A DNA stretch of 64,000 nt from an uncultured virus (IMG/VR IMGVR_UViG_3300048609_000030) (taxonomy: Duplodnaviria; Heunggongvirae; Uroviricota; Caudoviricetes). Shown here one piece after another: positions 1 through 64,000 of the stretch (position 1 is the first letter of the stretch; each line of letters starts with the position of its first letter). A program made the position numbers and the translations under genes. Location of the stretch: the IMG/VR virus record IMGVR_UViG_3300048609_000030; one strand, given 5' to 3'. The notes beneath the pieces are model-generated. The model made no database searches. It was not told the DNA's origin and saw only the letters and a list, made by a program, of their open reading frames with translations.

Positions 1-57
1 CTCGTCCTTGGCCTTGTAGCCGCCCTCAGCGAGTGCGGCTACAAGGCCAAGGACGAG
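1..57. repeat. Perfect 23-bp inverted repeat at the window start
   Basis: CTCGTCCTTGGCCTTGTAGCCGC (1-23) is the exact reverse complement of 35-57. Confidence 0.95.
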
Positions 58-79
58 TAACGCAGCTGCCTGAGAAGAC

Positions 80-433
80 ATGCGTCGCACGTTTCCTACA
101 CAACCGGAGCACATCCATCTTGTAGGAATGGAAGGCTTAAACCGTATACGCTTCTTGGCGGTTATCAAACACGGACGCGGCACGCAAGAAGTCGCAGTCG
201 ATGTACCGCCTGACCTAATCCTCAAGATTGCTGATGCGTTACGCGCGACTGCTGGATACGCTTGCGACGCGCGCAATTGTAGGATCGCAGACGCGCGTGA
301 GGGTGTGCCAAACATCGGGCATGCAATCTGGCATGTAAAACACCCAGACAGGCCGATGCCATGTGTCGATCCTAGCAACATCATCGACATGAACACACTT
401 CTGGCCGGAGAAGAAGACGGAGAAACCACGTGA
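80..433 (+). CDS. Hypothetical protein
   Basis: 117-aa ORF; stop overlaps the next start (GTGA). Confidence 0.55.
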   Translation: MRRTFPTQPEHIHLVGMEGLNRIRFLAVIKHGRGTQEVAVDVPPDLILKIADALRATAGYACDARNCRIADAREGVPNIGHAIWHVKHPDRPMPCVDPSNIIDMNTLLAGEEDGETT

Positions 434-753
434 ATGGCCGCACTGAGCTGCTCGACTGTTTCATCGTCGATTTCAAAGCTGACGGTTGCTGGCAAACCTA
501 CGGGCATGTCAATGCTGCCACCGCTGAAGATGCTGTACACATCGTACTTGCTGCCCTTCAACGATTGAAAGTGGCAACAACAGAATGTGTCGCGGCGCTT
601 CCCAAACAGTATGATGTGACAGCAACACAACACTTTTCCGTCGAGGCGACCTCGGCTGAAGCTGCTACGGACCAAGTAAAAGGTACACGAATCTCTGACG
701 CAGCAAAGATCACTGCTAGGCTGCACAACGTAATATCATCGAAGGGGAAGTAG
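430..753 (+). CDS. Hypothetical protein
   Basis: 107-aa ORF coupled to both neighbours; internal repeat V(N/E)AxxAExA. Confidence 0.55.
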   Translation: MNGRTELLDCFIVDFKADGCWQTYGHVNAATAEDAVHIVLAALQRLKVATTECVAALPKQYDVTATQHFSVEATSAEAATDQVKGTRISDAAKITARLHNVISSKGK

Positions 754-1051
754 ATGGATTCTACAAAGTTCATGCACATGCGTCTAGGGGCCGGCCACGT
801 GACCTTGGCCATCCGTGCTGTGCCCGAGATGAAAGGTGACTACGTGGTCGGGGCTGCCCCCGAAGGACTAGTTCTCGAAGAAGAAGGGACGGCTAATCGC
901 AGAGGGACGGCTCACGGTCGGGAAGATCTTTTGCCGTGTGAATCTCGTGGAGGGTAAACGGCTGAAAGCCACTGTGCGAGAAGTATTTCTCTACATACTC
1001 GGCAACCACCTTAATCTCGGTCTGCCCTCTTGGACAGACGAGGAGAAGTAA
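754..1051 (+). pseudogene. Disrupted small phage gene
   Basis: After a frameshift near 860 the alternate frame reads PKD*FSKKKGRLIAEGRL..., resembling the phage motif CSPKDxFxKxxGRxIAxGR, with an in-frame TAG at 869-871; that frame ends at TAA 1049-1051. Confidence 0.5.
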
Positions 1052-1053
1052 GC

Positions 1054-2109
1054 ATGGACCTCTTCAACCTGGAAGCGATGAATGCCGACACCGACTATGA
1101 GGATCACCTCGTTGTGAGGGTCGTCGACGAAGGTGTCGCATACTCAGTCTACATAGCCAACAATGTGGCTTTTGGACTACCTAAGTCCTACGGCGTCGCA
1201 CCGAAAACAGGCGACACCGTGCGCTTGTATCCCAGTGGAAGATTGGGTGGAGTCATTCGGGGAGTTGTCCTGAATGACAAGATCGTTTACTATCAGACCG
1301 CACAAAAAGCGCGTGCACAGGCGTTGCAAGAACGAGACGAAGCACGCGCTCACGACTACGCTGCCTACATCGCAAATCGTGCTACGTACGAGGCGCAGTT
1401 TGCCGCGTTGCCTGACATCTTCCAAGCACGCATCACAGGATTCCGTAACGCGAACCCAGAGTTCTGGCGGTTCGAGCCTTACGAGCTGTTTACGTGTGGC
1501 GAAGCCGTGAAAATCGCGGCTGTGGTTCAAGCTGACGAAATCTCCGCGTTCTACGAGCTACCCTTCGAGCGGCAACAGGAAATCGTGCCGGATCTCTCTG
1601 ATGGACACAGCGGAAATACGTTCGGTGCTGCGTGCTCGTTGGCTCGTATCTACCTGGAGCGGCCAGACATGATTCCTGCAGCACACGGCGCAACTCTGGT
1701 ACCAGCTCCGGTACGGGTCCGGTCGCTTGAGCAGATGCTCACGGTCATACGGCTATTGAGGGCGACTGGTCGTTATGTGACAGAGGAGCAGAGCCCAACG
1801 CGGGTTCTTGTCAAGAAAGGGAACCGGGGACCGCTACTCGAACCACAACCTGAAATCCACGCGCGGAGTGCATCCAAACCGCGAGCCCCTCGCGCAACCT
1901 CCATCGAGAGAATGCACAAGATCTTCTTGGCGATTGGTGCCATCAGCCTTTCCCTCACCCCCCTCTTGTTCTTCAGCCACTCGCTCGATGAGTCTAATAG
2001 TGGTGTGATCACCGTCTGCATCAGTGCAATACTCGGTCTGACGATAAGCGTTGGTGCTGTTGGTGCTATCCTCACGGAGTTTCTTCGGCCGGTTTCACGT
2101 CAGGACTGA
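1054..2109 (+). CDS. Hypothetical protein with two C-terminal TM segments (possibly a fused ORF)
   Basis: GAGGAG RBS upstream of ATG 1054; hydrophobic C-terminus. Confidence 0.6.
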   Translation: MDLFNLEAMNADTDYEDHLVVRVVDEGVAYSVYIANNVAFGLPKSYGVAPKTGDTVRLYPSGRLGGVIRGVVLNDKIVYYQTAQKARAQALQERDEARAHDYAAYIANRATYEAQFAALPDIFQARITGFRNANPEFWRFEPYELFTCGEAVKIAAVVQADEISAFYELPFERQQEIVPDLSDGHSGNTFGAACSLARIYLERPDMIPAAHGATLVPAPVRVRSLEQMLTVIRLLRATGRYVTEEQSPTRVLVKKGNRGPLLEPQPEIHARSASKPRAPRATSIERMHKIFLAIGAISLSLTPLLFFSHSLDESNSGVITVCISAILGLTISVGAVGAILTEFLRPVSRQD

Positions 2110-2115
2110 CGTCTG

Positions 2116-2514
2116 ATGCGATTTGCGCGCATTGTGTTTCTGCTTGTTGCCTTCAATCTGGCGCTCATCACGATCTCCACAATCACCTTCAAGCTCGTCG
2201 CGAATCGAACACATACCGAATGTGACGAAGTAGATGCTGCTCGTCAGTGCGAATCTGAGGCGTCCTGGACCAAGGCGGCCTACTTCTCTGTACAGACCAT
2301 CACCACCGTTGGCTACGGAGCTAGCCTCGAACTCCGCGCCTGTAGTATCCGAATCGTCGCAATTGTATTCATGCTTCTTGGAACACTCGCCTTCTCCATC
2401 ACAATTGCTGTCTTGGCGAGCTTCGTCGTACGACAAACACAAGCTGGAATGGTGGGTGATCTCCCACCGCAGATTCTCGCGCGGAACCGGCGCGACGGGT
2501 CCGACATCGGGTAG
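2116..2514 (+). CDS. Minimal 2TM potassium channel (Ion_trans_2/KcsA-like pore)
   Basis: TM - pore helix AAYFSVQTITTVGYG (TxTTVGYG filter) - TM; 132 aa. Confidence 0.88.
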   Translation: MRFARIVFLLVAFNLALITISTITFKLVANRTHTECDEVDAARQCESEASWTKAAYFSVQTITTVGYGASLELRACSIRIVAIVFMLLGTLAFSITIAVLASFVVRQTQAGMVGDLPPQILARNRRDGSDIG

Positions 2515-3534
2515 CACGAAGTGCAAGACGCGCGTGCTGTTTGTTTGGGCGCAAGAAGACAACCGCGGTGCCCAGACATGTCGTGACGATGAGGAACCCG
2601 CCAGCGGGGTAGCTGTCTCATGAGTACCAGTGCAATGCGCAACGTCGCGGCCTTCATTTGGGTGGAGACGAGGAATGCGCCACAGGAATGGCAAGACTGC
2701 GCGCTGTGCCCATTGGTCGGCTGTGATAAATACGGTTGTATGGCTGCACGCGTGTGATCGGACGTAGAAACAACAAGAATCGACTCCGCGAGGAAAAAGC
2801 GATGGAGAAAACACTCATACTGACGACACCTTTCTGTTCGCTACACAGCGAGGTTGTCGGTTTGGTGTTCGCAGATCCAATTCTATACAAAAACCGTGTT
2901 GGGGAGACGTCTCCGTCTTACCCAACTACTCCCTACAAAACGGTGTTGGATGCTCAACGCGATGGGTGGCGCCTGATCGGGCCTCCATCAGAAAGCAAAG
3001 AGACAATCAACGACTTCAGGGTATCTCGCTACACCTGGTACCTCACGAAGTTGTAACAACAACGATGACCACTCGTGAATGTGAGCAATTGGTGGACTTG
3101 GTCAACCGCCTCGAAGCACTGCCCGACGATCAGTACACTGACGAGGCGGAGCGTGCACTCATTGACGCTTGCAAGAGGCTAGGGCTGTTCGAGGAGATCT
3201 GCTGTGAGACACGTTCTACAGGTCTTGGGTTGTCGCACTGTCACGCCGTGTAGCTCAGAGCCTGGACACTGGCTTTGGCTAGACGCCTTTGGTTGGCACG
3301 ATTGTATGCCGAACGAGGATGCAGCTCTCAACGCGAGTAGTTATGAGTGATCTTGTAATCAGCATTGCTGAGACAGTTTTTCGACAGTTTGAACAAGGCA
3401 ATTGAACAAGGCAAACTGTCACGCGAAAAGCTGATCAAGTTACTCGAACAATGTGTCAACACACGGGCTGTGGAAAACGGTTACGCCGACCGCTATGGAT
3501 TGCCGTTTCCGCGTAAAGATTGCGAGCAAAAGCC

Positions 3535-3924
3535 ATGAAGGAGCTGGACGACTACTTCGATCTGCAGAAGCGCATCTTCGACTACTTTGGGTACGTCGAA
3601 GATTGGCGCGTCATGCCGCTCCATGACTGCCGAGATTGCTACTGGTGTCTACGCGGAGGAGATCCCGAAACAGGTGGTGGCGGGTGCTCAGTTGTGTATT
3701 CTCCCGCGCACCTTGCAGAGATGACCGACGACAACCACTACGAGAGCGAGGTCTATACCCAGCGACATCTGCCCAAATGGGTCTATCGAGGCGCAGAGTA
3801 CACCATGATCGTAACGGATCCTCAGACCGACATGAACATTTTCTTGTCGGTGTTCAGTAATGACAAGGAAGAGAAGGATCCAGAAGATCAACTCGATGAT
3901 GACGTACTCGATGATGACGTATGA
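3535..3924 (+). CDS. Hypothetical phage protein with acidic C-terminus
   Basis: ORF with overlapping stop/start to the next gene. Confidence 0.65.
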   Translation: MKELDDYFDLQKRIFDYFGYVEDWRVMPLHDCRDCYWCLRGGDPETGGGGCSVVYSPAHLAEMTDDNHYESEVYTQRHLPKWVYRGAEYTMIVTDPQTDMNIFLSVFSNDKEEKDPEDQLDDDVLDDDV

Positions 3925-4265
3925 ACGGGTGCGAGGTTACGACGGTATGGGGGCAGCGAGGCAGGGTAGTCGAGTGGACTCCGCTTTCCGCTGGTATGTG
4001 CGATGTGCTGATCGAAGTCGACGGTCACCACATCGCCGTGGCCAGCTCCGATCTGCGCCCGCTCGAAGGCGAATCACCACTTCCATCTCGACGAGAAGCG
4101 ATTGCAAAATCGAACGCAATCGCTCTGTGGTCGCTCAGAGCGATACGCGACCAACTCGTATCCGACTGGAACAAGCCCTGGCCTGGTGCTGAACACGGCA
4201 AGGCACTCGTGGGGATGTCCATTGATGGTGCAATAGCGGAACTGGAAGAGAAGACCAATACGTAA
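3921..4265 (+). CDS. Hypothetical protein
   Basis: 114-aa ORF, ATGA overlap. Confidence 0.55.
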   Translation: MNGCEVTTVWGQRGRVVEWTPLSAGMCDVLIEVDGHHIAVASSDLRPLEGESPLPSRREAIAKSNAIALWSLRAIRDQLVSDWNKPWPGAEHGKALVGMSIDGAIAELEEKTNT

Positions 4266-4432
4266 AGTCATCCTTTTGTTTGTGGTGTCCATCGCCCTCG
4301 TCATCAGCACGATTCCAACGTAGTTTTTCGCGGGGTGGGAGAGCACGTCACGTTAGTCAGTCGATGAGTAGCCGCAAGAAAACACAAGAAAACGGCACAT
4401 CTGTTCTGCGAGTGCTGAGAAATGTTCAGTTG

Positions 4433-5044
4433 ATGAGTAGCCGCAAGAAAACAGCACGTCGCACGCAGCGACGTACCAGAAAGACAGCCCGACAATGGGG
4501 CCGTATAGAAAAACGGCTCAAGAAGGCTGGGTATCAGTGCGTTGAGTACGTGTTAGCGCAACAAATGACAGAGGCTGGACTACCTGTTCGTTCGATTGTG
4601 ACGCGCGAAGAGCCGATACATCGCCTGTACTACGCGCCACCATGGTGTAACCGGTTGTTTGATCTTGCATGTCAAGCGGGGTGGCATGCACCACAGACTC
4701 CACTACACATACAGGTACCACCATCTGCGCGGGGACTAACATATAAGCAGCAGCAGGTGATACGACAACTGATAAAGACAGCAAGATGTGCCCCTGCTGT
4801 GGCTGAAGCTACCCTAATAGTACATGTGGCTCGTTACGCAGGCGCTTCGGGGACGGCCGCGGAAATCGCAGTTCAACGGCTCAAACGAGACACAACATTC
4901 CGAAACGCGCTTTGCGCGCTTGGCGCCCTCAAAGATGTAGCCCAAATGGCTAAATGCTTTGTTGAAGGGCAATGCGGCAGGCTACCTAAGTTGCCGTCGA
5001 ATGAGCATTACATAACGTCCATCGAAGAAGCGCTAGAGGCATAA
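4433..5044 (+). CDS. Hypothetical basic protein (start uncertain, 4364 or 4433)
   Basis: ORF with duplicated MSSRKKT start; TAATG overlap with next gene. Confidence 0.55.
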   Translation: MSSRKKTARRTQRRTRKTARQWGRIEKRLKKAGYQCVEYVLAQQMTEAGLPVRSIVTREEPIHRLYYAPPWCNRLFDLACQAGWHAPQTPLHIQVPPSARGLTYKQQQVIRQLIKTARCAPAVAEATLIVHVARYAGASGTAAEIAVQRLKRDTTFRNALCALGALKDVAQMAKCFVEGQCGRLPKLPSNEHYITSIEEALEA

Positions 5045-6246
5045 TGAAACGCATCTTGATTACCGCTGGCAGCGTCTACGCGAAGTTGGATGATAATAAG
5101 ATCGTCTCCAATCGCGCGCGTGGAACGTGGGCCATCGAGTTCGCAAAGTGGTTGGTTGGTTGGACCAAGCTGTACGCGCCGATACTACTGATACCAGACA
5201 CAGCCGAACACGAAACGCGTGCTCGGATTGCCGAGTACTCCTACCGAATTGACCTGTGTACCCACACAGGCTACGACGATTATCGTAACCAGTGTACCCA
5301 GCTGGCATCGGTAGTAGACGCGGCGATCATGGCGGCAGCTGTCACCAACTGGATTCCCGAGAAGCCGTTTGCAGGTAAGATGCCGACCGACACGGATCGG
5401 CAGCTCATTCCGTTCATTCTTGCTCCACGCGTCATCAACGAGATGAAGGCGCTCAACCCAAAGCTCACACTCGTTGGCTGCAAGCTTCTCTTCAACGGTG
5501 ATGAGGCGGCATTGGTGGATGCCGCGTACCATGTCGTTTTAGCAGCAAAATGTAATGCCGTAGTCGCTAACGACGCGAAGCTCGGCCTGCGGTCGAAGTA
5601 CGTTGTTCATCAAGACCGTGCAGTAACCACCTTCGAGAACGACTTCAAAGGGCTCTACGAGCACCTACGACTGATCATTGACGACGTTCACTATCAGACC
5701 GTGGTCGACAAGGCTGCAACGCCTTGCTTCGATGCTGGCATCGACATGTACGAGCCGATCGTCCGGCAGCACCGTCTCTTTGACCATCTTACCGACACAT
5801 ATCGAAGTGCTTTTGTCTCACGGCAAGACGGTGTTGACCGTGTATTGGGCGCGGTTGCTGTCAGACTACCCAACAACATCGGCTACCTCGTCTCTCCACG
5901 TGAGAAGGGTCAGAGGTTCTCTTCTCAGAACGCTGTGATCGTTACCAAAGTCAAAGATCGGATCGTCTACACAAGCGGTGGCAAGGCGTCACTCAACGCG
6001 CCTTTGCTGATTCGACACCTTGACGCGTACCCAAACGCCCGAGGTGTCGTTCATTACCACGGCGATTGGGACGGCTGGAAACAGGCGCTAGGCATTCCTG
6101 GCCTCGACGACACTGTGTATCCCGTTGTGACCTACGCACCGCCTGGAACCGCACGCGACAACGAACGAACTATCCCAGGCTCCAGCTACAAGATCCAAGG
6201 ACACGGCTGGATCATCGCTGTTGACATAGACGGCAGGCCTTTATGA
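5044..6246 (+). CDS. CoaB/DFP-like ligase domain fused to a class II aldolase/adducin-like domain
   Basis: N-terminal ILITAG..LDD.K.VSN..RG, AAIMAAAV, LVGCKL, VVAND match CoaB motifs; C-terminal GAVAVR..YLVSPR..GVVHYH..PPGT..GHG is aldolase-II-like. Confidence 0.75.
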   Translation: MKRILITAGSVYAKLDDNKIVSNRARGTWAIEFAKWLVGWTKLYAPILLIPDTAEHETRARIAEYSYRIDLCTHTGYDDYRNQCTQLASVVDAAIMAAAVTNWIPEKPFAGKMPTDTDRQLIPFILAPRVINEMKALNPKLTLVGCKLLFNGDEAALVDAAYHVVLAAKCNAVVANDAKLGLRSKYVVHQDRAVTTFENDFKGLYEHLRLIIDDVHYQTVVDKAATPCFDAGIDMYEPIVRQHRLFDHLTDTYRSAFVSRQDGVDRVLGAVAVRLPNNIGYLVSPREKGQRFSSQNAVIVTKVKDRIVYTSGGKASLNAPLLIRHLDAYPNARGVVHYHGDWDGWKQALGIPGLDDTVYPVVTYAPPGTARDNERTIPGSSYKIQGHGWIIAVDIDGRPL

Positions 6247-6797
6247 ACGAACATCGAGCCGACGGGCATTGGGCGGAGGCTATTTCCGAAACTGAGAAGG
6301 CGCTTCTAGTCGTCATTGGAGATGAGAATTACTGGATACCAAAGTCGGCGATCCATGGCAACTCTGAGGTATTTCGTGTGGGCGACGAGGGCAGACTCGT
6401 GTTGCACTCTTGGTTCGCTGGTAAGCTGGCGCCTGTAGACGATCAACTGTCCATCACAACTGACGGACGGCTAGCACCTCCAATCGGCGAAGGCAAACCG
6501 ATTCGGCTGACACTCGAACAGCGCAAACAGTTTGATGCTGTTGCCGAGAAAGCACGTGATCAACTAGCCGCCAAAGGACTCAATCGTAGTGCGCCAGACG
6601 GGCGATGTTTGGAGATTGTTTGTACTACATTCATGGCCTCGTTAGAAGCGCCGAACTTGAAACAAGAGCTGTTGGAGCTGTCCCAACGCCTGCACAACCT
6701 GGAAGCAGCTATTGAGACAATGTTGGGCAAAGACGCTGTAGCACAGTGTTTAGAGGGATACAGCCAACGTTTGCAGCACAGTGCCGAAGATAGATAG
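6243..6797 (+). CDS. Hypothetical phage protein
   Basis: ETEKALLV..WIPKS motif common in small phage proteins; ATGA overlap. Confidence 0.65.
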   Translation: MNEHRADGHWAEAISETEKALLVVIGDENYWIPKSAIHGNSEVFRVGDEGRLVLHSWFAGKLAPVDDQLSITTDGRLAPPIGEGKPIRLTLEQRKQFDAVAEKARDQLAAKGLNRSAPDGRCLEIVCTTFMASLEAPNLKQELLELSQRLHNLEAAIETMLGKDAVAQCLEGYSQRLQHSAEDR

Positions 6798-7492
6798 GAG
6801 GATCTAATGCCAGGACCGCAAGAAGGACCGACTAGGAGGTGTGATTGCTTGGGGTGCCTGTACCTCAAGTCAATTTCCCAGGGGCAACTCAACTACCCTC
6901 CCATGACCGAGGGACCGTGGTGGGCGTGTAGCCACCCGAGCTTGAGGGAGAGGTGCGTTGGACTCAGAACAACCACTGAGACTCCCGGATATTGCCCCTA
7001 CCTCCTTACACATGAGGAACGCCTCGCCGAACCAGGGTTGCTGACGGCGGTAACAGTGACGGCGTTCAAGGAGGATTGAAGAGCGAGATGAGCGTCGAGA
7101 AAACGCACCTGGAAATTGCTGCGCATCATCTACGGCAAGCTTCTGCAGAGTTGTTACTTGCGTCTGAGGTGTTGACCGATGACACTACACGCGGGGAGCT
7201 GGTCGGGATCAGTGCAACGATCGAGAGCATTGAGTGGCTAGTCGGTCGTTATGCACAAGCTGCGGGATAGATTCAGACTGTATTGTTGAGGAGGATCAAT
7301 GATCAGGTTCAATGTTGAAGGCGTACCGTCTACCCTCGCTACACTACTTCATGCTTGGAAAGGACGTGTGGAAGTCGTTGATCGATTTGGTCCAGGAGAT
7401 GTCAACGTAGAAATGCTAAATGAATATGCTGATGCTTTCCTAGACGCTGTTGAGGATGCTGGGCTGACGCACGTGATGTTGTAGGATACAGA

Positions 7493-7990
7493 ATGTTGCT
7501 TTTGTTGTCGATCTTCTTGGGTTTGTTGTTGGTAACCACCGCTGTTGAACGGTTGATTGCTATAAATGCACAAGTACGACAGTTCAGGCAGTACAAGGTA
7601 CTAGTAGCAGAGGATATCAGGCTGAATAGCGAGGCTGTATCGATAACCCCACGGGTCACGGATGTAGGAAACCGCAGTGTTCGCGTGGCAGTCTCGTTTC
7701 GTAACCAGACGGGATATCCAATCGTTCTCTGTGGCTTGATGATTGACTATCTTGTTGTGAAGGGCTCGATGGGCAACCTAGAGAGCATCGCACTCGACAA
7801 TAAGGAGCACGTCCTGCCAGCGAACCACCGTGACCCGTTGATAGTTTCTGCCACGTACTCACTACCAACAGGTGTCGACGTCGATGTCACAACGGGGCTA
7901 CGTGTTTCTGCGACGATGACTCGCCACCGCCTCAAATGGACAGCACTTACCGAGGCGTTTACGCAACTTGAAGTAAAGAGTATCCGATGA
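7493..7990 (+). CDS. Hypothetical membrane-anchored protein
   Basis: N-terminal hydrophobic helix then beta-rich domain. Confidence 0.55.
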   Translation: MLLLLSIFLGLLLVTTAVERLIAINAQVRQFRQYKVLVAEDIRLNSEAVSITPRVTDVGNRSVRVAVSFRNQTGYPIVLCGLMIDYLVVKGSMGNLESIALDNKEHVLPANHRDPLIVSATYSLPTGVDVDVTTGLRVSATMTRHRLKWTALTEAFTQLEVKSIR

Positions 7991-8823
7991 AGAATGCTAC
8001 CAAGATGGGATTAGCATGGCTGATGGACAAAGGTCTGAGCCCAGCCGATACAGTTGCGGCAGTGACCTACATGCTTGACCAAATCAGCAAACCAACAATG
8101 ATAGCCTCGTCCCCCAGAAGCCACATACCCTTCAGCTGCACAACCAAGACGTACGATCTGCTCTACGCTCGTTGGTTGGAAGGTGCTGAGAAACTAGTTC
8201 ACATGGCTAGGGTCAAGGAAGGAGATTTAGTACTTGACCTTTGCGGCGGTAGCGGCGTCGTATCGGAAGCCGCACTTCAAGCTGGTGCAGCGGTTGTTCT
8301 GCTCGACCTGAACCCACGAGCACGTCTCAACGTTGCTGCTATCAAGCAGAAGCTGCACGCACGACCAAAGCTGGCTGTTGTCCGAGGCCGTGCTGAAGAC
8401 GCTGTAAAGCTGCTTCATCAACCTGCAGCACAGGCGTGGTTGGCGCAGTACGACAAAGCGGGCACGGGAACCTTCGATAAGGTGATCTGCCGGCAGGCCA
8501 TCGGCTATCTCGATACGGAGAAGACATTCGAGGCGGTTGCGCAACTTCTTCGACCAGGTGGGATGTTTGTCTTCAACAACTTTATCAAGCCGCGTTGGCG
8601 CCTCTCTACCTATCAACACAACGAATCACGTTTTCTGGAAGCGTCTGCCTGTTTGGGGACACGTGTAGCACACCTTCAAGCGCGTTGGCCTATTGGTGTT
8701 GACGTAACAACGTTCCGATGGCACCCGCAAGATGTGTTGCTGCGTCAGCTGCGTACAAACTTCGTAGTCGAGTTGCGCAAACACAACCGATCGGTGTATT
8801 ACATCTGCCATAAACCGTTATGA
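7987..8823 (+). CDS. Class I SAM-dependent methyltransferase
   Basis: VLDLCGGSG motif I, LLDL, GRAED, FDKVIC, LLRPGG. Confidence 0.85.
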   Translation: MKNATKMGLAWLMDKGLSPADTVAAVTYMLDQISKPTMIASSPRSHIPFSCTTKTYDLLYARWLEGAEKLVHMARVKEGDLVLDLCGGSGVVSEAALQAGAAVVLLDLNPRARLNVAAIKQKLHARPKLAVVRGRAEDAVKLLHQPAAQAWLAQYDKAGTGTFDKVICRQAIGYLDTEKTFEAVAQLLRPGGMFVFNNFIKPRWRLSTYQHNESRFLEASACLGTRVAHLQARWPIGVDVTTFRWHPQDVLLRQLRTNFVVELRKHNRSVYYICHKPL

Positions 8824-8910
8824 CTGATGATCATTGTTTGATGTTACGTGCTGGGCTTTTCGTGCTGATTGTTGTTGTCGCGATACTGTTCGCAGATAAG
8901 TTGTGATGAG

Positions 8911-9777
<867 letters not shown>

Positions 9778-9792
9778 TGACTAGGAGCGTGC

Positions 9793-10314
9793 GTGAAGTA
9801 TCTCAGTGACGCGCGGTACCGTATGGCTCTTGTGAGAATGCGTCATCGCATCGCAACCGGCCTCATATTGAGCTACGAGGACAGTGAAACAATCGGCGAA
9901 AAGGGTACAAAGTGCTCTTGGGGTATGTGCTCAGAAGACGTCGAGCAGTGGCCAGATGCAGGTGATCACCTGTTTCCGGTAGTCTTCATGGATCGTGGAC
10001 GCGTCTCTGTTGTACGTCGCGCAGATCAACCGTGTCCTCTAGAAATCGCTGCACTTAGCAAGCCTTCTGAGGGTTGCTTCTACCGTTGTCGAGTGTTTCA
10101 ACAACATCTCGGTGCTTTGCCAACACGAGACGCCGCCTTACGACTCTACAACAGTCGTATTCAGGCTGTTGGTGATCACCTTGAAGTTTGTGGCTGCGAC
10201 AATGTTGGTGAGATAGTCGATCCTGTAGGTGGCAAGAAGAAGTTGCCTTGTCCTACGTGTCGCCGCGAAGACTATTCTGTGTGGCGGTTGTCTTATAAAA
10301 GAGAATGGACATGA
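9793..10314 (+). CDS. Cys-rich hypothetical protein
   Basis: AGGAG RBS, GTG start, CSWGMC/GCFYRC/CPTC. Confidence 0.6.
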   Translation: MKYLSDARYRMALVRMRHRIATGLILSYEDSETIGEKGTKCSWGMCSEDVEQWPDAGDHLFPVVFMDRGRVSVVRRADQPCPLEIAALSKPSEGCFYRCRVFQQHLGALPTRDAALRLYNSRIQAVGDHLEVCGCDNVGEIVDPVGGKKKLPCPTCRREDYSVWRLSYKREWT

Positions 10315-11075
10315 CCAAAGAACTACCACCGTGGCGACCTTCAACACTGGCAAAGATGACAATACCAGAGCTTCTACGCCTCAAACGAGCGTTAGAAGGC
10401 AGCGAAGGCTTGCTCGTCGACGGAGCGATCTACAAGTGTGTCGTCGACGTTCTTTGGGACCGCGCTGCAACCTCTGTGTCAAAGTGGCCAGTTACAAAAC
10501 ATGAGATGGGATACAACCTCATCAGCTTCTGCATAGACGCTGTGAAGTGGACTTGCCCAAAGTGTAAACAGGATAACTGGTTCGACCCGTGTCATTGTGG
10601 GCACCCAAGAGGCTATCCATTACTCGGACCTGACGATCCTTGGCATCAACCTGTACGCCGATTACGCCCTCGCAGCCGTGTTGCATCATCGCAAACACTT
10701 GGTGATTTTGCGGGTGATTGGGGTGCAGAATGGTATGAATGCTCTTGTGGAAACCGAGACGGTGATGCTTTCGGCAAGAGTCACGCAATCGGTCGTCAAT
10801 GGCGAGCTGAAAACGAACCTGGCGCCTGGCTGCGAAGCAATTGGCGTATAGCCAAAAAGCTCCACTTGCGAGACGCAAACAACAAGCCGTTCAATCCAAA
10901 GAAGCCTGTCTGGCTGATTTGCAGATACGCCGATGGGCTAGACGATCGTGAACACGCTCTCAACAGAGTGTATGCAGGAAGCGCGTCAAGTCGTGCTGAG
11001 TTTCACTGTATTTGTGGTAGCTCAACATGTGATGACAAGGCCAAACAAATTCCTGTTGACGACGATGAAATATGA
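10311..11075 (+). CDS. Cys-rich hypothetical protein (Zn-binding)
   Basis: CPKC, CHCG, CSCG, CICG motifs. Confidence 0.6.
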   Translation: MTKELPPWRPSTLAKMTIPELLRLKRALEGSEGLLVDGAIYKCVVDVLWDRAATSVSKWPVTKHEMGYNLISFCIDAVKWTCPKCKQDNWFDPCHCGHPRGYPLLGPDDPWHQPVRRLRPRSRVASSQTLGDFAGDWGAEWYECSCGNRDGDAFGKSHAIGRQWRAENEPGAWLRSNWRIAKKLHLRDANNKPFNPKKPVWLICRYADGLDDREHALNRVYAGSASSRAEFHCICGSSTCDDKAKQIPVDDDEI

Positions 11076-11575
11076 TACTGCTGATGTGGCCAGCAACTCA
11101 AGCTGACCAAGCAAGTCAGGAGATGAAGACTATGACCAACAGAGAATTCGCTGCGACCATCGAGGCCATCAAGGTTGAGCCGGACGAGGAGAAGCGCCAC
11201 TCGCTGCTAGGTGGATTGGTTGATGACTTTGGGTACATCGAGGCGTTGGTATGTGCCTTCCCCAAGAACGAGCTGAAAGCCTTGAAGGTTGAGGGCGAGT
11301 TGGTGCTCTGGAAGAGTAACTGGTGGAAACAGGTGGTGAAGCGGTGACTAACGAGAGCAAGCGTACTAGGGCTTGTAGAGCTTTCCTGGAAGGGTTAATG
11401 AGCGGTGCATCGTTCAACTATACAGCTGCACCAATACGGCTTCCTCGAATGCCTAAACTGGTCGTCACCAAACGCGCGCCTGACTATTTTCAGGTGGTCG
11501 GCGACGAGTTGCGAATTGCGTTAGCGGCAGTTGCAAAACAGCATCCCAAACGATAGTGTAATACGGAGCTGACGA

Positions 11576-13921
11576 ATGAAGACAAAAGACAAGTATGCAG
11601 TGTTTCCGCGTTTCACCGCAGGTGAAGCTGGTGCGGCCGATCGCGAGACAGCTCTTCACGTCTTACAGGCTGAACAAACACACATCGACAACGCTCTCAG
11701 TGGGGGACTTGGTGCCGCCGCGCGTGCCCAGGTAAAGCTACAAGGCACGCGGTTCATCGTCGTCTCTATGCGATCAGCCAAACAGGGATGGAGAGTCACT
11801 GACCTGATGGACCACACTCGTCACTTGTGGCCACACCGGCTCAAGTGTCCAACGTGTACGACAAGTTGTAAATGTCGGCACGGCAAAATCGTGCCGCATG
11901 ATCATGAGGGCACGCCATGCGACGGTGGTGACCACTACGTCGGGCACGAACTGGATGCAGCTATTATCTCGGCCGCTGAGACGTACGGTGCGGAGCAGCC
12001 GACCCAAAACGCTGACATCGTGATGAAAGCCTTGGGAAAAGGTGCAGCGTACCGCAACAAGCTCACCGAAATCGAACGAGAACGGCGTGAGCGAGAGGCC
12101 ACCCTACTCAACGCGGTAGGTGATGTGGCAATCATCAACGAACAGATCAAGGCGCTCGAAGACGAACAAGAGGTGTTGCAGAAGCGGATGAAGCAAGCGA
12201 AAAGCGGCAAAACGAAAGCCGAGCGATCAGAGCCTGATCCAGCTGACGTTCAACGTGCCCGCGCTATCAAGGAGTTGTTGAAGCCTCTTCGAGCACGACG
12301 CAAAGAGATCCGTACCCACGTTAGAAGCGCCGTCGTCCAGGACGAGATCAAGGTGATTCAGGATACGTACAAGGAGGAATATCGAGAAGCGCGCGCGAAG
12401 CGTGATGTGTATTGGGGCACAGGCGGAATCGTTGAAGAAGCAGCAGACCAAAGCTTCAAAACAGTCAAGAAGGGGCCTCCCAAGTTTGTTCCCTTCAGGG
12501 GACAAGGTGCAATTGCTGTACAGATTCAACATGGTGTTCCGTGGCGGGACCTGTTTGGCACCACCAACCAACAAGTCCGTATCGATCCGATAGATCCTAG
12601 CGCGTGGACTGGTTCTCGGGCTGTACGACGGCGTGCTTGCAAAACTGTGATGCATCTTCGTGTCTCGTCGGACGCGGACCGCAAACCAGTTTGGGCATCT
12701 TTTCCTTTCTGGATGCACCGCCCACCACCAGACCGCGCGGTCGTGAAAAAGATCAAGGCGATACGACGCCGCGACGGTCACCGTTTTCGTTGGAGTATTG
12801 TCGTCACGTACGATGTGCCCCGCGACGATGTTGTGCATACGGACGTACCAGACAACCGTGCCGAGTGGGTTGGAATCGATGTTGGGTGGCGCGCGTTCCG
12901 TGAGGACAAGGCTACGTCCCAAGATCGTCCGCAGTGGACAGAAGACGACAAGCTGACGCGAGAAGAAGGTGTTACCTACGCTACTGCGTGTCGGCTGGCT
13001 GACGTCGGACGGTTGGAAAAGGCATTCAATTTGTTGGCCTCGAATCCTAAAGCGTTGAAGCGCCTAAAGGCTAGGATGTCGGGGCCACACTCTATCCGTG
13101 TCGCTTGTTGGCACGGATCTGATGGCGCAAGTGGAGAGCTGGTCCTCGACCCTAGTTACAGTCGTGCTAGAAAGCGTATGGAGGACTTGGAGTCGACGAC
13201 GAAGAAAAACTTCAATGAATGCGTGCCCAAGATTGTTGCTTGGCTCGAACAGAATCCAGTCTCAAGTAACTTCCTAATCGCTGTCAAACCGCTTTTCCGT
13301 ACAGCAGGTGACTCTAAACCCGATGCTGCACCGTTTACTCAAGAAGTGATGACAGCTCGGCTCAAGGAGTGGGAGGCACCTTCACGCCTTCACGTGCTTC
13401 GAGACTTGTGGTATTACTTTGTGATCGACAATGATGAAGAGGTTTGGCAGGTGTTGAATGATTGGCATCACCAAGACAAACACCTCGTCGATTGGATACG
13501 AAGCCTGAAAAGGAAGGCACGCGGTCGGCGGCGAGAGTTGTACCGATTGTTCGCTGCTGAGATGGGCCGCAAGTACAAAATCTTCTACATCGAGGATTTT
13601 GAACTACCTGATGTCATAGAGAAGCCGCCTGTCGAGGAAGAGAAAGAACACCGTAACAAGCTGGCAGAGCAAAACCGCCGCACTGCTGGCGTCAGCGTCC
13701 TTCGTGACGCACTCAAGAACGTTGGTCGCACGTGTGTAGTAGAATACATTGCTGTAGCCGCCAACGAGACTACACGGCAGTGTGCAGAGTGTGGTAGCAT
13801 CGAGACGTGGGATCAGGCTAAATACGTAATGCACACTTGCAGTGGGTGTGGAGCAACGTGGGACCAAGACTTCAACGCCGGCAAGAACATCGGCGAACGT
13901 GGTGCCAGCTCCACTAATTAG
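11576..13921 (+). CDS. cas12: Type V CRISPR effector, TnpB-derived, Cas12m/V-U1-like, with N-terminal Zn-finger extension
   Basis: RuvC-I VGIDVGWR (D435), RuvC-II IEDF (E673), CAEC/CSGC Zn ribbon (C736-C758), RuvC-III WDQDFNAGKNI (D765); YG..P..YRNKLTEIER and GAIAVQIQ resemble V-U1 motifs; 176 bp upstream of a CRISPR array. Confidence 0.9.
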   Translation: MKTKDKYAVFPRFTAGEAGAADRETALHVLQAEQTHIDNALSGGLGAAARAQVKLQGTRFIVVSMRSAKQGWRVTDLMDHTRHLWPHRLKCPTCTTSCKCRHGKIVPHDHEGTPCDGGDHYVGHELDAAIISAAETYGAEQPTQNADIVMKALGKGAAYRNKLTEIERERREREATLLNAVGDVAIINEQIKALEDEQEVLQKRMKQAKSGKTKAERSEPDPADVQRARAIKELLKPLRARRKEIRTHVRSAVVQDEIKVIQDTYKEEYREARAKRDVYWGTGGIVEEAADQSFKTVKKGPPKFVPFRGQGAIAVQIQHGVPWRDLFGTTNQQVRIDPIDPSAWTGSRAVRRRACKTVMHLRVSSDADRKPVWASFPFWMHRPPPDRAVVKKIKAIRRRDGHRFRWSIVVTYDVPRDDVVHTDVPDNRAEWVGIDVGWRAFREDKATSQDRPQWTEDDKLTREEGVTYATACRLADVGRLEKAFNLLASNPKALKRLKARMSGPHSIRVACWHGSDGASGELVLDPSYSRARKRMEDLESTTKKNFNECVPKIVAWLEQNPVSSNFLIAVKPLFRTAGDSKPDAAPFTQEVMTARLKEWEAPSRLHVLRDLWYYFVIDNDEEVWQVLNDWHHQDKHLVDWIRSLKRKARGRRRELYRLFAAEMGRKYKIFYIEDFELPDVIEKPPVEEEKEHRNKLAEQNRRTAGVSVLRDALKNVGRTCVVEYIAVAANETTRQCAECGSIETWDQAKYVMHTCSGCGATWDQDFNAGKNIGERGASSTN

Positions 13922-14097
13922 CACCACCCTTTGATAATTGAATAGTTGTAGGCATCAACCGCTGCGAGCGGTTCGGTGATAGCGATATTGTGTGACAATG
14001 ATATCGACATCATACACACCGTACAAGCAGAGACCCATCGAACCGCTCGCATTAAGCACAGTAACAACGCGAAACTATTTCAGAAATAGCGCTGGCC
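13922..14097 (+). promoter_or_regulatory. CRISPR leader with 13-bp inverted repeat
   Basis: Non-coding and relatively AT-rich; TGCGAGCGGTTCG (13963-13975) / CGAACCGCTCGCA (14039-14051); next to the best-conserved repeats. Confidence 0.8.
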
Positions 14098-17000
14098 GGA
14101 TCAACTACTGCTCAACGCTTTACCTGTTGAGACGACACGGATCCGGTGGCGTTCGACGTGGACAAGCTGGATCAACTACTGCTCAACGCTTTACCTGTTG
14201 AGACAGATCATTGTCATCGGTATATGTACCCCATCCAAGGGATCAACTACTGCTCAACGCTTTACCTGTTGAGACACGTACGCATGCACGCCGATAGTCA
14301 CGTTGTCGCAGGGATCAACCACTGCTCAACGCTTTGCTTGTTGAGACGACCAGGGGCCAACAATGGCGTCGGCTTCGACCGAGGATCAACCACTGCTCAA
14401 CGCCTTACCTGTTGAGACCTTTGTATGTGTTGAGCATCCGCAGCTCGAAGACAGGGGATCAACCAGACAGAACCTCTTACCACTCACCCGCTGGGAGGTT
14501 GAGCGGGATCAACTGCTGCTCAACGCCTTACCTGTTGAGACGCAAACTACGGTCACGCTGGGCCGGCATTCGTCGTTGGGGATCAACCACTGCTCAACGC
14601 CTTACCTGTTGAGACTTGTCACGATCCTCGTGACCCCTGGCCCTTGGACCGAGGGATCAACCACTGCTCAACGCCTTACCTGTTGAGACGGGCAGCGCCG
14701 GGGAATTTGTCCCTGGTCTACCACACAGGATCAACCACTGCTCAACGCCTTACCTGTTGAGACGCGAAGCTGCTGGGCAAGTACGTCCTTCTTCATCGAG
14801 GATCAACCACTGCTCAACGCTTTACCTGTTGAGACTGGCGGAATGTGGATCTCTACCGCAATGTCCTCCATGGATCAACGTTGCTCAACGCTTTACTTGT
14901 TGAGACATGCTGAGTTGGGGCAAGCCACTTGACGCGAAGGTAGGATCAACTGCTGCTCAACGCCTTACCTGTTGAGACCTAGCGAGTTCATCACAGTGAA
15001 CCCGTCGATGAGGCGGGATCAACTGCTGCTCAACGCCTTACCTGTTGAGACGCTTCTGAGGTTGGGGGTTGGCGGTGAGTGACCAAGGGGATCAACTACT
15101 GCTCAACGCCTTACCTGTTGAGACGCGAGTTCACGGTCCTTCGCCACGAGCTGGCGCTTTACTTGTTGAGACGCGGCACGCGATACGTCGACGAGCGAGA
15201 CCGGATCAACCACTGCTCAACGCCTTACTTGTTGAGACCGACTATTCGACGGACCCTGTAGCTGAGTTGTCTCTAGATCAACTACTGCTCAACGCCTTAC
15301 TTGTTGAGACAAGACAGCAACGCGCCTGATCTCTACAACACCATCAAGATCAACTACTGCTTAACGCCTTACTGCCCTGTGGATCAACTACTGCTCAACG
15401 CTTTACCTGTTGAGACGTCGTAGGCGAACCTGCTACCAAGTCCAACCGATACAGGATCAACCGCTGCTCAACGCTTTACCTGTTGAGACATCTCCCATGT
15501 TCTGAAGTGCCGGACTGTGCAGTCGGAGGATCAACTACTGCTCAACGCTTTACCTGTTGAGACAGAAGAAGGGGACTATCTGCTCGAATGCATACGGCTC
15601 GGATCAACTACTGCTCAACGCTTTACTTGTTGAGACAGGGGACCTCCGCAGACACCTGCGCACCCTGACGACGGATCAACTACTGCTCAACGCCTTGTAT
15701 ATGTTGAGATCTCCTGTCTTGCGGCGTCGGCTGAAACAACTGTTCAACACCTTGTTGACTCAACGCTTTACTGTTGCTCAACGCTTTACCTGTTGAGACG
15801 TAGGATGCGCCGGTACTCGTCCATCTTGACATCGGGGATCACTGTTGCTCAACGCTTTACCTGTTGAGACGAGCGCATGAATTGGGTCGCCGAGTATTGG
15901 GGCGCCGGATCAACTTTACCTGTTGAAACATCGTCATGGACCAGCGCGGTTTCGGATCAAGCACTACTCAACGTTTTACCTGTTGAGACACCCAAAGGCT
16001 ACGCGGTCAGTCACTGCAAAAGCAGGGATCAACCACTGCTCAACGCCTTACTTGTTGAGACGCGATCGAGTAGGGCGGATCGGCGACGACTAGGTCGGAT
16101 CAACCACTGCTCAACGTTTTACTTGTTGAGACAGCCAACCCCAATCCCTCCAAAGGCGGACGACCGCAGGATCAACCACTGCTCAACGCCTTACTTGTTG
16201 AGACCAGCACGGTTTGGCGACGAGAAGACCGGCAGGGCCGAGGATCAACCACTGCTCAACGCCTTACTTGTTGAGACATCACCGAATCGCGCCCACCACT
16301 GCTCAACTGCTTTACCTGTTGAGACGATTGCCTCCTTGGCGGCTTTAAACTCCGACTGCTCAACGCTTTACCTGTTGAGACCCGAAAGAGGAGCAGCTAT
16401 CCGACACACTTCCCGACGGATCAACTACTGCTCAACGCCTTACCTGTTGAGATAGATGATCACACGCCGCAACCTCTAGGAGAGCGTGTAGATTAACCAC
16501 TGCTCAACGCCTTACCTGTTGAGACATGCAGAGTGAAGGGGATCGCCTCTGCGACACCTGTGGATCAACCACTGCTCAACGCCTTACCTGTTGAGACTAC
16601 GCGCGGCTCCTGCTGATCTAGTTGTCACACCAGATCAACTACTAGCAGGTATCGGTACGGTGGTGGATCAACAACTGCTCAACGCCCTTAAGTTGAGACG
16701 GCTCATCGAAGACGCACGTTCAACAACCACTCAACGTTCTATCTGTTGAGACACCTTGACGGGCTCGCAGCTAGTTAGTACCTGTCGAGATAAACAGTCA
16801 CAACTGCTCAACGTCCTACTAGTTGAGACCGGTTCCGCTCAGGTTGTGAGTGAAATTGAGAGGATCAACAACCACTCGACGCCCTACCTGTCGAGACACC
16901 AACCGCCGCACTCAAACGAGAGCCTGGCAGACGGACTACGAATCGAGATCGTCGTCAACTTTGAGCAAACAGCTGCTCGACGCTTTACAAGTCGAGATGA

Positions 17001-17168
17001 ATCGCATATAGGATTGACACTTGCTCGACAGCCTACAAGTCGAGACCAGCGCAAGAAACCGCGGCAGGTCGATAGGTTTGGGATCAACACTTACTCGACG
17101 GCTTAGGTCGAGACGACTCGTTGTTTCGCCGATGATTAATGCTTGCTCGACGGCTTACAAGTCGAGAA
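14098..17168 (+). CRISPR. CRISPR array, ~45-48 repeats including partial/degenerate copies; 36-nt repeat GGATCAACYACTGCTCAACGCYTTACCTGTTGAGAC; intact spacers mostly 35-39 nt
   Basis: Repeats read at 14098, 14169, 14240, 14312, 14383, 14506, 14580, 14653, 14728, 14800 ... 16562, 16665, 16862, 17011, 17081; unique spacers; degeneracy rises away from the cas gene; hairpin CTCAAC/GTTGAG. Confidence 0.98.
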
Positions 17169-17243
17169 TGTTGCGAGGCGGCCGTATCCACAACAGACTG
17201 ATGCCTACAACTATCCTACAACCTAGGAAAGGGTCCTTTATTC

Positions 17244-17870
17244 ATGAAGATAGTTGAACCGTCTGCCACACTACTTTGGGCAACGCCTGTCCCAGTTGCT
17301 ATCATCGAGCAAATTGGACGTGTCTGTTACAAGTCTGAAGACTGTATTACAGAGGAAAGTGCTGTTGCGTTTGTTCGTATGTTGCTTACGCGTAAGCACG
17401 AAGCGATGATAGAACACGCCTCGGCTTCGATCCATTTTGTAACTGATCGCGGCATCAGTCACGAGATTGTTAGGCATCGTTTAGCGTCATACGCACAGGA
17501 ATCGACGCGATACTGCAACTATTCTAAGGAGAAGTTCGGGCGTGAGATAACAGTAGTGCGTCCATCGTCGGTTGAAGGGGATTCCTCACGTAAAGCGGCG
17601 TGGGAACGTGCGTGCACGGATGCAGAGGCTGCATACTTTCGATTGCTTGACGCTGGTGTGACAGCCCAAATTGCGCGGTCAGTACTGCCAACCTGCCTCA
17701 AGACCGAGATTGTCATGACAACCAACCTCCGGGAGTGGCGGCACTTCCTCGGGCTCCGTCTAGCCAAGGACGCACATCCAGACATGCGACGTATCGCACG
17801 CCTTGCACAACAGATTTTGAGAGGATTAGCTCCTGTAGTCTTCGATCAGTTTGATGAAGTAGCTGAGTGA
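17244..17870 (+). CDS. thyX: FAD-dependent thymidylate synthase
   Basis: RVCYKS, HEAMIEH, RHRLASYAQESTRY (RHRx7S motif), ARSVLP, NLREWRHF, AHP. Confidence 0.95.
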   Translation: MKIVEPSATLLWATPVPVAIIEQIGRVCYKSEDCITEESAVAFVRMLLTRKHEAMIEHASASIHFVTDRGISHEIVRHRLASYAQESTRYCNYSKEKFGREITVVRPSSVEGDSSRKAAWERACTDAEAAYFRLLDAGVTAQIARSVLPTCLKTEIVMTTNLREWRHFLGLRLAKDAHPDMRRIARLAQQILRGLAPVVFDQFDEVAE

Positions 17871-17984
17871 TGTTGTACCCTACCCGCAAGGCTTATCTGT
17901 ACATCTACCGTCAATTGTCGTGGTACAACCCGCGTCGTTGGTGGCTCCGTTGGAAGTGGCGTAAACGATTGTGTCAAGAACAAC

Positions 17985-18530
17985 ATGAAGGCTGAAAAGG
18001 GACTAGGATCAGAGTTCTGGGAAGGTGCCGTTGCGCGTGCGGATCTTGCCGTAGAGAAATATGGACACCACGACACTGTTGAATTCACACTTTGTCGTTT
18101 GGTGGAAGAGGTTGGAGAACTAGTGCAAGCAGCAACCAGCAGGTCAAAGGAGCGTGACGTTGATCGCGGCCCTCGCATTCTTGATGAGGCCACAGACGTA
18201 GTCGCAATGGTGATTCGACTACTTCGCGAATGGCCTGAAGGGCGCATATCAGAACCGATTTTTGACATACCTACGCCAACTAGGGTTAAGAAGGTAGACA
18301 TCGTTTTCATAATCAACGGTGATAACGTTCCTGTAGACGCCGCCGCTGATACTTTCCTCGCAGTTGCGTGCACCCAAGCGCTTGTAAAATCAAACTACCA
18401 TACAGCGCCAGAAGGGTTTAAGTGGGTAGTAAGCGACGAGCGCGGTGTTGTACTCCCAATTGATACGAAGATTGAAAATTTTCATGATGGTGTGCGTCTT
18501 TGGTTGCATCTAAGAAGTACAAAACAGTAG
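17985..18530 (+). CDS. MazG-like NTP pyrophosphohydrolase with C-terminal extra domain
   Basis: LVEEVGELVQA...DEATDV (ExxE...ExxD). Confidence 0.75.
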   Translation: MKAEKGLGSEFWEGAVARADLAVEKYGHHDTVEFTLCRLVEEVGELVQAATSRSKERDVDRGPRILDEATDVVAMVIRLLREWPEGRISEPIFDIPTPTRVKKVDIVFIINGDNVPVDAAADTFLAVACTQALVKSNYHTAPEGFKWVVSDERGVVLPIDTKIENFHDGVRLWLHLRSTKQ

Positions 18531-19528
18531 CCCAAATAGTCAACAAGACTTGGTATACTGACGACGTGCTTGTTGCTACCTATCTAAGTAATCCTAGTCT
18601 CGGACATCAAGATGTCCACGCGGAGGCTGACCGACTCTTTCAGTCAGTCCCTACGACCACGTACGACAAGTGGTCGGTTACTGATGCCCACAACACCGCC
18701 AAGCTTCTTCTCTACTTCTACAAGAACCTAGCCTCTCCAAACGGTTGTGAAGAGTTTCTTTGTGTTGGTCAGACGTGTGTTGGGCCAGGTGCCAAGATCT
18801 GTAACCCGTCGACGCGGCTCAAACTGACCAACAGCCTCGGTCAGTACCTGTCGATGTGGCAGCCTGCGTACGAAGAGCAATACGTCGAAGATGTCATCGG
18901 GCCTGATCGGATGCTCTACTACGAGGCTCTTACACGCGAGGCTAAGGACGAGATACGAGGACGTGCTGCGTACTGGGCAGGCATGATACCTGTTTGGGAC
19001 GTCCGTCCCATCTCAGGTCAACCAGGCAAGTACGTGTCGTTTACGGTTGAGGGTTTGCTTGCCGTTGCGTTGCGTAACCCGCCGATAGGCTACACCGCAG
19101 CGTTCATGTCCTCAGCCACAAGCGTACTCTCGGCTTTGAACTCACTGCAGCAAGTCATCACCGAGAAGACGCCGGTATCGATTCGTAGCGATGTTCTTCG
19201 GGCGATGCGTCAGATAACAGGAACAGAGCCCCGCCTGATTTTGGCTAGTGAGATACCTGGTCCTTACACAAACAAGGAAAAGTCGAACATCTTCTACGGT
19301 GCACAGTCTGTGAAAGCTCACATGACGAGCCTTCCAGATCCACCGCCTGTCCCGCCGCCGATTCCAGATCCTTGGTTGCCGACAAAGAATGATGTCCCTG
19401 TTCCTGGTCCTTATCCACCTGATCATACAAAAACAAGTCGAAAGCGTGTGGCGCTGGCTGGTCTTGGTGTTGCTACAATGCTACTCTCAATTGGGACAAT
19501 GATATGGGCAACATCTACCGAAAAGTGA
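18500..19528 (+). CDS. Hypothetical protein with Pro-rich linker and C-terminal TM (start uncertain)
   Basis: PPPVPPPIP linker then VALAGLGVATMLLSIGTMIW. Confidence 0.6.
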   Translation: MVASKKYKTVAQIVNKTWYTDDVLVATYLSNPSLGHQDVHAEADRLFQSVPTTTYDKWSVTDAHNTAKLLLYFYKNLASPNGCEEFLCVGQTCVGPGAKICNPSTRLKLTNSLGQYLSMWQPAYEEQYVEDVIGPDRMLYYEALTREAKDEIRGRAAYWAGMIPVWDVRPISGQPGKYVSFTVEGLLAVALRNPPIGYTAAFMSSATSVLSALNSLQQVITEKTPVSIRSDVLRAMRQITGTEPRLILASEIPGPYTNKEKSNIFYGAQSVKAHMTSLPDPPPVPPPIPDPWLPTKNDVPVPGPYPPDHTKTSRKRVALAGLGVATMLLSIGTMIWATSTEK

Positions 19529-19953
19529 CAATCTTCGGTCTTACAACCGAAGCAAAGCGTCTTGGTGGTGTGACAAACATTGAGGCGCTTATCGACCACG
19601 GTGCGTCAATGACGGTGATATCAACACGCCTAGCACGACGCTTAAAGGGTAGACTCCTCAAGGGTATGAAAGTCCCTATCGAAGGGCGTAAGGTACCTGT
19701 AAAGCTTACCGCATTAACGCTTCATGCTGAGGGTTGTGGAGAGCGGCCTCTTGTTGTCGCTGTCGACGATGATCTTGTAGGTCGAGCTGGAACAAATCAT
19801 GTTGGAGCCCCGACCGAAATCATCCTCGGGCATGATTATCTAGAAGGAGAACGAGTCGGAGCGCGCTACACAGAACGTGGAGACGATGTCGTTTGTCACG
19901 CAGCGCCGCTTGCTAGTTTGGCGGGCGTAACTAAAACGCGGCGTCGTAAATAG
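19504..19953 (+). CDS. Retropepsin-like aspartic protease (atypical DHG)
   Basis: ALIDHGASMTVIS (cf. ALxDTGAxxTxIS) and IILGHDYL (cf. ILGxDxL). Confidence 0.7.
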   Translation: MGNIYRKVTIFGLTTEAKRLGGVTNIEALIDHGASMTVISTRLARRLKGRLLKGMKVPIEGRKVPVKLTALTLHAEGCGERPLVVAVDDDLVGRAGTNHVGAPTEIILGHDYLEGERVGARYTERGDDVVCHAAPLASLAGVTKTRRRK

Positions 19954-19990
19954 CGTGTTGGACACAGACCTTAGTAGCTTTTGAGCTGCC

Positions 19991-20530
19991 ATGTCGCCGG
20001 ATGAGAAGAAGGTCTATCGTGATTTTGGGAAGGATTGGATGGATGACGCTGAATACTTTCGGAGGCAGCGTGCTGTAGGACAAAGCTTCCAAGAGTGTGT
20101 CGCGACACACCTACGTGCTCAGGGTGTTGACCCAATCGTGTCTTACAATGACGGCTTTCGCGCCTCAGTAGCAGAGATCCAACGATACACCCGCGAGTCC
20201 AAAGACCTTCTGATCCGAGGGCACCACTTTGAGGTTAAGTCGCGAGCGGTACAGTTCACCTCTCCAGATGATTGGCCCCGCAATTACTGGCCGATGTTTC
20301 TTGACACTGTTGACGGACTCAACGCTAAGAACGTTGAACCGACCGGTTACATTTTTATCTCACAGAAGACGTACGCGATCATGGGCGTCCTGCTGAAGTC
20401 CATAAAAGACTGGTCAATTGAAAAGAGGTTCGACAACCAACGAGGCTTTGCGGAGAACTTTTACTGCATCCCTCGTAGTTGTGTGCTGAGTGAACCGGAG
20501 TTGGTTCAGGTTCTCCAAGCACTTCAATGA
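19991..20530 (+). CDS. PD-(D/E)XK-family nuclease-like protein
   Basis: DLLIRGHHFEVKSR. Confidence 0.65.
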   Translation: MSPDEKKVYRDFGKDWMDDAEYFRRQRAVGQSFQECVATHLRAQGVDPIVSYNDGFRASVAEIQRYTRESKDLLIRGHHFEVKSRAVQFTSPDDWPRNYWPMFLDTVDGLNAKNVEPTGYIFISQKTYAIMGVLLKSIKDWSIEKRFDNQRGFAENFYCIPRSCVLSEPELVQVLQALQ

Positions 20531-20547
20531 AAACAGGTAAGATCTAA

Positions 20548-21381
20548 ATGGGAACATTAATCAGACACGGCGAAGGCGACGACGCGATCTGGACCTACCA
20601 ACCGATTGGCTCTGATTCCGATCGAGTGTACGAGAAGGTCGATACCGCGTCGCTGTTGTTGCTTGCCGTGGAAGCAACACGGCTTATCTGGCGTACGTCG
20701 CATGAGGGCGTACGCGCAGCGCAACGGCTCGTTCTCGATGTCGCGCAGGGTCGGCGCCCGCCGCTTACGAACGACGAGGTCTTCGCGGCTGAGAGCCGCT
20801 TGCCACCGAGCCGCAAGGAACGCGACCCCGATGGACACTCGTTCTCGATCAAAATCGTGACAGGCGAGAGGGCGATCAACCCAGACGATGCCCGCGATGA
20901 CGTTGCACAGATGCTTCACCTCGCCTGGAACTACTACCAGGAACGGTACGAGGACGCGCCCCTCGGTGATCGTCTTGGCTGCTCGGTCATTAGCCTGTTA
21001 GGCAAGATCGCCTTTCTGCTGCGCGAAGACGATCGCGGATTGGAGCGGCTGCGTGATCTGGAAGTCCGCTGCCTGATCCATCACTGGACACACACGCGGG
21101 ACGTGATCCCTCGCGACGTCATCCAGCGCGTGATCGAGGCAGCGAGCCTTAACGATGCACGAGAGCGCGCCCGGGCCTGGCGTCTCGGTCTTGAGCCGTC
21201 ACCGTTCCCGAAGTGGACGCCACCACCCCCAACGCTCCAGGAGCTGGAACGCCAGCAAGCCGCACGGCTACGTGCGGAGGCTAAACGGCTTGCCTGGGAA
21301 ACAATGTCGCCCGAGGAGCGAGAAGCGGTTCAAGCCAACCGCATAATGCTCTACGGACTCGTCAACAGGAGTGTGTTGTGA
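20548..21381 (+). CDS. Hypothetical protein in a visibly GC-richer segment
   Basis: 277-aa ORF. Confidence 0.6.
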   Translation: MGTLIRHGEGDDAIWTYQPIGSDSDRVYEKVDTASLLLLAVEATRLIWRTSHEGVRAAQRLVLDVAQGRRPPLTNDEVFAAESRLPPSRKERDPDGHSFSIKIVTGERAINPDDARDDVAQMLHLAWNYYQERYEDAPLGDRLGCSVISLLGKIAFLLREDDRGLERLRDLEVRCLIHHWTHTRDVIPRDVIQRVIEAASLNDARERARAWRLGLEPSPFPKWTPPPPTLQELERQQAARLRAEAKRLAWETMSPEEREAVQANRIMLYGLVNRSVL

Positions 21382-21421
21382 AGTAACCACTCGATGGACC
21401 TACGACGTTTTAAACTGCTAT

Positions 21422-21673
21422 ATGACTAGGAAAAGTGTGATATTGGACATTCTTTTGGTCCTCGCGGATGCCGATGCACCGCTTACTCTTAAACAAATCA
21501 AAGAGTATTTGCCTACAACAGTCAAGGTTGATCACGGCAAACTGTCTCGTATGGTTTCTGTTGGTTTGTTGACAGTAAAACAAGAGACACAGCAGCCACA
21601 GCATACAGTCAACAAGTACATATTAGCTGAAGCCGGTCGTGTGTGGGTTCGTGTTTCCCGTGAGGAATGCTGA
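21422..21673 (+). CDS. Winged-HTH protein
   Basis: ILLVL..PLTLKQI..LSRMVSVGLL..YILAEAG pattern. Confidence 0.55.
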   Translation: MTRKSVILDILLVLADADAPLTLKQIKEYLPTTVKVDHGKLSRMVSVGLLTVKQETQQPQHTVNKYILAEAGRVWVRVSREEC

Positions 21674-22213
21674 AGTTGGAGAAGAAAGCGTATCGTGATT
21701 TTGGGAAGGATGACGCTGAAATCACGCGGCAAGGGGAGACCATGGAAACAAAGCAGACCGAGGGGGGACAAAGAAGCTCAGTCTATCCGAAACATGTGGG
21801 GGCCTTCTATGTTTGCGCGCGTGCTCTGCGAGGCAAGCACTCGTTTGACCCAAGCGAAGCAGAGAAGCTCGTCTCAGTCCTTCTTGATCGCGACGAATTC
21901 CGCCTATTACGGTTCTCCTACAGGGAATCCGTGAGAGGGCCCAGTTCGCCAGCGATGCGTGAGTTCTTCAACTTCATGAGCGAGCACGGCTATTCACGGC
22001 GATACAAACCCTGGGTCGTAACCGAGGAAGGCATCCAGTATTGTAGGGATGTGGTTAACGAGTTCGTAGAAGACGACGCGGAGGGTGCTGCGGCTTTGGC
22101 GTCTGTCTTCGATTTCCACCTAGAAGACCTAGACAAGCTCTAGTCCCATTCGAGACTTGCATGATGCTAACCGAGGTTAACAACGCTGCTCGATTCCTGC
22201 CCGCCGGCCTTAT

Positions 22214-22303
22214 ATTGACAAAGCGTGCTGTGCCAACACATCGTTCCAACCACGTCGCTTGGACGTTGTTCGGAGTAAGCCGGATACGGTGTGCAAGGAT
22301 CAT
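22214..22303 (-). pseudogene. tnpB: 5' remnant of an IS200/IS605 TnpB (HTH_OrfB_IS605-like)
   Basis: MILAHRIRLTPNNVQATWLERCVGTARFVN, then similarity is lost. Confidence 0.7.
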
Positions 22304-22996
22304 AAGCTATCAGACTAGATTGACGGCTTGTCGAAGCGCGACGCGTCGTTCAGACAACGAGAAGGCTACCCGTGCTGGACACGTGGCCTGATGGTCGGCC
22401 AGAAAGATCACGCGTACAGGCACGCGGCAGAAAGCGCACGGAGCGCAGACGGGAAAGCACTGGTGGTTAGGGTCTTTGTGATCACAACTGAGATCATGAC
22501 AATCACAGTCGCAGTAGGTAGAAATTTGCATAGCAGCACCTCGACCCCCGAAGTCGGGCACCCTACGCCATTACTATGACAAATGCAAGTTAGTAGTGAG
22601 GTTCTGATGAACAGAAAAGAAGAGATCTTCCTACGGTTGCTTGGAATGGCGGAGACCGACCTGAGAATCAGGTTGGCCTCTATTCTCGAACACGCAGAGG
22701 CCAACAGTGATGCCTGGGCGAAGGATTGGGCGAAGAAGTTAGCATATGAGGGAGGCATTCCAACTCCGCTCAGTGTCATCATGCTGTCGGCTCAGTACAT
22801 CTGGCTGGTGATGGATAGGAAAGGGACGCTGTGAGTGACATCCACAATCACTACCACTACAGCTTGCTGCCAGACGGCTGGTTCCCTTGGGTCTGCATTC
22901 TGATCGCAGTAGCGATGATCACCGGAAGGTCATGCTGAATGAAGTAGATGTGTCCAAAGATGTGGCGCAACCCTTAACAAGCGCGAGGTAAATCTC

Positions 22997-23755
22997 GTGT
23001 ACTGGTGTATACAGAACAACATCTACAACGAAGAAGGCTTCGAGCGGCTGATTGACGTACTAGAACGTCTTGGCTTGCCGTACAGCGTCCACAAGGTCGT
23101 TCCGTTCGTCGGCGAATTAGATCCAGTACCTGTCGTGCCGCCTGGACCCGTCATCGTTATGGGCTCCTACTCGATGACGTTCTACGCTCAACGTCGTGGT
23201 TGGACGCCAGGTGCGTTCTTCAACGAAAACTTCGACTTTGTAATCCAACGCGAGGCGTTGGGTGATCGGATGCTCAACTGGGATGCTCAAATCTGCCGCC
23301 TTGTTGACGTACCCGAACAGCCTCAACCTTTCTTCATCCGACCAACCGCTGATGACAAACGCTTCACTGGTACGGTTATGGACTGGCCAAGCTTCATCGA
23401 GTGGCGCGATCAGGTACTTGTGGGTTGTCAGATCGTTCTCGATACGCCAGTTGCCGTCAGTCGTAAGAAGGAAATCTGGAACGAGACGCGGACGTGGATC
23501 ATCGATAGACGCGTCGTAACTGCATCAGGCTACAAGTTCGGGACCATCAAACGTTACAACAACCAAGTCGACGAACGGATCATACGATACGCAGAAGATT
23601 GTGCTGCGGTCTGGGCGCCTGACCGCGCCTTCGTCCTCGATGTAGCCGACACACCCGATGGGCTCAAGATCGTAGAGATTGGTAACCTCAACGCAGCAGG
23701 GTTCTACAAGGCTGATGTAGACAAGTTGGTGACGGCGTTAGAGTCGATGTTTTAG
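22997..23755 (+). CDS. ATP-grasp domain protein (DUF4343/R2K-like)
   Basis: MLN, FFIRP..DKRFTG, ETRTWI, FVLDVA, IVEIGNLNAAGFY; GAGG RBS. Confidence 0.8.
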   Translation: MYWCIQNNIYNEEGFERLIDVLERLGLPYSVHKVVPFVGELDPVPVVPPGPVIVMGSYSMTFYAQRRGWTPGAFFNENFDFVIQREALGDRMLNWDAQICRLVDVPEQPQPFFIRPTADDKRFTGTVMDWPSFIEWRDQVLVGCQIVLDTPVAVSRKKEIWNETRTWIIDRRVVTASGYKFGTIKRYNNQVDERIIRYAEDCAAVWAPDRAFVLDVADTPDGLKIVEIGNLNAAGFYKADVDKLVTALESMF

Positions 23756-24135
23756 CCTTGCGGATGACCTTCGTGAGTTGGTTCTTCGATGACAAATAGC
23801 CCATTGTAAGACGTGAAACCTGGATGCACTGCACCCCACGGAGATGTAACCCTCCGCTCGTAGGTTTTGGTTTTGTATAAAACTACACCGGCATTGATCA
23901 AAGATGCCACCGTACGGCCAATAACCGTGTTACTTTGTACGGCGTGTAAAGCACCCGACTTGATTTTCTCAATCGCCGCACGTTGTGCTTTTGAAAGATA
24001 CATACGTCTCGTAGGTGACCCAAAGTGAATTGGTTCTTCACGGGCCACTTGAATGACTGCTACCACCATCCCAAGTAGTGACACGCCGACTATGCTGCCG
24101 CCAATCCAAGCTAAGGCACGTTGAGCTGTGGTCAT
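23752..24135 (-). CDS. Hypothetical protein with N-terminal TM
   Basis: 127-aa ORF convergent with the ATP-grasp gene. Confidence 0.55.
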   Translation of the reverse strand: MTTAQRALAWIGGSIVGVSLLGMVVAVIQVAREEPIHFGSPTRRMYLSKAQRAAIEKIKSGALHAVQSNTVIGRTVASLINAGVVLYKTKTYERRVTSPWGAVHPGFTSYNGLFVIEEPTHEGHPQG

Positions 24136-24138
24136 CGC

Positions 24139-24540
24139 CTAGACCTCCAACCAAGTCTTTATGAATGCTACAACGCCAGGATGTAGCGGAGACGGCAAAT
24201 CGTTAGTGTAGAACCATCCCCAATCATCGTTTTCCCAGTTTAGTTGAGGCTCCCAACAATCTGTTTCGTACTCTTTGTACTCTGCTGCGATCGTTGTGTA
24301 AACACCGCCAAAAACACGTGTTGGAACAGCGGCGATTACGTGCATCATTCTCGGCAAGCTACCCATTTCTTCTCTGAACTCACGACAAGCGCCTTGAAAG
24401 TCTGTCTCTCCTGGTTTGAGGCGACCACCAGGGATCGACCACCAACCAGGGTTGTGGACTTCTCCAGACCGCCGAGCTAGAAGGATTGCTCCATCATCTA
24501 CTCGGAGTAGCAGAATGCCAGCTGACCGTGTTTGTTTCAT
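24139..24540 (-). CDS. NUDIX hydrolase
   Basis: WSIPGGRLKPGETDFQGACREFREEMG (Nudix box), LHPG. Confidence 0.9.
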   Translation of the reverse strand: MKQTRSAGILLLRVDDGAILLARRSGEVHNPGWWSIPGGRLKPGETDFQGACREFREEMGSLPRMMHVIAAVPTRVFGGVYTTIAAEYKEYETDCWEPQLNWENDDWGWFYTNDLPSPLHPGVVAFIKTWLEV

Positions 24541-25016
24541 TTTGCTCGGTACAACGCTGGTACAGTTTGTACACCTTGATGGAGGTAACAAGAGAGGCGA
24601 TGATATCCGTCTTCTAGACGAAAGTTTTTGTCTAGGATTACAGGCCACCGGTTACGTTTAGAATATACGGGACAACTCTTGCTTGTAACCGAATAAGGAA
24701 AACGCACCTGACGTATAAGAAGAGAGGTTGATACACTTACTACACCGAAACGTTTGTTCCAAAAACGTTTAGGCAACTTTTTCTTGAGTTGTTTTGGAGG
24801 GAGCCATGGAGGAATCCGTTTAGGCAACGGCCACTCTTCACCTGATCCAAAATACTCCAATACCGCCAACTGATAATGTTCTGGTAGTGTTCTTAGAGAT
24901 GATATCTTTCCTCGTTCTTTAGCTAGTATTTTAATCTCCCGCGCTGCTCTGGAACGCCTTACAGAAAACGTACGAAACGCCGCACGTTCGTCGCTGTCAT
25001 TGTCGCGTAGTTTCAT
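24537..25016 (-). CDS. Hypothetical protein with ParB/Srx-like motif
   Basis: PVILD..LEDGYHRL. Confidence 0.5.
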   Translation of the reverse strand: MKLRDNDSDERAAFRTFSVRRSRAAREIKILAKERGKISSLRTLPEHYQLAVLEYFGSGEEWPLPKRIPPWLPPKQLKKKLPKRFWNKRFGVVSVSTSLLIRQVRFPYSVTSKSCPVYSKRNRWPVILDKNFRLEDGYHRLSCYLHQGVQTVPALYRAK

Positions 25017-25588
25017 ATCATTGGATAGGCATCCAACCAACGAATAGCTCGGCGGGACGCTTCGTTGATGATGGCGCCCTGTTCTAGTGTTTTGATGGAT
25101 AGGTTGAACTGCTTCTCTGTCACGGCAATATCAGTCTCGTTGCACTTGTAGTTACGTAGCAGTTCGGCCAGTGCGTGAACGTCTGGAAGGCTGCCGTCTC
25201 GCCAGTATTGCAGTTCTAGGTCACAGCGATAGGCATCGGCCTCGTAGTGAGCACGTGCAGCGGACCGTAGAAGATACTTCCACATGAAGGTCTGGCCTTC
25301 ACGTTCGTACTGGACGACGTGTTGATGCTCGTGTACGCACGTCGTGATTTGATCCCAGAGAGACCAGTGATCGCGCTCGATGCCAGTTGTGAACGGAATA
25401 TAGATACGCCTTCCAAGCGTCGTTGCAGAGCGCGCCATGAACGTCTTTACGTCGACGACGCCGATCAGGTTCAAGAGGCGTGCCGCAACCTTCATCTCTA
25501 CTGCGTCAACACGTTGGATGACGCGTGTGTTGTAGCTGTTTGTCATGTACGCCCAAAGAGCGCGGACCATTTCGGGTGTGGGTGTCAT
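25013..25588 (-). CDS. HExxH zinc-metallopeptidase-like protein
   Basis: TTLGRRIY, VHEHQHVVQY, YEADAY. Confidence 0.65.
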   Translation of the reverse strand: MTPTPEMVRALWAYMTNSYNTRVIQRVDAVEMKVAARLLNLIGVVDVKTFMARSATTLGRRIYIPFTTGIERDHWSLWDQITTCVHEHQHVVQYEREGQTFMWKYLLRSAARAHYEADAYRCDLELQYWRDGSLPDVHALAELLRNYKCNETDIAVTEKQFNLSIKTLEQGAIINEASRRAIRWLDAYPMI

Positions 25589-26391
25589 GTGTTATGCGTC
25601 TTGTGGCCTGGATCGTATCACTCGCGTCTCTCTGCGGCCACGCACTCGTCGCAGCGCGTGACTCGCCCACCGGTATCGTCCAGTATCGTATAGCTACTGG
25701 CCGAGTTCAGCAGCGTCGGGAACAGCATACACACCCTGGCCGCATCCGCACGGCGGTAGCCTTGGAACTGGCACTGATCGCATGTCTCGATCCCAGCCTT
25801 AGCATAGACGACAAGTCTCATCCCGCCCCCACTGGGATGTAGATTAAGAGCGTGGACCATTTTAGGCGTTGGTGTCATGTGTTGATGAAGGCAACCCGTT
25901 GGAACAGGTATCTCGGATGTGTGAAGCGGACCGTAAGTGGGTACCAACCACGTGGTATGTTTACACCCATGGTTCGCCCTTCAAGTAGCGCAGTCGCGTT
26001 GAAGAATTTGTCGCGGACATCTAGCAAGCGAACCCAGTCTGGGTCGGCTGCGTAGTAATTGTCCTTCGCTGAGTGGTTGAAGTGCGGATGCTTGATGGTT
26101 TGCCCAACACGCATCTGTTCGCCGCTTCGTGCATCAACGATTTTCACGGTGGGCTCCTATCGCGCAATCGTACAAGCTTGATTGAGCATCTTGACTATTT
26201 TACGAGCGGCTGCATCAGCATCAACAGGCCGAGTTGTTCCTTCCCGTTCGATAATGATGAAGGGTACGCCGTCGCGAAGGATGCTTCTTCCAGCTTCTAA
26301 GGTATAACGTGGGCACCGCGGCTCGTCGACATCGGCTCCAACAACTTTTCGTAGGTGAGCCATCCGACTGCTGCCATACTTCTTAGATTTT

Positions 26392-26736
26392 CTAATTGGC
26401 ATTTTCCTCCTCACAATCTAACAGGCAAGTGTGCCCGTCGGTTGTTGGACAACAAACAAACAGGTCGTCGCGTGCGTTTGTAACCTGTGAGCAGTCCATA
26501 TTGACGGCCCACCGTCTATCGCTGCCACAAATCTCGGCAACCGAACCGTTGCAGCGGGTTGCTGCTGGTTCACAATTGTCCTTCGGCTCAGTCGCTACAT
26601 GCCAGAGTGGACAGCCGATCAGGTAGAGTAGAAAATAGCAAGCTAGGAAGACGTACCAAACAGCGTCGACACGAAGCCATTTACCGTCTTCGCGTTCGGC
26701 TATGAATCTCTCGACTATGAATCTCTTGAGGCACAT
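26392..26736 (-). CDS. Cys-rich membrane/secreted protein
   Basis: TM then CEPAATRCNG..EICG..W..DC..CC..C. Confidence 0.55.
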   Translation of the reverse strand: MCLKRFIVERFIAEREDGKWLRVDAVWYVFLACYFLLYLIGCPLWHVATEPKDNCEPAATRCNGSVAEICGSDRRWAVNMDCSQVTNARDDLFVCCPTTDGHTCLLDCEEENAN

Positions 26737-27559
26737 GCCACAAAGGTCTCCAGGTTGGGTTGTTCTTCAACCTAGCACTTTTCAGAAAGGATTTGAAGTT
26801 GTCTAAGAAAGCGTCAACTGACCAAGAAGTTGCCTTCGATCTCGGACACAAGAAAGGCTACAAGGCTGGGTATACATGAGGAAGACGACGCGGCTACGAA
26901 AAGGGTTTTGAGGCTGGAAGAAAACAAGGTCGTTGCGAAGCAAGACGTCGACCAAGTAGTCGGCGTGATGTTCGCCGATCTCGTTAAGATTGAAGTTGTG
27001 TATCTCCGTTGTCTTTATTCGGGCCACATTCCAGCGGCCTTCCTACACTCTTTCGCTAAATCGCTACAAACACATGATTCAGCGGTGATCTCGATAAATC
27101 TGCCATCGTCTTCTTTGGTGATGCACCGGCAACACAGTCCGCAATGTGAAAAGTGCTTCTCTACAACACGACGGAATAGTTGCTTCAGCTCAATCTCTGT
27201 TAAGTCAAGCATGTTTCTTCCTTGGGAATGGTGACGTGATCTTGGTATTAGTGACAGAGCGTCTATGAGGCGTCAACTCACCTGCCTGCTGCTTTGCCGT
27301 TGTAGTTCGTGTACAGCTCGGTAGGGCGCGTGGCGGTCGTAGGGCAGGGATTTCAGCGGGGCTGCTGTAAGGGCTGTTGTAGAGCCTCCTGAGGCGTCCT
27401 GGTGCAAGCATGCAGTGGTGCTGCGCGCCTTGTTTTAGCACCCACCAAACAGTTCGTAATTTTACTGACAGTTGGACATTTTAACAGGGAATTTTTGTCC
27501 CGTCAGTCGACAATTTCAGGCTCAGTGGAAAACTTGTATGCATACTGTAACGCAAAAAA

Positions 27560-27843
27560 TTGACGCACTGTACCACTACTAACCTTGCAGGGACCTTGTA
27601 GCGAACCTTGATCAATGATTTCTTTAGTGGAAATGGTATTCATCGCAAGGTTCGCACGGCTCCTATACTCTTTTAGTTTTCACTGTTCAATCTATCAATG
27701 TTATATAATTATTAATACCCGAAAACTAAGGAGGGTATAGGGACCTTGTGACCTTGCGAGAAATTGCTGTTTTAGGTAAGAGTATCATCAAACTAGGTTA
27801 TACGCAAGGTCCCTGCAAGGTTAGTAGTGGTACAGTGCGTCAA
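27560..27843. repeat. 39-bp perfect inverted repeat enclosing two hairpins, eight ACCTTG motifs and an AT-rich core; candidate replication origin
   Basis: 27560-27598 is the reverse complement of 27805-27843; inner GCGAACCTTG/CAAGGTTCGC; lies in the largest intergenic gap at a divergent strand switch. Confidence 0.85.
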
Positions 27844-28028
27844 AGCCGTTCACACAAATTCTGTTAAGCTAGCCAACACAAAGTCGTCACAACACGCAGC
27901 GTCATCGGACATTTGTTCGTGGTATTTTTGACCGCCGCCAAATTTCTGCGCGTTTGTTCTGGGAATTTTTGGTCGGCATTTTGGGTAATTCGGTTGTTGC
28001 TGTTGATAGAACGTGATACCAACTTGGC

Positions 28029-28703
28029 ATGGCACGTAACAAGCAACTCTCGTTCCTTCCACCCGACCTAATGGAGTACCTTACGGAACGTGCAAAGAGA
28101 CACTTCAGACGCCCCGCTGACGAGTTGTGCTCCATGCTGCAAAGCATGAAGGAAGGCACACTCTGCACTAAAAAAGAGCATGTAGCTGGTGTGCCAACGC
28201 CAATCGCGCACGCCGATCGTCGTCCTCTTCACGAGGTCAAAACAGTGGATAACCACGTGCCTGACCCGTCGACCAGTCGTGGTCCAAAGGCAACACAGAG
28301 TGGTTATTTAGGTGTGTACCGTTACGGCAAACGCTGGCAGGCACGAGTCACTGAAGACGGCGTTACAACGCGCCTTGGCGCCTACGATACACCCGAAGAA
28401 GCTGCAAAAGCTGTCGACGAACACTATCGAGAGATCGGACAAAGCCACATGGCGGCGTTCAACTTTCCGAAAAAGGGAGAACGTAGCTCTGTCGGGACGC
28501 AAGTTGACGATGTAACATGGGCCATGATACATCAAGGACCAAACATAGAGGATTTTGACATCTCAAACCTGCCGCCAGGACTTCGTCGGGGGCTTGCAAC
28601 TGCAGGTCTTCCGGTTTCTCGTCCGAAAGACGAAGACGTCAACAAGGACGGTCCTGACGAGGACTTCGATATAGAACCTGATATAGAACCCGATCTTCAA
28701 TAG
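28029..28703 (+). CDS. AP2-domain DNA-binding protein with possible N-terminal RHH
   Basis: SGYLGVYRYGKRWQARV..RLGAYDTPEEAAKAVD..NFP. Confidence 0.85.
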   Translation: MARNKQLSFLPPDLMEYLTERAKRHFRRPADELCSMLQSMKEGTLCTKKEHVAGVPTPIAHADRRPLHEVKTVDNHVPDPSTSRGPKATQSGYLGVYRYGKRWQARVTEDGVTTRLGAYDTPEEAAKAVDEHYREIGQSHMAAFNFPKKGERSSVGTQVDDVTWAMIHQGPNIEDFDISNLPPGLRRGLATAGLPVSRPKDEDVNKDGPDEDFDIEPDIEPDLQ

Positions 28704-30295
28704 AGGCTGAACATGTCACTTTGGTGTGGTGCTTGTCGAACAGAGATCTTTGCAGGCTTCGGTCTCCTTTATCGAATGGATGTCATAGAAGGCAAGCCAC
28801 GGCCGCCAAGCAAAGACAAAGAGTATGTTCCACCCAACTCGGCCGTTTGTCATGCTTGTTGGCAGCATGTACCAACAACAGAACACATCATTAAAGCAGC
28901 TGACGCGCTTGACGACGCAACAGTCGTGTTTGGATACGCCTCTGCTGACAGCTCCAATTCCCCAATCTGGGGATCTAAGCAATGGAGCAACATTGAAACG
29001 ACCGACACGTACGTTTTCATACAACGGAAAGTTGTAGATAAATACCTGCCGCAGGTGCTTCCCATTATTGCACAAGACGCCGAACATAAGCAGTGGTGCG
29101 CTGCTACGCTGCTGGGTTGCTCCTAGGAAGAGGTGACAATGGGACCTAACACTCCAAAACAAAACATAACCACAGCGATCCGTGTACGATCTCATCGTCG
29201 TGGCGGGCTCAAGTGGTACGTCAAGAAATCTGGTGAGAGCAAAATGGCTCGGCGTGTCAAACGGGCACATCGAGACTGTCACCATGTCAAGATGGTCGAG
29301 TTCATGGCTGCTACTACAAAGGCAAAGACCAAAGCAAAGGCAGACGCGAAAAAGAAGACACGGACCCACAGCTGACCTGCACGACAACGATGCATAGATG
29401 AATATCTTAGTGAGCAAGATGTCATACATACTACGTGGTCAAGAACAATGTCGTAGTTGCAGAATAGGAAAGCCCGAACTGAACGCCTTCTTCGGTATGC
29501 CGGTGGCTGAGCCAAAGAAGACCTTGGTGCAATCGTGACCATCCGCGCCGTTGCCAGAGTCACCCAATCGCCGATGAACCTCGTCCGTTGGTGCCTGACG
29601 TTAATGTGTGGTCACGAGGTCTGGGTCACCAGCAAAGCACGACCCAAGAGGAAAGAAACAAACTGTACACAGTGTACGGAGAAGCGGATAGGTAAAAAGC
29701 TGACCAAGAAGAAGCCAACTGACTTCAAGAAGCTCATCAACCCGAAGGCGTTTGCCAGCTCAATGCTGGTCACCCCCAACCAGCTCGAAGGTGGACGACC
29801 GCAAGAAGAGGTCATGCTTCACGTCTACTGGTCTGCCTTGGGTGACGCTCGTGATGTCCGTGAGGGAGGTCAAGGGCATCGCATGCAAAGAGACAAGGTC
29901 ACAGCAAGTCTTGGTCTCGATCGCGCACCCGATCCTGGATTCACCAAATCCGAGATGCAAGATATAACGTTCGCTGCTAAGATGGCAGCGCTCAAGTGTC
30001 TACGTGCCCGAAAGCGAAAGTGATAGACTATGCCGCGCTGGAGAAAATCGTGGGAGTCTGAGTATACTGACCCAACCTCTGAGGCAGAAGACGTTCGGCT
30101 GGCAGAGATCGGGCAACAGCAAAACGAAGAGATTATGCGAGACATCTTTCTCTGCATGGAAGAAGAAGAAGACGAGCAGCGTCGATCCATATTGTGTGAT
30201 TCTCGTGTAGAGGATGTTGCCTTCTACGACGACGACGACGGCGAAGATTATCGGGATTCTCAGTCCTAAGAAGTAGAAATCGGGATGGGTTTGGC

Positions 30296-30871
30296 ATGAA
30301 AACAATCGCCGATGTAAAGTTTCCCAAAGCTTCTTGTAAGTGTGCTTCTTGTGGTAAACGACTAACCACATTCAGCTACAACGGAAAAGGGAAGCGCACG
30401 TTGTTACACTTCTACTGTCAGAAGTGTAAAACCGAGACCACTGTCCTTCCAATTGGAAGTACAGCGAAAAAGGTAGCGGCATACACAAAGGAGACAAAAA
30501 GACGCTCGATGGCTATCCATCAGCTCTGGCATAAGTTCTGCAAAAAGTTCAAGACCAAAAACGACGCTTGGCGGCACCAAGATCCATATCAACTCAGCCG
30601 GAAGGTTGAAGCTCTTTGCGGCACGAAGGGCTGGGAGGGGCTACACGTAGTTCGATGTGACGATGCCGTACACGCTGGTAGCGACATGATTCTAGTCGAG
30701 CACTGTGACCACAAGACTGGGTACTACTTCGGCACTACCGTCGTGTACGTGCCTCAGTGTACTGGTGAGCCACCTACATCGTTTTTCCTCTATCTAGGAC
30801 ATCTAAAGCAACTGCTTGCTGTCTTGCAGACGATCAAGAAAAAGAGCGGACGCGGTCCAGATGATGAATAG
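30296..30871 (+). CDS. Zn-ribbon hypothetical protein
   Basis: CASC...CQKC. Confidence 0.6.
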   Translation: MKTIADVKFPKASCKCASCGKRLTTFSYNGKGKRTLLHFYCQKCKTETTVLPIGSTAKKVAAYTKETKRRSMAIHQLWHKFCKKFKTKNDAWRHQDPYQLSRKVEALCGTKGWEGLHVVRCDDAVHAGSDMILVEHCDHKTGYYFGTTVVYVPQCTGEPPTSFFLYLGHLKQLLAVLQTIKKKSGRGPDDE

Positions 30872-32259
30872 GAAGCGCGCGAAAAAACTGACAGAAGCAC
30901 AGTGGTGTACAGTGTTTAAGCTGCGCTGCGAGTCTAAACGTGGAATCAGATTGTCATCTGAAGAACACGAACTCGTCGACGCCGCGTACAAGGAAGACTC
31001 GAAGCGCTACGCTGCAATGGAACCTGACATCTTCGACGCGACCGTGCCCTTCGGATCATGTGCAAAGAGTAGGCGAGGCCCAGACGATGAGTAGCCGTCC
31101 TACAGAGATCGAGTACGACACGGATTTGTTACGCGCCGCGCTGCGTAAGATCGCTTACTTCGACTTCGCCGCAGGCAGTGATGTCGACGATATGATGGCA
31201 TTCGCCGATCGGGTGTGGCGCGGTACTCTTGGACCAGAGGAAGTCGACGAACTTCAGAAGAAGTCGACGAACTTCTCAGACGGCGAGTAGACAGCTTCAA
31301 AGGCGAAAGAACGTTATGCCACAGCACACCTGCGATGATTGTGACAGCGTAGGACTCATCTACAACGCGATCAAATCGATCAACATCGCTATCTCGATCA
31401 TGGGGTTAGAGACACTACCAGAGGCCACCCGCGAATTGCTTGAGGCCCGTAACTGCCTCGGTCTAGCTATAGCAGTGGCAGACCCTTTTGGTCGATATGA
31501 TAGCGGCGCGGAAGATCCGCTGTGATCCCGTGACGTATCACCTTCGTCATCGAACTACTCTGTGACCCTCGTCAACGAACCACTCTTTTGCGTGGTCGAA
31601 CGGATCGTGGGGTGGTGAACCATCATGCGCGCAGCAAGTCCACACCTCATCACGCGAATAGCTCACGTCGCCGTTAGCGTGGTAGTGTCTCTCAAACCCG
31701 CGTGCCTTGAAGTAGTTGTGTCCGTTTTGTTCTTTGTCGATCTTCTCAACGTACACTCTAACAGGTTCAAGTTTGAGGATGTCGTCCCAAACCCACCACC
31801 AACCAACGCTGATCGGAAAGTCAATCCAAGTAGCGCTCATTTGCTGTCTTCCCTACCTGACTACCGGTTCACGATATACGTGCCACACTAAAGCGTGTTT
31901 TCTACCGTCATCGTAGCCGTGTTCGGACGCCAATCCTAGACACTTGACGCGTGCTGTCGGTGGCGCGAGTGCACGCTGTCTGGCTTCGTAATCATCCAAC
32001 GCCAACACGGTGAGGTAAGTCTCTTGGTGAATCTCTTGGTACATGAGAGCCGCTTGGTTAGGAGCTTCAAGACTGCCTCGCCCTAACATGGCCAAGAGCG
32101 CGACACGAACATCTTCTAGTACAGCAAACACTACCGGATGCGTTCGGGCTGCATCAGTGTCGAAGACTTTGGCTACAGCTATCCGATGATCTACTATACG
32201 AAGCGCGTCGTAGACACCTTCTTGCCAACTGTTGTGGTGATCTGCCATATGACAATGCC

Positions 32260-32613
32260 CTAAAGGACAGCTGTTGGCCAAGCAGAGGGTAGGTTTCTCA
32301 TCTCTACAGGTCTGTGTTGTTCGTGCGCGTTTGCGATGCCCTGCTTCATGCCCTCAGTGATGCCGAGGTCGGTGTAGACAACGGTCATCTCAGCGCTCTC
32401 GTGCCACGCGAAGCCTGCTGCGATACCCAAGGCGCGTTCGTCAGGTACATCGTCGCGGAGAACTCCTGGTTGGGTATATAGTCCGTGAGAAGCAAAGGGG
32501 GCTTCCCTACGGAGTAGGCAGTCTCGCATCGCGGCGCGCAGGTAATCTAGATTGGTCTCGATGCTGTGACCGTTGCTAGAAGAGTAAGGACTTTCAACGA
32601 TGACTCTTTTCAT
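32260..32613 (-). CDS. Conserved phage protein, nucleoside deoxyribosyltransferase-like fold
   Basis: VIVESPY, APFASHGLYTQ, ERALGI, VVYTDLGITEGM..GI. Confidence 0.7.
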   Translation of the reverse strand: MKRVIVESPYSSSNGHSIETNLDYLRAAMRDCLLRREAPFASHGLYTQPGVLRDDVPDERALGIAAGFAWHESAEMTVVYTDLGITEGMKQGIANAHEQHRPVEMRNLPSAWPTAVL

Positions 32614-33451
32614 GATCTTCCTTCACTATTCTCGTAACCCACGGCAACCACCGAAACAGAAGTACCCACAAGGTTGTGCCAGCAAGCAACAGTCCTAACA
32701 CTGTTGCTTCCAGTCTTGTTCACCACACCGACAAGCAGCAGCACCAATACAACCGTGGCCGTCACACGCTTGACGTAGTCCAGTTGGTGTATGAACAAAC
32801 CAACGTGGATCGGATAGCGCATGACACCCAGGCCACGCACAGGGTTTGAGACGTGACGCTGTAGAACTGAGCAGGGAAGCTTCTGCGTCGTCGTAGCCGC
32901 GGTCCCACTTTTCTTCTAGTGCGTGTTTTACGATTTTGACGACGTCAGTTGTCGGCAGAGCAGCAGGATTCCCACACAAAGCAACGATGTTGTCAAGTTG
33001 CTCTTTTAGGTTCTTCAGTGACACACACGTACAAGGGATTCCACCAGGATCACACGTATGCGGTGTGTTTGCGGCACCGTCACAACACGCACAAATAAGC
33101 CGATCTTCAACCAGTCGTCTGAGACATTTTGGACAGGTCACCTCTTCACGTATTGCTGTAAAGTGATCAGTAGCAGTGTCTTCAAGTTCAACGCCGCAAG
33201 CAACACGTGCACTCGGATAGTAGAAGTGGCGTACGGTATTGGGAGGATCGTATCGTACCATCATACACCTCAGCTGTTGTTTGGACGCGGCCACAAAATC
33301 ATAAACCAAATCGCGCCAACAATTACACCAGCAAGATAACCTAAACCAACATCGGGGCCACCACACATCTGAACAGCTAAATCACCTGCACCAACTATTA
33401 CGCCGCCCCAAACAATAGTAGCAGCCCTTTTCAGAGTCATTGTTTTCAGAG

Positions 33452-33865
33452 TCATTGATCGCTGACGTTATCTGTTGAAGGTGCGGTCAGGGCTTCGTCA
33501 CGGCGTGCACGTTCAGACTCGATACCACGTGCCTCGTAGATGAAGTTACGGAGATCGAGCGCATACTCTTTGGTGCGCGTGTCCACACCAGGCAGGCCTT
33601 CTAATCCTTCCGCAAAAGTCTTCAAATGGCCATATGGCCACCCACGAACAGTGGCGGGGTCTAGATTACCAACCGCAAACGTGATGATTGGAATCGCCGC
33701 TTGGATGCACCTCAAGAGGTCTCCGGTGGTGGAGTCCTGTGACGCCGTTGCGCACATCCGTTCTTGCAGTTCTGCGTATTCCCTTCGGGCCTGATCGCGT
33801 TGAGCTATTAAGTCGTTGTATTCCTGCAGGCTCATTGTTACTTCAGCCATTTTAGTTGCCTCCAT
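33452..33865 (-). CDS. Hypothetical coiled-coil protein
   Basis: 137-aa ORF in a minus-strand operon. Confidence 0.55.
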   Translation of the reverse strand: MEATKMAEVTMSLQEYNDLIAQRDQARREYAELQERMCATASQDSTTGDLLRCIQAAIPIITFAVGNLDPATVRGWPYGHLKTFAEGLEGLPGVDTRTKEYALDLRNFIYEARGIESERARRDEALTAPSTDNVSDQ

Positions 33866-34141
33866 CGACCAAGAACGTGGCTAGACGACACGCGTCACAT
33901 TGACAAGGACCAGAGAGTGGAAAGCGGTGACAGTGTTGTTCAATCATTGCACCGAGTGCTCCTCGTAGTTGTTCAGTCTCGCCGTTGACCAACTTGTTCA
34001 ACACGACAGCGATGTCGAAGGCCGCTTTGTCGGCGGCCTCGTTTGTCGAATCCTCCGCAAAGATCGGCTCGCAGAGATTGATGATCTGCTCAGCAGCAAC
34101 TATAAAATCTACGTGTCCCATGACTACATCTAACATACAAC

Positions 34142-35887
34142 CTACTCCCCGTAGAAGAATGAGTCACTAGCGTAGTAGAGACCGTTGCGCTTTTCGATCA
34201 AGCTTGTGGTTTTGAGTTTCGACAAGTAGTTCGCAAAGGTACTGCTCGTGGTGGATTGTCCTACCTGTTCGGCGACCGCATCCCGTGTTAGACCGGCTGG
34301 GTAGGCATCAATGAAGGTTCTGAGAATAGTCTTTGAGCTACCTGGAAGTCTAGGAGCCCAAAGCGCGTACAATTCTTCGGTGGTTGGTGGCGTCAAACTC
34401 GAACTCGTGGTTGATATTGCACTCAAACCCAACTCGGTAAGTTGAAATGCGCTTCCTCTGCCTTCGATGTGTCCACCTGTACGCAACGCTGAGAGGTAGT
34501 TCGCGAAGGTCGAGCTGCGCGGGCTGAATCCTGCCAAAGTAGATACTTGGTTGCGGGACAACGACTTGGGATGTAGCGCAGCCAACGCTTCGAGGATGCG
34601 CAACGGTCCGCGTCCAAGTTTGCTGGTTCCATTTGTGGACTTTGAACGAGGCGTTTGAGGTGGTTGAACAGCTCGTGGTGGTTGGGTGTTTCTCAACGGT
34701 TGGGGTACAGCTTTTGATTTGGGTACCACAGCACGGGCGGCGTCGATCGTAGAAGCCAACGCGACGAATGCGTTCTTCGTCTCGTCGTTCAGTTGTTGCC
34801 ACTTCGCAGCTGCTTTCTTTGTTACATCCTCGTACTTCTGTAGGACGTGTTTCAGACGTTCAACATCTTCAGCTTTGAGTACCGATACCTCGATACGCTC
34901 AACCTCAACAGTCTTTTGTTGCAGCAGTACTTCGAGCTGTTGGATCTTGCGGTCGCGCTCGATCACCTGTTGTCGTAGTTGCTTAGGGTCGTTTTGCTTC
35001 GCGGCCTCGATTGTTGAGGCCATCGCTTTCGAGATCTCGGTAAGGTCAACAGGCGCGAGTTGTTGCTGCTTTACTTGCTTACCCACGGTCGGTGTAGCTG
35101 ACGTATCGGCTGTTTTCTTCTGTCCGATCTTTACCTTTTGGTAGACCTCAAGCCACTGCGGTGACCAGACAATGGCTGTGCCCTGGGGAAGCTTAGCCAA
35201 GATCGACGCATCACCGCTTATGATGCCCTTCTCGGCAATCCATCCGTCGATTGCTTTACGTTCGTGCGGGCCAACTGTTTGGAATGCAAACAGACACTCA
35301 GTCTGGTTCAAGACGTCTTTGTGGACCTTCTGAGGACGTTGCGAAAGAAGTGAGATGCCGATTCCGTAGTTACGTCCAAGAAGAGCTAAATCGCTGACGG
35401 CGCCTAGAAGTCGTTCGTCACCACTGTGCATTTGTTGCGGAATGAAAAATTGACTTTCTTCTATCACGATGTGTAGCGGCGATTGTGCACGCTTCTTGCG
35501 ATGAAAAAGTTGCTCCGCAAAATCTGTTGCAAACTGCCGCCGCTGGTTCTTGCGGAAGTGAGAGACATCCAACACGATCGAAGTTCCAGTGTCGACAATG
35601 AAGTCGGCAACAATCGCACCGCCTGTCGGCTCTAATGGGATGTCACCTTGCGCGCCGCCAAGAACTGGAATCGGATAACCAGGTCCGGTGCCTGGTGTGC
35701 GGAGGCCGTACCAATTTCCCACAGGATCCAGGACGACGACTTGTGCACCAACGTCAAGCATCTCCTCGACCAGTTTGCCTGCCGCGAAGCTCTTTCCCGC
35801 GCCTCGACGCCCTATGAAGGCGAACGTCTGCGTGACCGCGTCAAGCGGCAGTGCAAGAGTCGCAGACAGGTGAAGCTTTCTCGTCAT
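34142..35887 (-). CDS. HerA/DUF87-like P-loop ATPase with coiled coil and two C-terminal wHTH repeats
   Basis: Walker A GRRGAGKS, VVLDPVG, Walker B IVIEES, GRNYGI..SQRP; repeated SSTFANYLS. Confidence 0.85.
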   Translation of the reverse strand: MTRKLHLSATLALPLDAVTQTFAFIGRRGAGKSFAAGKLVEEMLDVGAQVVVLDPVGNWYGLRTPGTGPGYPIPVLGGAQGDIPLEPTGGAIVADFIVDTGTSIVLDVSHFRKNQRRQFATDFAEQLFHRKKRAQSPLHIVIEESQFFIPQQMHSGDERLLGAVSDLALLGRNYGIGISLLSQRPQKVHKDVLNQTECLFAFQTVGPHERKAIDGWIAEKGIISGDASILAKLPQGTAIVWSPQWLEVYQKVKIGQKKTADTSATPTVGKQVKQQQLAPVDLTEISKAMASTIEAAKQNDPKQLRQQVIERDRKIQQLEVLLQQKTVEVERIEVSVLKAEDVERLKHVLQKYEDVTKKAAAKWQQLNDETKNAFVALASTIDAARAVVPKSKAVPQPLRNTQPPRAVQPPQTPRSKSTNGTSKLGRGPLRILEALAALHPKSLSRNQVSTLAGFSPRSSTFANYLSALRTGGHIEGRGSAFQLTELGLSAISTTSSSLTPPTTEELYALWAPRLPGSSKTILRTFIDAYPAGLTRDAVAEQVGQSTTSSTFANYLSKLKTTSLIEKRNGLYYASDSFFYGE

Positions 35888-36235
35888 CGAACCGGACTAT
35901 ACTCTATCAATGTGACAATACTAGTTGCCGACACATTGTCGGCACGTAGTTAGTTGCCGCAACGTCAATTACAACATTGAACTGTTTCTGAAATTAGGCC
36001 TTCTGGACCCTGATAAAGACGTTGTGTTTCACTACAAGAATGGAAAACTATACTAATAGGCCCGTTGACAACCTTTTCAAACTCAGCACGATAAGGACGA
36101 AATACGTGCAGCAATTCACGCTGCTCTACTGCATCAGCGAAGAAGACTTCTAATGTCGATGTCCACCACCTGGCCCAACGCACTGGCCGACCACCTAAAA
36201 CACGAGACACACGGTATAGAAAGTCTTTGTCTTCT

Positions 36236-36988
36236 TCAGATGTTTTCAACATATACGACCAGTGCTGTACTCATGTCTGGTTTGCGTGGTTTGTAAGGAC
36301 GGATCTCGTCTAGTTCTTCATAGTGAAGATGTGGAGGATCGATCTTGCTCCAAATAGTTGCAAGCGGCTGACCGTAGATGATTTCACTTCCTTGATCAAC
36401 GAGGGCGGTGTCTTTGTCCAGGTGCAAGTAGCCTGTACACAACGAAAGACCGTGTTCCCTGTGATCGATCCAGTAGCGGTACCCGTTGGACTCTTTGCCG
36501 CAAAGCTTGACGACACCGTTCGCTACAGCGTGGATCATGCGGCACTCGGGCGGAGTCCAGCACCAACGTTTGCCCTTGTTCTTTCCCGACCCGTACTTGA
36601 CTCCGTAGACCTTGTCGTCTGGATCGCTGTCGATCCAGGGCACGAAGAGGTCGAGGCCGTGATGGAACCCGCCGCTACGTGGTCCGTAGCCCGACGTGAT
36701 GATCGGGCGCCTGCCTTTGTAACCGAGTAGTGGCCACATTTTCGTTGTGGTTGTCAGCTCGGCGTTGATGGCTGCGCGAGTCAACGCACCCGCTTTGCCG
36801 TCGACGTCGAGTGGTTTGCCTTTTTCTTCAACATCAACTCGTACGTGTCGTTTTTGGAAGTCGGCTACAGCTAAGGACAAGTCCTTCCATCCAAGTGTTG
36901 TCTTCGAGAAGACACCCAAATGGGCTATCTGCTTTTGGGTCAGCCGGCCCGCCTCGAATTCCCGTTTGTTGTAATCGCTGGCATTCAT
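36236..36988 (-). CDS. M23 peptidase with peptidoglycan-binding region; probable lysin
   Basis: FQ...VDGKAG..T; ITSGYGPR..HHGLD; YLHL; PHLHYE. Confidence 0.85.
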   Translation of the reverse strand: MNASDYNKREFEAGRLTQKQIAHLGVFSKTTLGWKDLSLAVADFQKRHVRVDVEEKGKPLDVDGKAGALTRAAINAELTTTTKMWPLLGYKGRRPIITSGYGPRSGGFHHGLDLFVPWIDSDPDDKVYGVKYGSGKNKGKRWCWTPPECRMIHAVANGVVKLCGKESNGYRYWIDHREHGLSLCTGYLHLDKDTALVDQGSEIIYGQPLATIWSKIDPPHLHYEELDEIRPYKPRKPDMSTALVVYVENI

Positions 36989-37624
36989 TGGACTTCCTCT
37001 GTCAAGTCAGTCCGGTCAACGGACCGGTCACAAAACCGCTTTGCCTTAACGATCTTTGGGTCTTGGCGGCAATGAAACATGCGTGCCGCAGGCCGGACAC
37101 TTCATTAGGTACGGCGCCTCGATCTCGAAGCCACAATCGCACACACGTGTGTATTGAATTTCTGGTTTACGATACAAAGGACAACCTTTTAAGTGTGCAC
37201 GTATGGCCTGTTTGTTTTTGAATTTCTTCCCGCATGCCGGGCAGGGGCGCGGTCCGGGCATAGGAGGTGTTCCGGTCACGATCAGTCCTCACCAAGTTGG
37301 CGCCTACCTAAGAGGCGTTGGGTTAGCTGTTCTAGTAGTGCCGACCGCCCGATCGGAGAACGTAACGCTTCTATGAGATGTGTCCACGGTGCAGTAGCCA
37401 AAGTGAGCGCAACACGGGGAACGATGATCAGCACGTAAGGCACTGGAACTGCTGTTTGATTTACGATTTCGACGCTTGTTGGGTGAGTTGCACGTAGTAT
37501 CAAAGTCTGTGGTTGTACCGTAAATAGAACAGGTGTTTCATCTTCGGTGATCGGTTTTTCGATCACAACAGTAACAACATTAACAGCGGGCGCAACCCCA
37601 ACGATTGGTGTGCGTAACAACGCA

Positions 37625-38110
37625 CTAAGACGCGTCGAGACCGTCGTCTTCTTCGTCCTCGTCCTCATCTTCCTCCTCGACGTCGTCTTCGTCGAGTTCA
37701 TCGTCGTCGTCCTCTTCGGCGTCCTCGTCCTCGTCCTCCTCGTCGTCTTCCTCGTCGTCCTCGTCTTCATCAGCCTCAACCTCGACGGCGCGTCTGGGCG
37801 GCGGTGTGAAAGCGACCACGTTGTTTAATTCTTCCTGATCCTGATCCGGTTCCTCTTGTTTGCCGCGTCGTTTGCCTTTGGCTTTTGCTTTTGGCGGCTC
37901 AACTTTGGCTTTGGGCTTCTTCTTGGTTGCTTCCGGCCGAACACAATCAAGATCACGCACACGCACGATCAGGAAAGATTCAGAGACGCCTAGTACTTTG
38001 GCTGCTTTACGGATGGAACCCGCATTCGCCAAAGCAAAGTTTATCATGTCGGCTTCGGACTTTCGTAGGGTTTTCCAGTATGGAGCGTTCTCATTCCGTC
38101 TTTTGGGCAT
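37625..38110 (-). CDS. Fis-like HTH protein with long D/E tail
   Basis: INFALANAGSIRKAAKVLGVS; ~50-residue acidic C-terminus. Confidence 0.7.
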   Translation of the reverse strand: MPKRRNENAPYWKTLRKSEADMINFALANAGSIRKAAKVLGVSESFLIVRVRDLDCVRPEATKKKPKAKVEPPKAKAKGKRRGKQEEPDQDQEELNNVVAFTPPPRRAVEVEADEDEDDEEDDEEDEDEDAEEDDDDELDEDDVEEEDEDEDEEDDGLDAS

Positions 38111-38479
38111 CAAACTCCCCACTTACATCTGTTAACGGAGTAGCGCTTGTGTATTCGAGTGCCCGCAAGTGGATCGCTGCAAACACTGGAGTTGTTACAA
38201 CAGCGGTGATCGCAACTACGATCGGTGTCACCCAAAGCCGTCCAGGAAGACCTAAATACGGTAGATCCAGCCACCACCCGATCGCGAATGCTTCTCCGAG
38301 CCCTAACCAGAAGCCTAGACAGGCTGCACACATCATGAAACGGTCGAATTTTGGCGGGTAGTGGCTCCACAGGAAAGACGTGATCTTCGCCCTGCTACCC
38401 AGGTAATAGAGTGCTGACGCGATCAAGCCGTAGAGCACGGGCGTCATCGCGGACAACAAGAAGTAGGAGGCTTCCATTT

Positions 38480-38905
38480 TTAGCTGTCCGCCTTCTTTGC
38501 GCGGCTCTCGGCGATCTCGTATAGCTCGGCTGGAAGCGGGTCTATTGGCCTGCCAGCGGTAGCTACAGAGGCGCCTTCGCGTCCTGTCCAGCCGTCGCAC
38601 AGGTACTGGAAGTGGACGAAGTCGGTTTGGGTTTTGCCCTTCAAACACAAACCTGCTTTTCCGGCGTTCATTGCCATTTCCATGTCGTTCAGCGGCTGAA
38701 AGATGGGATCGGTTTTTGGGGGCATACGACCGATCAGTCCAGCCCGCATAGCAATGTGCAATTCGTCCCTTGGACGACACTCCGCCCAACGTTTGCGAGC
38801 TAGGTCGTCGTTAGAGAATCCTGTGCAATTCCAGCAACCTCGACTTCTTTCAAAGACACGTTCTTTAGGGATGACCAGCTTTGAAGAATTGTCGCTCATA
38901 GTCAT
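38480..38905 (-). CDS. Cys-containing hypothetical protein
   Basis: CWNC...C...C; in an operon with a small membrane ORF. Confidence 0.55.
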   Translation of the reverse strand: MTMSDNSSKLVIPKERVFERSRGCWNCTGFSNDDLARKRWAECRPRDELHIAMRAGLIGRMPPKTDPIFQPLNDMEMAMNAGKAGLCLKGKTQTDFVHFQYLCDGWTGREGASVATAGRPIDPLPAELYEIAESRAKKADS

Positions 38906-39048
38906 CGACTAGCACGTATTGAATTTCCCATCAACCGAATTTCTGATCGTGTACACGACCGCCCAGCCTTGATCACAGTAGCGATCTCACTTGAATTTTT
39001 TGCATACGATCACTTTAGTGGTTATCCTGCGTGCTTATGGGAACCACC

Positions 39049-41475
39049 ATGAAGCCGAAGCAACCAATGGAATTCGACCAGGCCAAGCTACAGAACATGA
39101 CCGAGCCGATCACGGTGCGTGTTCAGAAGATGCGGGGTAACCAACCGTCAGGTATTGAAATTCCCGGCAAAGGAGAAGGTGCTGCTCCTGGCACCAACTG
39201 GTCACGGGAAGAGGTACTCAGGCTTGAAAACTGGCTACTGACTGAGTGGTCAGGCGGCGGTTTCTACCGTTTCTCGGTTACCGACGCTAACGGTGAAACG
39301 ATGCGTTGGGAGAGCGCCTTCGACCCACGTGTCTACCCGGAAAAGGTGCCGCCTAACGCGATGAGCGCAGCACAAATTCCTAACCCGCAGATCTTGCCAG
39401 CGGGTGTTCCCGTCAATCCACAACTTCAGATTCAGACACCGTCAGCACAAGCCATTCCGTCACAAGGAGTTCCCTTCGGTATGAACTCATCATCTTGGCC
39501 TCCTCCTGCAGCTACTTTTGGTTACGGCAGTCAGGTTGTAGTTGGACCGCAACAGCAACCTCAACAACAGCAACCAGTTTTTCAACAGCAGATGCCGATG
39601 CAATATGGTTGGCCCTACGCGACGCCATATTCTCCGTACGGAATGCCAGGAATGTCAGGAATGGCACCAGCACCAGCAACACCTGTACGGGATCGTGGCG
39701 ATCGAGATCGTTGGCTTGAAATGCAGTTGCGGGAACGAGATCGAGATCGTGAAACCGAACGCGAAGAGCGTCAACGGCAAACAGAACGGGAAGCCGAACG
39801 TCTTCGTTACCAAGAAGAACTGCGTCGCAAGGATGACGAGCTTCGCGCACGCGAGTTGGCGCAACGAGAAGCAGAGCACAAAGCTGGCCTTGAACGGCAA
39901 CAGCAACAACATGCTGCTGAAATGGCCAAGATGGTCGACGAGATTCGGCGTCTCGGTGAACAAGGTCGGGACAAGGAAAACGATGAGGTTCGTCGTGCGC
40001 GGGAAGAACAAGCACGACTACAGCGCGAACGCGAGCGCGATCAAATCAATCAACAGTTCCAAACGGTCAATCAACAGTTTCAAACTTTCCAACAAAGCAT
40101 CGCACAAACCCTCACAAAGGTAACCGAGACTCCACGTGAGGATCCCAAACTGCGGACGCTGGAAGTGGAGATCCAGAAGGCGCGGGAAGATGCTCGGATG
40201 CAGGCTGAACAGCAACAGCGCGAGCGTGATCGGTGGGAGAGTCAGCGTCAGCAAGAAGCGCTGGTACAACAGATGCGGGAACAAGAAAACCGCACTGCCT
40301 TGGCGCTCAAGGAAGCAACTGCAACTCGTAGCGACCCAATGGTCGAGTACATGAAGGAGTCGGCACGCCTGAGCCAAGAGCAGTCGCGGATGCAGTCTGA
40401 GAACATGCGGGAGATCGCTCGTATGCAACAGGCGTCGCAAGACCGTATGGCTGCGCAGATGATGAACCCGCAGCAGCTAGCTTCGATCATCCGTGATTCG
40501 GGTAGTGGTACCGATATGCTGATGAAGAACGTGGTCGAGACGTTCTCTGGCATCTTCGGGACGATGCGTAGTGCGATCGAACAGGTCGCTCAACTCACTG
40601 GTGGAGCACCCGAACCACCAGCCGTACGTATTGTCGAGCAGGGGATCCAGAAGGCTGGCGCCATGGCCGAGCGCTATTTCGGCATGAAGGCGCAGCAGCA
40701 GCAAAATGAAGCACAGGTTGCAGCAGCCAGGTTGCACGGTGAAGCACAGGTTCGGGCCGCTGCCTACCAAGCGCAAGCTGCAGCAGCAACAGCAGCCGCA
40801 CAACAAAACAGGCCGGTTGAATTCGCAGCGGCAAGTACCGCACGTAAGACTAACGGGCAGTCGGGACCTGAGAAAGCAGCAGCACAACCGAGTAGCGGTC
40901 TTGGAGGTGCAGCACCAGTAGCTGCAACACCACCACCGCCCGTGGTTAGACCACCCAAACCTGGAAAGCCTGCAGCGCCCACACCGCCTACCGACCTCGA
41001 CGATGGGTTGTCGGACCCTGTTACAGGACAGACGCTTCCCGCCGCGAAGCCAGTAGCCAAACGAGCTGGTAAGACCGACGAAGAGTGGTTTGGGGCGGCA
41101 CTCGAATCCGTAACGCATCTTAGAACAGGTGTAAAGACGTTCCTGTCGAATCTAGCCAAGATCCAAACCGGTGAAGAAGAGGGGGTGCTTGACGAAGAAG
41201 GTAACGTCGTTGGGCTTGAGCCGAACGCGGCAATTGACGCGATCCTGAAGGGGATCAACTACGTCAGTGTAAACGGGATGGTGATTCCAGCCTTTGAGGA
41301 GCTGTTCAAGCAGGGTCGGTATGCTGAATTCTTGGATGTCTTGTTGCCTGGTGCACACCAGGGGTACAAGGACGACTGCGTGAAGATCCTAACCGAAGAG
41401 GTTGATGTAACACCACCATCTGACGTTATCGACGTAGAGGGCGTAGAGATAACAGACCAATCCGCTGAGGCGTAG
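39049..41475 (+). CDS. Large Q/E/R-rich coiled-coil protein, possibly virion-internal (start approximate)
   Basis: ~810-aa ORF with globular ends, a long coiled coil and Pro/Ala linkers. Confidence 0.8.
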   Translation: MKPKQPMEFDQAKLQNMTEPITVRVQKMRGNQPSGIEIPGKGEGAAPGTNWSREEVLRLENWLLTEWSGGGFYRFSVTDANGETMRWESAFDPRVYPEKVPPNAMSAAQIPNPQILPAGVPVNPQLQIQTPSAQAIPSQGVPFGMNSSSWPPPAATFGYGSQVVVGPQQQPQQQQPVFQQQMPMQYGWPYATPYSPYGMPGMSGMAPAPATPVRDRGDRDRWLEMQLRERDRDRETEREERQRQTEREAERLRYQEELRRKDDELRARELAQREAEHKAGLERQQQQHAAEMAKMVDEIRRLGEQGRDKENDEVRRAREEQARLQRERERDQINQQFQTVNQQFQTFQQSIAQTLTKVTETPREDPKLRTLEVEIQKAREDARMQAEQQQRERDRWESQRQQEALVQQMREQENRTALALKEATATRSDPMVEYMKESARLSQEQSRMQSENMREIARMQQASQDRMAAQMMNPQQLASIIRDSGSGTDMLMKNVVETFSGIFGTMRSAIEQVAQLTGGAPEPPAVRIVEQGIQKAGAMAERYFGMKAQQQQNEAQVAAARLHGEAQVRAAAYQAQAAAATAAAQQNRPVEFAAASTARKTNGQSGPEKAAAQPSSGLGGAAPVAATPPPPVVRPPKPGKPAAPTPPTDLDDGLSDPVTGQTLPAAKPVAKRAGKTDEEWFGAALESVTHLRTGVKTFLSNLAKIQTGEEEGVLDEEGNVVGLEPNAAIDAILKGINYVSVNGMVIPAFEELFKQGRYAEFLDVLLPGAHQGYKDDCVKILTEEVDVTPPSDVIDVEGVEITDQSAEA

Positions 41476-41485
41476 GAGACAGACC

Positions 41486-42211
41486 GTGACTATGGAAATA
41501 GTGCCACCAGAAAACAGCGAAGAACAAGACCGTGGTTTTGGAAGAAAGACTTTGACGTTGCCAAATGGGACAATCATACGTCTTCAGGAGGCAACGTGGC
41601 AAAGCCTGAGATCTGCGTTTGTGGTTAGTCCGTGGAACGACGTACACGATTGGCCGGTTTTCTCGTACGGGTCGAGTGAAGAAGTGCCCGGAAAAAAAGG
41701 TTTGACGGCCACGCGTGTACACACAAACATTCCTAGATCGGGCATGGCAGGACTCCCGATGGATTGGGAAATGTTGGTGTATCGTTGGCGCGCTACAATC
41801 AACGCAGTTTTGGAACCTGTTGTACTTGATTGGGCTGCAGAGACCGCTGTCAACTTCTGGTACAACCAGAAACCGTACGCGTCGGCCACGCTCGCAGACC
41901 TTTTGTTGTCAGGGGCTCGTACAGTCGGGTCGGATACCGGAGACCTGCCGGTTCACATGCGCAACAACCTAGGTTTTGAGGTACAGGTTCAAACGCCAAA
42001 CGAGAAGGTGTTAACTAAACTGCACAACTGGTTGCGTGGTAATCCTTCTGAAGCTGTACAGGCTGCGTTGTCTGAGTTAGACACAATTGCACGAATGCAA
42101 GGAGGACCGGTCGTGGCTGCAATACGACACGTACAGGAAACACTCGCAGCAGGGCGCGACCTGACATGTTGGATCCACCTCGAAGGCCCTCTCATCCGAT
42201 GTGTTGTGTGA
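41486..42211 (+). CDS. Paralog of the candidate capsid protein at 58499
   Basis: TLTLPNGT...TRVHTNIPRSGMAGLPMDWEMLVY...LPVHMRNNLGF...GPLIRCVV. Confidence 0.75.
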   Translation: MTMEIVPPENSEEQDRGFGRKTLTLPNGTIIRLQEATWQSLRSAFVVSPWNDVHDWPVFSYGSSEEVPGKKGLTATRVHTNIPRSGMAGLPMDWEMLVYRWRATINAVLEPVVLDWAAETAVNFWYNQKPYASATLADLLLSGARTVGSDTGDLPVHMRNNLGFEVQVQTPNEKVLTKLHNWLRGNPSEAVQAALSELDTIARMQGGPVVAAIRHVQETLAAGRDLTCWIHLEGPLIRCVV

Positions 42212-42815
42212 ACTCTGCAATGGTTGAAGAGCTGTACGTTCGCGTCTTGACCATGGACAGCAACGGCATGTGCTGCTTGTTGCATCAGGTCGACGCACGT
42301 GATCCTGTTGTTCTCGCCAAAGCGGCGCGGGATTGGGCGACCGAGACAGCCAAGTTGTTACAAGACAAGGAGCCACAACAGCAGAGACTATTCATAAGAT
42401 TGATCACCTTACCTACTACAGATCTGGAACACCGAATCGGGCGAGCTTGGTGGGACATCGGTGATCCCAGAGAACTACTTGTTGCGTACGTCGACAAGCT
42501 TAAAAGGAGTTAGAGTGAAAATGAAACTTCAGACTACACAAGAAGCTGTGCTAGTTGGTGTCGATTTTGACAATCGATCCATTCAAATTCGCCTTACCAA
42601 GGAGGAGATAGAACGGCAGAAGCAAGAAGTAACTGATACGGCAGAAGAGAGGGGACGTTTTCCAGGTAGCTTCTACCCGCCGTTTCCTATCGTCATGGTA
42701 GTAGCCGGTCACGGAAAGGAAGAAATGTCGCCAGCGCAGCTCCGCGAGTTGGGTGGACTGCTAGGCGCCAAGGTTCGCTACACAACTGTGATTGAGATCG
42801 ACAAACCGTAGTCTG

Positions 42816-43202
42816 TCAGGCGGGCCAACCTTCTTCGTCTTCGTAGGTGCTTGCAACATCGTCCTCGACGCGCTTCCAAGCAGCAGCCAACTTCTTTTTA
42901 GACAAAAACCAGTCGCTCTCGACAATGCCGTCTGTGCGCTCGAAGAGGATCACACCGACGTTGGTACGCAACTGTTCGAGTTCGGCAGCTGTAAGCCGAT
43001 CGTTTTGTTCGGCCGCCAGCTCTTGGGCGCGCGCAACAGCGCTCTTGTCCAGGCTGACGAGTCCGTACCAGCCACCACCTTCTTCGTAGCTGGCTTCCTC
43101 GTCTGCTCCACCGTCGAGAGTCATCTCATACACGTAGCCGTCGAGGATTGTGTAGAACTTGCCTGGGCCGTAGCTGCGAACATCATTCTCGTTGCGTGGC
43201 AT
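42816..43202 (-). CDS. Small acidic hypothetical protein
   Basis: AAGGAG RBS; D/E-rich. Confidence 0.65.
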   Translation of the reverse strand: MPRNENDVRSYGPGKFYTILDGYVYEMTLDGGADEEASYEEGGGWYGLVSLDKSAVARAQELAAEQNDRLTAAELEQLRTNVGVILFERTDGIVESDWFLSKKKLAAAWKRVEDDVASTYEDEEGWPA

Positions 43203-43213
43203 TGGGTGTCTCC

Positions 43214-43546
43214 TTAGTCGTCGTCGCCGACTTCTTCACGAGCGATGCGCTCTGCGGCGTACCAGACCATCAGGTTTTTGAAGCCGTCAAGGTTGTCGGC
43301 CATGTCTACACGGTTGAAACCTGCAACAAACGCTAACGTGTTTGCAGCTCCGTAATCCTGGGCATCCTCGTAGGCCATGTCCCAGATCTCTTCGCCGTAC
43401 TTGTCAAACAATTCGACGGTGTCCTTGGTCCACGTCAACCCTTGCCAACCGGTATCAGCGCCGTGATTAGCAAGGTCTCGCAGTTCGCCTTTGGTGAAGT
43501 TGTTCTTCATCCAAGCACGAAAACTCTTTGCACGTGGCTTTGCCAT
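43214..43546 (-). CDS. Small acidic phage protein
   Basis: AAAGGAG RBS; DLANHGADTGWQGL..DTVELFDKYGEEIW. Confidence 0.65.
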   Translation of the reverse strand: MAKPRAKSFRAWMKNNFTKGELRDLANHGADTGWQGLTWTKDTVELFDKYGEEIWDMAYEDAQDYGAANTLAFVAGFNRVDMADNLDGFKNLMVWYAAERIAREEVGDDD

Positions 43547-43822
43547 GATGTTCTCCTTTAGAACCAAAAACGTGATGGTGAGATACGTGGCCATCTTCCG
43601 CGAAGAACGGCTTTGACCTGCTTCTCAGCCCACTTGACACCTCTACCACCAGGTCCAAACGCGTATGCTTCAACACCGCGTGTGATGAAGTCAGCCTGGT
43701 TCAAAGACAGACAAGGAAACTGTTTGCGCAGCACGTAGTTGGTGGGTCGGTTGCGCATGACGAAATCGACAATTTGAGGAGCGTCTGTGGACACACATGA
43801 TGAGGATTCCGTCTTTTTCATC

Positions 43823-44251
43823 TTAGAGCCCCCAACGTTTTTCAAGCTCAGCAACGGTCATGGTTAGCGGGTACTGATCAAATTCGTGCCATCCGTAGTA
43901 CCCAGCTGCGTCCAACAGCGCCATAGCCCGGGCCTGAGCAGGTTTCAGCTGTGACAGTGTTGTGTAGTCTTCTACATCTTGTCCTGTCGAAGAGGCTACA
44001 TCGTTCCAGTCAACCCAGTCGTATTGACTCAGGAAGTCTTTTGCATCTTTCTCAAGAGACACACGATAAATGGCAACCTCGAAGTCTGGAATATCATCAG
44101 CGCTAGCTTGGCCGATTTCGTCTACAAAGACTTCGAGTCCGTCAAACCACTCGATCCACGGACCGCCCTCCCCTTTCGCAGAGAAAACGAAACCACCGCC
44201 GTAGTCTATAGGATTTACATCGCCAACCGATCCAATTTTCTTCATGCGCAT
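43823..44251 (-). CDS. Acidic hypothetical phage protein
   Basis: GDVNPIDYGG motif; D/E-rich. Confidence 0.65.
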   Translation of the reverse strand: MRMKKIGSVGDVNPIDYGGGFVFSAKGEGGPWIEWFDGLEVFVDEIGQASADDIPDFEVAIYRVSLEKDAKDFLSQYDWVDWNDVASSTGQDVEDYTTLSQLKPAQARAMALLDAAGYYGWHEFDQYPLTMTVAELEKRWGL

Positions 44252-44280
44252 GTTAACCTTCTTTCGACCTAGGTTCTACC

Positions 44281-44883
44281 CTATCGGACGAGAGATCTCG
44301 GCGACCACATTTCATCCGTTACGTAACCACCAACCTTACGGGCAGCAGCTTCTGCAGCAGTTTTGGAGACATATGTGGCAACTCTTCTTTGAGGCTTTCT
44401 CTTTCCCTCCACCCTGCGCCACACCACATAGTTGACCTCAGCTGCTTTGAGCTGTTTCTGTTTTGGTTTGCCGTACCCTTGGTACAACGCTACGGCTGTG
44501 GTCGTTACAGGCGCCAGGAAACCTAACGCACCCCAACCTGCCGCGGAGGCGCCATCTTCGTTGTTGCGTTTGTAGCCGTGAACGCCGTCGACGATGGCGA
44601 GTGGCAGACGCAACATTGAGTGGAGGGTGAGCACGATGAAGCCGACCGTCATCCACTTCAATTGTGTGTCTGTAAGGTTGACGTCTGGCACTTCGTTTTG
44701 CCCGAGGCCCATCGCACCTGAGATGCCGTAGCTCGGGCACGCACCTGGCAGATCAACCGTGACCGTCTCGAACTTGCCGGTGCCGAACGGCGGAGGCTGT
44801 GGGTAGAACTGCCAGTCCGGGATGATGCCGAGGCCGTTGAGTTGTTCAAGCATCGGGAAGCCTAGTAGTCTGTCACGCATCAT
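44281..44883 (-). CDS. Membrane protein, HGYxR paralog 1
   Basis: HGYKRN..AGWGALGFLAP..QGYGKPK. Confidence 0.75.
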   Translation of the reverse strand: MMRDRLLGFPMLEQLNGLGIIPDWQFYPQPPPFGTGKFETVTVDLPGACPSYGISGAMGLGQNEVPDVNLTDTQLKWMTVGFIVLTLHSMLRLPLAIVDGVHGYKRNNEDGASAAGWGALGFLAPVTTTAVALYQGYGKPKQKQLKAAEVNYVVWRRVEGKRKPQRRVATYVSKTAAEAAARKVGGYVTDEMWSPRSLVR

Positions 44884-45202
44884 CGTCTCCTTGGGAGTCT
44901 TTAGGCTGGCTGTAGCCTTGAACAACACTAGCAATTGGCGTTAATACGGGAAAGAGAAAACCGAGTGCGGCCCAACCGGCGGTAGCACCCCAATTGCCGT
45001 CGTGGCGGTAGTAGCCGTGGATGCCCGCTACAACAGCACCGAGAGGCCGAAGGAACTGCATCAGGAGGACTGCTTTACCGATAGCAGTACGTTCGAGTTG
45101 GCTAAGCAGATCTTCGGCAGAGCTTCCCAGACGGTACTGTTCTAGTCCCATCATGCAAGTCCCACAAGGGAACCCGAGACCGCTAGTGTTGACAGTCAGC
45201 AT
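44873..45202 (-). CDS. Membrane protein, HGYxR paralog 2
   Basis: HGYYRH..AGWAALGFLFP..QGYSQPK. Confidence 0.75.
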   Translation of the reverse strand: MLTVNTSGLGFPCGTCMMGLEQYRLGSSAEDLLSQLERTAIGKAVLLMQFLRPLGAVVAGIHGYYRHDGNWGATAGWAALGFLFPVLTPIASVVQGYSQPKDSQGDDDA

Positions 45203-45203
45203 G

Positions 45204-45584
45204 TTACGCTTTTGGCTTTCCGAAACCTTGAGCTAAGGCGATCGCGGGGGTTAAGATAGGCGCCAACCCTCCAAGAAGACCCCATACAATAGCCCAACCT
45301 ACACTATCGTTGCGCTTGTATCCGTGATACGCGCTCGCGGCCACAGACAAAGTTGCTGCGATTCCCCATACGGTTGGCCAGATTGACGTTGTTGGTTGGC
45401 CGAACTGGTTGAGTCCCATGAAGTCGATTGGTGGCTGACCAATGGTGCCGTCGCCGCCCATCGTCCAAGACGAACCGAGTGTTCCGTCTCCACCCATTGT
45501 GTGGGAAGATCCAAGAGTTCCGTCTCCACCCATCGTGTGTGAAGAACCTAGCCCGTTTCCTACATTCTGCGATAGTAGCATCAT
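45204..45584 (-). CDS. Membrane protein, HGYxR paralog 3, with 3x LGSS(H/W)TMGGDGT repeat
   Basis: HGYKRNDSVGWAIVWGLLGGLAP..QGFGKPK; 36-bp tandem repeat at 45444-45551. Confidence 0.75.
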   Translation of the reverse strand: MMLLSQNVGNGLGSSHTMGGDGTLGSSHTMGGDGTLGSSWTMGGDGTIGQPPIDFMGLNQFGQPTTSIWPTVWGIAATLSVAASAYHGYKRNDSVGWAIVWGLLGGLAPILTPAIALAQGFGKPKA

Positions 45585-45801
45585 TGGTCTCTCCTACAGC
45601 CAAGTTGGCGTTGTACTTCATAGAGTCTACCGTCTAGTGCTTCTAGATCGGCGCGAATGGTACGTTCCTTGACAGGTTCGATGGGCAGCCCGTCGAGGTC
45701 TTTAAAGACGCGGTCGATGTGATCACGTGCCTTTTTAACCATCGTGCACTCTTTGGTTGAAAGCTGTCGATAACCGTACTTGATGTTGGCCACGGTAACT
45801 C

Positions 45802-46518
45802 CTAAGCTGCGAAGTCTTGTTTTCGTACGTAGGGAGCTTCGTAACCGAAGCGTTCACCTGGGAGTGTGGTATCAACGACAACCCATTTTGTGGGGTTCAT
45901 CTTAGGTAGCCCAGCAACGGGATAGATGTGTGAGAAGTCTTCACCTTTCTTACTAGACGTGACGCGAAACTTGGTAGGGATTCCATTCAGTGAGAGTAGT
46001 GTAGCTGCGAGAATACTTTGATCGTCGCAGTCGCCTCCGCCAAACTCCCAGGTTCGATACGCGCTTTGGAACAGATCAATACCTTCCATTGGACCATCGT
46101 GGCCCATGCGCAATGGGGCAACGTCCCCAGTATATCTAATGTTTTTCTTGATAGCGTCGTAGACCGCACGTGTTTCACACATGTCGTCGCGGTCCGGGCA
46201 ATGCTTAGTAATCCCGAGCGCCAATTTTCGACTTCGCGGATCATGGACCGATTCCCAGGTCATATCCTGTAAGATATTCAATCGCTCCTCGATCGGCATG
46301 TTCTTACTGCGATAGTGCGTAAGTGTCATACCACCACGTTGCGTGGGTGGTTCAACCACTTGAGCACGTCCCAGCCCGCCTTGTCGTTGACGGAAAAACA
46401 TGATCACACCTGTGATCAACGCTAGGCTACCTCCGACTATGAGCCCGACAGCAACCTTGTTGCCTGCCTTGTCGAGGCCCATAATATCAGTGCTTTCATG
46501 AGGTCCAAGCAACTTCAT
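45802..46518 (-). CDS. Membrane-anchored transglutaminase-like cysteine protease
   Basis: IRYTGD, GDCDD (Cys), SHIYP (His), VDTT (Asp); N-terminal TM. Confidence 0.85.
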   Translation of the reverse strand: MKLLGPHESTDIMGLDKAGNKVAVGLIVGGSLALITGVIMFFRQRQGGLGRAQVVEPPTQRGGMTLTHYRSKNMPIEERLNILQDMTWESVHDPRSRKLALGITKHCPDRDDMCETRAVYDAIKKNIRYTGDVAPLRMGHDGPMEGIDLFQSAYRTWEFGGGDCDDQSILAATLLSLNGIPTKFRVTSSKKGEDFSHIYPVAGLPKMNPTKWVVVDTTLPGERFGYEAPYVRKQDFAA

Positions 46519-46613
46519 GTCTCCAAACCTATCACAGTTTGACAACCCTTGGCACAACGCTTTAGGTTAGTATAGATTGATCGTAGTAACGATCAAAACA
46601 ACCGGAGGACCCG

Positions 46614-47216
46614 ATGCTTCAAGCAACTATCCGTGATTCACGCGGCCGTGTAGCTCTGCTAGGCGGTCTAGGCTTTTCCAACACAGGCGTGGTGCAAAGC
46701 TCTGGCGAAGCTATGAGTAGCGGCCGGAACGCTGCTGCGGGCGGAATCGTCGACACAGCCAACGCTACGGCTGCTGATGTTGCACACAACAAAGGAATGC
46801 CGGTGGCAGCACGCGGTGCTGGTGAGACGGCATGCAACATCTTCCACAGCTCGTCTGTCGAGGCCGGTACCGCGCTCGCGACCGAGACACCAAGCCAGTA
46901 CACACAAGGTGCGGCAGCTGCCGCTGCACGGGGTACGAGCTTCTGCAGTCAGGTACGGCCACCACATCCGTCACAGCCGTGGGCACATGCTGCGAGCTTT
47001 GTATCGCCGTGGGCGGCGCCTGCGGTAGCTGCACGCTATCAACGGCAGTACAATCCCTTCACTGTATATACCTCGGATAGCCCTTATCTGACAACGCAAG
47101 GCTTTGGCGCTACCGACGACCCGATCTGGAAGAAGTGGTGGTTCTGGACTGCTCTTGGTGGGACTGCGCTTGCTGCTGCAGGCACTGCGACCTACTTCGT
47201 GCGCAAATCACGTTAG
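46614..47216 (+). CDS. Putative virion membrane protein
   Basis: GGAGG RBS; GGLGF; C-terminal PIWKKWWFW-TM-basic tail. Confidence 0.7.
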   Translation: MLQATIRDSRGRVALLGGLGFSNTGVVQSSGEAMSSGRNAAAGGIVDTANATAADVAHNKGMPVAARGAGETACNIFHSSSVEAGTALATETPSQYTQGAAAAAARGTSFCSQVRPPHPSQPWAHAASFVSPWAAPAVAARYQRQYNPFTVYTSDSPYLTTQGFGATDDPIWKKWWFWTALGGTALAAAGTATYFVRKSR

Positions 47217-47228
47217 AAAGGAACTACC

Positions 47229-47519
47229 GTGGCTCAAATCTACGCAACCGTTTGCGGGCTTCGTGTTCCCGTAACCCAGAAGCCCACAGGGTATGGCGTT
47301 GGTTATGAGTACGATGTAGGCCACACCTCACGTGATATCGGAACATACGCCGAGGTCGAAAAGAAAACCGCGAAAAAGCTTGCCCAAACATTCTCTACAA
47401 CACCGCCTAGACCAGGACACGAGGTGCAACTTTGTGAAAAGGTTTGGTTAGTTCGACATCGTTCAGGTCGATTCGAGATTGACCGTCGTGCCTCTGGCGG
47501 TCTCAAAGGCCGTCGTTGA
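47229..47519 (+). CDS. Small basic protein, tandem paralog A
   Basis: AQIYATVCGLRV...RFEIDRRASGGLKG; AGAAAGGA RBS. Confidence 0.75.
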   Translation: MAQIYATVCGLRVPVTQKPTGYGVGYEYDVGHTSRDIGTYAEVEKKTAKKLAQTFSTTPPRPGHEVQLCEKVWLVRHRSGRFEIDRRASGGLKGRR

Positions 47520-47533
47520 TAGAAAGGATCGTT

Positions 47534-47824
47534 GTGGCTCAAATCTATGCAACCGTTTGCGGGCTTCGTGTTCTTGTGAAGAATCCTACGCGCTACGGAG
47601 GCGGCAATATCTACTCTGGCGCGGTGGACATTGGGACGCACGCCGAGATTGGGAAGAAGACGGCGACAAAGCTTGCACAAGCTTTTTCTGCGACGGGTAA
47701 GGCCAGGCCTCCTAGACCAGGATTTGAGGCGCAGCTTTGCGACAAGGTTTGGCTGATCAATCGTGGAGGCCGCTTCGAGGTTGACCGACGTGCTTCTGGC
47801 GGTCTTAGAGGTAGAGGTCGATGA
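47534..47824 (+). CDS. Small basic protein, tandem paralog B
   Basis: AQIYATVCGLRV...RFEVDRRASGGLRG; AGAAAGGA RBS, GTG start. Confidence 0.75.
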   Translation: MAQIYATVCGLRVLVKNPTRYGGGNIYSGAVDIGTHAEIGKKTATKLAQAFSATGKARPPRPGFEAQLCDKVWLINRGGRFEVDRRASGGLRGRGR

Positions 47825-47990
47825 TGCGTAGGCTCGGTGAGGAAACAGCCCAAAGTGCTATCGGCCCGAAAACCAGAAACACGATTCTAATCCTCGGGTT
47901 TGGACTATCAGCAGCGCTGCTTCTAGTGACCGTTTATCCGCGACAACAATAATAGATCGTAGCTACGATCTCGTGCTAGTTTGGGTAGTG

Positions 47991-48659
47991 ATGATTACCT
48001 TCACACGAAGTGTGGGAACGAGTCCAGGCACCACCACGTTGGTGCTTGAAAACCAACAGTCAAATGGGCTCGGCATCCAGCAATGCTGGCCTGTTCCTGG
48101 GCCTATTCACCTTCCACAGCCGACGGCCAGGCCTCAGATACCCGAAGCTGGTCCACGGGTTGTCTACGATCCGTACGGGTCGACGGCGGAGCTGAACAAC
48201 GGGCTTGGGTTTGTGCTTTCTCCGTGGGAGGTCAACCGGACGTTGCCTGGTGGACCACCCTACGAAAAGCCTTTTGATCCCTTCTACACCACACGTGGTG
48301 AACAGGGCTGGTACTACGATACGCAGTTTGGAGAGATTCCAACCGACGCAGAGTACGCCAAGAACATCTGTTACACACCGGTCAAGTCGGGCTGGATCTA
48401 CGATCAGAAGCGCGGCTACGTTCCACCACCGTGGGTTCCACCGGATGGGTGGCAACCGACAGCTCCACAGTATGGACCGCCGACGTCACTACACGGCGCT
48501 GAACTAGGGCTACAGCAAGCAGCGGGTACTTTGGGAGATGTTGCTGAAGAGCTTGCGAAACACCAGCGGCGGCAGTTCTATCTGTCCATCGTATCGACGG
48601 CCGCAATCGCCAGCGTTGCATTGGTGACAATCATTCAAGCGCTGCGGAGCAAGGACTGA
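47991..48659 (+). CDS. Pro/aromatic-rich protein with C-terminal TM (start approximate)
   Basis: NGLG twice; TM before the stop. Confidence 0.65.
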   Translation: MITFTRSVGTSPGTTTLVLENQQSNGLGIQQCWPVPGPIHLPQPTARPQIPEAGPRVVYDPYGSTAELNNGLGFVLSPWEVNRTLPGGPPYEKPFDPFYTTRGEQGWYYDTQFGEIPTDAEYAKNICYTPVKSGWIYDQKRGYVPPPWVPPDGWQPTAPQYGPPTSLHGAELGLQQAAGTLGDVAEELAKHQRRQFYLSIVSTAAIASVALVTIIQALRSKD

Positions 48660-48665
48660 TCTACA

Positions 48666-49262
48666 ATGATGACAATGTATCTCATTGGACAGTCAAACGA
48701 TCAAGAAGCGCCTCTTGATATGGTCAATATCGAAAGTGCGATGGCTGTCATCAACAACATGATCAAGCGGCTCAACGCGGCTGCAAATGGTGGTTGGGGT
48801 AAGTATCCGGTCATCCCACAAACGGTTTCAACACCAGAAGAACGCGTTGTCGGAAGTGATGACGACAGGCTGTTTGTCGTCGCGTGGCCGGTAGAAGAAT
48901 ACAGTAGCTGGGTTACTGCATGGGAGTATCTCGCAGGACGCGTCCTACAACGGCTGGGAAGCTCGCTCGCTTTCCCGTTGGGACAAGGAACCTACGCAGC
49001 TACCCTCTATGAGATGGCACAGGACGTAGGAATGAGCGCGCAAGTAGCGCTGACTAGCCTACGAGGCTACAAGACGGTCGACGACGGCCTCGACGCGGCT
49101 ATACAGCTTTCGATTGAATTGAAACGAAAGATTCAACCGGAGACGCCGAAGGAAAAACCGTCAAAGTCGTTCTGGTCAGCAGGTGTGGTAGTGAGCCTCG
49201 TTGTTGCTGTGGCAGCAGGTGTAGGAATCGTCTATCACTTGCGAACAAAAGGAGCCGCGTGA
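48666..49262 (+). CDS. Hypothetical protein with C-terminal TM
   Basis: AGVVVSLVVAVAAGVGIVY. Confidence 0.65.
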   Translation: MMTMYLIGQSNDQEAPLDMVNIESAMAVINNMIKRLNAAANGGWGKYPVIPQTVSTPEERVVGSDDDRLFVVAWPVEEYSSWVTAWEYLAGRVLQRLGSSLAFPLGQGTYAATLYEMAQDVGMSAQVALTSLRGYKTVDDGLDAAIQLSIELKRKIQPETPKEKPSKSFWSAGVVVSLVVAVAAGVGIVYHLRTKGAA

Positions 49263-49292
49263 GACGTGCGCTGAAGCGTTGAGTGACAGTTC

Positions 49293-49751
49293 ATGAATCA
49301 AGGTGTGCCAGAGAATGCTAGTCGAGTAGTATCTGGGTTGTACCAGGGTGGACGACCGCAACCAGGACAGCTCGCATTCGACGTTCTGGTGTTGATGGCC
49401 AAAGAGTATCAGCCAACTGCTGCCAACTTCCCCGGCGTCAAACACATACTGTACGCACCAATCGAGGATGATTTCTCGTACGCGTCTCCTGCGGAGAAGG
49501 TAGCAATCAAGCAAGCTGCTACTTTTGTTGCTCAAGCTCTTCGTGCCAAGCAACGGGTGCTTGTCACCTGCAACATGGGACTCAACCGCTCAGGTGTAGT
49601 AAGTGCGTTAGCTATTTGTAGGAACAACCCAAAGCTACCTGCTGATGTTGCAATTCGTCTTGTGCGTGAAGCACGTGGACCACAAGCGCTTACCAACCCT
49701 GTGTTTGAGAAGTTGGTCAAGGAAAGCAAGGTGAGTCATGGCGCTCAATGA
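49293..49751 (+). CDS. Dual-specificity/PTP-family phosphatase
   Basis: VLVTCNMGLNRSG (CX5R), PIEDD acid loop, AIRLVREARGP.AL.N..F. Confidence 0.9.
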   Translation: MNQGVPENASRVVSGLYQGGRPQPGQLAFDVLVLMAKEYQPTAANFPGVKHILYAPIEDDFSYASPAEKVAIKQAATFVAQALRAKQRVLVTCNMGLNRSGVVSALAICRNNPKLPADVAIRLVREARGPQALTNPVFEKLVKESKVSHGAQ

Positions 49752-50160
49752 AACAATAGCACGCGTCACACGCAATTCGATCTCGTTCTCGATCGTGCAG
49801 GATGGTGGAGCTGGGACCACCATGACGTTGGCAAATAGTGATTTCGTCGGTAATCTGTCTGGGTATGGTCTAGGTGGACCATTGCTCAATTTGTTACAGA
49901 CGAACTTCGCGCCGAACAGTCAAGCTATTCAACGTGCGGTGCTTCTTGGTGATGCAAGCGGTCTCGCTGCTGCGGCACGGGATCTATCCAACTTTCCACA
50001 CTGCAATCTGATCCTCACCAACATGACAGTTGCTGGGTGGCGTGTGGACGCAGATGTAGATGCTGTGTCGTTGGGACGCGGCGAGTTGAACATTACGGGT
50101 CCAGCCGGTGCCGGTCGGACGCTTGTTACGTTAGAGTTCCGCCACAGCTACAACAGATAA
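49738..50160 (+). CDS. Beta-rich hypothetical protein, possibly structural
   Basis: 140 aa, Gly/Ala/Thr-rich. Confidence 0.6.
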   Translation: MALNETIARVTRNSISFSIVQDGGAGTTMTLANSDFVGNLSGYGLGGPLLNLLQTNFAPNSQAIQRAVLLGDASGLAAAARDLSNFPHCNLILTNMTVAGWRVDADVDAVSLGRGELNITGPAGAGRTLVTLEFRHSYNR

Positions 50161-50477
50161 ACGAGCCGCCCAACTACAACTGTTATCGTTTACAGGCTGG
50201 AGCGGGACTCAACAACGGCAACCATTTCTTCAGGCGTAGATCTTCCAGGTCACGAGCTGCGCGACTTTTGGTGTACCCACCACGTAGAGCATAGAAGATT
50301 GCCTGTGGTTGTGGCGTGCGTGGAAAACAGGCTGAGATGATGTAATACTGCCCGGTCTTGACCATAAAACCGCCGTTTTTAGCCCACATCTTCCTCGCTT
50401 CACAATAGTTTCGTGTCTTGAACAGTTTTCTAGTAAAAGGGCATCTATGCATCGTCATGTCTCCGATTGCGTACTGT

Positions 50478-50612
50478 CTAATGCTTACGCAGCTGCTCTG
50501 ACATGCACTCGCGGAATTTGACGTGCGGAACACGGCACGCCTTCACAGCGGCCTGGAAGCGCTTCTGTTGTGGAGTAAGCTTACGGTTGGTCTTTTTCTT
50601 TGTCTTTGCCAT
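50478..50612 (-). CDS. Very small basic protein (44 aa)
   Basis: MAKTKKKTNRKLTPQQKRFQAAVKAC...; a -10-like box ends 6 nt upstream. Confidence 0.5.
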   Translation of the reverse strand: MAKTKKKTNRKLTPQQKRFQAAVKACRVPHVKFRECMSEQLRKH

Positions 50613-50907
50613 GTTGACAACCTATCAAAACGCGTTCTGGTCGTCTAGCGGATTATCAGTCGCCGAATACTAGGTCAACAAGGCGCCACGCAAACAAGGC
50701 GCCGACGATCAACACACTACCGATGCCGACGTAGTAGACCGCCCGTCCCGCGTTGAGCATCGAATCGACGCTTGGTAGATCGATGCCTAGTTCACCGAGT
50801 TGTGGCTGACGTCTATGGTAGACCGTCGGGCAGGCCACTGGAGTGGCTGTAAGCATAGATATTTAATACCATTGATCACAGCTACGATCTACTGCTAGTT
50901 TAAAGAC

Positions 50908-51297
50908 ATGTCGAAAAAAGCCTCACGGTCATTGGGCGAACCTGATGACGTACATGTTGCCGCAGCTCAACACGCAATCGCTGAAGCCTGGAACGATCTA
51001 GAGCGTATGCCACCAACATGCTATGGCGGCATCCGAATGGCGTCTCGTGCGTTGGCGAACGCTGAAAAAGGACTGGCGCACGCTTGGGCTATCAGCTACG
51101 GCGCTCGTGCACAACACAACGAGCTGTTTGGGTTGGGCAATAAGGCCACGAAGGCAGCCTGGGACACAATCCAGTTCTTCGGAAGTGTTTGCGAGGCACC
51201 CAATCGTGCCGCCGCCGATCGTCCGCTGTTCTCTCGCGTAAAGTACAAAAAAGAGTTGGAAGCTCGTGAGAAGAAGACGAAGCGAGGCCGTCGATGA
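50908..51297 (+). CDS. Hypothetical protein
   Basis: Promoter-like TTGATC-18-TAGTTT upstream; basic termini. Confidence 0.65.
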   Translation: MSKKASRSLGEPDDVHVAAAQHAIAEAWNDLERMPPTCYGGIRMASRALANAEKGLAHAWAISYGARAQHNELFGLGNKATKAAWDTIQFFGSVCEAPNRAAADRPLFSRVKYKKELEAREKKTKRGRR

Positions 51298-51683
51298 GCT
51301 ACGTCAGTAGACAACTAGCAAAGGACGCGGCTGAGGGTGAGCCTAAGCTACCGACCTACAAGACCGTAGCAGAGGTCTTGGAGAGAAAGAACGGGTCGGG
51401 CATCCGATTGGTAGGATGGACGGTAGCCCGTACCTTCCTGATTATGCCTGGCGTGCTCGCTGTTGGTGTTGATCCCAAAAAGGCGTTTGTTGGGTCGTTG
51501 ATCTCATCGAGTCTAATCAGTGTGCTGACACTGGTGCGTATCTACAATGCGGGCTTCGAGGAAGACGCAGAGCGGTGGGCACAGATGAAACGTGCGCAGC
51601 GGCTTGAGCGTTGGGAGACAAACAAAAAGCAGCTTGAAGGCCGTGTTGCACGTCGTGCACAACGGAGGCGCCGGAAGCCTTAG
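51294..51683 (+). CDS. Membrane protein with basic tail
   Basis: ATGA overlap; two hydrophobic segments. Confidence 0.6.
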   Translation: MSYVSRQLAKDAAEGEPKLPTYKTVAEVLERKNGSGIRLVGWTVARTFLIMPGVLAVGVDPKKAFVGSLISSSLISVLTLVRIYNAGFEEDAERWAQMKRAQRLERWETNKKQLEGRVARRAQRRRRKP

Positions 51684-52473
51684 ACCTGCTCAAAGAGGAC
51701 ATTATGAAAAAGAGAAAGTTCATACGGCGTAAACCGTCCCGCTACATAAATCAGGAGACTTGCGTGCGTGTGGGACAGCATTTGTTGAAGGTCGCAGCCA
51801 AAGAGGAAGGATTACAGAAGGTTTTAAGACAAGCAAAAGTAGCATTGGATCATCAGATCAAAAGAGCGTGCGAAGAGGATCCTCTTCGGATATCTAGAGC
51901 TGATGCTGCTTGCGCGCTTAAATCGAAAACACGTGCTGCAATTGAGATGTGTGCTCCTGACATCTCTCGTTGGGTGCATTAACTATGGCTAAAATCAAAG
52001 GAACATTCTGTGAAGAGAAGCTCGCATCGAAGAGTGCCTTCGACAAGCGAAGCTTTCGGTGGAAGAAATCGGGTCGGGCCTGGCTACTGGTAGGTTGCAA
52101 AAAGGGCGCTTGGAACGCCCGACGCGATCAATGCAGCGTAGGCACACAGGCGTATGTGATTCTTCGTCCGGCACACAACGCACGTTGTCCTGTTGGTACA
52201 CATCGTTTGACCAAAGGCTAGCTATGCTTGTATTGGAAAGCCCTCGACTACTTAACACACCAGCTGCCTTCGACCCAGCGGCTATGAGCGCAGCTATAGG
52301 ACTAGCACCAAACTCTTGGTCGACGTTGGGTGGTCCCGATGTTACTGCTTTCCTCAAAGAGCAGAATATTGTAGTCGCTGTAGTGTTGGTGTTAGGGATG
52401 TCGCTGACCATTGGAGCAGCGCTTGGAACAGCTGCTGTTTGGGCCATCCAACGTGCGCGTGGTGAGGAAAAAC

Positions 52474-52827
52474 ATGCTTAGCTTCAGGGATTGCGGTCTT
52501 GCATTCGATGCTAACGGTCAGCCGCTTCCAGGATGCGTCATCCCATACAACCAACCCGCAAATGGTGTTGGTTACGTGATGATCGATCCAGGAACACCCC
52601 TGCCACACGTTGTGGCGGCGCCACAATTCTCGTCTGGACTCGGCCAGGATGAAACCGAGACGGAGACTCCATTACCAGCTACAACCCCGTCAGAACCTCC
52701 ACCAGAACTGACAAGTAAGCAGTTGTTCTCGCAGTTGTATCAAAAGAACAAATGGACCTTCTGGATTGGCGGCGGTGTGGTCAGTCTTCTCGCGCTTAGT
52801 GGCTTGTACGATTTGGTCAGACGCTAA
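52474..52827 (+). CDS. Putative virion membrane protein
   Basis: SGLGQ, Pro/Thr linker, C-terminal TM. Confidence 0.65.
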   Translation: MLSFRDCGLAFDANGQPLPGCVIPYNQPANGVGYVMIDPGTPLPHVVAAPQFSSGLGQDETETETPLPATTPSEPPPELTSKQLFSQLYQKNKWTFWIGGGVVSLLALSGLYDLVRR

Positions 52828-52828
52828 G

Positions 52829-53908
52829 CTAGAAACACACGCGTGGCTTGTTCAGCTGACGATACGGACGGCCGCTGATAGGCGTGGAGCGACGGCGCTT
52901 GCGTACTACAATGGCTGCTGTCAGCCCGCCAAGAGCCGCTGCGATTCCTCCGTAAATCAGATAACGCGTCCACGGAACAGTAGAGGGCACAGCAGGCTCT
53001 TGTGGCTTCGGTGGTGCTTCAACTGGTGTCTCAGCCGGTGTCTCAGCAGCTGCCTCGTTCTCCGCTGCAGCAGTTGAAGGAGCTGAGGGCGCGGGTGCTG
53101 GTGGTTGTGTTGTAGCTGGAGGCTGGTAAGACTCCCCGTCTTCCTCTTCTGTGTAAGCTTCCGAGGGTGCTGATTGTGGCGCCGTTCTCGATTCCGTAGT
53201 TGTGGTTGTAGACGGTGGAAGCGGTGCCGGTATTGGTAGCGGGGTTCTGGACGTCGACGACGTCGGTACCGGTACTGGACTAGGAATCCTGGACGTAGTT
53301 GTCGGAGGAGGCGGAGTCGGGGCCGGAGTTGGTACCGGCGCTGGAATAGGAATCCTGGACGTGGTTGTCGGAGTTGGTGCTGGCGTTGGTACTAACGACG
53401 CAGTTCGTATTGGTGTTGATGTTGGAATTGGTGTCGGTGCTATGATCGTTTTTGTAGTCGGTAGAGTATACGTGGTTGGGGTTGGTACGGCTGTAGAAGT
53501 AGGAATCTGTGTTATGGGAGCTGGTATTAGTGTTTGGGTAGGAACGTATTTAGTTTCTGTTGGGATCTGTGTTTGAGTGGGTGTGATGCTAGGTGTTAGA
53601 GGCGTAGGACTCGGCGTCGTTGACGTTGTGGGCAACGGTGTTCTGGTTACGATCAATGGAGTTTCGGGCGGCACCTCCTCGACAATTACAGGCTGTTGTG
53701 GCGTCAAGGTAGGTTGAAACGTTTTTACAGGCTCCAGCGGCAGCGACGGTTCAATTGGTAGTGGTTCACGAGCAACGGGCTGCCAAACAGTCTGTACTGG
53801 CGCAGGTGCAACGGGTTGCAACACAGTCGACGCTGTACGGGCAGTCGTAGTCGTAACGGCGATTGGAGCCGTAGTTACAGCATCTCTAGTAAATGTCGCG
53901 TAGAGCAT
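52829..53908 (-). CDS. Pro/Thr-rich mucin-like stalk protein with C-terminal TM
   Basis: Repeats of TTTSRIPxPxPVPT; TM YLIYGGIAAALGGLTAAIVV then RKRRR. Confidence 0.75.
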   Translation of the reverse strand: MLYATFTRDAVTTAPIAVTTTTARTASTVLQPVAPAPVQTVWQPVAREPLPIEPSLPLEPVKTFQPTLTPQQPVIVEEVPPETPLIVTRTPLPTTSTTPSPTPLTPSITPTQTQIPTETKYVPTQTLIPAPITQIPTSTAVPTPTTYTLPTTKTIIAPTPIPTSTPIRTASLVPTPAPTPTTTSRIPIPAPVPTPAPTPPPPTTTSRIPSPVPVPTSSTSRTPLPIPAPLPPSTTTTTESRTAPQSAPSEAYTEEEDGESYQPPATTQPPAPAPSAPSTAAAENEAAAETPAETPVEAPPKPQEPAVPSTVPWTRYLIYGGIAAALGGLTAAIVVRKRRRSTPISGRPYRQLNKPRVCF

Positions 53909-54169
53909 TTAGGCCTCCAAATCTTGTACAGCAAGGTAACACTCTCGCGCAACGTTCCACCCTTCATCTGTTAAGACAACGACAGGCCAGCGTGCTACCA
54001 CCTTGTTCCACTCTTGTCGTTCGTAGTCATATCCTGCGTAATAGACGAGTCCACGTCCTACAAGTTGTTCTGCGATGTTTGTAGGAAGCGCAACAACTCC
54101 TTGAGGATCTGCAAACGCGTGACGCAAAGCCAGTCGTTGACGTTTGGTTAGCGCACGCATTACTCTTGA

Positions 54170-54499
54170 TTAACCTTCCGTTTTTGAGAACTTCTTCTCT
54201 AGTGCGGCGTCAGCTGCGGCGTCGTTGCTACTAGCTGCCGACTTGAGTACTGCAACTTCGGCCTTTGCAGCCTCGGCCTCAGCTTTGGCCTTCTTGCTGC
54301 CGGCTACAACTGCGGCACTACCTTGAATCGCTTTACCGCCCGTATAGATGGTGGCCATAAGAACGGCAAAGTCCATCCATTGTTGTTCGGTAACGCGGCC
54401 AAGAAAGACGAAGACAGTAGCGATGATGAGAGGAAGTGCGTAACCGAACACGCCCTTCTCACTGTGGAAGAAGTCTTTGAGTACTTGTAGGCTAAACAT
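54170..54499 (-). CDS. Holin-like 2-TM membrane protein
   Basis: Two TMs, YTGG motif, charged tail; AAGGAG RBS. Confidence 0.5.
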   Translation of the reverse strand: MFSLQVLKDFFHSEKGVFGYALPLIIATVFVFLGRVTEQQWMDFAVLMATIYTGGKAIQGSAAVVAGSKKAKAEAEAAKAEVAVLKSAASSNDAAADAALEKKFSKTEG

Positions 54500-54513
54500 G
54501 AGTAGCTCCTTGA

Positions 54514-54846
54514 TTACCGAGGGAATGTTTTGCTTTTGTCTCGTGGTGCCCAAAGGCGCCAAAAACAGCGATCGGCTGCGTTTTTGGCAGAGCCAAGATA
54601 GTCTGTCAGTTCTCGTTTTTGTGTAGCGTGTTGGCGTTGAAGATCCTTACTCATACTTTCGTAGTGAGTAAGGGCCCTGCCCGCGTGCACAGCACCATCT
54701 TTTAGCCAGTCAAGACTGAGCCGACAGTCTCCAATCGTCACAGCATTGTGCGCACTTTGAAGCGCCACCATTGCTTTACGTGCTTTGTCGTCGAATTGGG
54801 AGGCGTGGGTGGCTGATACACTGCCGAGTCTTTGTCGCTTCTTCAT
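54514..54846 (-). CDS. Hypothetical protein resembling the 50908 product in layout
   Basis: Basic N-terminus + LG...H, helical core with central Cys. Confidence 0.55.
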   Translation of the reverse strand: MKKRQRLGSVSATHASQFDDKARKAMVALQSAHNAVTIGDCRLSLDWLKDGAVHAGRALTHYESMSKDLQRQHATQKRELTDYLGSAKNAADRCFWRLWAPRDKSKTFPR

Positions 54847-54866
54847 GGTGCGATTCTAACAAATCT

Positions 54867-55403
54867 CTATCTGACAAAGCTATCGTAAATCTGATTGGGT
54901 CCTGGCCCTCCGTATACGGCAGGGTACGAACGAATATACCCAAGATGTGCAAGCACAGCTTGTCGAGCCGTCCACGGACCGGACATCAAAAACTCTTGCA
55001 GGTCTTCAAAGTAGAATTCGCCAACGCCGTTGATGGTCTCGCGGATGCGATCGGCCGCATCATTCCACGAGACGTGCGGCACAATGCGTAGTGTGTAGGC
55101 GCGTAGTTTAATCCGTTTGTCTACTGGTTTGAGGTCGAGGCCATGCTCGCCAAACAGTTCGTCAGCAACGTGTTCGACGGCGTCGTACCACTTGCTGTAT
55201 AGCTCTTCACCTGCTGCTTGTTCAGCATCCTCACGGAGCTTTTCAGCCTCGCTATTCTCTTCGTCGTAATCAGATGCACGTATAGCGTCGTCACCAGCGT
55301 TTGCGATGTACTCCCAGTTTCGTTCTTGAACGTCGTCGAACGCTGGTAGATGAAACAGCTTCGCAAGCTGGTCTATGTCGATCCTGTCGGTTGACTTTGC
55401 CAT
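54867..55403 (-). CDS. Acidic hypothetical phage protein
   Basis: 178 aa; TINGVG.F.F..L.EFL.SGP.T. Confidence 0.65.
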   Translation of the reverse strand: MAKSTDRIDIDQLAKLFHLPAFDDVQERNWEYIANAGDDAIRASDYDEENSEAEKLREDAEQAAGEELYSKWYDAVEHVADELFGEHGLDLKPVDKRIKLRAYTLRIVPHVSWNDAADRIRETINGVGEFYFEDLQEFLMSGPWTARQAVLAHLGYIRSYPAVYGGPGPNQIYDSFVR

Positions 55404-55746
55404 GTCACTAACCTAGCAAATCTATTTTCGTTCGTAAACAGCACTGCGGAGGCGCTCGACAAGCGTTCCGCTGGCAGCATGATGCAACAGCTCTGTCGCT
55501 AAGCCAACCAGCTCACCAACAGTCAGGTTGCAGCCGCGTTTCACGATGTTTGGCCGGCCATAACCACATGCTTTGCAACGGACGACTTCGTCTGTTGCCT
55601 CGATAGTAGTTGAACGACATCGCGGACAGATCTTCGGGACTAGAAACTCAGCTGGCAGGATGTCTAGTCCCTGCTTCGACAGCTGAGACTTGATGAGCAT
55701 AGCTACCAGCCAGACGTTCGGCGGGATCTTTTTCGTTGCCCATGAT

Positions 55747-56346
55747 TCATCCATCAGTGTTCATCCTCGTGAACGGATCGGGTCCGTATGTCTGTTCGAG
55801 CACGTCGATTCTAGAAGCCTCGTGTAGCCGTTCGTAGAGATAGGGTGGGTAGAACCGCAGCTGTCGTCCAATACGCAGGCAGGGTAGTCCGGCTTGTACG
55901 TAGCGTCCAATTGTAGCTCCGCTGAGTTTCAGTGTCGAAGCTAGTTGTTGGACTGTCAACAAGGGTCGTGGTTCTTGGTAGTCGTGCGGTGTGGCAAGCC
56001 ACGGCGCCAGCGCAGGATCAATGCCGTCCTCGTCGGGTGTGGGCGTTTTCACCGTTTGCGGGTCTTTGACGCGCGCTTTTATGTAGTCGAGTAGGCGGTT
56101 ATCTGCGGCAAACCAGTTGCCGTGTTGGCGTAGTTTGTCGAAGCGTTTGTGTAGACGACGTTCCAGCTTACGGGGCGCGACGCTTGGTATGACACCAAGC
56201 AACACGATTTCGTAGGGAGATGCATCTCGAAGCGCTGTGATCCGTTTTGCAAGTGACCACGAGGCGCTGATTCTGATTGGACCTGTGTTACCGGCTTGGG
56301 CGAAATAAACAAGTCCAAGCCCGTCCAGATGGGAAAGCGTCGTCAT
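55747..56346 (-). CDS. T5orf172/GIY-YIG-like domain fused to an excisionase-like HTH
   Basis: VYFAQA..GPIRI..LERRLHKRF..GNWF; LLTVQQLA..GLPCLRIGRQLRF. Confidence 0.7.
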   Translation of the reverse strand: MTTLSHLDGLGLVYFAQAGNTGPIRISASWSLAKRITALRDASPYEIVLLGVIPSVAPRKLERRLHKRFDKLRQHGNWFAADNRLLDYIKARVKDPQTVKTPTPDEDGIDPALAPWLATPHDYQEPRPLLTVQQLASTLKLSGATIGRYVQAGLPCLRIGRQLRFYPPYLYERLHEASRIDVLEQTYGPDPFTRMNTDG

Positions 56347-56585
56347 CCGCTTTTCTTGCGGTAGTAGGTCAACACATCTTTCGGAACGAAGCGTAGACGC
56401 CCTGCGATTACTAGTCGTGGGAAGTCTTGCGAACGGAGCTGACGGGACAGTGTTGACGTACTGATTTGAAGAAACCGCGCCAACTGCTTCGGTGTCATTG
56501 GGCGGTCCCACAACGGATGTACCTCAGCGGTGATGGGTTTGCCAAGACCGCTTTCCGTTTGAGGTTTCCCAGCTTTCTTACTCAC
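56343..56585 (-). CDS. Excisionase/HTH_17-like DNA-binding protein
   Basis: MTPKQLARFLQISTSTL..FPRLVIAGRLRF. Confidence 0.75.
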   Translation of the reverse strand: MSKKAGKPQTESGLGKPITAEVHPLWDRPMTPKQLARFLQISTSTLSRQLRSQDFPRLVIAGRLRFVPKDVLTYYRKKSG

Positions 56586-56748
56586 ATATACGTTTTATCA
56601 GGTTCAGCAAAACACCGCAAACAAATGCGCTCTAGTGACGCCAATCTACGTTAGGTGCTAACCACTATCTAACGTCACCATGAGCTAACATACTGAAAAA
56701 ATTGATAATTTAGTTGATCACAGCATCGATCACTTGTACGTTTGGTCC

Positions 56749-57411
56749 ATGCTTCACATGACCTACGTTCGACCCGATCGCGTGATTCGCACGGCCGTTC
56801 TAGAGCCTACCGCCGAAGGGTACCAACCCGTTCGTGCTGCTCAAGCCGTTGCGGATCAGTTTACACGCATCTACGGGCCGACGGTCTACGCCAACAAGAC
56901 GGTGGCAACCAGTCAAGGCCCGATGACGGTGGTTGCTGCCGAACAGGCAAAGTCTGCGGAGCAGGCCGTCACCTCGATGGCCAATTCTTTTGCGAACGGT
57001 GAATCTGTTCGTATCAGCGATGCACAGGGTCGAGTTGCTGTTGTCCATCCAACAGGTCAGAAGGCGCCTTTTTGGACACGCGCGGTAGAACAAGCCCGGG
57101 CATTGGCCCAACGGCTTCGTGCAAAGGCTCAGCTAGGTGAAGCTGGCCCAGGTGAGATTCCGGTGGCGTACGGCTACGCACCACGGTTCAACCGTTCGGC
57201 GCAAGCGGCCAACACGATTATGCAGGGTGCTGATCAGCCGCCACAGGGTTTGTACCTTCCTGCGCAAGCTGGTGCCGCACGTGCTGTGCCGAATCAGCTT
57301 ACCGCTGAGTATCTAGCACGCACGATTCCTGGTGGTGTGCCCGCGATGGTCAACGTACGTGGGCAAGCCAATGCGCTCGATTGGTTCCATCGCGGAGGGC
57401 GGTACTACTAA
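56749..57411 (+). CDS. Ala/Gln-rich putative structural protein
   Basis: First gene of the operon after TTGATC-17-TACGTT. Confidence 0.7.
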   Translation: MLHMTYVRPDRVIRTAVLEPTAEGYQPVRAAQAVADQFTRIYGPTVYANKTVATSQGPMTVVAAEQAKSAEQAVTSMANSFANGESVRISDAQGRVAVVHPTGQKAPFWTRAVEQARALAQRLRAKAQLGEAGPGEIPVAYGYAPRFNRSAQAANTIMQGADQPPQGLYLPAQAGAARAVPNQLTAEYLARTIPGGVPAMVNVRGQANALDWFHRGGRYY

Positions 57412-57686
57412 TGCCGAGCGTGTTCACCATACAGGGTCCGCCGCTCGACACGGTTGAGCGTCTCGAACGGAGACGGCAGGGACACGAAACGCAAGACACC
57501 AAAAAGCAGATGGACGTGCTTTGCGATCTTCGCCGTGAACTTTTTGCTCGTGCCGACAAAGTTCGTCAGGGACCGCGCTATCGAGCTTATCGGACTGCGG
57601 GAGATGTCATTCAACGACTTGTTGAGGACTATCCCGGAGGTCGCGATTACTTCTGGAGCAAACGTTGCGGAACAAAACAACGTTGA
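57411..57686 (+). CDS. Small hypothetical protein
   Basis: TAATG overlap with the previous gene. Confidence 0.55.
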   Translation: MPSVFTIQGPPLDTVERLERRRQGHETQDTKKQMDVLCDLRRELFARADKVRQGPRYRAYRTAGDVIQRLVEDYPGGRDYFWSKRCGTKQR

Positions 57687-57743
57687 TGACACGTAGCGCT
57701 CAGCGCTGCTAGCGCTGGCCAACCCAAACATAAGGAGACAGCA

Positions 57744-58406
57744 ATGGCAGACCTGGGAGCTTACAACCTTGAACTTATGGATTCGGACAAGTCGGTAGAC
57801 CTGTTCGGTCTTGACGAGTTCGGCAACCCGACTGGTATGGACCAGATCTGGGGCGCAGTCATCGGTGGCGGCCTTGGTACGGGTACCGCGATTGCGGTTC
57901 GCGCACTCGCTGGTGAACCGGCTGCTGGCAAGTTCGACTGGAAGAAATACTCCGAGGGTGTCGGCTTCCTGGTTGGCGGCGCTGCTAGCGGTCTGATGAT
58001 GGCGTTCGAGGGTACTCGTGCAGCGGGCACCGCAGGATTGGCAGTGGCCTTCCTGACCAACGGTCTCCGTCAGCTCGAAAGCCTTTTCAGTGAGAAGTCG
58101 ACTGGGCTTGGTGCAGCGACCATCGAACGGCTGAACGGTGTCGTGATGGAACGTTTGTCGCCTGGGACCAGGAACGTCGGCCTCGGCATCCCAAGTGCCC
58201 AGTACGTACCTGAAGCCTACGGCACCATCCCTGGCGTTTACGGCACTCCTGTTGCCGGTACTCAGATCTCCACCGGTCAACCACCGGTCGATCTGATGGC
58301 GCCGCAAAACCTGCCGCAGAGCGCGTATCAGGTCGAGCTGATGGGCGGTCCTGCTCTCAGCGGTCTGGGTATGCACTACGGCGCGACCCTCTTCGGCAGC
58401 GACTGA
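57744..58406 (+). CDS. Gly-rich virion membrane protein with multiple GLG motifs
   Basis: TAAGGAG RBS; three hydrophobic segments; strong codon bias. Confidence 0.75.
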   Translation: MADLGAYNLELMDSDKSVDLFGLDEFGNPTGMDQIWGAVIGGGLGTGTAIAVRALAGEPAAGKFDWKKYSEGVGFLVGGAASGLMMAFEGTRAAGTAGLAVAFLTNGLRQLESLFSEKSTGLGAATIERLNGVVMERLSPGTRNVGLGIPSAQYVPEAYGTIPGVYGTPVAGTQISTGQPPVDLMAPQNLPQSAYQVELMGGPALSGLGMHYGATLFGSD

Positions 58407-58498
58407 CAGAAGAACAACTAACCGTCGGCCGTGAAGCCGACAAGTGAAAACAACCGGTCGGTGACGACCAGAAGAAAAACCTTTCAAGGAGGCTTATC

Positions 58499-59206
58499 AT
58501 GCGCGGAACAGTCGGTGTAGCACCTGGTACCACTACCCTCACCCTGCCTGACGGCACTGCTGTTGCCCTCGCGGACTGGATCGACGACAAGCTGTATGGC
58601 ACCGTCCAGTTTGCGAACGGTCAAGCCACGCCGATCGAGGCGTTCTCGGCTGGCCGTAGCCAGGCGATCCCTGGTGGTACTCGCGTTCAGACGCGGGTTG
58701 ACACTAACATCCCACGTAACGGCGACTCGGGTCTGCCGAAGGACTGGGAGATGTTGGTTTACGGCTGGGGCCTCAAGATGACCCGCGTCTGCCGTCCGCA
58801 GACTGGTCAGGCACAGCCCGTTCTCGGTGATGGCACTGGTGCGCTCTCCGACCCGCCGCGTCTTGCGACGCTGTTCGGTGTCGACCGTGTGGTCTTCATG
58901 AGCTACGAGTACAACGCGAAGATCTACACCTCGGGTGTCATGCAGGACTATCCGCAGGGACACGGCTACAGCGTGTTCAGCACGAACACCTCGTTCGAGC
59001 TGGCACAGAACGGCATCCCATCGCCGCGTGACCGGCTGGCGCTGGTGCTACCGGTCCACGAACGCGAGAATTTGGGCTTCAAGATGATCTTTCAGCCCGA
59101 GGCTGCACTGATCATCGCACAGCCCGCCAGCGATGGTGGTGCGAACCTCACCTTCGCGGACATCAAGACCTATAAATACGGCCTCATCAAAAGGACAGTT
59201 GTGTAG
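58499..59206 (+). CDS. Candidate major capsid protein (possible single jelly-roll)
   Basis: AAGGAGG RBS, strong GC3 bias, followed by a terminator; beta-rich; TRVDTNIPRNGDSGLP; paralog at 41486. Confidence 0.6.
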   Translation: MRGTVGVAPGTTTLTLPDGTAVALADWIDDKLYGTVQFANGQATPIEAFSAGRSQAIPGGTRVQTRVDTNIPRNGDSGLPKDWEMLVYGWGLKMTRVCRPQTGQAQPVLGDGTGALSDPPRLATLFGVDRVVFMSYEYNAKIYTSGVMQDYPQGHGYSVFSTNTSFELAQNGIPSPRDRLALVLPVHERENLGFKMIFQPEAALIIAQPASDGGANLTFADIKTYKYGLIKRTVV

Positions 59207-59261
59207 CAATTTCGAGCAGATAGCTGCTGAGATAGTACTACTGTCCGTCTGTATCCACCTT

Positions 59262-59304
59262 GAAGGCCCAACACCAGAAATGGTGTTGGGCCTTCGAGTT
59301 TTTC
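59262..59304 (+). terminator. Rho-independent terminator
   Basis: GAAGGCCCAACACCA-GAAA-TGGTGTTGGGCCTTC (15-bp stem, GNRA loop) then GAGTTTTT. Confidence 0.85.
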
Positions 59305-59409
59305 AGCAAAAACAAGTTGTAGAAGGTAAAAGATTGACCGAAGAAGTGTTTGTGCCTTTCTGCCTCGTCCGCTTGTATCAACTTTCGATACGATGGTATA
59401 TTGCCGCAA

Positions 59410-60948
59410 ATGCTTTGTCGTGCTTCTTTGCAAACAAACGGCAACTTGAATCTTCCAGCTGACCTCAACGTAGATGACGCAGCAGCCCTTTCTGTACGTT
59501 TTCAACGTGCTGATCTCGACGTGGCTGTGGTGGCAACATTGTCACGGTGGCATCAACGTTGTTGGATGATGTTTCCTGGTGAAGCTCGTAGATTGTGTCA
59601 ACCACCATGTCAGCTTGATGTTGATGTGACCACGTTAAAAGATCTTGTGGCAACCGACACACGAGCACTTGTCCCGTGTAATGGGATCGTAAGGTTCAAG
59701 GCACGCATACGAGAACATGGTGGCTTGCTCGTATCTGTACCACTGGTTTGGTATCGCGGAATGCAGCGCGCAGGATGGTCTCATGAAGTAGCAGTTCAGG
59801 TTACCTCTACAAAAGACACGATAAGATTTAAGCGTATGTTATCTGTACGTGCAGGCGGCAAGACGGTTGTTTTAGCGCTGCCACGTTCCACATGTTCAAT
59901 GTTAGAAGCTAACCAAGAGGTTGAAGTTGAACTACGTCCACATAAGGCCGCGGGCGCACCTGACCTAATGCAGTTGAAGCACTTTCCGATTAACGAATGG
60001 TGCACGTGGACTAAAGATAGACAAGAAGCGGAGTTGGCTATTCTTGTAGAGACATATCGTGCTGCAGGGTTTCCGTGGGATGTTGTACGTTCTAGAACAG
60101 AACGTGCACCGCTTGATGGTGTAAGAAGAAGTCGTATCAGCGTAGTCGGCGATCTTATCAGCAGTGTCGGTTACGCGGGACAACGCACTTGTCTTGCAAT
60201 TCACGCACATCGTTTGAATGCTCGTTGCGGAAAATCACCGTCAGTGGTTGAGGCATTTGAGAATGATCGACTACTACGACACGCGTTACGTTTTCAACTT
60301 GATCGCGGGAATCCAGTAGTACCACATCGTCTGTTGCGTGCACTGTCTGCACTAACGCACAGTCCGCTTAACTTTCCACCTACGTTGGCGCGTTGGCTGG
60401 TTGATCTATACGCCCCAGAAAACGGCATCGTTTTTGATCCGTGCTCAGGATACGGTGGCCGTTTACTCGGGTCTCTTGCTAGTGTAAAAAGCGTCACGTA
60501 TGTCGGTGCGGACATCGAACCAGCTAGTGTCAGTGCAAATATCAGGTTGGCTGCGTTTTTAGGTGCTGCACATCGTGTAATACAAGAAGAGCGCGCAATT
60601 GAGACTTCTTGTGCTTGGCCTAAAGCAGACCTCGCTCTTGTGGGTCCGCCATACTACAATCGCGAGAACTACGGTGAAGCTTCGTACAAGGCTTTAACTA
60701 ACTATCCAACTTATGATGTGTGGATCGAACAGTTCGTTTCACTTCTTGTTGTGCGTACATTGGAGGCAGCACCTGTAGCTGTATTTAATGTGGCAGCTAT
60801 ACGAGACAAAACTGTCATCAGAGATTTACCTGCTGATCTGATTCGGACAGCACAACAGCTCGGCATAAAAATAGAACGGATTCTGGAATGGAAAACGGCT
60901 AGGTTTAACAGCGCACGGACCGAAAAGCTTATCGTATTGACACGATAG
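59410..60948 (+). CDS. DNA amino-methyltransferase-like protein with N-terminal AbrB-like repeats
   Basis: NFPP..AR, FDPCSGYGGRLLG, YVGAD, GPPYY..ENY. Confidence 0.75.
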   Translation: MLCRASLQTNGNLNLPADLNVDDAAALSVRFQRADLDVAVVATLSRWHQRCWMMFPGEARRLCQPPCQLDVDVTTLKDLVATDTRALVPCNGIVRFKARIREHGGLLVSVPLVWYRGMQRAGWSHEVAVQVTSTKDTIRFKRMLSVRAGGKTVVLALPRSTCSMLEANQEVEVELRPHKAAGAPDLMQLKHFPINEWCTWTKDRQEAELAILVETYRAAGFPWDVVRSRTERAPLDGVRRSRISVVGDLISSVGYAGQRTCLAIHAHRLNARCGKSPSVVEAFENDRLLRHALRFQLDRGNPVVPHRLLRALSALTHSPLNFPPTLARWLVDLYAPENGIVFDPCSGYGGRLLGSLASVKSVTYVGADIEPASVSANIRLAAFLGAAHRVIQEERAIETSCAWPKADLALVGPPYYNRENYGEASYKALTNYPTYDVWIEQFVSLLVVRTLEAAPVAVFNVAAIRDKTVIRDLPADLIRTAQQLGIKIERILEWKTARFNSARTEKLIVLTR

Positions 60949-61020
60949 GTGTTCAAGTAGCGCTACAAGTACGGCCTCAAAACATACAAATAAAGGAAGG
61001 ATAATAGCGGGTATTTTCAG

Positions 61021-61050
61021 TTGACTTTCTAGGTTCAGGTTGTGTATCTT
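61021..61050 (+). promoter_or_regulatory. Sigma70-like promoter
   Basis: TTGACT-18 nt-TATCTT, 6 nt before ATG 61057. Confidence 0.55.
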
Positions 61051-61056
61051 GGTTAA

Positions 61057-62040
61057 ATGCAGCTTGATGACTTTCCCTACATCGCTGGCTATTTTGATGC
61101 TGAAGGTTGTGTTGGCCTTGCTTTTAGCACTGCTTGGTCTTGCTACGTGCAGTTCAAACAAACACAGCCCCAGGTCATTGCATGGTTGCTTCAACAATTC
61201 GACGGCAACACTTGGATCGAAGAACCTGAAGTTGGTCGACGACTTCTTCGTCTCAGATTCTGTTCGTTTGCTGAAACAACAAGATTTTTGCGTGCTATTG
61301 AACCGTTCTGCAAAGAGAAACATGAGCAAGTAGTAAAGGTACTAGAACAGTATCGACCAGACAGTACTACGAATTGGCGTCTCAAACGGGAATTGGAAGA
61401 TTTAAAGAAAGCTGTAAGTAGGCCGCTTATTCTGGAGAAACACCTAGCGGTTGCTGTCCACGATCCGAATCGTCTTTGTTCGGTAGTAGGGTGTACCAAG
61501 AAATCTTTCGCGCGTGGACGATGCTCGGTACACTACACTGCTGCACGTCTTAAAGGAGAGTTTACACCTCGAAAAAGACAAGAAGGCGTACCGTTTGTGT
61601 ATGACGTCGTGCCGACAGATGACGACCGCCGTTACTTAGCGGGATATTTTGACGGTGATGGTTGTGTATTGGTACACCGTGAGAAATACGGTTGGGGCAT
61701 CAAAGTGCATTTTGGACAAACACAACTGCACGCGATCAAGTTAATGCACACAATCTACCACGGGTCATTGTCGGAACGTCGTGTCAAACCTGGCTGCAAA
61801 CCTGTTTTCGATCTGCAAATTGTACAACGTGAGGCTGCTCTTGCCTTTCTACGTGACGTACAACCATATACTAAAGAGAAGCGCGATCAAATTGATATCG
61901 CCCTTGCTCAATATGATCCACGTGCTTCAAAAGAGACAGGGGTATTACTACAACAAACACTGACGGCGATGAAGAAACGTGAATACACAAAAAACGATCT
62001 TACTACCCTTGTCAACCGTGTTGTCCGAAACAGGGCGTAG
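61057..62040 (+). CDS. Two-domain LAGLIDADG homing endonuclease with central Zn finger
   Basis: YIAGYFDAEGCV and YLAGYFDGDGCV; CSVVGC..RGRCSVHY. Confidence 0.85.
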   Translation: MQLDDFPYIAGYFDAEGCVGLAFSTAWSCYVQFKQTQPQVIAWLLQQFDGNTWIEEPEVGRRLLRLRFCSFAETTRFLRAIEPFCKEKHEQVVKVLEQYRPDSTTNWRLKRELEDLKKAVSRPLILEKHLAVAVHDPNRLCSVVGCTKKSFARGRCSVHYTAARLKGEFTPRKRQEGVPFVYDVVPTDDDRRYLAGYFDGDGCVLVHREKYGWGIKVHFGQTQLHAIKLMHTIYHGSLSERRVKPGCKPVFDLQIVQREAALAFLRDVQPYTKEKRDQIDIALAQYDPRASKETGVLLQQTLTAMKKREYTKNDLTTLVNRVVRNRA

Positions 62041-62256
62041 ACGATAGGAGGTACAGGTGCTGAAAGTACAAAAACTGTGTACGTATATGAAAGCTAGAGC
62101 TGCCTACGAAGGTGTTGTTTGGAAGCTTACTAACAACTTCATACAACGCAACTTTGATGTTGGTATTCGTACCTTCTTTGGTGTGCAAATTGATAATGCG
62201 GGCAATCTTCTCGAAGATACGCAACAACCGGAGTTTTTTAGACAATATCACACGAA

Positions 62257-62814
62257 TTGATGATCTCTTTACGGTACTTTGTCTGGACTCGCTATGGTAC
62301 CGAAGCCGGTGAGCCAATCGAAGAGATACTAAGGCGCAAAGAAGCCGAACGCGTCGCCAACAACGGCATCTTCCTCTGGGGTATCGGTAATGCTCTCGGT
62401 CCTTCCATCCAAGCCCTCAAAAAGCGTGTAGCCGACCCCTGCGTCGTGTTCAGTCCCATAAAGACACCTCCACGCGCGATTGACGTACGGCCCTCCAAGG
62501 TCGTTTCCTGGACAACAGGAGAGCTAATCGACGGTACTGCCTACAGGCTGCCTGTCCACTCGATTGTCACAAGCCGCGAGAAACGTGCCCACTACGCGCT
62601 TGTCTGTTTCAGCACACAAAAGCTGTGTTTTGAAGCCGCAACTGAGACCGTCGAGTTCGGAACACTTCGTAATCTTGTCTCGGGGCGACCTTTGGGTAGG
62701 CAACAAGTCACAGCCGTAGTTGAACGCTGTATGACGTCATGTGGCGACACTTACGCCTATCCCGCAACGATTGTTAGCCTGTACCCGCCCTACTACGTCA
62801 AGTTGACATCGTGA
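62257..62814 (+). CDS. Conserved hypothetical protein
   Basis: WTRYGTEAGE..RKEAER..FLWGIGN; HYALVC; QVTAVV. Confidence 0.65.
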   Translation: MMISLRYFVWTRYGTEAGEPIEEILRRKEAERVANNGIFLWGIGNALGPSIQALKKRVADPCVVFSPIKTPPRAIDVRPSKVVSWTTGELIDGTAYRLPVHSIVTSREKRAHYALVCFSTQKLCFEAATETVEFGTLRNLVSGRPLGRQQVTAVVERCMTSCGDTYAYPATIVSLYPPYYVKLTS

Positions 62815-63332
62815 AGCGGTGTTTTGCCAACAGGGTGCGCATCCGCATCGCGGCGTCCATTAGCTCGCCCAACTCGCCACCCGCTCTTGCACGCAGCCTC
62901 TTCACATCGGGCGACTCCGGCCCGCTTGTGTTGAGAGCGTCCACAAACTCGCCAAGTCGCTTTTGCTCCTTCTCGTTCATACACGTATGACGTTTGGGGA
63001 ATTGACAAGTGGACACTCTTTTGAGTTTGTCCTGCGATATTCGCGTGTTAGATGTTGTTAGAATATCCACTTCTGTGTATTCGTCATACGGTTGTATGAT
63101 CTCCAAAGCTCAGATCGAAGCACAAGTCCTTCGGGCGCAACTGAAGCTGATCGAACCAAGAGCTACGGTACGCCTAAAAGCAAATGGCTGGGACGTCTAT
63201 GCGCCGCCACTTCGTGCAGCGCGCTCGCGGGCCCTCCTTCGCGCGGTGGGCTTGGAGTGGTGTGGATCCTGGTGCTACAAAAGCGGCAAATGAGGCTTGT
63301 CGTTTTTGGCAGCTGCTAAACACTGAGGTTAA

Positions 63333-63668
63333 GTGGCGACGTTGGATGTGGCGAACCTGGGACCGAGCCTCACTGGCGTCGGTGCGTACGTCCACGTCTA
63401 CCAGAAGCTAGATCAGCGAGTCCGATACAGTCCACGGATAAAAGTCTATCCAGGTAACCCAGGCGCAGGCGACGCAACCACGATCGCGATTCCACACGAT
63501 GCCGAGCAAGAGCCGTATGTGACAGGCAGCGTCACAGTGTCGCGCGCCGTGCTGCGAAAGGCTCTGCACTTCGCCGATCTGAATCGCGACGTGCTGACAC
63601 GATACTGGGCGAATCCTGACATGGGCACAGACGAGCTGCTCGGTGAGCTGGTGACTCAGGTCGAATAA
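63333..63668 (+). CDS. DUF4160-like protein
   Basis: ANL...TG, SPRIKV, F..LNRDVL..YW; GAGG RBS. Confidence 0.55.
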   Translation: MATLDVANLGPSLTGVGAYVHVYQKLDQRVRYSPRIKVYPGNPGAGDATTIAIPHDAEQEPYVTGSVTVSRAVLRKALHFADLNRDVLTRYWANPDMGTDELLGELVTQVE

Positions 63669-64000
63669 TCAAAGAAGATTCAACGGTTAGCCCAAGCTAG
63701 AATATCGTTGTGGAAGGCGCGTCCAAGCTTGCGTATGATGTATGATCGCATGAGCAAGCTCAGCCTGATTTTTGTTGCACTTCTGGGTTGTGATTGGCGT
63801 CCTGAAGAGCAACTTGTAGCCGCTCCACAGCACGTAGATCGTGCAGTAGAAACAATCACAGAAGTGTTTGAAGCGGCGCACGGTACTCTTCCGCCTCTGA
63901 CAAACGACGTTTTTTGGGTTGACGCACCGTGTATGCGGCACGACGACAAATGCTGGACAGGTCTTTATTTTGAGGACGGACGGGATATTTGGCTTGGCAC

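Follow-up and report, generated by a model that had tools for sequence, protein, structure and literature searches.

The window, a 64,000-nucleotide stretch of DNA from an uncultured-virus record (IMG/VR IMGVR_UViG_3300048609_000030), probably carries a type V-M (Cas12m) CRISPR locus on a large phage-like element, a locus that would act by RNA-guided binding and silencing without cutting. The effector is classified as Cas12m, type V-M (formerly V-U1), from its sequence and its modelled structure. The CRISPR system is genuine and belongs to a known kind, the DNA-binding Cas12m type, rather than to a new one. Its novelty is narrower than the preliminary description of this DNA had claimed and resides in a small long-branched lineage whose protein carries two extra segments and whose array is unusual (Table 1).

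Cas12m proteins are compact and bind DNA, naturally without cutting it; they have been used in base and epigenome editing and in genetic circuits. Cas12j (CasPhi) and Cas12l (CasLambda) are single-effector type V systems found in large phages, where they lack adaptation genes and are thought to target rivals. Both are active nucleases.

Table 1. Coordinates of the locus features within the 64-kb window
Feature	Position	Strand	Basis or remark
Shine-Dalgarno-like GGAG, 7 nt 5' of the start codon	11565..11568	+	sequence reading
cas12m, type V-M effector, 781 aa	11576..13921	+	ORF with ATG start
N-terminal extension, residues 1-125, Cys/His-rich	11576..11950	+	confined to four 98%-identical sequences
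RuvC-I Asp435 codon (IDVGWR)	12878..12880	+	aligns with the matching Asp of PDB 23vw
63-aa insert, residues 444-506, hairpin after RuvC strand 1	12905..13093	+	common only to P0001 and P0002
RuvC-II Glu673 codon (YIEDF)	13592..13594	+	alignment with 23vw and relatives
TNB zinc ribbon, C736/C739/C755/C758	13781..13849	+	Pfam PF07282
RuvC-III Asp765 codon (WDQDFNA)	13868..13870	+	alignment with 23vw and relatives
Leader, 176 nt, between gene and first repeat	13922..14097	+	collinear with variant L002
CRISPR array, whole	14098-17168	+	36 full or near-full 36-nt repeats, about 12 fragments
Main array part, well-preserved 36-nt repeats of several variants	14098..16597	+	repeat scans
Degenerate trailer end of the array	16598..17168	+	homologous to the L002 trailer

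Effector identity and the cleavage question

Cas12u1 tops the 12 PADLOC matches to the 781-aa protein (E 6.6e-86), and phmmer aligns the protein with four solved Cas12m proteins at E values of 2.5e-68 to 5e-15. The single Pfam match is a Cas12f1-like TNB zinc ribbon (residues 711-772, E 2.4e-7); NCBIfam is without any Cas12m model. The AF2 model has a pLDDT of 82, mostly above 90 across core residues 128-781, and displays the bilobed Cas12m fold with a split RuvC domain and an inserted TNB zinc ribbon. In Foldseek searches, this model matches Cas12m2 (8hhl) with an E value of 3.6e-29 and a TM score of 0.80, and the target-normalised TM is 0.80 for 8hhl, 8hio, and 8pm4 (Cas12m2 and GoCas12m). 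Cas12f and TnpB reach at most 0.65, and CasPhi and CasLambda rank far below Cas12m (0.23-0.29 query-normalised, 0.25-0.33 target-normalised). Kinship with CasPhi and CasLambda, which belong to other Cas12 lineages, was dropped at this TM of about 0.25. In a 77-protein tree, the window protein nests among Cas12m proteins with a D-E-D triad. The preliminary description had placed the protein in the V-U1 lineage by its motifs and had proposed profile searches, a phylogeny, and structural comparison with Cas12m and Cas12j; the motifs that it listed are all present, its numbering of D435, E673, and D765 is correct, and the searches above bear out the placement.

The same description put the protein about 180 aa above the usual Cas12m length, and alignment with relatives agrees. 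The extra length is real and under purifying selection, and both segments that account for it are lineage-specific additions. By sequence comparison, these two segments set the window Cas12m apart from the compared relatives. The N-terminal extension is rich in Cys and His (C91, C94, C98, C100, H108, H110, C115, and H124) and is modelled with low confidence (pLDDT <50), while the insert forms three helices in the AF2 model (462-476, 480-486, and 491-501). Relative to the 93%-identical L002 variant, residues 1-125 show 21 synonymous and 5 non-synonymous differences (dN/dS 0.061) and residues 444-506 show 8 and 2 (dN/dS 0.073); the whole-gene value is 0.051, indicating strong purifying selection. 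Neither segment has a Pfam match at E≤10, a usable Atlas lead (scores ≤0.77), or a stand-alone homolog of 68-219 aa.

The closest solved structure, PDB 23vw, is a 577-aa protein deposited as "CRISPR-associated DNA-binding protein Cas12m". It is collinear with window residues 120-443 and 507-772 (E 2.5e-68) and shares the D-E-D triad, the CCCC zinc ribbon, and the signature motifs. Against 23vw, the window protein adds 125 N-terminal residues, the 63-aa insert exactly at the 324/326 junction of 23vw, and about 20 residues near 565-590.

The D-E-D triad is retained in the window protein, as described earlier, and D435, E673, and D765 are invariant across all four near-identical sequences. This triad had been taken as a mark setting the copy apart, a view that the alignment of 77 relatives contradicts: the full triad occurs in 65 of them and is the majority state, with Asp at the RuvC-I position in 66, Glu at RuvC-II in 65, and Asp at RuvC-III in 76. 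Each zinc ribbon cysteine is kept in 72-77 of the 77. Because D-E-D is the common state in Cas12m, it is little informative about activity.

A cleavage-competent Cas12m, whose intact RuvC site is aided by the insert, the N-terminal segment, or both to cut as CasPhi does, is an unlikely reading. It draws on the invariant triad, on the position of the insert right behind the RuvC-I strand, and on the two added segments, which are without a characterised counterpart. Omura et al. 2023 speculate, in an accessible section of their paper, about possible DNA hydrolysis by D-E-D clades (PMC10442227). However, four D-E-D Cas12m proteins bound dsDNA and left it uncut in the experiments excerpted from Bigelyte et al. 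2024 (PMC11013384), and conversion of the HDD triad of Cas12m2 to DED did not restore cutting according to the available part of PMC10442227. The excerpts of PMC11013384 further describe D-E-D, H-D-D, and N-D-D proteins as all binding without cutting, yet protecting against plasmids and phages. The D-E-D state and "DNA-binding" title of 23vw, together with the prevalence of D-E-D in the family, also argue against cleavage, and the earlier suggestion that this copy is possibly cleavage-competent is accordingly weak.

The phage-like carrier element

The gene setting of the window is plausibly that of a phage, judging from gene content, and here the preliminary description and the present analysis agree. 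Three phage-only families of unknown function are matched strongly (phrog_7313, 1.3e-59; phrog_13834, 7.4e-55; phrog_24212, 1.6e-30). The window also encodes ThyX, a nucleoside deoxyribosyltransferase, a NUDIX protein, homing endonucleases, and an M23 endolysin-like protein; it is dense in small ORFans, and no tRNA or housekeeping gene is detected within it. A protein 98% identical to the window Cas12m lies on a contig of 243,706 nt, and the element must therefore extend well beyond the 64-kb window. The window itself is part of a 77-kb contig, and the element occurs in soil and groundwater metagenomes.

The carrier could instead be non-viral: a large mobile element, plasmid-like or of another sort, or else a cellular island, bearing an ordinary V-M system. 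This is about as improbable as cleavage. It is favoured by the 64 kb, in which no capsid, portal, tail, or clear terminase gene is detected, and by the identity of the lone "terminase-like" match, which is a HerA/FtsK-type ATPase. IMG/VR likewise returned no close relatives of the window protein or of P0002, and no match to the repeat pattern. The phage-only family matches, the nucleotide-metabolism, homing, and endolysin-like genes, and the ORFan-rich content without tRNA or housekeeping genes speak against a non-viral carrier.

PADLOC detects no cas1, cas2, cas4, or other additional cas gene among the 104 ORFs of at least 70 aa in the 64-kb window, in line with the earlier statement. Absence of adaptation genes had been presented as a trait of phage-borne effectors; it is typical of V-U systems generally, as stated in the accessible text of PMC11013384. 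The proposal of a new phage clade is also overstated. At least 52 viral contigs in IMG/VR encode Cas12m relatives, 34 of these 52 with arrays, and further cases are the Rctr197k locus and the myxophage Cas12m of a preprint (both below). Phage-borne D-E-D Cas12m is thus common in public data, and its triad is no evidence of cutting.

Array anatomy and spacer turnover

The effector lies directly 5' of the leader and array on the same strand, the ORF ending at 13921 and the repeats beginning at 14098, as had been described. The earlier estimate of 45-48 repeats agrees with nhmmer, which finds 48 matches within the array. In 36 of these, 30 or more of the 36 repeat positions are covered. A Hamming scan yields 41 units. 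The 24-nt 3' repeat core (≤3 mismatches) occurs in 31 copies, all on the + strand and all inside the array, with none expected from 100 shuffles. Spacers in the main part are mostly 35-38 nt, and several units there are truncated or partial. ORFs within the array (e.g., 15877-16455) were discarded as artefacts of reading through repeats. The array is the longest among those compared, and its repeats are mosaic and drifting. A same-strand downstream array is present in 53 of the 111 compared Cas12m loci, a count that includes L001 and L002, and in 34 of the 52 viral loci.

The window shows the repeat architecture of the family. Its 36-nt repeats stand beside the gene and on its strand; stem II is formed by their 3' half, which has GAGAC at its end. 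All six pairs of the Cas12m stem II are kept. Over 32 repeats, pairing is found in 86.9% of cells versus 61.9% in shuffled repeats, a level of covariation reached in none of 500 shuffles, and the trailer preserves stem pairing through changes from CTCAAC/GTTGAG to CTCGAC/GTCGAG. Pseudoknot stem I (-28..-26 with -17..-15) is weaker: the window repeat variants pair at only one or two of three core positions, compared with all three in 21 of 27 other loci and in a variant repeat block of L002. The weakened stem I suggests that crRNA recognition may differ. In silico, no tracrRNA is evident: no anti-repeat lies outside the array in the 64 kb, and Rfam gives no match. The leader contains no promoter-like site above chance, and the counts from promoter and terminator scans match chance.

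The flanks of L002 are about 93% identical to those of the window, but the two arrays have in common only the trailer and one mid-array spacer. The first three window repeats have the same sequence as those on the leader side of L002 and carry different spacers; one and the same repeat variant occupies the leader side of both arrays, with different spacers in each. Leader-side spacer turnover between the two variants is therefore complete, with cas1, cas2, and cas4 absent from the 64 kb. That all leader-side spacers differ and that each array opens with a run of identical intact repeats indicates recent gain and not loss alone. Both arrays also hold unique spacers flanked by shared anchor spacers, which is not simple leader-end acquisition and points to recombination. 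Contigs of four DNA sequencing runs contained these two variants and no others. As near-identical elements whose leader-side guides differ almost completely, the pair makes a clean natural case for studying array renewal without cas1 and cas2.

Searches for targets returned chance-level matches at most. Against 50,697 phage records, the window array gave only four 31-nt matches at E 0.9, and against 72,556 plasmids it gave no protospacer; the L002 array gave none against phages. Sixty spacers compared with the window and all compared loci reached 22 nt with two mismatches and an exact match of 17 nt, and identified no self-target. With no protospacer in these phage, plasmid, and locus searches, neither a target nor a PAM is assigned. 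The repeat pattern was likewise absent from 185,579 species genomes, with no host array carrying it.

These features bear on a further reading, in which the array is a relic undergoing decay or recombination, and the effector has taken on a fixed regulatory task, silencing a few host or phage genes in place of adaptive exclusion of rivals. The many truncated, fused, and degenerate units could signal partial decay, and the several repeat variants, the weak stem I, the absence of adaptation genes from the window, and the spacers without matches to known phages or plasmids fit the same picture. The complete exchange of leader-side spacers between variants about 93% identical, the run of identical intact repeats that opens each array, and the strong purifying selection on the gene all oppose it, and we regard it as doubtful, more so than cleavage or a non-viral carrier. 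An incidental TnpB/IS605-type transposon nuclease beside a CRISPR array is effectively refuted: its weak matches (NCBIfam NF040570 at 28.8 bits, where the cut-off is 100, and a PHROG "transposase" family) are outweighed by best profiles and folds that are Cas12m, by size and REC insertions typical of Cas12m, and by the adjacency of gene and array, with the same repeat architecture, in dozens of relatives.

Proposed working and known relatives

For the favoured reading, a silencing V-M locus on a phage-like element, the most likely function by analogy is to bind and silence rival DNA under RNA guidance. The array would be transcribed from the leader adjoining the gene, and the 781-aa Cas12m would cut the transcript within repeats to give crRNAs with a 5' repeat handle and a 3' guide. 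From characterised relatives and the repeat anatomy, the handle would be a 6-7 bp hairpin ending in GAGAC, used without a tracrRNA. In characterised Cas12m relatives, pre-crRNA processing does not depend on RuvC, and dsDNA binding requires a PAM. As in all tested Cas12m proteins, including D-E-D ones, the crRNA complex would bind PAM-flanked dsDNA and block transcription or replication of the target, leaving it uncut. Rival phages and plasmids are likely targets, and host genes possible ones. The Cys/His segment and helical insert are selected additions of this lineage, and guides are renewed in nature, as the two variants attest; the route of renewal would probably involve adaptation proteins in trans and recombination between arrays.

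A bolder proposal, which we hold only very tentatively, is that loss of the crRNA pseudoknot went along with the origin of a zinc-binding-type N-terminal domain and the helical RuvC insert. The outcome would be altered guide recognition or some new activity, for example regained cleavage or host-factor recruitment, with an array of more than 40 spacers actively refilled in nature without adaptation genes of its own. If true, a small Cas12m lineage on very large phage-like elements has changed the working mode of its effector. A variant with two selected add-ons and a simplified guide scaffold could reveal what the protein-RNA interface can do without, and could also show how new functions are grafted onto Cas12m.

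The best structural matches to the window model, MmCas12m2 (8hhl/8hio) and GoCas12m (8pm4), are likewise tracrRNA-free 36-nt repeat systems without adaptation genes. They differ in their H-D-D triads, their length of about 600 aa, and their origin from bacterial chromosomes or plasmids, and share about 18-20% identity with the window protein in structural alignment. Their crRNA retains an intact stem I pseudoknot, unlike the window repeats, as described in the available part of PMC10442227.

Closer in setting is MvCas12m of myxophage MV-1, known from an accessible portion of a preprint (bioRxiv 10.64898/2026.09.14.751636) and compared by description. It is a phage-borne D-E-D Cas12m with an adjacent array, reported there without cas1/2/4, a tracrRNA, or identified targets, as in the window, but it is shorter than the window protein (610 aa versus 781 aa), and its array has 8 spacers where the window has roughly 36-48 units.

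Virus Rctr197k (GenBank KX853510.1), a 197-kb tailed-virus record, encodes an intact 622-aa Cas12m relative, Rctr197k_108. Like the window, it has a same-strand array 3' of the gene (about 21 36-nt repeats), with homogeneous leader-side repeats and drifting distal ones. The protein is 27.7% identical to the window Cas12m and has neither the N-terminal extension nor the insert, and its repeat, unlike those of the window, pairs stem I at three of three core positions. Rctr197k_108 is annotated merely as "similar to transposase".

The Cas12m effector and its added segments

The locus is a real, selected CRISPR-Cas system of type V-M, carried by a phage-like element. It represents a variant within this known type because its protein bears two lineage-specific additions, its crRNA pseudoknot is weakened, and its array is unusual. 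The preceding ORF stops 20 nt upstream of cas12m. The only Pfam family detected in the 781-aa product is the Cas12f1-like TNB zinc ribbon, and the PADLOC model Cas12u1 (V-U1, now V-M) matches it with an E-value of 6.6e-86. Among solved structures, the top match is PDB 23vw ("CRISPR-associated DNA-binding protein Cas12m", 577 aa; E 2.5e-68). Its chain aligns to the query in two blocks, 7-324 with query 120-443 and 326-567 with query 507-772, and each of the three RuvC residues (Asp, Glu, and Asp) is matched to its counterpart. An AlphaFold2 model built from an alignment of 77 sequences has a mean pLDDT of 82 and a pTM of 0.74, with residues 128-781 mostly above 90. Foldseek ranks Cas12m2 (8hhl, 8hio) and GoCas12m (8pm4) at the top, with a target-normalised TM of 0.80, versus at most 0.65 for Cas12f and TnpB and about 0.25 for CasPhi and CasLambda. 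The PADLOC, solved-structure, and fold comparisons agree that the protein is a Cas12m, bearing out the V-U1 lineage proposed in the preliminary description.

Cas12m relatives form a large family, since an exhaustive phmmer search with the window protein against 1.84 billion cluster representatives returned 1,153 proteins at E<=1e-30. Only two of these are close relatives, P0001 (98% identity) and P0002 (49%, 694 aa); all others share 40% identity or less, and their alignments are split into two or three stretches. A FastTree phylogeny of 77 proteins, a quick method that left 40 of 74 inner branches unresolved, groups the window protein with P0001 and P0002 at full support; the stem of this clade is long (0.83) and lies among Cas12m proteins with an intact D-E-D triad.

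The roughly 180 extra residues reported at the outset are confirmed by alignment to relatives, which places them at three sites (see table). No alignment to residues 1-111 was found in the best 150 of the 1,153 phmmer matches, 80 metagenome loci, or 52 viral loci. The N-terminal extension likewise lacks a Pfam match at E<=10, a lead in Atlas, and a stand-alone homolog among proteins of 68-219 aa. It contains a Cys/His cluster (C91, C94, C98, C100, H108, H110, C115, and H124) that is invariant in all four sequences. AlphaFold2 models this extension with low confidence, as expected because only two informative sequences cover residues 1-125. The insert, shared only with P0001 and P0002, is predicted to consist of three helices, at moderate to high confidence. 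Substitutions relative to the gene on L002, a metagenome contig with a near-identical locus, demonstrate that both added segments are translated and under constraint.

Features of the locus and of its product; substitution counts and dN/dS are relative to the L002 gene
Feature	Position	Strand	Synonymous	Non-synonymous	dN/dS	Remarks
GGAG	7 nt before cas12m ATG	+				read from sequence
cas12m ORF (whole gene)	11576..13921	+	75	14	0.051	781 aa, ATG start
N-terminal extension, ~125 aa	residues 1-125		21	5	0.061	only in four 98%-identical 781-aa sequences
Insert, 63 aa	residues 444-506		8	2	0.073	between RuvC strand 1 (IDVGWR) and next strand (IRVACW)
Additional residues, ~20	near residues 565-590					alignments
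Leader, 176 nt	13922-14097					between cas12m and first repeat
Direct-repeat array	14098-17168	+				Hamming scan and profile

The array, its guide RNA, and its turnover

The array comprises 41 units by Hamming scan. Searched with a profile made from 27 clean copies, it gives 48 matches, of which 36 span 30 or more of the 36 repeat positions and the remainder are truncated or degenerate repeat pieces. The 24-nt 3' core, at up to three mismatches, occurs in 31 copies, all on the plus strand and within the array (zero expected from 100 shuffles), and nowhere else in the 64 kb. Spacers are mostly 35-38 nt. Long ORFs within the array were rejected as genes, being artefacts of read-through across repeats. 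The repeat count, coordinates, protein motifs, and D435/E673/D765 numbering in the preliminary description all proved correct. The gene is closely followed by a same-strand array at 53 of 111 loci, a count that includes L002 and the GenBank virus Rctr197k, and at 34 of the 52 IMG/VR loci. The window array is the longest among the loci compared; the next largest have 24 repeats (L114), 21 (L011), and about 21 (Rctr197k), counts that depend on where contigs stop and on the extent of flank examined.

The 36-nt repeats of relatives share one common design ending in GAGAC. With the positions of pseudoknot stem I and of stem II taken from PmCas12m (bioRxiv 10.64898/2026.03.26.714355), 86.9% of cells pair across 32 aligned repeats versus 61.9% after shuffling, a level reached in 0 of 500 shuffles (slid controls, 30-44%), and changes on both sides are seen at all 10 pairs. 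Stem II keeps six of six pairs in the window repeat, and the degenerate trailer retains pairing while changing CTCAAC/GTTGAG to CTCGAC/GTCGAG. Among four variants of the window repeat, just one or two of the three stem I core positions pair, versus all three in 21 of 27 other loci; at least two of the six exceptions (L027 and L074) are read as alignment register shifts. Any tie between the weakened pseudoknot and the added protein segments would be speculative.

The window array is unusually long, mosaic, and demonstrably turning over. The 23-kb contig L002, whose copy of the 781-aa protein is 98% identical, is collinear with window 7071-20525 at ~93% nucleotide identity; its array has 27 units. 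The two arrays have in common a degenerate trailer, where two spacers are identical or nearly so, and one diverged mid-array spacer; every other spacer differs. The same leader-side repeat variant is uniform in window units 1-3 and in L002 units 1-6 and 8, as expected if every acquisition duplicated the first repeat. Array recombination must also contribute, because each array has unique spacers between the shared anchors, the window array has fused and truncated units, and L002 carries a distinct block. This seven-unit block (L002 9542-10018), whose repeat has nine mismatches to the consensus, retains stem II and pairs stem I at three of three core positions, better than the main repeat, and resembles a cassette brought in from a different array by recombination. 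Logan contigs from four DNA runs contain just the two variants, the window type in one soil run and the L002 type in groundwater runs from two studies. Searches of 185,579 species genomes and of IMG/VR gave no match to the window repeat. PADLOC found no cas1, cas2, or cas4 in the 64-kb window, in line with the preliminary description; adaptation genes are reported to be generally missing from V-U-type loci (PMC11013384).

Likely mode of action and known phage relatives

The D-E-D triad is intact in the window protein and in 65 of 77 aligned relatives. Bigelyte et al. 2024 (PMC11013384) report assays of eight Cas12m proteins with D-E-D (four), H-D-D (two), or N-D-D (two) triads; none cleaved dsDNA, and six showed PAM-dependent binding. 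They also describe GoCas12m shielding E. coli from plasmids and phages, TfCas12m interfering with plasmid transformation, and pre-crRNA processing persisting in MsCas12m D274A. Omura et al. 2023 (PMC10442227) divide Cas12m into four clades by triad and report that converting Cas12m2 from H-D-D to D-E-D did not regain cutting; cutting by D-E-D clades is speculation in that paper. Since the triad is common and assayed D-E-D proteins do not cut, it is no evidence of cleavage here, which weakens the earlier suggestion of possible cleavage competence. DNA cleavage by the window Cas12m is thus improbable, retaining some chance because both added segments are uncharacterised. By analogy with the family, the protein and its crRNA would most likely bind rival DNA and thereby silence it. 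The window array gave no target among phages (E 0.9 matches only) and no match among plasmids, and the L002 array no match among phages; no PAM could be inferred. Compared with the window and all compared loci, 60 spacers gave a longest match of 22 nt with two mismatches and a longest exact match of 17 nt.

Phage carriage of Cas12m is not new, and the suggestion of a new phage clade goes too far. At least 52 IMG/VR contigs of up to about 200 kb have Cas12m relatives, with arrays of 24 repeats or fewer. Rctr197k (L001, KX853510.1, 197 kb) encodes an intact 622-aa relative with 27.7% identity to the window protein (L001 5935-7803), which the record describes only by a misc_feature ("similar to transposase") plus a CRISPR; a second mini-array (L001 618-873) lies beside another "transposase-like protein". 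MvCas12m (610 aa, D-E-D, eight spacers) was presented as the first phage Cas12m in September 2026 (bioRxiv 10.64898/2026.09.14.751636). A closer relative might be listed among the 134 variants of Supplementary Table S1 of PMC11013384 or in the myxophage preprint supplements.

The carrier element and neighbouring genes

The carrier is quite probably a very large phage. The window protein is recorded on a 77,433-nt contig, and P0162, a 98% identical member of its protein cluster, on one of 243,706 nt. At 52.7% G+C, the window contains about 110 ORFs; most are short, and few belong to a known family. These encode ThyX, NUDIX, a DFP-like domain, methyltransferases, an M23 peptidase, an R2K ATP-grasp domain, a dual-specificity phosphatase, LAGLIDADG and HNH endonucleases, and a HerA-type ATPase. 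Phage-only PHROG matches include phrog_7313 (1.3e-59), phrog_13834 (7.4e-55), and phrog_24212 (1.6e-30); no tRNA, housekeeping, or virion genes were detected in the window.

The thyX gene (ORF 17244-17870) directly follows the array trailer and is missing from the L002-type variant, in which 652 nt (window 17214-17867 versus L002 10541-10662) are replaced by 74 other letters, so that the difference falls right at the array end. Upstream of cas12m, the L002-type variant also has 413 extra letters at window 11096-11102, in the gap separating two small ORFs. Just upstream of cas12m, two Cys-rich ORFs of 173 and 256 aa (9793-11075) have several CxxC motifs and fall into none of the Pfam, PHROGs, PADLOC, or NCBIfam families. 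A 302-aa ORF (8869-9777), matching no known family, contains a tandem repeat (9269-9319) of ~17 Asp codons (ACG/GAC-type triplet repeat) encoding poly-aspartate.

The 581-aa HerA/FtsK-type ATPase (34142-35887, minus strand) matches HerA models as well as one PHROG family labelled "terminase large subunit" (2.4e-19), and the phage protein most similar to it is a "hera helicase" (36% identity). It may package DNA into an unusual virion, or it may be a HerA of the defence type. In minus-strand ORF 37625-38122, a low-complexity protein segment is encoded by a long, imperfect tandem repeat of CGT/12-nt type (37642-37765). The LAGLIDADG-type and HNH-type homing endonuclease genes lie at 61057-62040 and 28029-28703, and such genes are typical for large phage genomes.

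Follow-up and report, generated by a model that had tools for sequence, protein, structure and literature searches.

The window, that is, the whole stretch of DNA analysed here, 64 kb in length, carries on its plus strand a gene in which a small N-terminal module precedes a Cas12m core, with a CRISPR array downstream. The features of the locus are as follows.

11565..11568, plus strand: GGAG ribosome-binding site, read directly, with a 7-nt spacer to the ATG
11576..11578, plus strand: ATG start codon of the fusion, the first start past the in-frame TGA at 11570-11572
11576..13921, plus strand: fused Cas12m open reading frame, 781 aa
11576..11836, plus strand: N-subdomain of the module (aa 1-87), predicted as strand-strand-helix-helix-three strands
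11837..11950, plus strand: zinc-ribbon-like subdomain (aa 88-125), ending in the YVG motif of the family
11846-11848, plus strand: putative zinc ligand C91, invariant in alignment A2
11855-11857, plus strand: putative zinc ligand C94, invariant in A2
11897-11899, plus strand: putative zinc ligand H108, invariant in A2
11918-11920, plus strand: putative zinc ligand C115, invariant in A2
11951..11974, plus strand: junction (aa 126-133, LDAAIISA), at which the module's natural tail joins the N-terminal tail native to Cas12m
11975..13921, plus strand: Cas12m core (aa 134-781 and stop codon), complete by sequence homology, with WED, REC, RuvC and TNB
12902..13096, plus strand: internal insertion of ~65 aa (aa 443-507) past the first RuvC motif, an alignment gap relative to 23vw_A
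14098..16897, plus strand: CRISPR array with 33 recognisable 36-nt repeats, several of them degenerate or partial

The gene opens much as the initial annotation had described it, with GGAG placed 7 nt before ATG 11576, and given the in-frame TGA this ATG is the earliest possible start in the frame. The protein begins with MKTKDKYAVF. The residues picked out in that annotation lie where they had been put, namely CPTC (C91, C94), H108 behind a proline, C115, and AETYGAEQP, taken there as the Cas12m-like start, at residues 134-142; the extra N-terminal module is likewise present, and only its size needs correcting, from ~130 to ~125 aa. Across codons 1-125 the coding frame alone is open, with 3-7 stops in each of the other five frames. 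In-frame ATG or GTG codons occur inside the module at 65, 78 and 106, and no ATG, GTG or TTG follows from codon 106 until codon 149, which lies within the Cas12m core. With the core devoid of a start of its own, each Cas12m molecule must carry the module.

The array opens 177 nt past the Cas12m stop codon, and its spacers are mostly 35-38 nt long, 23 of them being of standard length. No Pfam match to Cas1, Cas2 or Cas4 was found in the 68 open reading frames scanned (15 + 53) from the window, which is part of a phage. The window also encodes terminase, endolysin, ThyX and HNH proteins, related contigs reach 243,706 nt, the length of the one encoding P0050, and the element is very probably a large phage. 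A search for spacer targets (at most 7 mismatches, 10-mer seed) found none elsewhere in the window or in the retrieved loci, and a megablast comparison of the array with 50,697 phage records gave no match.

The N-terminal module and its stand-alone relatives

A search of 1.84 billion representatives with residues 1-135 as the query gave 42 proteins with E<=0.001. Setting aside P0002, which is the same protein, and P0021 and P0049, which are repeat artefacts, leaves 39 usable relatives of 93-202 aa, mostly 130-150 aa, the family being ~135 aa long. The best phmmer E value for the stand-alone relatives is 8e-17, with identities of 26-39%, and the match spans these proteins from their first residues through the C-terminal YVG motif. 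It starts at residues 6-7 of the fusion, where stand-alone members likewise begin. The family profile A2, whose 19 sequences comprise 18 stand-alone proteins and the window's own copy, matches the window open reading frame with an E value of 7.8e-44 over profile positions 1-133. The homology of the fused copy is thus full-length, and it includes the P-R-Y/F-T-x-G motif, E33, W72 and D76. Judged by sequence, residues 1-125 of the fusion are in all likelihood a full-length member of a small, uncharacterised phage protein family. Apart from the fusion, just one long protein among the 1.84 billion representatives has the module, namely the 98% identical P0002.

The module divides into two parts. 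P11, R12, G16, A26, E33, G43, G46, G57, W72 and D76 of the N-subdomain are conserved across the family, as are C91, C94, G103, H108, C115 and the YVG motif further on, and all are common to the stand-alone proteins (P0009-P0048; viral loci L001-L012) and the fused copy. The C-x2-C...H...C set that had first drawn attention coincides exactly with family columns that are invariant in A2 (19/19 sequences, G103 included); C100 is kept by most members. We describe the Cys-Cys-His-Cys subdomain as zinc-ribbon-like, with putative zinc binding. Among viral family members, 7 of 10 match the N-subdomain alone, and since many members on phage contigs are without the zinc part, the conserved core of the family, as judged from these comparisons, is not the zinc ribbon.

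AlphaFold2 gave a pLDDT of 94.7 and a pTM of 0.82 for aa 1-135, and a pLDDT of 95.8 for the N-subdomain (aa 1-87) alone, so the module is predicted to be a small, compact, independently folding domain. Fold searches against solved structures returned a best Foldseek E value of 0.45 and a best VIA Z score of 2.8 for the whole module, and 0.63 and 3.4, respectively, for the N-subdomain. The top VIA rows, among them two bacterial toxin chains and PipX (Z 2.3-3.4), were rejected as lying within the noise. BFVD yielded only local 38-column matches to small mycobacteriophage proteins that resemble zinc ribbons (E 0.3), and the top feature score in the ESM Atlas, 0.85, belonged to unnamed clusters and fell below the useful range. 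The family profile had no match below E 0.12 among PDB sequences. Scans of the module and 19-40 family members with Pfam, PHROG, NCBIfam and PADLOC found no family match; weak Pfam zinc-ribbon matches appeared in 4 of 40 members (PF12760, best E 6e-4).

The family came mostly from contigs of large phages. With a narrow, degenerate nucleotide pattern built on the PRYTPGSPA motif, it was seen in 10 of 12 hits on viral contigs versus 1 of 113 hits on prokaryote genomes, counts that describe pattern hits and not the spread of the family. Each of the nine viral records searched contains one family match. In 9 viral loci the genes flanking the family member encode hypothetical proteins almost throughout, so gene context gives no functional hint for the family, and in a synteny comparison the genes next to the fusion in the window did not resemble the family-carrying loci.

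While its relatives are free-standing small proteins that stop 2-12 residues past YVG, the window copy is fused instead, and its chain runs on into Cas12m. It has also changed. Of 35 strongly conserved family columns it keeps 26 and deviates at 9, three of the deviations (A53V, L58T, T79D) falling at columns invariant in the 18 nearest relatives. The zinc subdomain carries a net charge of +2 to +8 in each of the 18 stand-alone A2 proteins, whereas in the fused copy its net charge is 0. The deviations at conserved columns could reflect either a new function or an original one that has in part been lost.

The Cas12m core and its union with the module

A phmmer search of PDB sequences matched the fusion to 23vw_A with an E value of 2.5e-68, over query stretches 120-443 and 507-772; the match to this structural homologue starts with fusion residue 120 aligned to its residue 7. 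Other solved Cas12m proteins followed at ~1e-15 to 1e-16 (8hhl, 4.7e-16). The RuvC residues of the core are D435, E673 and D765, and the TNB zinc ribbon, of the TnpB/Cas12f kind (C736, C739, C755, C758), is covered by a match to PF07282 at residues 711-772 that lies above the cut-off (E 2.4e-7). On this homology, residues ~127-781 almost certainly represent a complete Cas12m (type V-M) with its own CRISPR array. The four solved Cas12m proteins (23vw_A, 577 aa; Cas12m2 8hhl/8hio, ~597 aa; 8pm4, 614 aa; UnCas12m4a 23vu, 614 aa) start at the WED strand, whereas the fusion, at 781 aa, has 125 N-terminal residues and an insertion of 65 aa in addition. The insertion is common only to P0003 (alignment A3). 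The protein thus departs from the compact ~580-620 aa Cas12m plan in architecture, not in homology. Reports describe Cas12m as the branch of Cas12 that binds DNA instead of cleaving it; the catalytic triad of Cas12m2 has been called non-canonical (PMC10442227), and PmCas12m is described as being without the conserved DED residues (preprint 10.64898/2026.03.26.714355). As D/E/D residues are present at 435, 673 and 765, cleavage by the fusion protein may be possible.

The two parts meet closely. Family homology stops at ~E125, and Cas12m homology opens at D127 in comparison with P0003, the nearest homologue, whose residue D2 aligns to D127 (A3). P0003 is 47% identical, is encoded on a 4,123-nt contig and, as called, is without the module. 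Four protein variants of the fusion are each exactly 781 aa long, and both module and junction are spanned by contigs from runs X2, X3 and X9, which belong to three other studies. The sole indel across these contigs is the lack of a single base at 11574, ahead of the ATG, which leaves a 6-nt spacer in the variant lineage. Indel-free coverage by contigs of other studies, together with the constant length of the variants, argues that the fusion is no assembly artefact. The 13 sequencing runs listed include no RNA run. We are confident that the gene fuses two complete proteins in frame, the end of one to the start of the other, and is translated from ATG 11576. What is new here is that the module represents an entire phage protein family with an existence of its own, attached by its end to the start of Cas12m.

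Selection has acted on both halves of this gene, as a comparison of two lineages ~4% apart in DNA very strongly suggests. The reading frame is kept in both lineages. For codons 1-125, 20 nucleotide differences are listed, 15 of them synonymous and 5 non-synonymous (pN/pS ~0.10, binomial p 1.5e-6), while the same 20 changes read in the two other plus-strand frames give synonymous to non-synonymous ratios of 3:17 and 2:18. Core codons 126-341 show 11 synonymous and 2 non-synonymous differences. Such a pattern points to purifying selection on each half, although for the module an ancestral, Cas12m-independent role could fit it equally well. The first difference in the module lies at codon 11, and the mostly synonymous change from there on indicates that the module is translated from ATG 11576. 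It was noted at the outset that a downstream start could undo the case for the module, and the ATG at codon 78, which is preceded by GGAGAG with an 11-nt spacer, and the GTG at codon 106 are candidates. However, the 9 synonymous versus 2 non-synonymous differences already found in codons 11-40 lie upstream of codons 65, 78 and 106, and ATG 11576 follows a GGAG at good spacing and coincides with the point where the stand-alone members begin. That the upstream part is a dead remnant is opposed by the family-conserved residues kept in the fused copy. Altogether, it is highly improbable that the module stands outside the mature effector.

The other circumstance that could have undone it, a domain standard in the subtype, does not apply, as the module is missing from other Cas12m-like loci. 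It was found in 0 of 40 Cas12m-like metagenome loci, nor did these loci contain a stand-alone family member. Sequence homologues are without it in 6 of 7 cases, a count that leaves out four further homologues (P0052-P0055), and the seventh is the 98% identical variant of the same protein. With the four solved proteins and the Cas12m-like gene of KX853510 also devoid of it, the suggestion of an accessory domain foreign to Cas12m and TnpB is borne out. A comparison of P0001 with viral contigs found no relative. The only TnpB-like matches in 2 of 5 family-bearing phage records are weak, at distances of 28 kb and 114 kb. In the loci and records searched, the stand-alone family is thus unlinked to Cas12m, so there is no independent sign of the two parts cooperating. 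The CasPR anti-CRISPRs, considered as relatives, were rejected, being described as having CapR and AP2 domains and a different cysteine pattern (preprint 10.64898/2026.02.23.707548). Full-text searches of open-access papers and bioRxiv yielded no account of such a fusion.

Possible roles of the module

Given that Cas12m binds DNA according to reports, any domain fused to it would be delivered to an address chosen by RNA. The roles suggested at the outset, namely DNA or PAM binding, dimerisation and partner recruitment, are candidates. The reading that we tentatively favour, and consider plausible if short of probable, is that the module is a cargo or partner-binding passenger carried to crRNA-chosen sites on an RNA-guided DNA binder. 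In Cas12m2, Met4 of WED is stacked against the first base pair of the heteroduplex, with the PAM duplex between WED and REC1 (PMC10442227). The WED N-terminus of that protein lies at the PAM-proximal end of the R-loop, and the module, apparently tethered by only ~9 residues to the first WED beta-strand, would be expected beside PAM-side target DNA, a placement extrapolated from a different Cas12m. Residues 2-13 of PmCas12m are reported to be deletable, and effector domains appended to it to be functional (preprint 10.64898/2026.03.26.714355). The window fusion itself indicates that Cas12m can bear a 125-aa domain at its N-terminus, presumably near the PAM side. Once at the target, the family's own activity would most likely be the binding of nucleic acid or of a phage or host partner through the invariant R12/E33/W72/D76 surface of its N-subdomain. 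The basic zinc ribbon of the stand-alone relatives is probably a generic nucleic-acid anchor, which Cas12m would replace in the fusion with programmable anchoring. The fusion would then be a natural counterpart of engineered dCas-effector fusions. In a bolder form, which we regard as fairly unlikely, it would be a natural programmable effector, with Cas12m as the RNA-guided address label and the N-subdomain, with its apparently new fold and invariant R12, E33, W72 and D76, as the active cargo. That cargo might itself be enzymatic, or might bring in polymerase, nuclease or modification machinery, with the phage directing it to selected sites in the DNA of its host or of rival phages.

The fusion might instead be passive. 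A cas12m-CRISPR cassette may have inserted immediately behind the family gene that the phage already had, or the genes may simply have been neighbours; in either case the loss of a stop codon would have left halves that do unrelated jobs. The junction fits such an origin, with the natural tails of both proteins meeting at residues 125-127 and no added linker, and so does the failure to find the family with Cas12m anywhere else in the loci and records searched. Moreover, other large phages have one family match per record and the fused copy is the sole one in the window, so it may simply be the phage's ortholog. Yet both partners are complete, the frame is kept across both lineages, and the absence of a start in the core puts the module on every Cas12m molecule, where a bulky domain ~9 residues from a strand that, going by Cas12m2, lies against the first base pair of the heteroduplex should make a difference. 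The changes at family-invariant positions and the lost positive charge of the zinc subdomain also suggest adaptation to the fusion. We consider a passive origin somewhat unlikely.

Two further readings give the module a part in the working of Cas12m itself. It may be an acquired PAM-interacting or flanking-DNA-binding domain, an extra clamp that strengthens or alters target recognition and steadies a transcriptional roadblock. The module adjoins the WED strand at what would be the PAM-proximal end of the R-loop, the zinc subdomains of its stand-alone relatives are basic, and larger Cas12 proteins are described as having gained PAM-interacting domains (PMC10442227). Nevertheless, the neutral zinc subdomain of the fused copy, the frequency of zinc-less family members on phage contigs and the absence of any significant match to a known DNA-binding fold in the fold searches make such a clamp distinctly unlikely. 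Alternatively, the module may dimerise Cas12m so that two guides cooperate, or gate its activity on a phage or host signal. A compact domain predicted to fold independently would suit this role, and self-association is not foreign to these proteins, two Cas12m2 molecules having been described in the binary complex (PMC10442227); still, we hold this reading to be improbable.

The fusion would offer a first functional lead for the family, namely action on or near DNA with an RNA-guided binder. A natural fusion kept by selection also suggests that phages have already explored the effector-on-dCas designs that people build by hand. Were the programmable effector real, it would open a first way into what a family conserved in large phages does, and would amount to nature's own dCas-effector tool.

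Known systems share one or the other side of this arrangement. Virus Rctr197k (GenBank KX853510.1), like the window, combines an effector with an array in phage DNA and has no adaptation genes; however, its Cas12m-like gene, 622 aa long, aligns only from fusion residue 137 (27.7% identity) and bears no module, and the whole 197-kb record holds no family member. MvCas12m of myxophage MV-1, 610 aa and with 8 spacers, is likewise described as a phage-borne effector with an array and no adaptation genes, and that account reports no module (preprint 10.64898/2026.09.14.751636). A non-Cas domain on a Cas12m terminus is, in turn, what the window fusion has in common with the engineered PmCas12m-VPR and xCas12m epigenome editors, in which the N-terminal tail is reported to be tolerant, and with the Cas12m base editors (PMC11013384). 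Those fusions are man-made and use known effector domains, whereas the one in the window is natural and its domain is without a recognisable fold.

A whole small phage protein joined to a full-length Cas12m

We show here that the window encodes a fusion of two complete proteins, a small phage protein and a Cas12m, and that the two are made as one chain.

11576..13921, + strand: fused ORF of 781 aa, read directly
12902-13096, + strand: insertion of ~65 aa (aa 443-507), directly after the first RuvC motif (IDVGWR)
14098-16897: CRISPR array, beginning 177 nt after the stop codon of the 781-aa ORF
34142-35887, - strand: terminase large subunit (PHROG/Pfam scans)

An in-frame TGA at 11570-11572 precedes the ATG at 11576, the first possible start of the ORF, and GGAG lies 7 nt 5' of this ATG. 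In a second lineage (runs X2 and X3) one base is missing at 11574, between the GGAG and the ATG, shortening the spacer from 7 to 6 nt and keeping the start. Throughout codons 1-125 the coding frame is the only open frame, GC content at the three codon positions is 0.64/0.49/0.56 for the module (residues 1-125) and 0.62/0.44/0.56 for the Cas12m core, and no promoter-like or terminator-like sites were found inside the module. In-frame start codons fall at positions 1, 9, 65, 78, 84 and 106 and next only at 149-150, inside the core, so that the core cannot be made alone. A downstream translation start, the alternative raised by the initial annotation, is hardly credible, since nine synonymous changes between lineages fall in codons 11-40 and place the start upstream of them.

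The core was matched by phmmer against PDB sequences to 23vw_A (Cas12m, 577 aa; E 2.5e-68) and, at ~1e-15 to 1e-16, to Cas12m2 (8hhl, 8hio), 8pm4 and 23vu, and Pfam places the TNB domain PF07282 at residues 711-772. The protein has D435, E673 and D765 as well as all four TNB cysteines. Given that the 23vw_A alignment begins at query residue 120 (chain residue 7) and skips query residues 443-507, the window protein is extended by ~125 residues at its N-terminus and carries an insertion of 65 aa behind the first RuvC motif. The insertion is common to the window protein and P0003, the nearest Cas12m without the module, and is missing in 23vw_A and in the further homologues P0004-P0008. Judged by sequence homology, the protein is a Cas12m member with a new architecture. 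In P0051, one of four 98% identical variants, W replaces C758, the last of the four zinc-ribbon cysteines of the TNB domain, and N replaces H102, which could reflect a sequencing error or a damaged copy.

The array has 33 recognisable 36-nt repeats, in at least three variants, along with several degenerate copies. Most spacers are 35-38 nt long, and nine intervals of 55-119 nt contain degenerate or partial repeats. No spacer match was found in the rest of the window, the compared loci or the GenBank phage collection, and none of the 68 window ORFs scanned matched the Cas1, Cas2 or Cas4 families. Other window genes recognised by PHROG and Pfam include those for an M23 endolysin-like protein, ThyX, HNH and LAGLIDADG endonucleases and a NUDIX protein; many ORFs match no family, and the 64-kb window has no tRNA genes. 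Upstream, genes within 2116-2514, 5044-6246, 7987-8823 and 8869-9777 include those for an Ion_trans_2 small potassium-channel-like protein, a DFP (CoaB-like) domain protein and a SAM methyltransferase, as well as an ORF with a run of ~17 aspartates. The ORFs at 9793-10314 and 10305-11075 bear CxxC motifs without matching the module family. In size the phage is probably large, as one of the four members of the window protein's 90% cluster lies on a 243,706-nt contig.

The module as a member of a stand-alone protein family

The extra N-terminal module of ~130 aa proposed by the initial annotation is confirmed, in that ~125 residues precede the core and are homologous to a separate protein family. 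Residues 1-135 alone retrieved 42 proteins at E<=0.001, 12 of them at E<=1e-10, from 1.84 billion representatives. Once two translated repeats (P0021, P0049) and P0002, a 98% identical version of the 781-aa window protein, were dropped, 39 family proteins remained, of 93-202 aa and mostly 130-150 aa. Homology spans from their very N-terminus through a C-terminal (Y/F)VG motif, followed by merely 2-12 residues. Invariant in A2, an alignment of 19 sequences including the window's own copy, are P11, R12, G16, A26, E33, G43, G46, G57, W72, D76, C91, C94, G103, H108 and C115, so that the C-x2-C...H...C set first noticed (C91, C94, H108, C115) is exactly the conserved one; most members also have C100.

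The family is built of an N-subdomain (aa 1-87), which alone is matched in 7 of the 10 viral-contig members, and a zinc-ribbon-like subdomain (aa 88-125). The 18 nearest relatives of the fused copy have 35 columns with conservation of at least 80%. The fused copy agrees with them at 26, departing at F13, E17, A18, A21, V53, T58, S67, D79 and H102, three of these columns being invariant in the relatives. A second, different architecture occurs in the viral contig L005 (4827-5711), where a 294-aa ORF ends with the N-subdomain.

No family in Pfam, PHROG, NCBIfam or PADLOC matches the module or its family, nor does any PDB sequence. AlphaFold2 modelled aa 1-135 with A2 at a mean pLDDT of 94.7 (pTM 0.82) and aa 1-87 alone, with a 37-sequence alignment, at a pLDDT of 95.8; in the predicted order, two short strands are followed by two helices, then three strands and finally small ribbon strands. 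Neither the whole-module model (best Foldseek E 0.45, best VIA Z 2.8) nor the N-subdomain model (0.63 and 3.4) matched a solved structure, and BFVD, a collection of viral predicted structures, gave only 38-column local matches to small mycobacteriophage proteins (E 0.3). No fold is thus recognisable in these models, a missing match being no proof of a new fold.

Viral contigs and a prokaryote genome collection were searched with the PRYTPGSPA motif as a degenerate DNA pattern, and members were confirmed by profile search. Twelve viral contigs matched and ten were true members, of which six are on contigs 140-424 kb long; L001 and L004, both among the ten, have the same sequence. Only 1 of 113 prokaryote matches was a true member, on a 9-kb contig of a metagenome-assembled genome. 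The family profile gave exactly one match in each of the nine viral records searched whole. Neighbouring genes are almost all for hypothetical proteins, and weak TnpB-like matches, in two of five family-bearing phage records, are 28 kb and 114 kb away from the gene of the family.

Origin, selection and possible role of the fusion

Family homology ends at YVGHE (~E125), and the second residue (D) of P0003, which is 47% identical to the window protein, aligns to D127; a natural C-tail therefore meets a natural N-tail with no added linker. Such a junction would be expected if the stop codon separating two neighbouring genes on the same strand were lost. Only a single phage lineage has the fusion. 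Six of the seven homologues from the first protein search begin at the Cas12m core, the seventh being P0002, and the module was absent, fused or nearby, from all 40 Cas12m-like metagenome loci, which supports the initial view of an accessory domain foreign to Cas12m. The N-terminus could be checked in those 31 of these loci whose match extends to the first position of the core profile and stays clear of the contig ends: 23 leave room for no more than 13 residues ahead of the core, and 8 have longer open frames of 28-79 aa there, with an obvious start nearer the core in five of the six read (L015, L021, L033, L036, L038, L039). In L016 (1-2529) the frame of the Cas12m-like ORF runs without a stop through at least 226 codons before the core, as far as the contig edge; the likely start (MSSTRVYRYGLL) is right at the core, the upstream frame is not of the module family, and, as this DNA is GC-rich, the open frame may be due to chance.

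Thirteen DNA runs from 8 studies contain the stretch or part of it, and contigs of three studies other than the likely source span module and junction, with the base at 11574 as the sole indel. Six differences between the window and the second lineage, in a 1,201-nt stretch, were not itemised; since the protein alignment shows every amino-acid difference, any of these six that falls within the ORF is a synonymous one.

Differences between the window and the second lineage
Module, codons 1-125: synonymous 15, non-synonymous 5, pN/pS 0.10, binomial p 1.5e-6
Core, codons 126-341: synonymous 11, non-synonymous 2, pN/pS 0.055, binomial p 5.2e-6

Read in the other two + frames, the same 20 module changes divide 3:17 and 2:18 (synonymous:non-synonymous). 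The five amino-acid changes, at positions 15, 21, 113, 118 and 120, avoid the invariant family positions. Both halves are thus under purifying selection.

In Cas12m2, according to the available text of PMC10442227, the WED-domain residue Met4 stacks against the first guide-target base pair, with the PAM duplex located between WED and REC1. By homology with this geometry, the module would be tethered by ~9 residues to the WED strand and should sit at the PAM-side face. For PmCas12m, the available text of 10.64898/2026.03.26.714355 describes the first 13 residues as dispensable and appended effector domains as functional. We tentatively read the module as cargo, whose N-subdomain would bring the family's own activity or partner-binding surface to crRNA-set DNA sites. 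The zinc subdomain has a net charge of +2 to +8 in 18/18 relatives versus 0 in the fused copy, and Cas12m may replace the generic anchoring that the basic zinc ribbon probably supplies in free-standing relatives. The main rival, a passive fusion whose halves do not cooperate, is a little less likely than this reading; that the module is an added DNA clamp appears improbable, and that it serves as an oligomerisation or regulatory domain more improbable still.

Comparison with known phage Cas12m

Full-text searches of open-access papers and bioRxiv gave no account of an N-terminally fused Cas12m or of the small-protein family. Virus Rctr197k (KX853510.1) is the only GenBank phage with a relative of the window protein.

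KX853510.1, 3935-5803: Cas12m-like gene, 622 aa, annotated as similar to transposase
KX853510.1, 5837-7351: adjoining annotated CRISPR

This gene aligns from window-protein residue 137 onward, and a profile search found no family member in the 197-kb record. A preprint of September 2026 (10.64898/2026.09.14.751636) describes what it calls the first phage Cas12m, of 610 aa and with 8 spacers; its available text mentions no extra domain. KX853510 shows that a phage Cas12m-like gene was already in GenBank, unrecognised, and this record, deposited years ago, would predate the claim of the preprint.

Follow-up and report, generated by a model that had tools for sequence, protein, structure and literature searches.

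Predicted jelly-roll capsid-like proteins in a putative virion gene block of a large, uncultured and probably non-tailed bacterial virus

The window analysed here is a 64-kb (64,000-nucleotide) stretch of DNA from an uncultured virus, to which all window-wide negative results below apply; about 13 kb more of the source contig lies outside it. The gene block at positions 39031-59298 begins with P0004 (39031-41475, + strand), which encodes an 814 aa protein rich in Q, E, R, A and P that is probably a coiled coil. Its N- and C-terminal parts are conserved, with homologues in the complete relative G002 (85,650 bp, 90-nt terminal repeat, 140 ORFs) and in the related loci L008, L012 and L014. P0004 had no match in Pfam, PHROG, PDB or NCBIfam, and a scaffold or size-determining function would be a guess. 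P0002 (41486-42211, + strand; 241 aa) follows, while the last gene of the block is P0001 (58499-59206, + strand; 235 aa), which is conserved above all other genes of the family and encodes a candidate major capsid protein. The strong ribosome-binding site and dedicated terminator noticed for P0001 on first reading of the sequence were both recovered: AAGGAGG lies 7 nt ahead of the ATG, and directly 3' of the gene is an intrinsic-terminator-like hairpin (59259-59298, + strand; an 18-bp stem with 10 G-C pairs, then TTTTT), the top-listed site of its kind in the region. Directly upstream of P0001 lies P0248 (57744-58406, + strand; 220 aa), a Gly/Ala-rich membrane protein gene with an AAGGAGA ribosome-binding site; the two genes are probably co-transcribed up to this hairpin. 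A minus-strand ORF overlapping P0248 (57408-58487) was taken as a shadow frame. A P0248-like gene was identified upstream of P0001 homologues in all 16 IMG/VR loci and in 50 of the 51 metagenome loci that extend 1.5 kb or more upstream.

Further membrane proteins are encoded within the block. Three tandem paralogous small proteins with transmembrane (TM) segments (44281-44934, 44873-45202 and 45204-45584, all - strand) possess the common C-terminal motif HGY(K/Y)R..GW..LG.L.P....QG.(G/S).PK, and the last of these is conserved in 8 of the 16 loci. C-terminally anchored proteins are encoded on the + strand at 46614-47216, 47973-48659 (P0250, conserved in 8 of the 16 loci) and 48666-49262, the first two flanking a pair of small tandem basic paralogues (47229-47519 and 47516-47824, + strand). 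Other small membrane or basic proteins are located at 50656-50856 (-), 50908-51297 (+), 52411-52827 (+) and 54170-54562 (-). The product of 51294-51683 (+) has two TM segments and a basic tail, with homologues in G002 and three of the 16 loci; that of 51704-51982 (+) contains 24% K+R; and that of 52829-53908 (-; 359 aa) is Pro/Thr-rich with a C-terminal anchor. The sequence-only reading had counted more than ten TM-anchored proteins here. Using a crude Kyte-Doolittle 19-residue window, and leaving out 11 overlapping ORFs judged to be shadow frames, nine, ten and eleven of the 32 retained ORFs scored at least 1.8, 1.6 and 1.4, respectively; Gly-rich hydrophobic stretches were also seen by eye in the products of 46614-47216 and 57744-58406. 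The number thus stands at about ten, but this richness is not special to the region because the rest of the window is similarly rich (9 of 52 ORFs at 1.8 or more; Fisher p=0.28). A membrane would be organised by these numerous small anchored proteins, starting with P0248.

P0001 and P0002 are paralogues (BLASTP E=7e-19; 62 of 194 residues identical, 32%; gaps 24%), and the four shared motifs quoted for them earlier were all found in the translations: TLTLPDGT (P0001) and TLTLPNGT (P0002); TRVDTNIPRNGDSGLPKDWEMLVYGW (P0001) and TRVHTNIPRSGMAGLPMDWEMLVYRW (P0002); LPVHERENLGF (P0001) and LPVHMRNNLGF (P0002); and the C-termini GLIKRTVV (P0001) and GPLIRCVV (P0002). Structure prediction gave a jelly-roll beta sandwich for both proteins, in agreement with the fold first proposed from their beta-rich character, and structure comparison returned capsid proteins of tailless, internal-membrane viruses as the top matches of both. 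P0001 is predicted to be a single jelly-roll, which would form the capsomers of an outer shell over an internal lipid membrane. A relation to VP16/VP17 of the kind first suspected was not found by sequence, as a family profile searched against solved chains matched no capsid protein, VP16/VP17 included. A protein language model gave a weak lead to PM2 P2 and PRD1 P3 (scores 0.75-0.77).

P0001 is the conserved core of its family. A protein collection search identified 460 relatives, the family forms 124 clusters at 50% identity (among 1.84 billion representatives), and the median identity of P0001 is 69%, against 37%, 48% and 44% for neighbouring genes. It is very unlikely that the true shell is an unrecognised double jelly-roll protein of PRD1/PM2 type encoded elsewhere, with P0001 and P0002 as penton or minor capsid proteins: neither Pfam nor PHROGs gave a match to a double jelly-roll capsid family for any ORF of the window or G002, a packaging ATPase, the usual companion of such capsid genes, is not conserved (see below), and the conservation, ribosome-binding site and terminator of P0001 fit the most abundant virion protein.

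No phage gene is better conserved than the large terminase. Pfam and PHROG profiles identified no terminase, portal, HK97 capsid or tail family among 91 window ORFs, and profile searches for terminase, portal, HK97 capsid, tube, sheath and tape-measure proteins matched none of the 140 ORFs of G002. The profiles Terminase_6N, TerL_ATPase, Phage_portal and Phage_capsid (PF03237, PF03354, PF04860 and PF05065, the last being the capsid test) each matched none of five further relatives, while control genomes were matched. The original remark that no terminase, portal or tail gene is recognisable holds for the window and for G002, and as regards terminase and portal also for the five further relatives. 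Two matches to families with such labels lie outside the region: a NUDIX protein whose match to a PHROG labelled 'portal protein' falls in the NUDIX portion of that family, and P0003 (34142-35887, - strand; 581 aa), which matches phrog_2666, labelled 'terminase large subunit' (2e-19). P0003 was rejected as a terminase, being a HerA-type ATPase whose phrog_2666 match is not of terminase fold. It is unlikely, in view of these profile results, that this is a tailed phage (or a virus of another known type) whose hallmark genes are too diverged to be recognised or lie beyond the window, P0001 and P0002 then being decoration, cement or receptor-binding proteins. Pectate-lyase matches cover only the enzymatic beta-helix part of such proteins, which also occur outside tails, and a decoration or receptor-binding protein would not usually be better conserved than all its neighbours, as P0001 is.

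P0003 is a HerA/FtsK-type P-loop ATPase (Pfam DUF87, 4e-7; PDB HerA chains, 1e-15) and a candidate packaging ATPase or accessory helicase. Its C-terminal part gave only sub-threshold winged-helix matches (HTH_45, HVO_A0261_N), and residues 2-239 are similar to the 'packaging ATPase; P9' of Rhodobacter phage Jorvik (25% identity, E=5e-6). The proposed search for an FtsK/A32-type packaging ATPase therefore yielded a HerA-type protein in the window, but not a family trait: sequence search identified a P0003 homologue in one of five relatives, the DUF87 profile matched none of five relatives (four complete) while matching all 14 control genomes, and no FtsK/HerA-type ATPase was found in G002. Packaging may be performed in this genome by the non-conserved P0003, or may be motor-independent, as proposed for SPV1-like viruses.

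P0002 differs from P0001 by a predicted three-helix insertion (residues 173-220) ahead of the last strand, and it is facultative within the family. A P0002-family profile found no such gene in five relatives of 77-86 kb (three complete), and the protein collection held 15 matches to the P0002 family compared with 460 for that of P0001, making it about 30 times rarer. Capsid-gene duplication is recurrent in the family: second divergent copies occur in G006 (129 kb) and G007 (124 kb), and three tandem copies are located on one 64-kb contig, L106. The sequence-only reading had proposed two capsid proteins in the manner of sphaerolipoviruses. In its full form, this would place the virus near Helvetiavirae as a giant relative, with P0001 and P0002 as obligatory major capsid proteins building mixed pseudo-hexameric capsomers and P0003 pumping in the DNA. 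This is improbable given the scarcity of P0002, the distances between the paralogous genes (17 kb and not adjacent here, 16 kb in G006, 58 kb in G007), the failure to find a sequence relation to VP16/VP17-type proteins and the patchy distribution of P0003, whose closest full-length homologue resides in a tailed phage having its own terminase. P0002 is more plausibly a later, lineage-specific duplicate, most likely occupying a specialised or minor shell position (a vertex-adjacent or decorated capsomer).

P0249 (45802-46557, - strand) encodes a membrane-anchored protein (TM residues 35-53) with a transglutaminase-like, cysteine-protease fold (Pfam Transglut_core, 3e-6), and P0249-like genes were identified in all 16 loci and in 25 of 27 metagenome loci. 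[quoted passage not shown] P0249 may be a virion enzyme common to both viruses, acting either in maturation, as a protease, or in entry, as a hydrolase. The remaining 97 window ORFs gave no match to SSIP-1 below an E value of 0.001, a six-frame search of its genome with the capsid profiles was empty, and hhalign of these profiles against 20 SSIP-1 proteins gave probabilities of at most 2.6%.

The relatives of this virus are contigs of 77-221 kb, stored in IMG/VR as viral, six of them (77-129 kb) with terminal repeats. Organism labels and contig names place them in soil, groundwater, sediment, mat and bioreactor assemblies, and related contigs occur in MAGs labelled bacterial. The genomes encode PolA, a helicase, M23 and peptidoglycan-binding lysis proteins of endolysin type, an integrase, as well as replication and nucleotide-metabolism proteins of phage type. 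The window also contains a CRISPR array accompanied by a Cas12-like gene, as had been noted at the outset. The evidence for this virus is genomic, and non-viral jelly-rolls (endospore appendage Ena proteins, GOLD domains and nucleoplasmin) are among the structural matches, as would suit a plasmid-like or other mobile element using its jelly-roll and membrane proteins for another purpose, perhaps a structure that is secreted or sits on the cell surface. The viral classification and terminal repeats of the relatives, their lysis, integrase, replication and nucleotide-metabolism genes, and the annotation of the P0249 homologue gp34 as a virion protein make such an element highly improbable.

Overall, the reading as a tailless jelly-roll virus is supported, while that of a Helvetiavirae-style virus with two capsid proteins is not. 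We consider it probable, if well short of certain, that the genes at 39031-59298 build the virion of a large, uncultured, non-tailed dsDNA bacterial virus, in which P0001 is the major capsid protein and a membrane lies inside the shell. The literature searched contained no description of such viruses. The expectation that this genome type far exceeds in size every cultured virus of the same build agrees with the 77-221 kb of the relatives, the cultured tailless membrane-containing prokaryotic viruses compared (Jorvik, SPV1 and SSIP-1) having genomes of about 9-44 kb. More tentatively, and with more doubt than confidence on our part, the family could represent a high-rank, undescribed lineage of tailless, membrane-containing bacterial viruses whose single jelly-roll shells hold DNA several times that of any cultured virus of that build. 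Such viruses might package without an ATP-driven motor (condensed DNA could, for instance, be enclosed as shell and membrane assemble around it), and repeated capsid-gene duplication, as seen here and in G006, G007 and L106, might build and vary very large shells. A prokaryotic virus with a large genome is generally taken to be a tailed phage. If the proposal of such a lineage is correct, this widespread family would alter views on the capsid architectures capable of carrying large genomes in bacteria, and automatic pipelines would be assigning its contigs wrongly to tailed phages, given taxon labels that are mostly Uroviricota. The family would then be a test case for motor-independent packaging and a bacterial counterpart of archaeal SPV1. 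This particular genome contributes a second capsid paralogue bearing helices, together with a CRISPR-Cas12-like locus carried by the virus.

[quoted passage not shown] SPV1 differs in its hyperthermophilic archaeal host and its 20-kb circular genome, compared with the 77-221 kb contigs here; Portogloboviridae have no replication genes of their own, whereas the present family does, and the family also carries peptidoglycan-directed lysis genes. In Helvetiavirae (Sphaerolipoviridae, Simuloviridae and the Thermus phage P23-77 group), two capsid proteins are obligatory and genomes measure 16-30 kb (PMC12642351, PMC12643093, PMC10848233). Here, in contrast, the second paralogue is facultative and the ATPase is not conserved. 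The Helvetiavirae capsid proteins are vertical single jelly-rolls and, to our knowledge, a packaging ATPase is universal in this group. The likeness to Jorvik and PM2-type phages is confined to the ATPase domain of P0003, which matches Jorvik P9; Jorvik has a genome of 8.8 kb, with a P2-type major capsid protein annotated in its record, and P0003, which is not conserved in the present family, carries a long C-terminal extension. SSIP-1, the sole cultured phage among the records searched with a P0249 homologue, is described as a tailless icosahedral virus with an internal membrane, a T=49 capsid of ~100 nm possibly composed of two types of single jelly-roll proteins, and a 44-kb circular genome (PMC6260650, PMC6356626, PMC4958249). 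It differs from the present family in possessing no protein resembling P0001 or P0002, in having an annotated virion ATPase (gp40) and in its genome, which is about half the size or less.

The proteins encoded at 58499-59206 (plus strand; P0001, 235 aa, the candidate major capsid protein) and at 41486-42211 (plus strand; P0002, 241 aa) are paralogues, as the sequence-only reading had proposed. BLASTP aligns them with an E-value of 7e-19 and 32% identity over 194 columns (24% gaps), and every one of the four motifs quoted in that reading is present in the translations of both. The strong ribosome-binding site and own terminator ascribed to P0001 were likewise located: an AAGGAGG box 7 nt 5' of the ATG, and a hairpin at 59259-59298 whose 18-bp stem is followed by a T-run, the top-listed terminator-like site of the region. 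A HMMER scan of 1.84 billion representative proteins returned 124 hits at E<=0.001, the source of alignments of 46 P0001-type (A1) and 37 P0002-type (A2) sequences; variability within alignments A1 and A4 was too high for pattern scans, for which single proteins served instead.

Confident AlphaFold2 models were obtained for P0001 (pLDDT 85.7, pTM 0.78) and P0002 (pLDDT 88.5, pTM 0.81). Eight main strands occur in the same order in both, with one helix ahead of the fifth strand. The P0002 model possesses an extra three-helix insertion (residues 173-220) ahead of the last strand, in place of which the P0001 model has longer loops of lower confidence. Foldseek searches of the PDB with the two models gave nothing at E<=0.001; above this value, jelly-roll virus capsids dominate the lists of both. 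Compared with 48,161 PDB representatives, both models have the same top chain, which has 178 residues and comes from the capsid of Sulfolobus polyhedral virus 1 (SPV1). When P0001 was compared with Foldseek's best 991 chains, the top four were capsid proteins of tailless viruses with an internal membrane: SPV1 (6oj0_A; score 8.3, rmsd 3.5, 142 residues aligned), HHIV-2 (6h82_b; 7.0), SH1 (6qt9_g; 6.7) and P23-77 VP16-VP17 (3zn6_A; 6.5). A search of BFVD gave one weak match only, to an uncharacterised protein. At the sequence level, tblastn of P0001 against 50,697 phage records returned nothing at E<=0.001 or even at E<=10, the A1 profile matched no PDB sequence and a language-model search with P0002 gave no usable hit.

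P0001 is by far the most conserved protein of its neighbourhood, which is stable across 79 metagenome loci. It is present at all 79 with a median identity of 69%, and one 1.6-kb fragment is identical to it over residues 1-105. The glycine-rich membrane protein encoded directly upstream (P0248, 57744-58406, plus strand) was found at 50 of the 51 loci with at least 1.5 kb of upstream sequence (median identity 37%), a transglutaminase-like protein at 25 of the 27 with at least 8 kb upstream (48%), and a 165-aa gene downstream of the capsid gene at 22 of the 28 with at least 4 kb downstream (44%). This last gene was not found in the 64-kb window. In a locus carrying the same inserted methylase-like gene as the window, the capsid gene is followed by it at a distance of 8.5 kb; since such spacing would place it past base 64000, the virion block (39031-59298) probably extends beyond the end of the window. 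An ORF at 49738-50160 was considered as its possible counterpart; the two show no similarity. In the 5.8-billion-protein collection P0001 has 460 relatives, of which the 120 listed are 67-90% identical and bear no Pfam domain or name; their contigs reach 232 kb. Sixteen P0001-bearing contigs of 39-221 kb were identified in IMG/VR.

P0002 is far rarer, its family numbering 15 members in the same collection, and as sole query it found no relative in IMG/VR. It is nevertheless a real and conserved gene, as copies occur on another contig (92% identical) and in two larger relatives. One of these (G006, complete, 129 kb) encodes a full-length copy, 33% identical and 16 kb from the canonical gene; the other (G007, 124 kb) encodes a shorter divergent type 58 kb from its canonical capsid-type gene. 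A metagenome contig (L106, 64,414 nt) carries at 8526-12970 a membrane-protein gene, three near-identical canonical genes of the capsid type in tandem (each about 241 aa), and then two tandem 150-aa paralogues. The ORF at 49738-50160 shares with these 150-aa genes a C-terminal VEFRHS (pairwise E=3e-4, 22 residues only). The copies in G006, G007 and L106 indicate that duplication of the capsid gene is recurrent in the family and that a fixed pair of major capsid proteins is not. Two obligatory capsid proteins in the manner of Helvetiavirae are made unlikely by five relatives of 77-86 kb (three complete): the P0002 type is absent from all five, the sole match to its family profile in each being the P0001 orthologue.

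The alternative of a tailed phage would call for hallmark genes that were sought in Pfam and PHROGs. The statement that no terminase, portal or tail gene is recognisable held, with no true match to these or to a capsid family among the 91 ORFs of the window. Two matches outside the block carry misleading labels: a PHROG named "terminase large subunit" is matched by P0003 (34142-35887, minus strand), a HerA-type ATPase, and in one named "portal protein" the NUDIX part is matched by a NUDIX protein. As the 64 kb of the window probably belong to a contig of 77,433 nt, a complete relative was annotated (G002; 85,650 bp, 90-nt terminal repeat, 140 ORFs called). None of these ORFs matched a terminase, portal, HK97 capsid, tube, sheath or tape-measure protein. 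In five further relatives the profiles Terminase_6N, TerL_ATPase, Phage_capsid and Phage_portal each gave no match, the control genomes being positive. G002 does encode a PolA-uracil-DNA glycosylase fusion, a helicase of the SNF2 type, a Sak4-like ATPase and an SSB-like protein, besides ThyX, dUTPase, methyltransferases, an integrase and a protein of the endolysin type. It also has two pectate-lyase-type proteins (705 and 736 aa), whose similarity to tail-spike PHROGs is confined to the enzymatic part; on a tailless particle they could be vertex spikes or depolymerases. A protein with a pilin-like N-terminal methylation motif was also observed in G002.

The FtsK-type packaging ATPase sought for such a virus was found in part. 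P0003 belongs to the HerA/FtsK superfamily, with winged-helix-type Pfam matches (sub-threshold only) in its C-terminal part, and its ATPase domain resembles the annotated "packaging ATPase; P9" of Rhodobacter phage Jorvik, a tailless, membrane-containing phage (25% identity, E=5e-6). However, it is not conserved in the family. The full-length relative nearest to it (36% identity, 84% coverage) is found with non-structural genes in a tailed phage equipped with a terminase, a portal and a capsid gene of its own; a homologue was found in only one of five relatives (26% identity), and the DUF87 profile matched none of five relatives (four complete) versus all 14 control genomes. P0003 is therefore unlikely to be the motor of the family. 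It may serve packaging in this one virus or be an accessory helicase, and from the genomes of the five relatives searched we conclude that no packaging ATPase appears to be conserved.

The conserved transglutaminase-like protein of the block (P0249, 45802-46557, minus strand; Pfam 3e-6) is membrane-anchored. [quoted passage not shown] According to reviews, SSIP-1 is a tailless phage of about 100 nm and T=49, with an internal membrane, a 44-kb circular genome and possibly two types of single jelly-roll capsid protein (PMC6260650, PMC6356626, PMC4958249). Unlike the family studied here, SSIP-1 has no protein resembling P0001 or P0002: the A1 profile found no match, and hhalign of A1 and A2 against 20 SSIP-1 proteins gave probabilities of at most 2.6%.

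The abundance of membrane-anchored proteins around the paralogues is real, with 9 to 11 of the 32 retained block ORFs scoring in a crude hydropathy window, two further ones looking membrane-spanning by eye only, and the anchor being C-terminal in many. It is not specific to the block, as many such proteins are also encoded in the rest of the window at the same threshold (9 of 52 ORFs, Fisher p=0.28). The tripeptide GLG occurs 17 times in the 5,786 aa of block proteins (39031-59206) and 4 times in the 11,340 aa of the remaining ORFs, an enrichment of about eightfold in the block, and is often near the N-terminus of anchored proteins (SGLGF, NGLGSS, GGLGFS). Tandem sets comprise three small membrane proteins with a common C-terminal motif (44281-45584) and a pair of basic proteins, each about 100 aa long (47229-47824; pI 9.9 and 10.7), with AQIYATVCGLRV near their start. 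A giant protamine-like protein was not seen, all basic proteins noted being small. The first gene of the block, directly 5' of P0002, encodes a Q/E/R/A-rich protein of 814 aa (P0004, 39031-41475, plus strand), both ends of which are conserved in relatives. PADLOC and NCBIfam returned nothing for P0001, P0002, P0248, P0249 or P0004, nor NCBIfam for the anchored protein P0250 (47973-48659), and P0249 and P0004 matched no PDB sequence.

Homing-endonuclease-type genes were noted inside the block (T5orf172/MUG113 with HTH, 55747-56511), just after the capsid gene (LAGLIDADG, 61057-62040) and further upstream (HNH, 28029-28703); they probably account for part of the rearrangement relative to G002. 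Within the block, two genes look non-structural (43214-43594 and 49293-49751), their products being a dual-specificity phosphatase (Pfam 5.5e-9) and a protein of the DUF7222 family, not listed in order of position. Outside it, the tail of an HTH protein (37625-38122) is extremely acidic, made of Asp/Glu, and the Arg/Thr-rich ORF at 37282-37779 (pI 12) is probably a shadow frame of its gene. The proposed virus-borne CRISPR-Cas12 system was borne out as a CRISPR-Cas12-like locus (11576 to about 16800). A 781-aa protein (11576-13921) possesses a Cas12f/TnpB-type C-terminal domain (Pfam 2.4e-7), with NCBIfam matches to TnpB and Cas12f2 both below cut-off, and after it, from 14098, a 36-nt repeat recurs at least 35 times at a spacing of 71-74 nt, forming an array in which the listed ORFs are spurious.

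Contigs with relatives sit in MAGs labelled Gemmatimonadota, Actinomycetes and Polyangiales. In a record labelled as a Gemmatimonadota MAG chromosome (4.74 Mb), a capsid gene of 76% identity is accompanied by the partner gene upstream. The locus has a G+C content of 65.7% and is interrupted by a 100-N gap; it may represent a provirus or else an artefact of scaffolding. As the phyla disagree and this gap is present, no host is named; from lysis genes and the mutually inconsistent labels, the hosts are judged to be bacterial-type.

From fold, conservation and context, in a family known here from its genes, we infer a particle in which P0001 would form the capsomers of an icosahedral shell. The anchored proteins of the block (P0248, the three tandem paralogues, P0250 and others) would organise an internal membrane and tie it to the shell, and the gp34-like P0249 would be carried in the particle as an enzyme of maturation or entry. 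P0002 may occupy special positions of the shell in this lineage, and P0004 is guessed to be a scaffold or size-determining protein. A search of a limited literature collection did not find such viruses described. New from the window are the divergent, helix-bearing capsid paralogue that recurs in larger genomes, the Jorvik-P9-like yet non-conserved ATPase and the large virus-borne CRISPR array adjoining a Cas12-like gene. With capsid proteins for which no sequence homology to SPV1 (Portogloboviridae), SSIP-1 or Helvetiavirae was found, a facultative second paralogue, no conserved ATPase, hosts judged bacterial-type and genomes two to ten times larger, the family is probably a member of none of these groups, and it is to these three that its proposed way of working is most alike.
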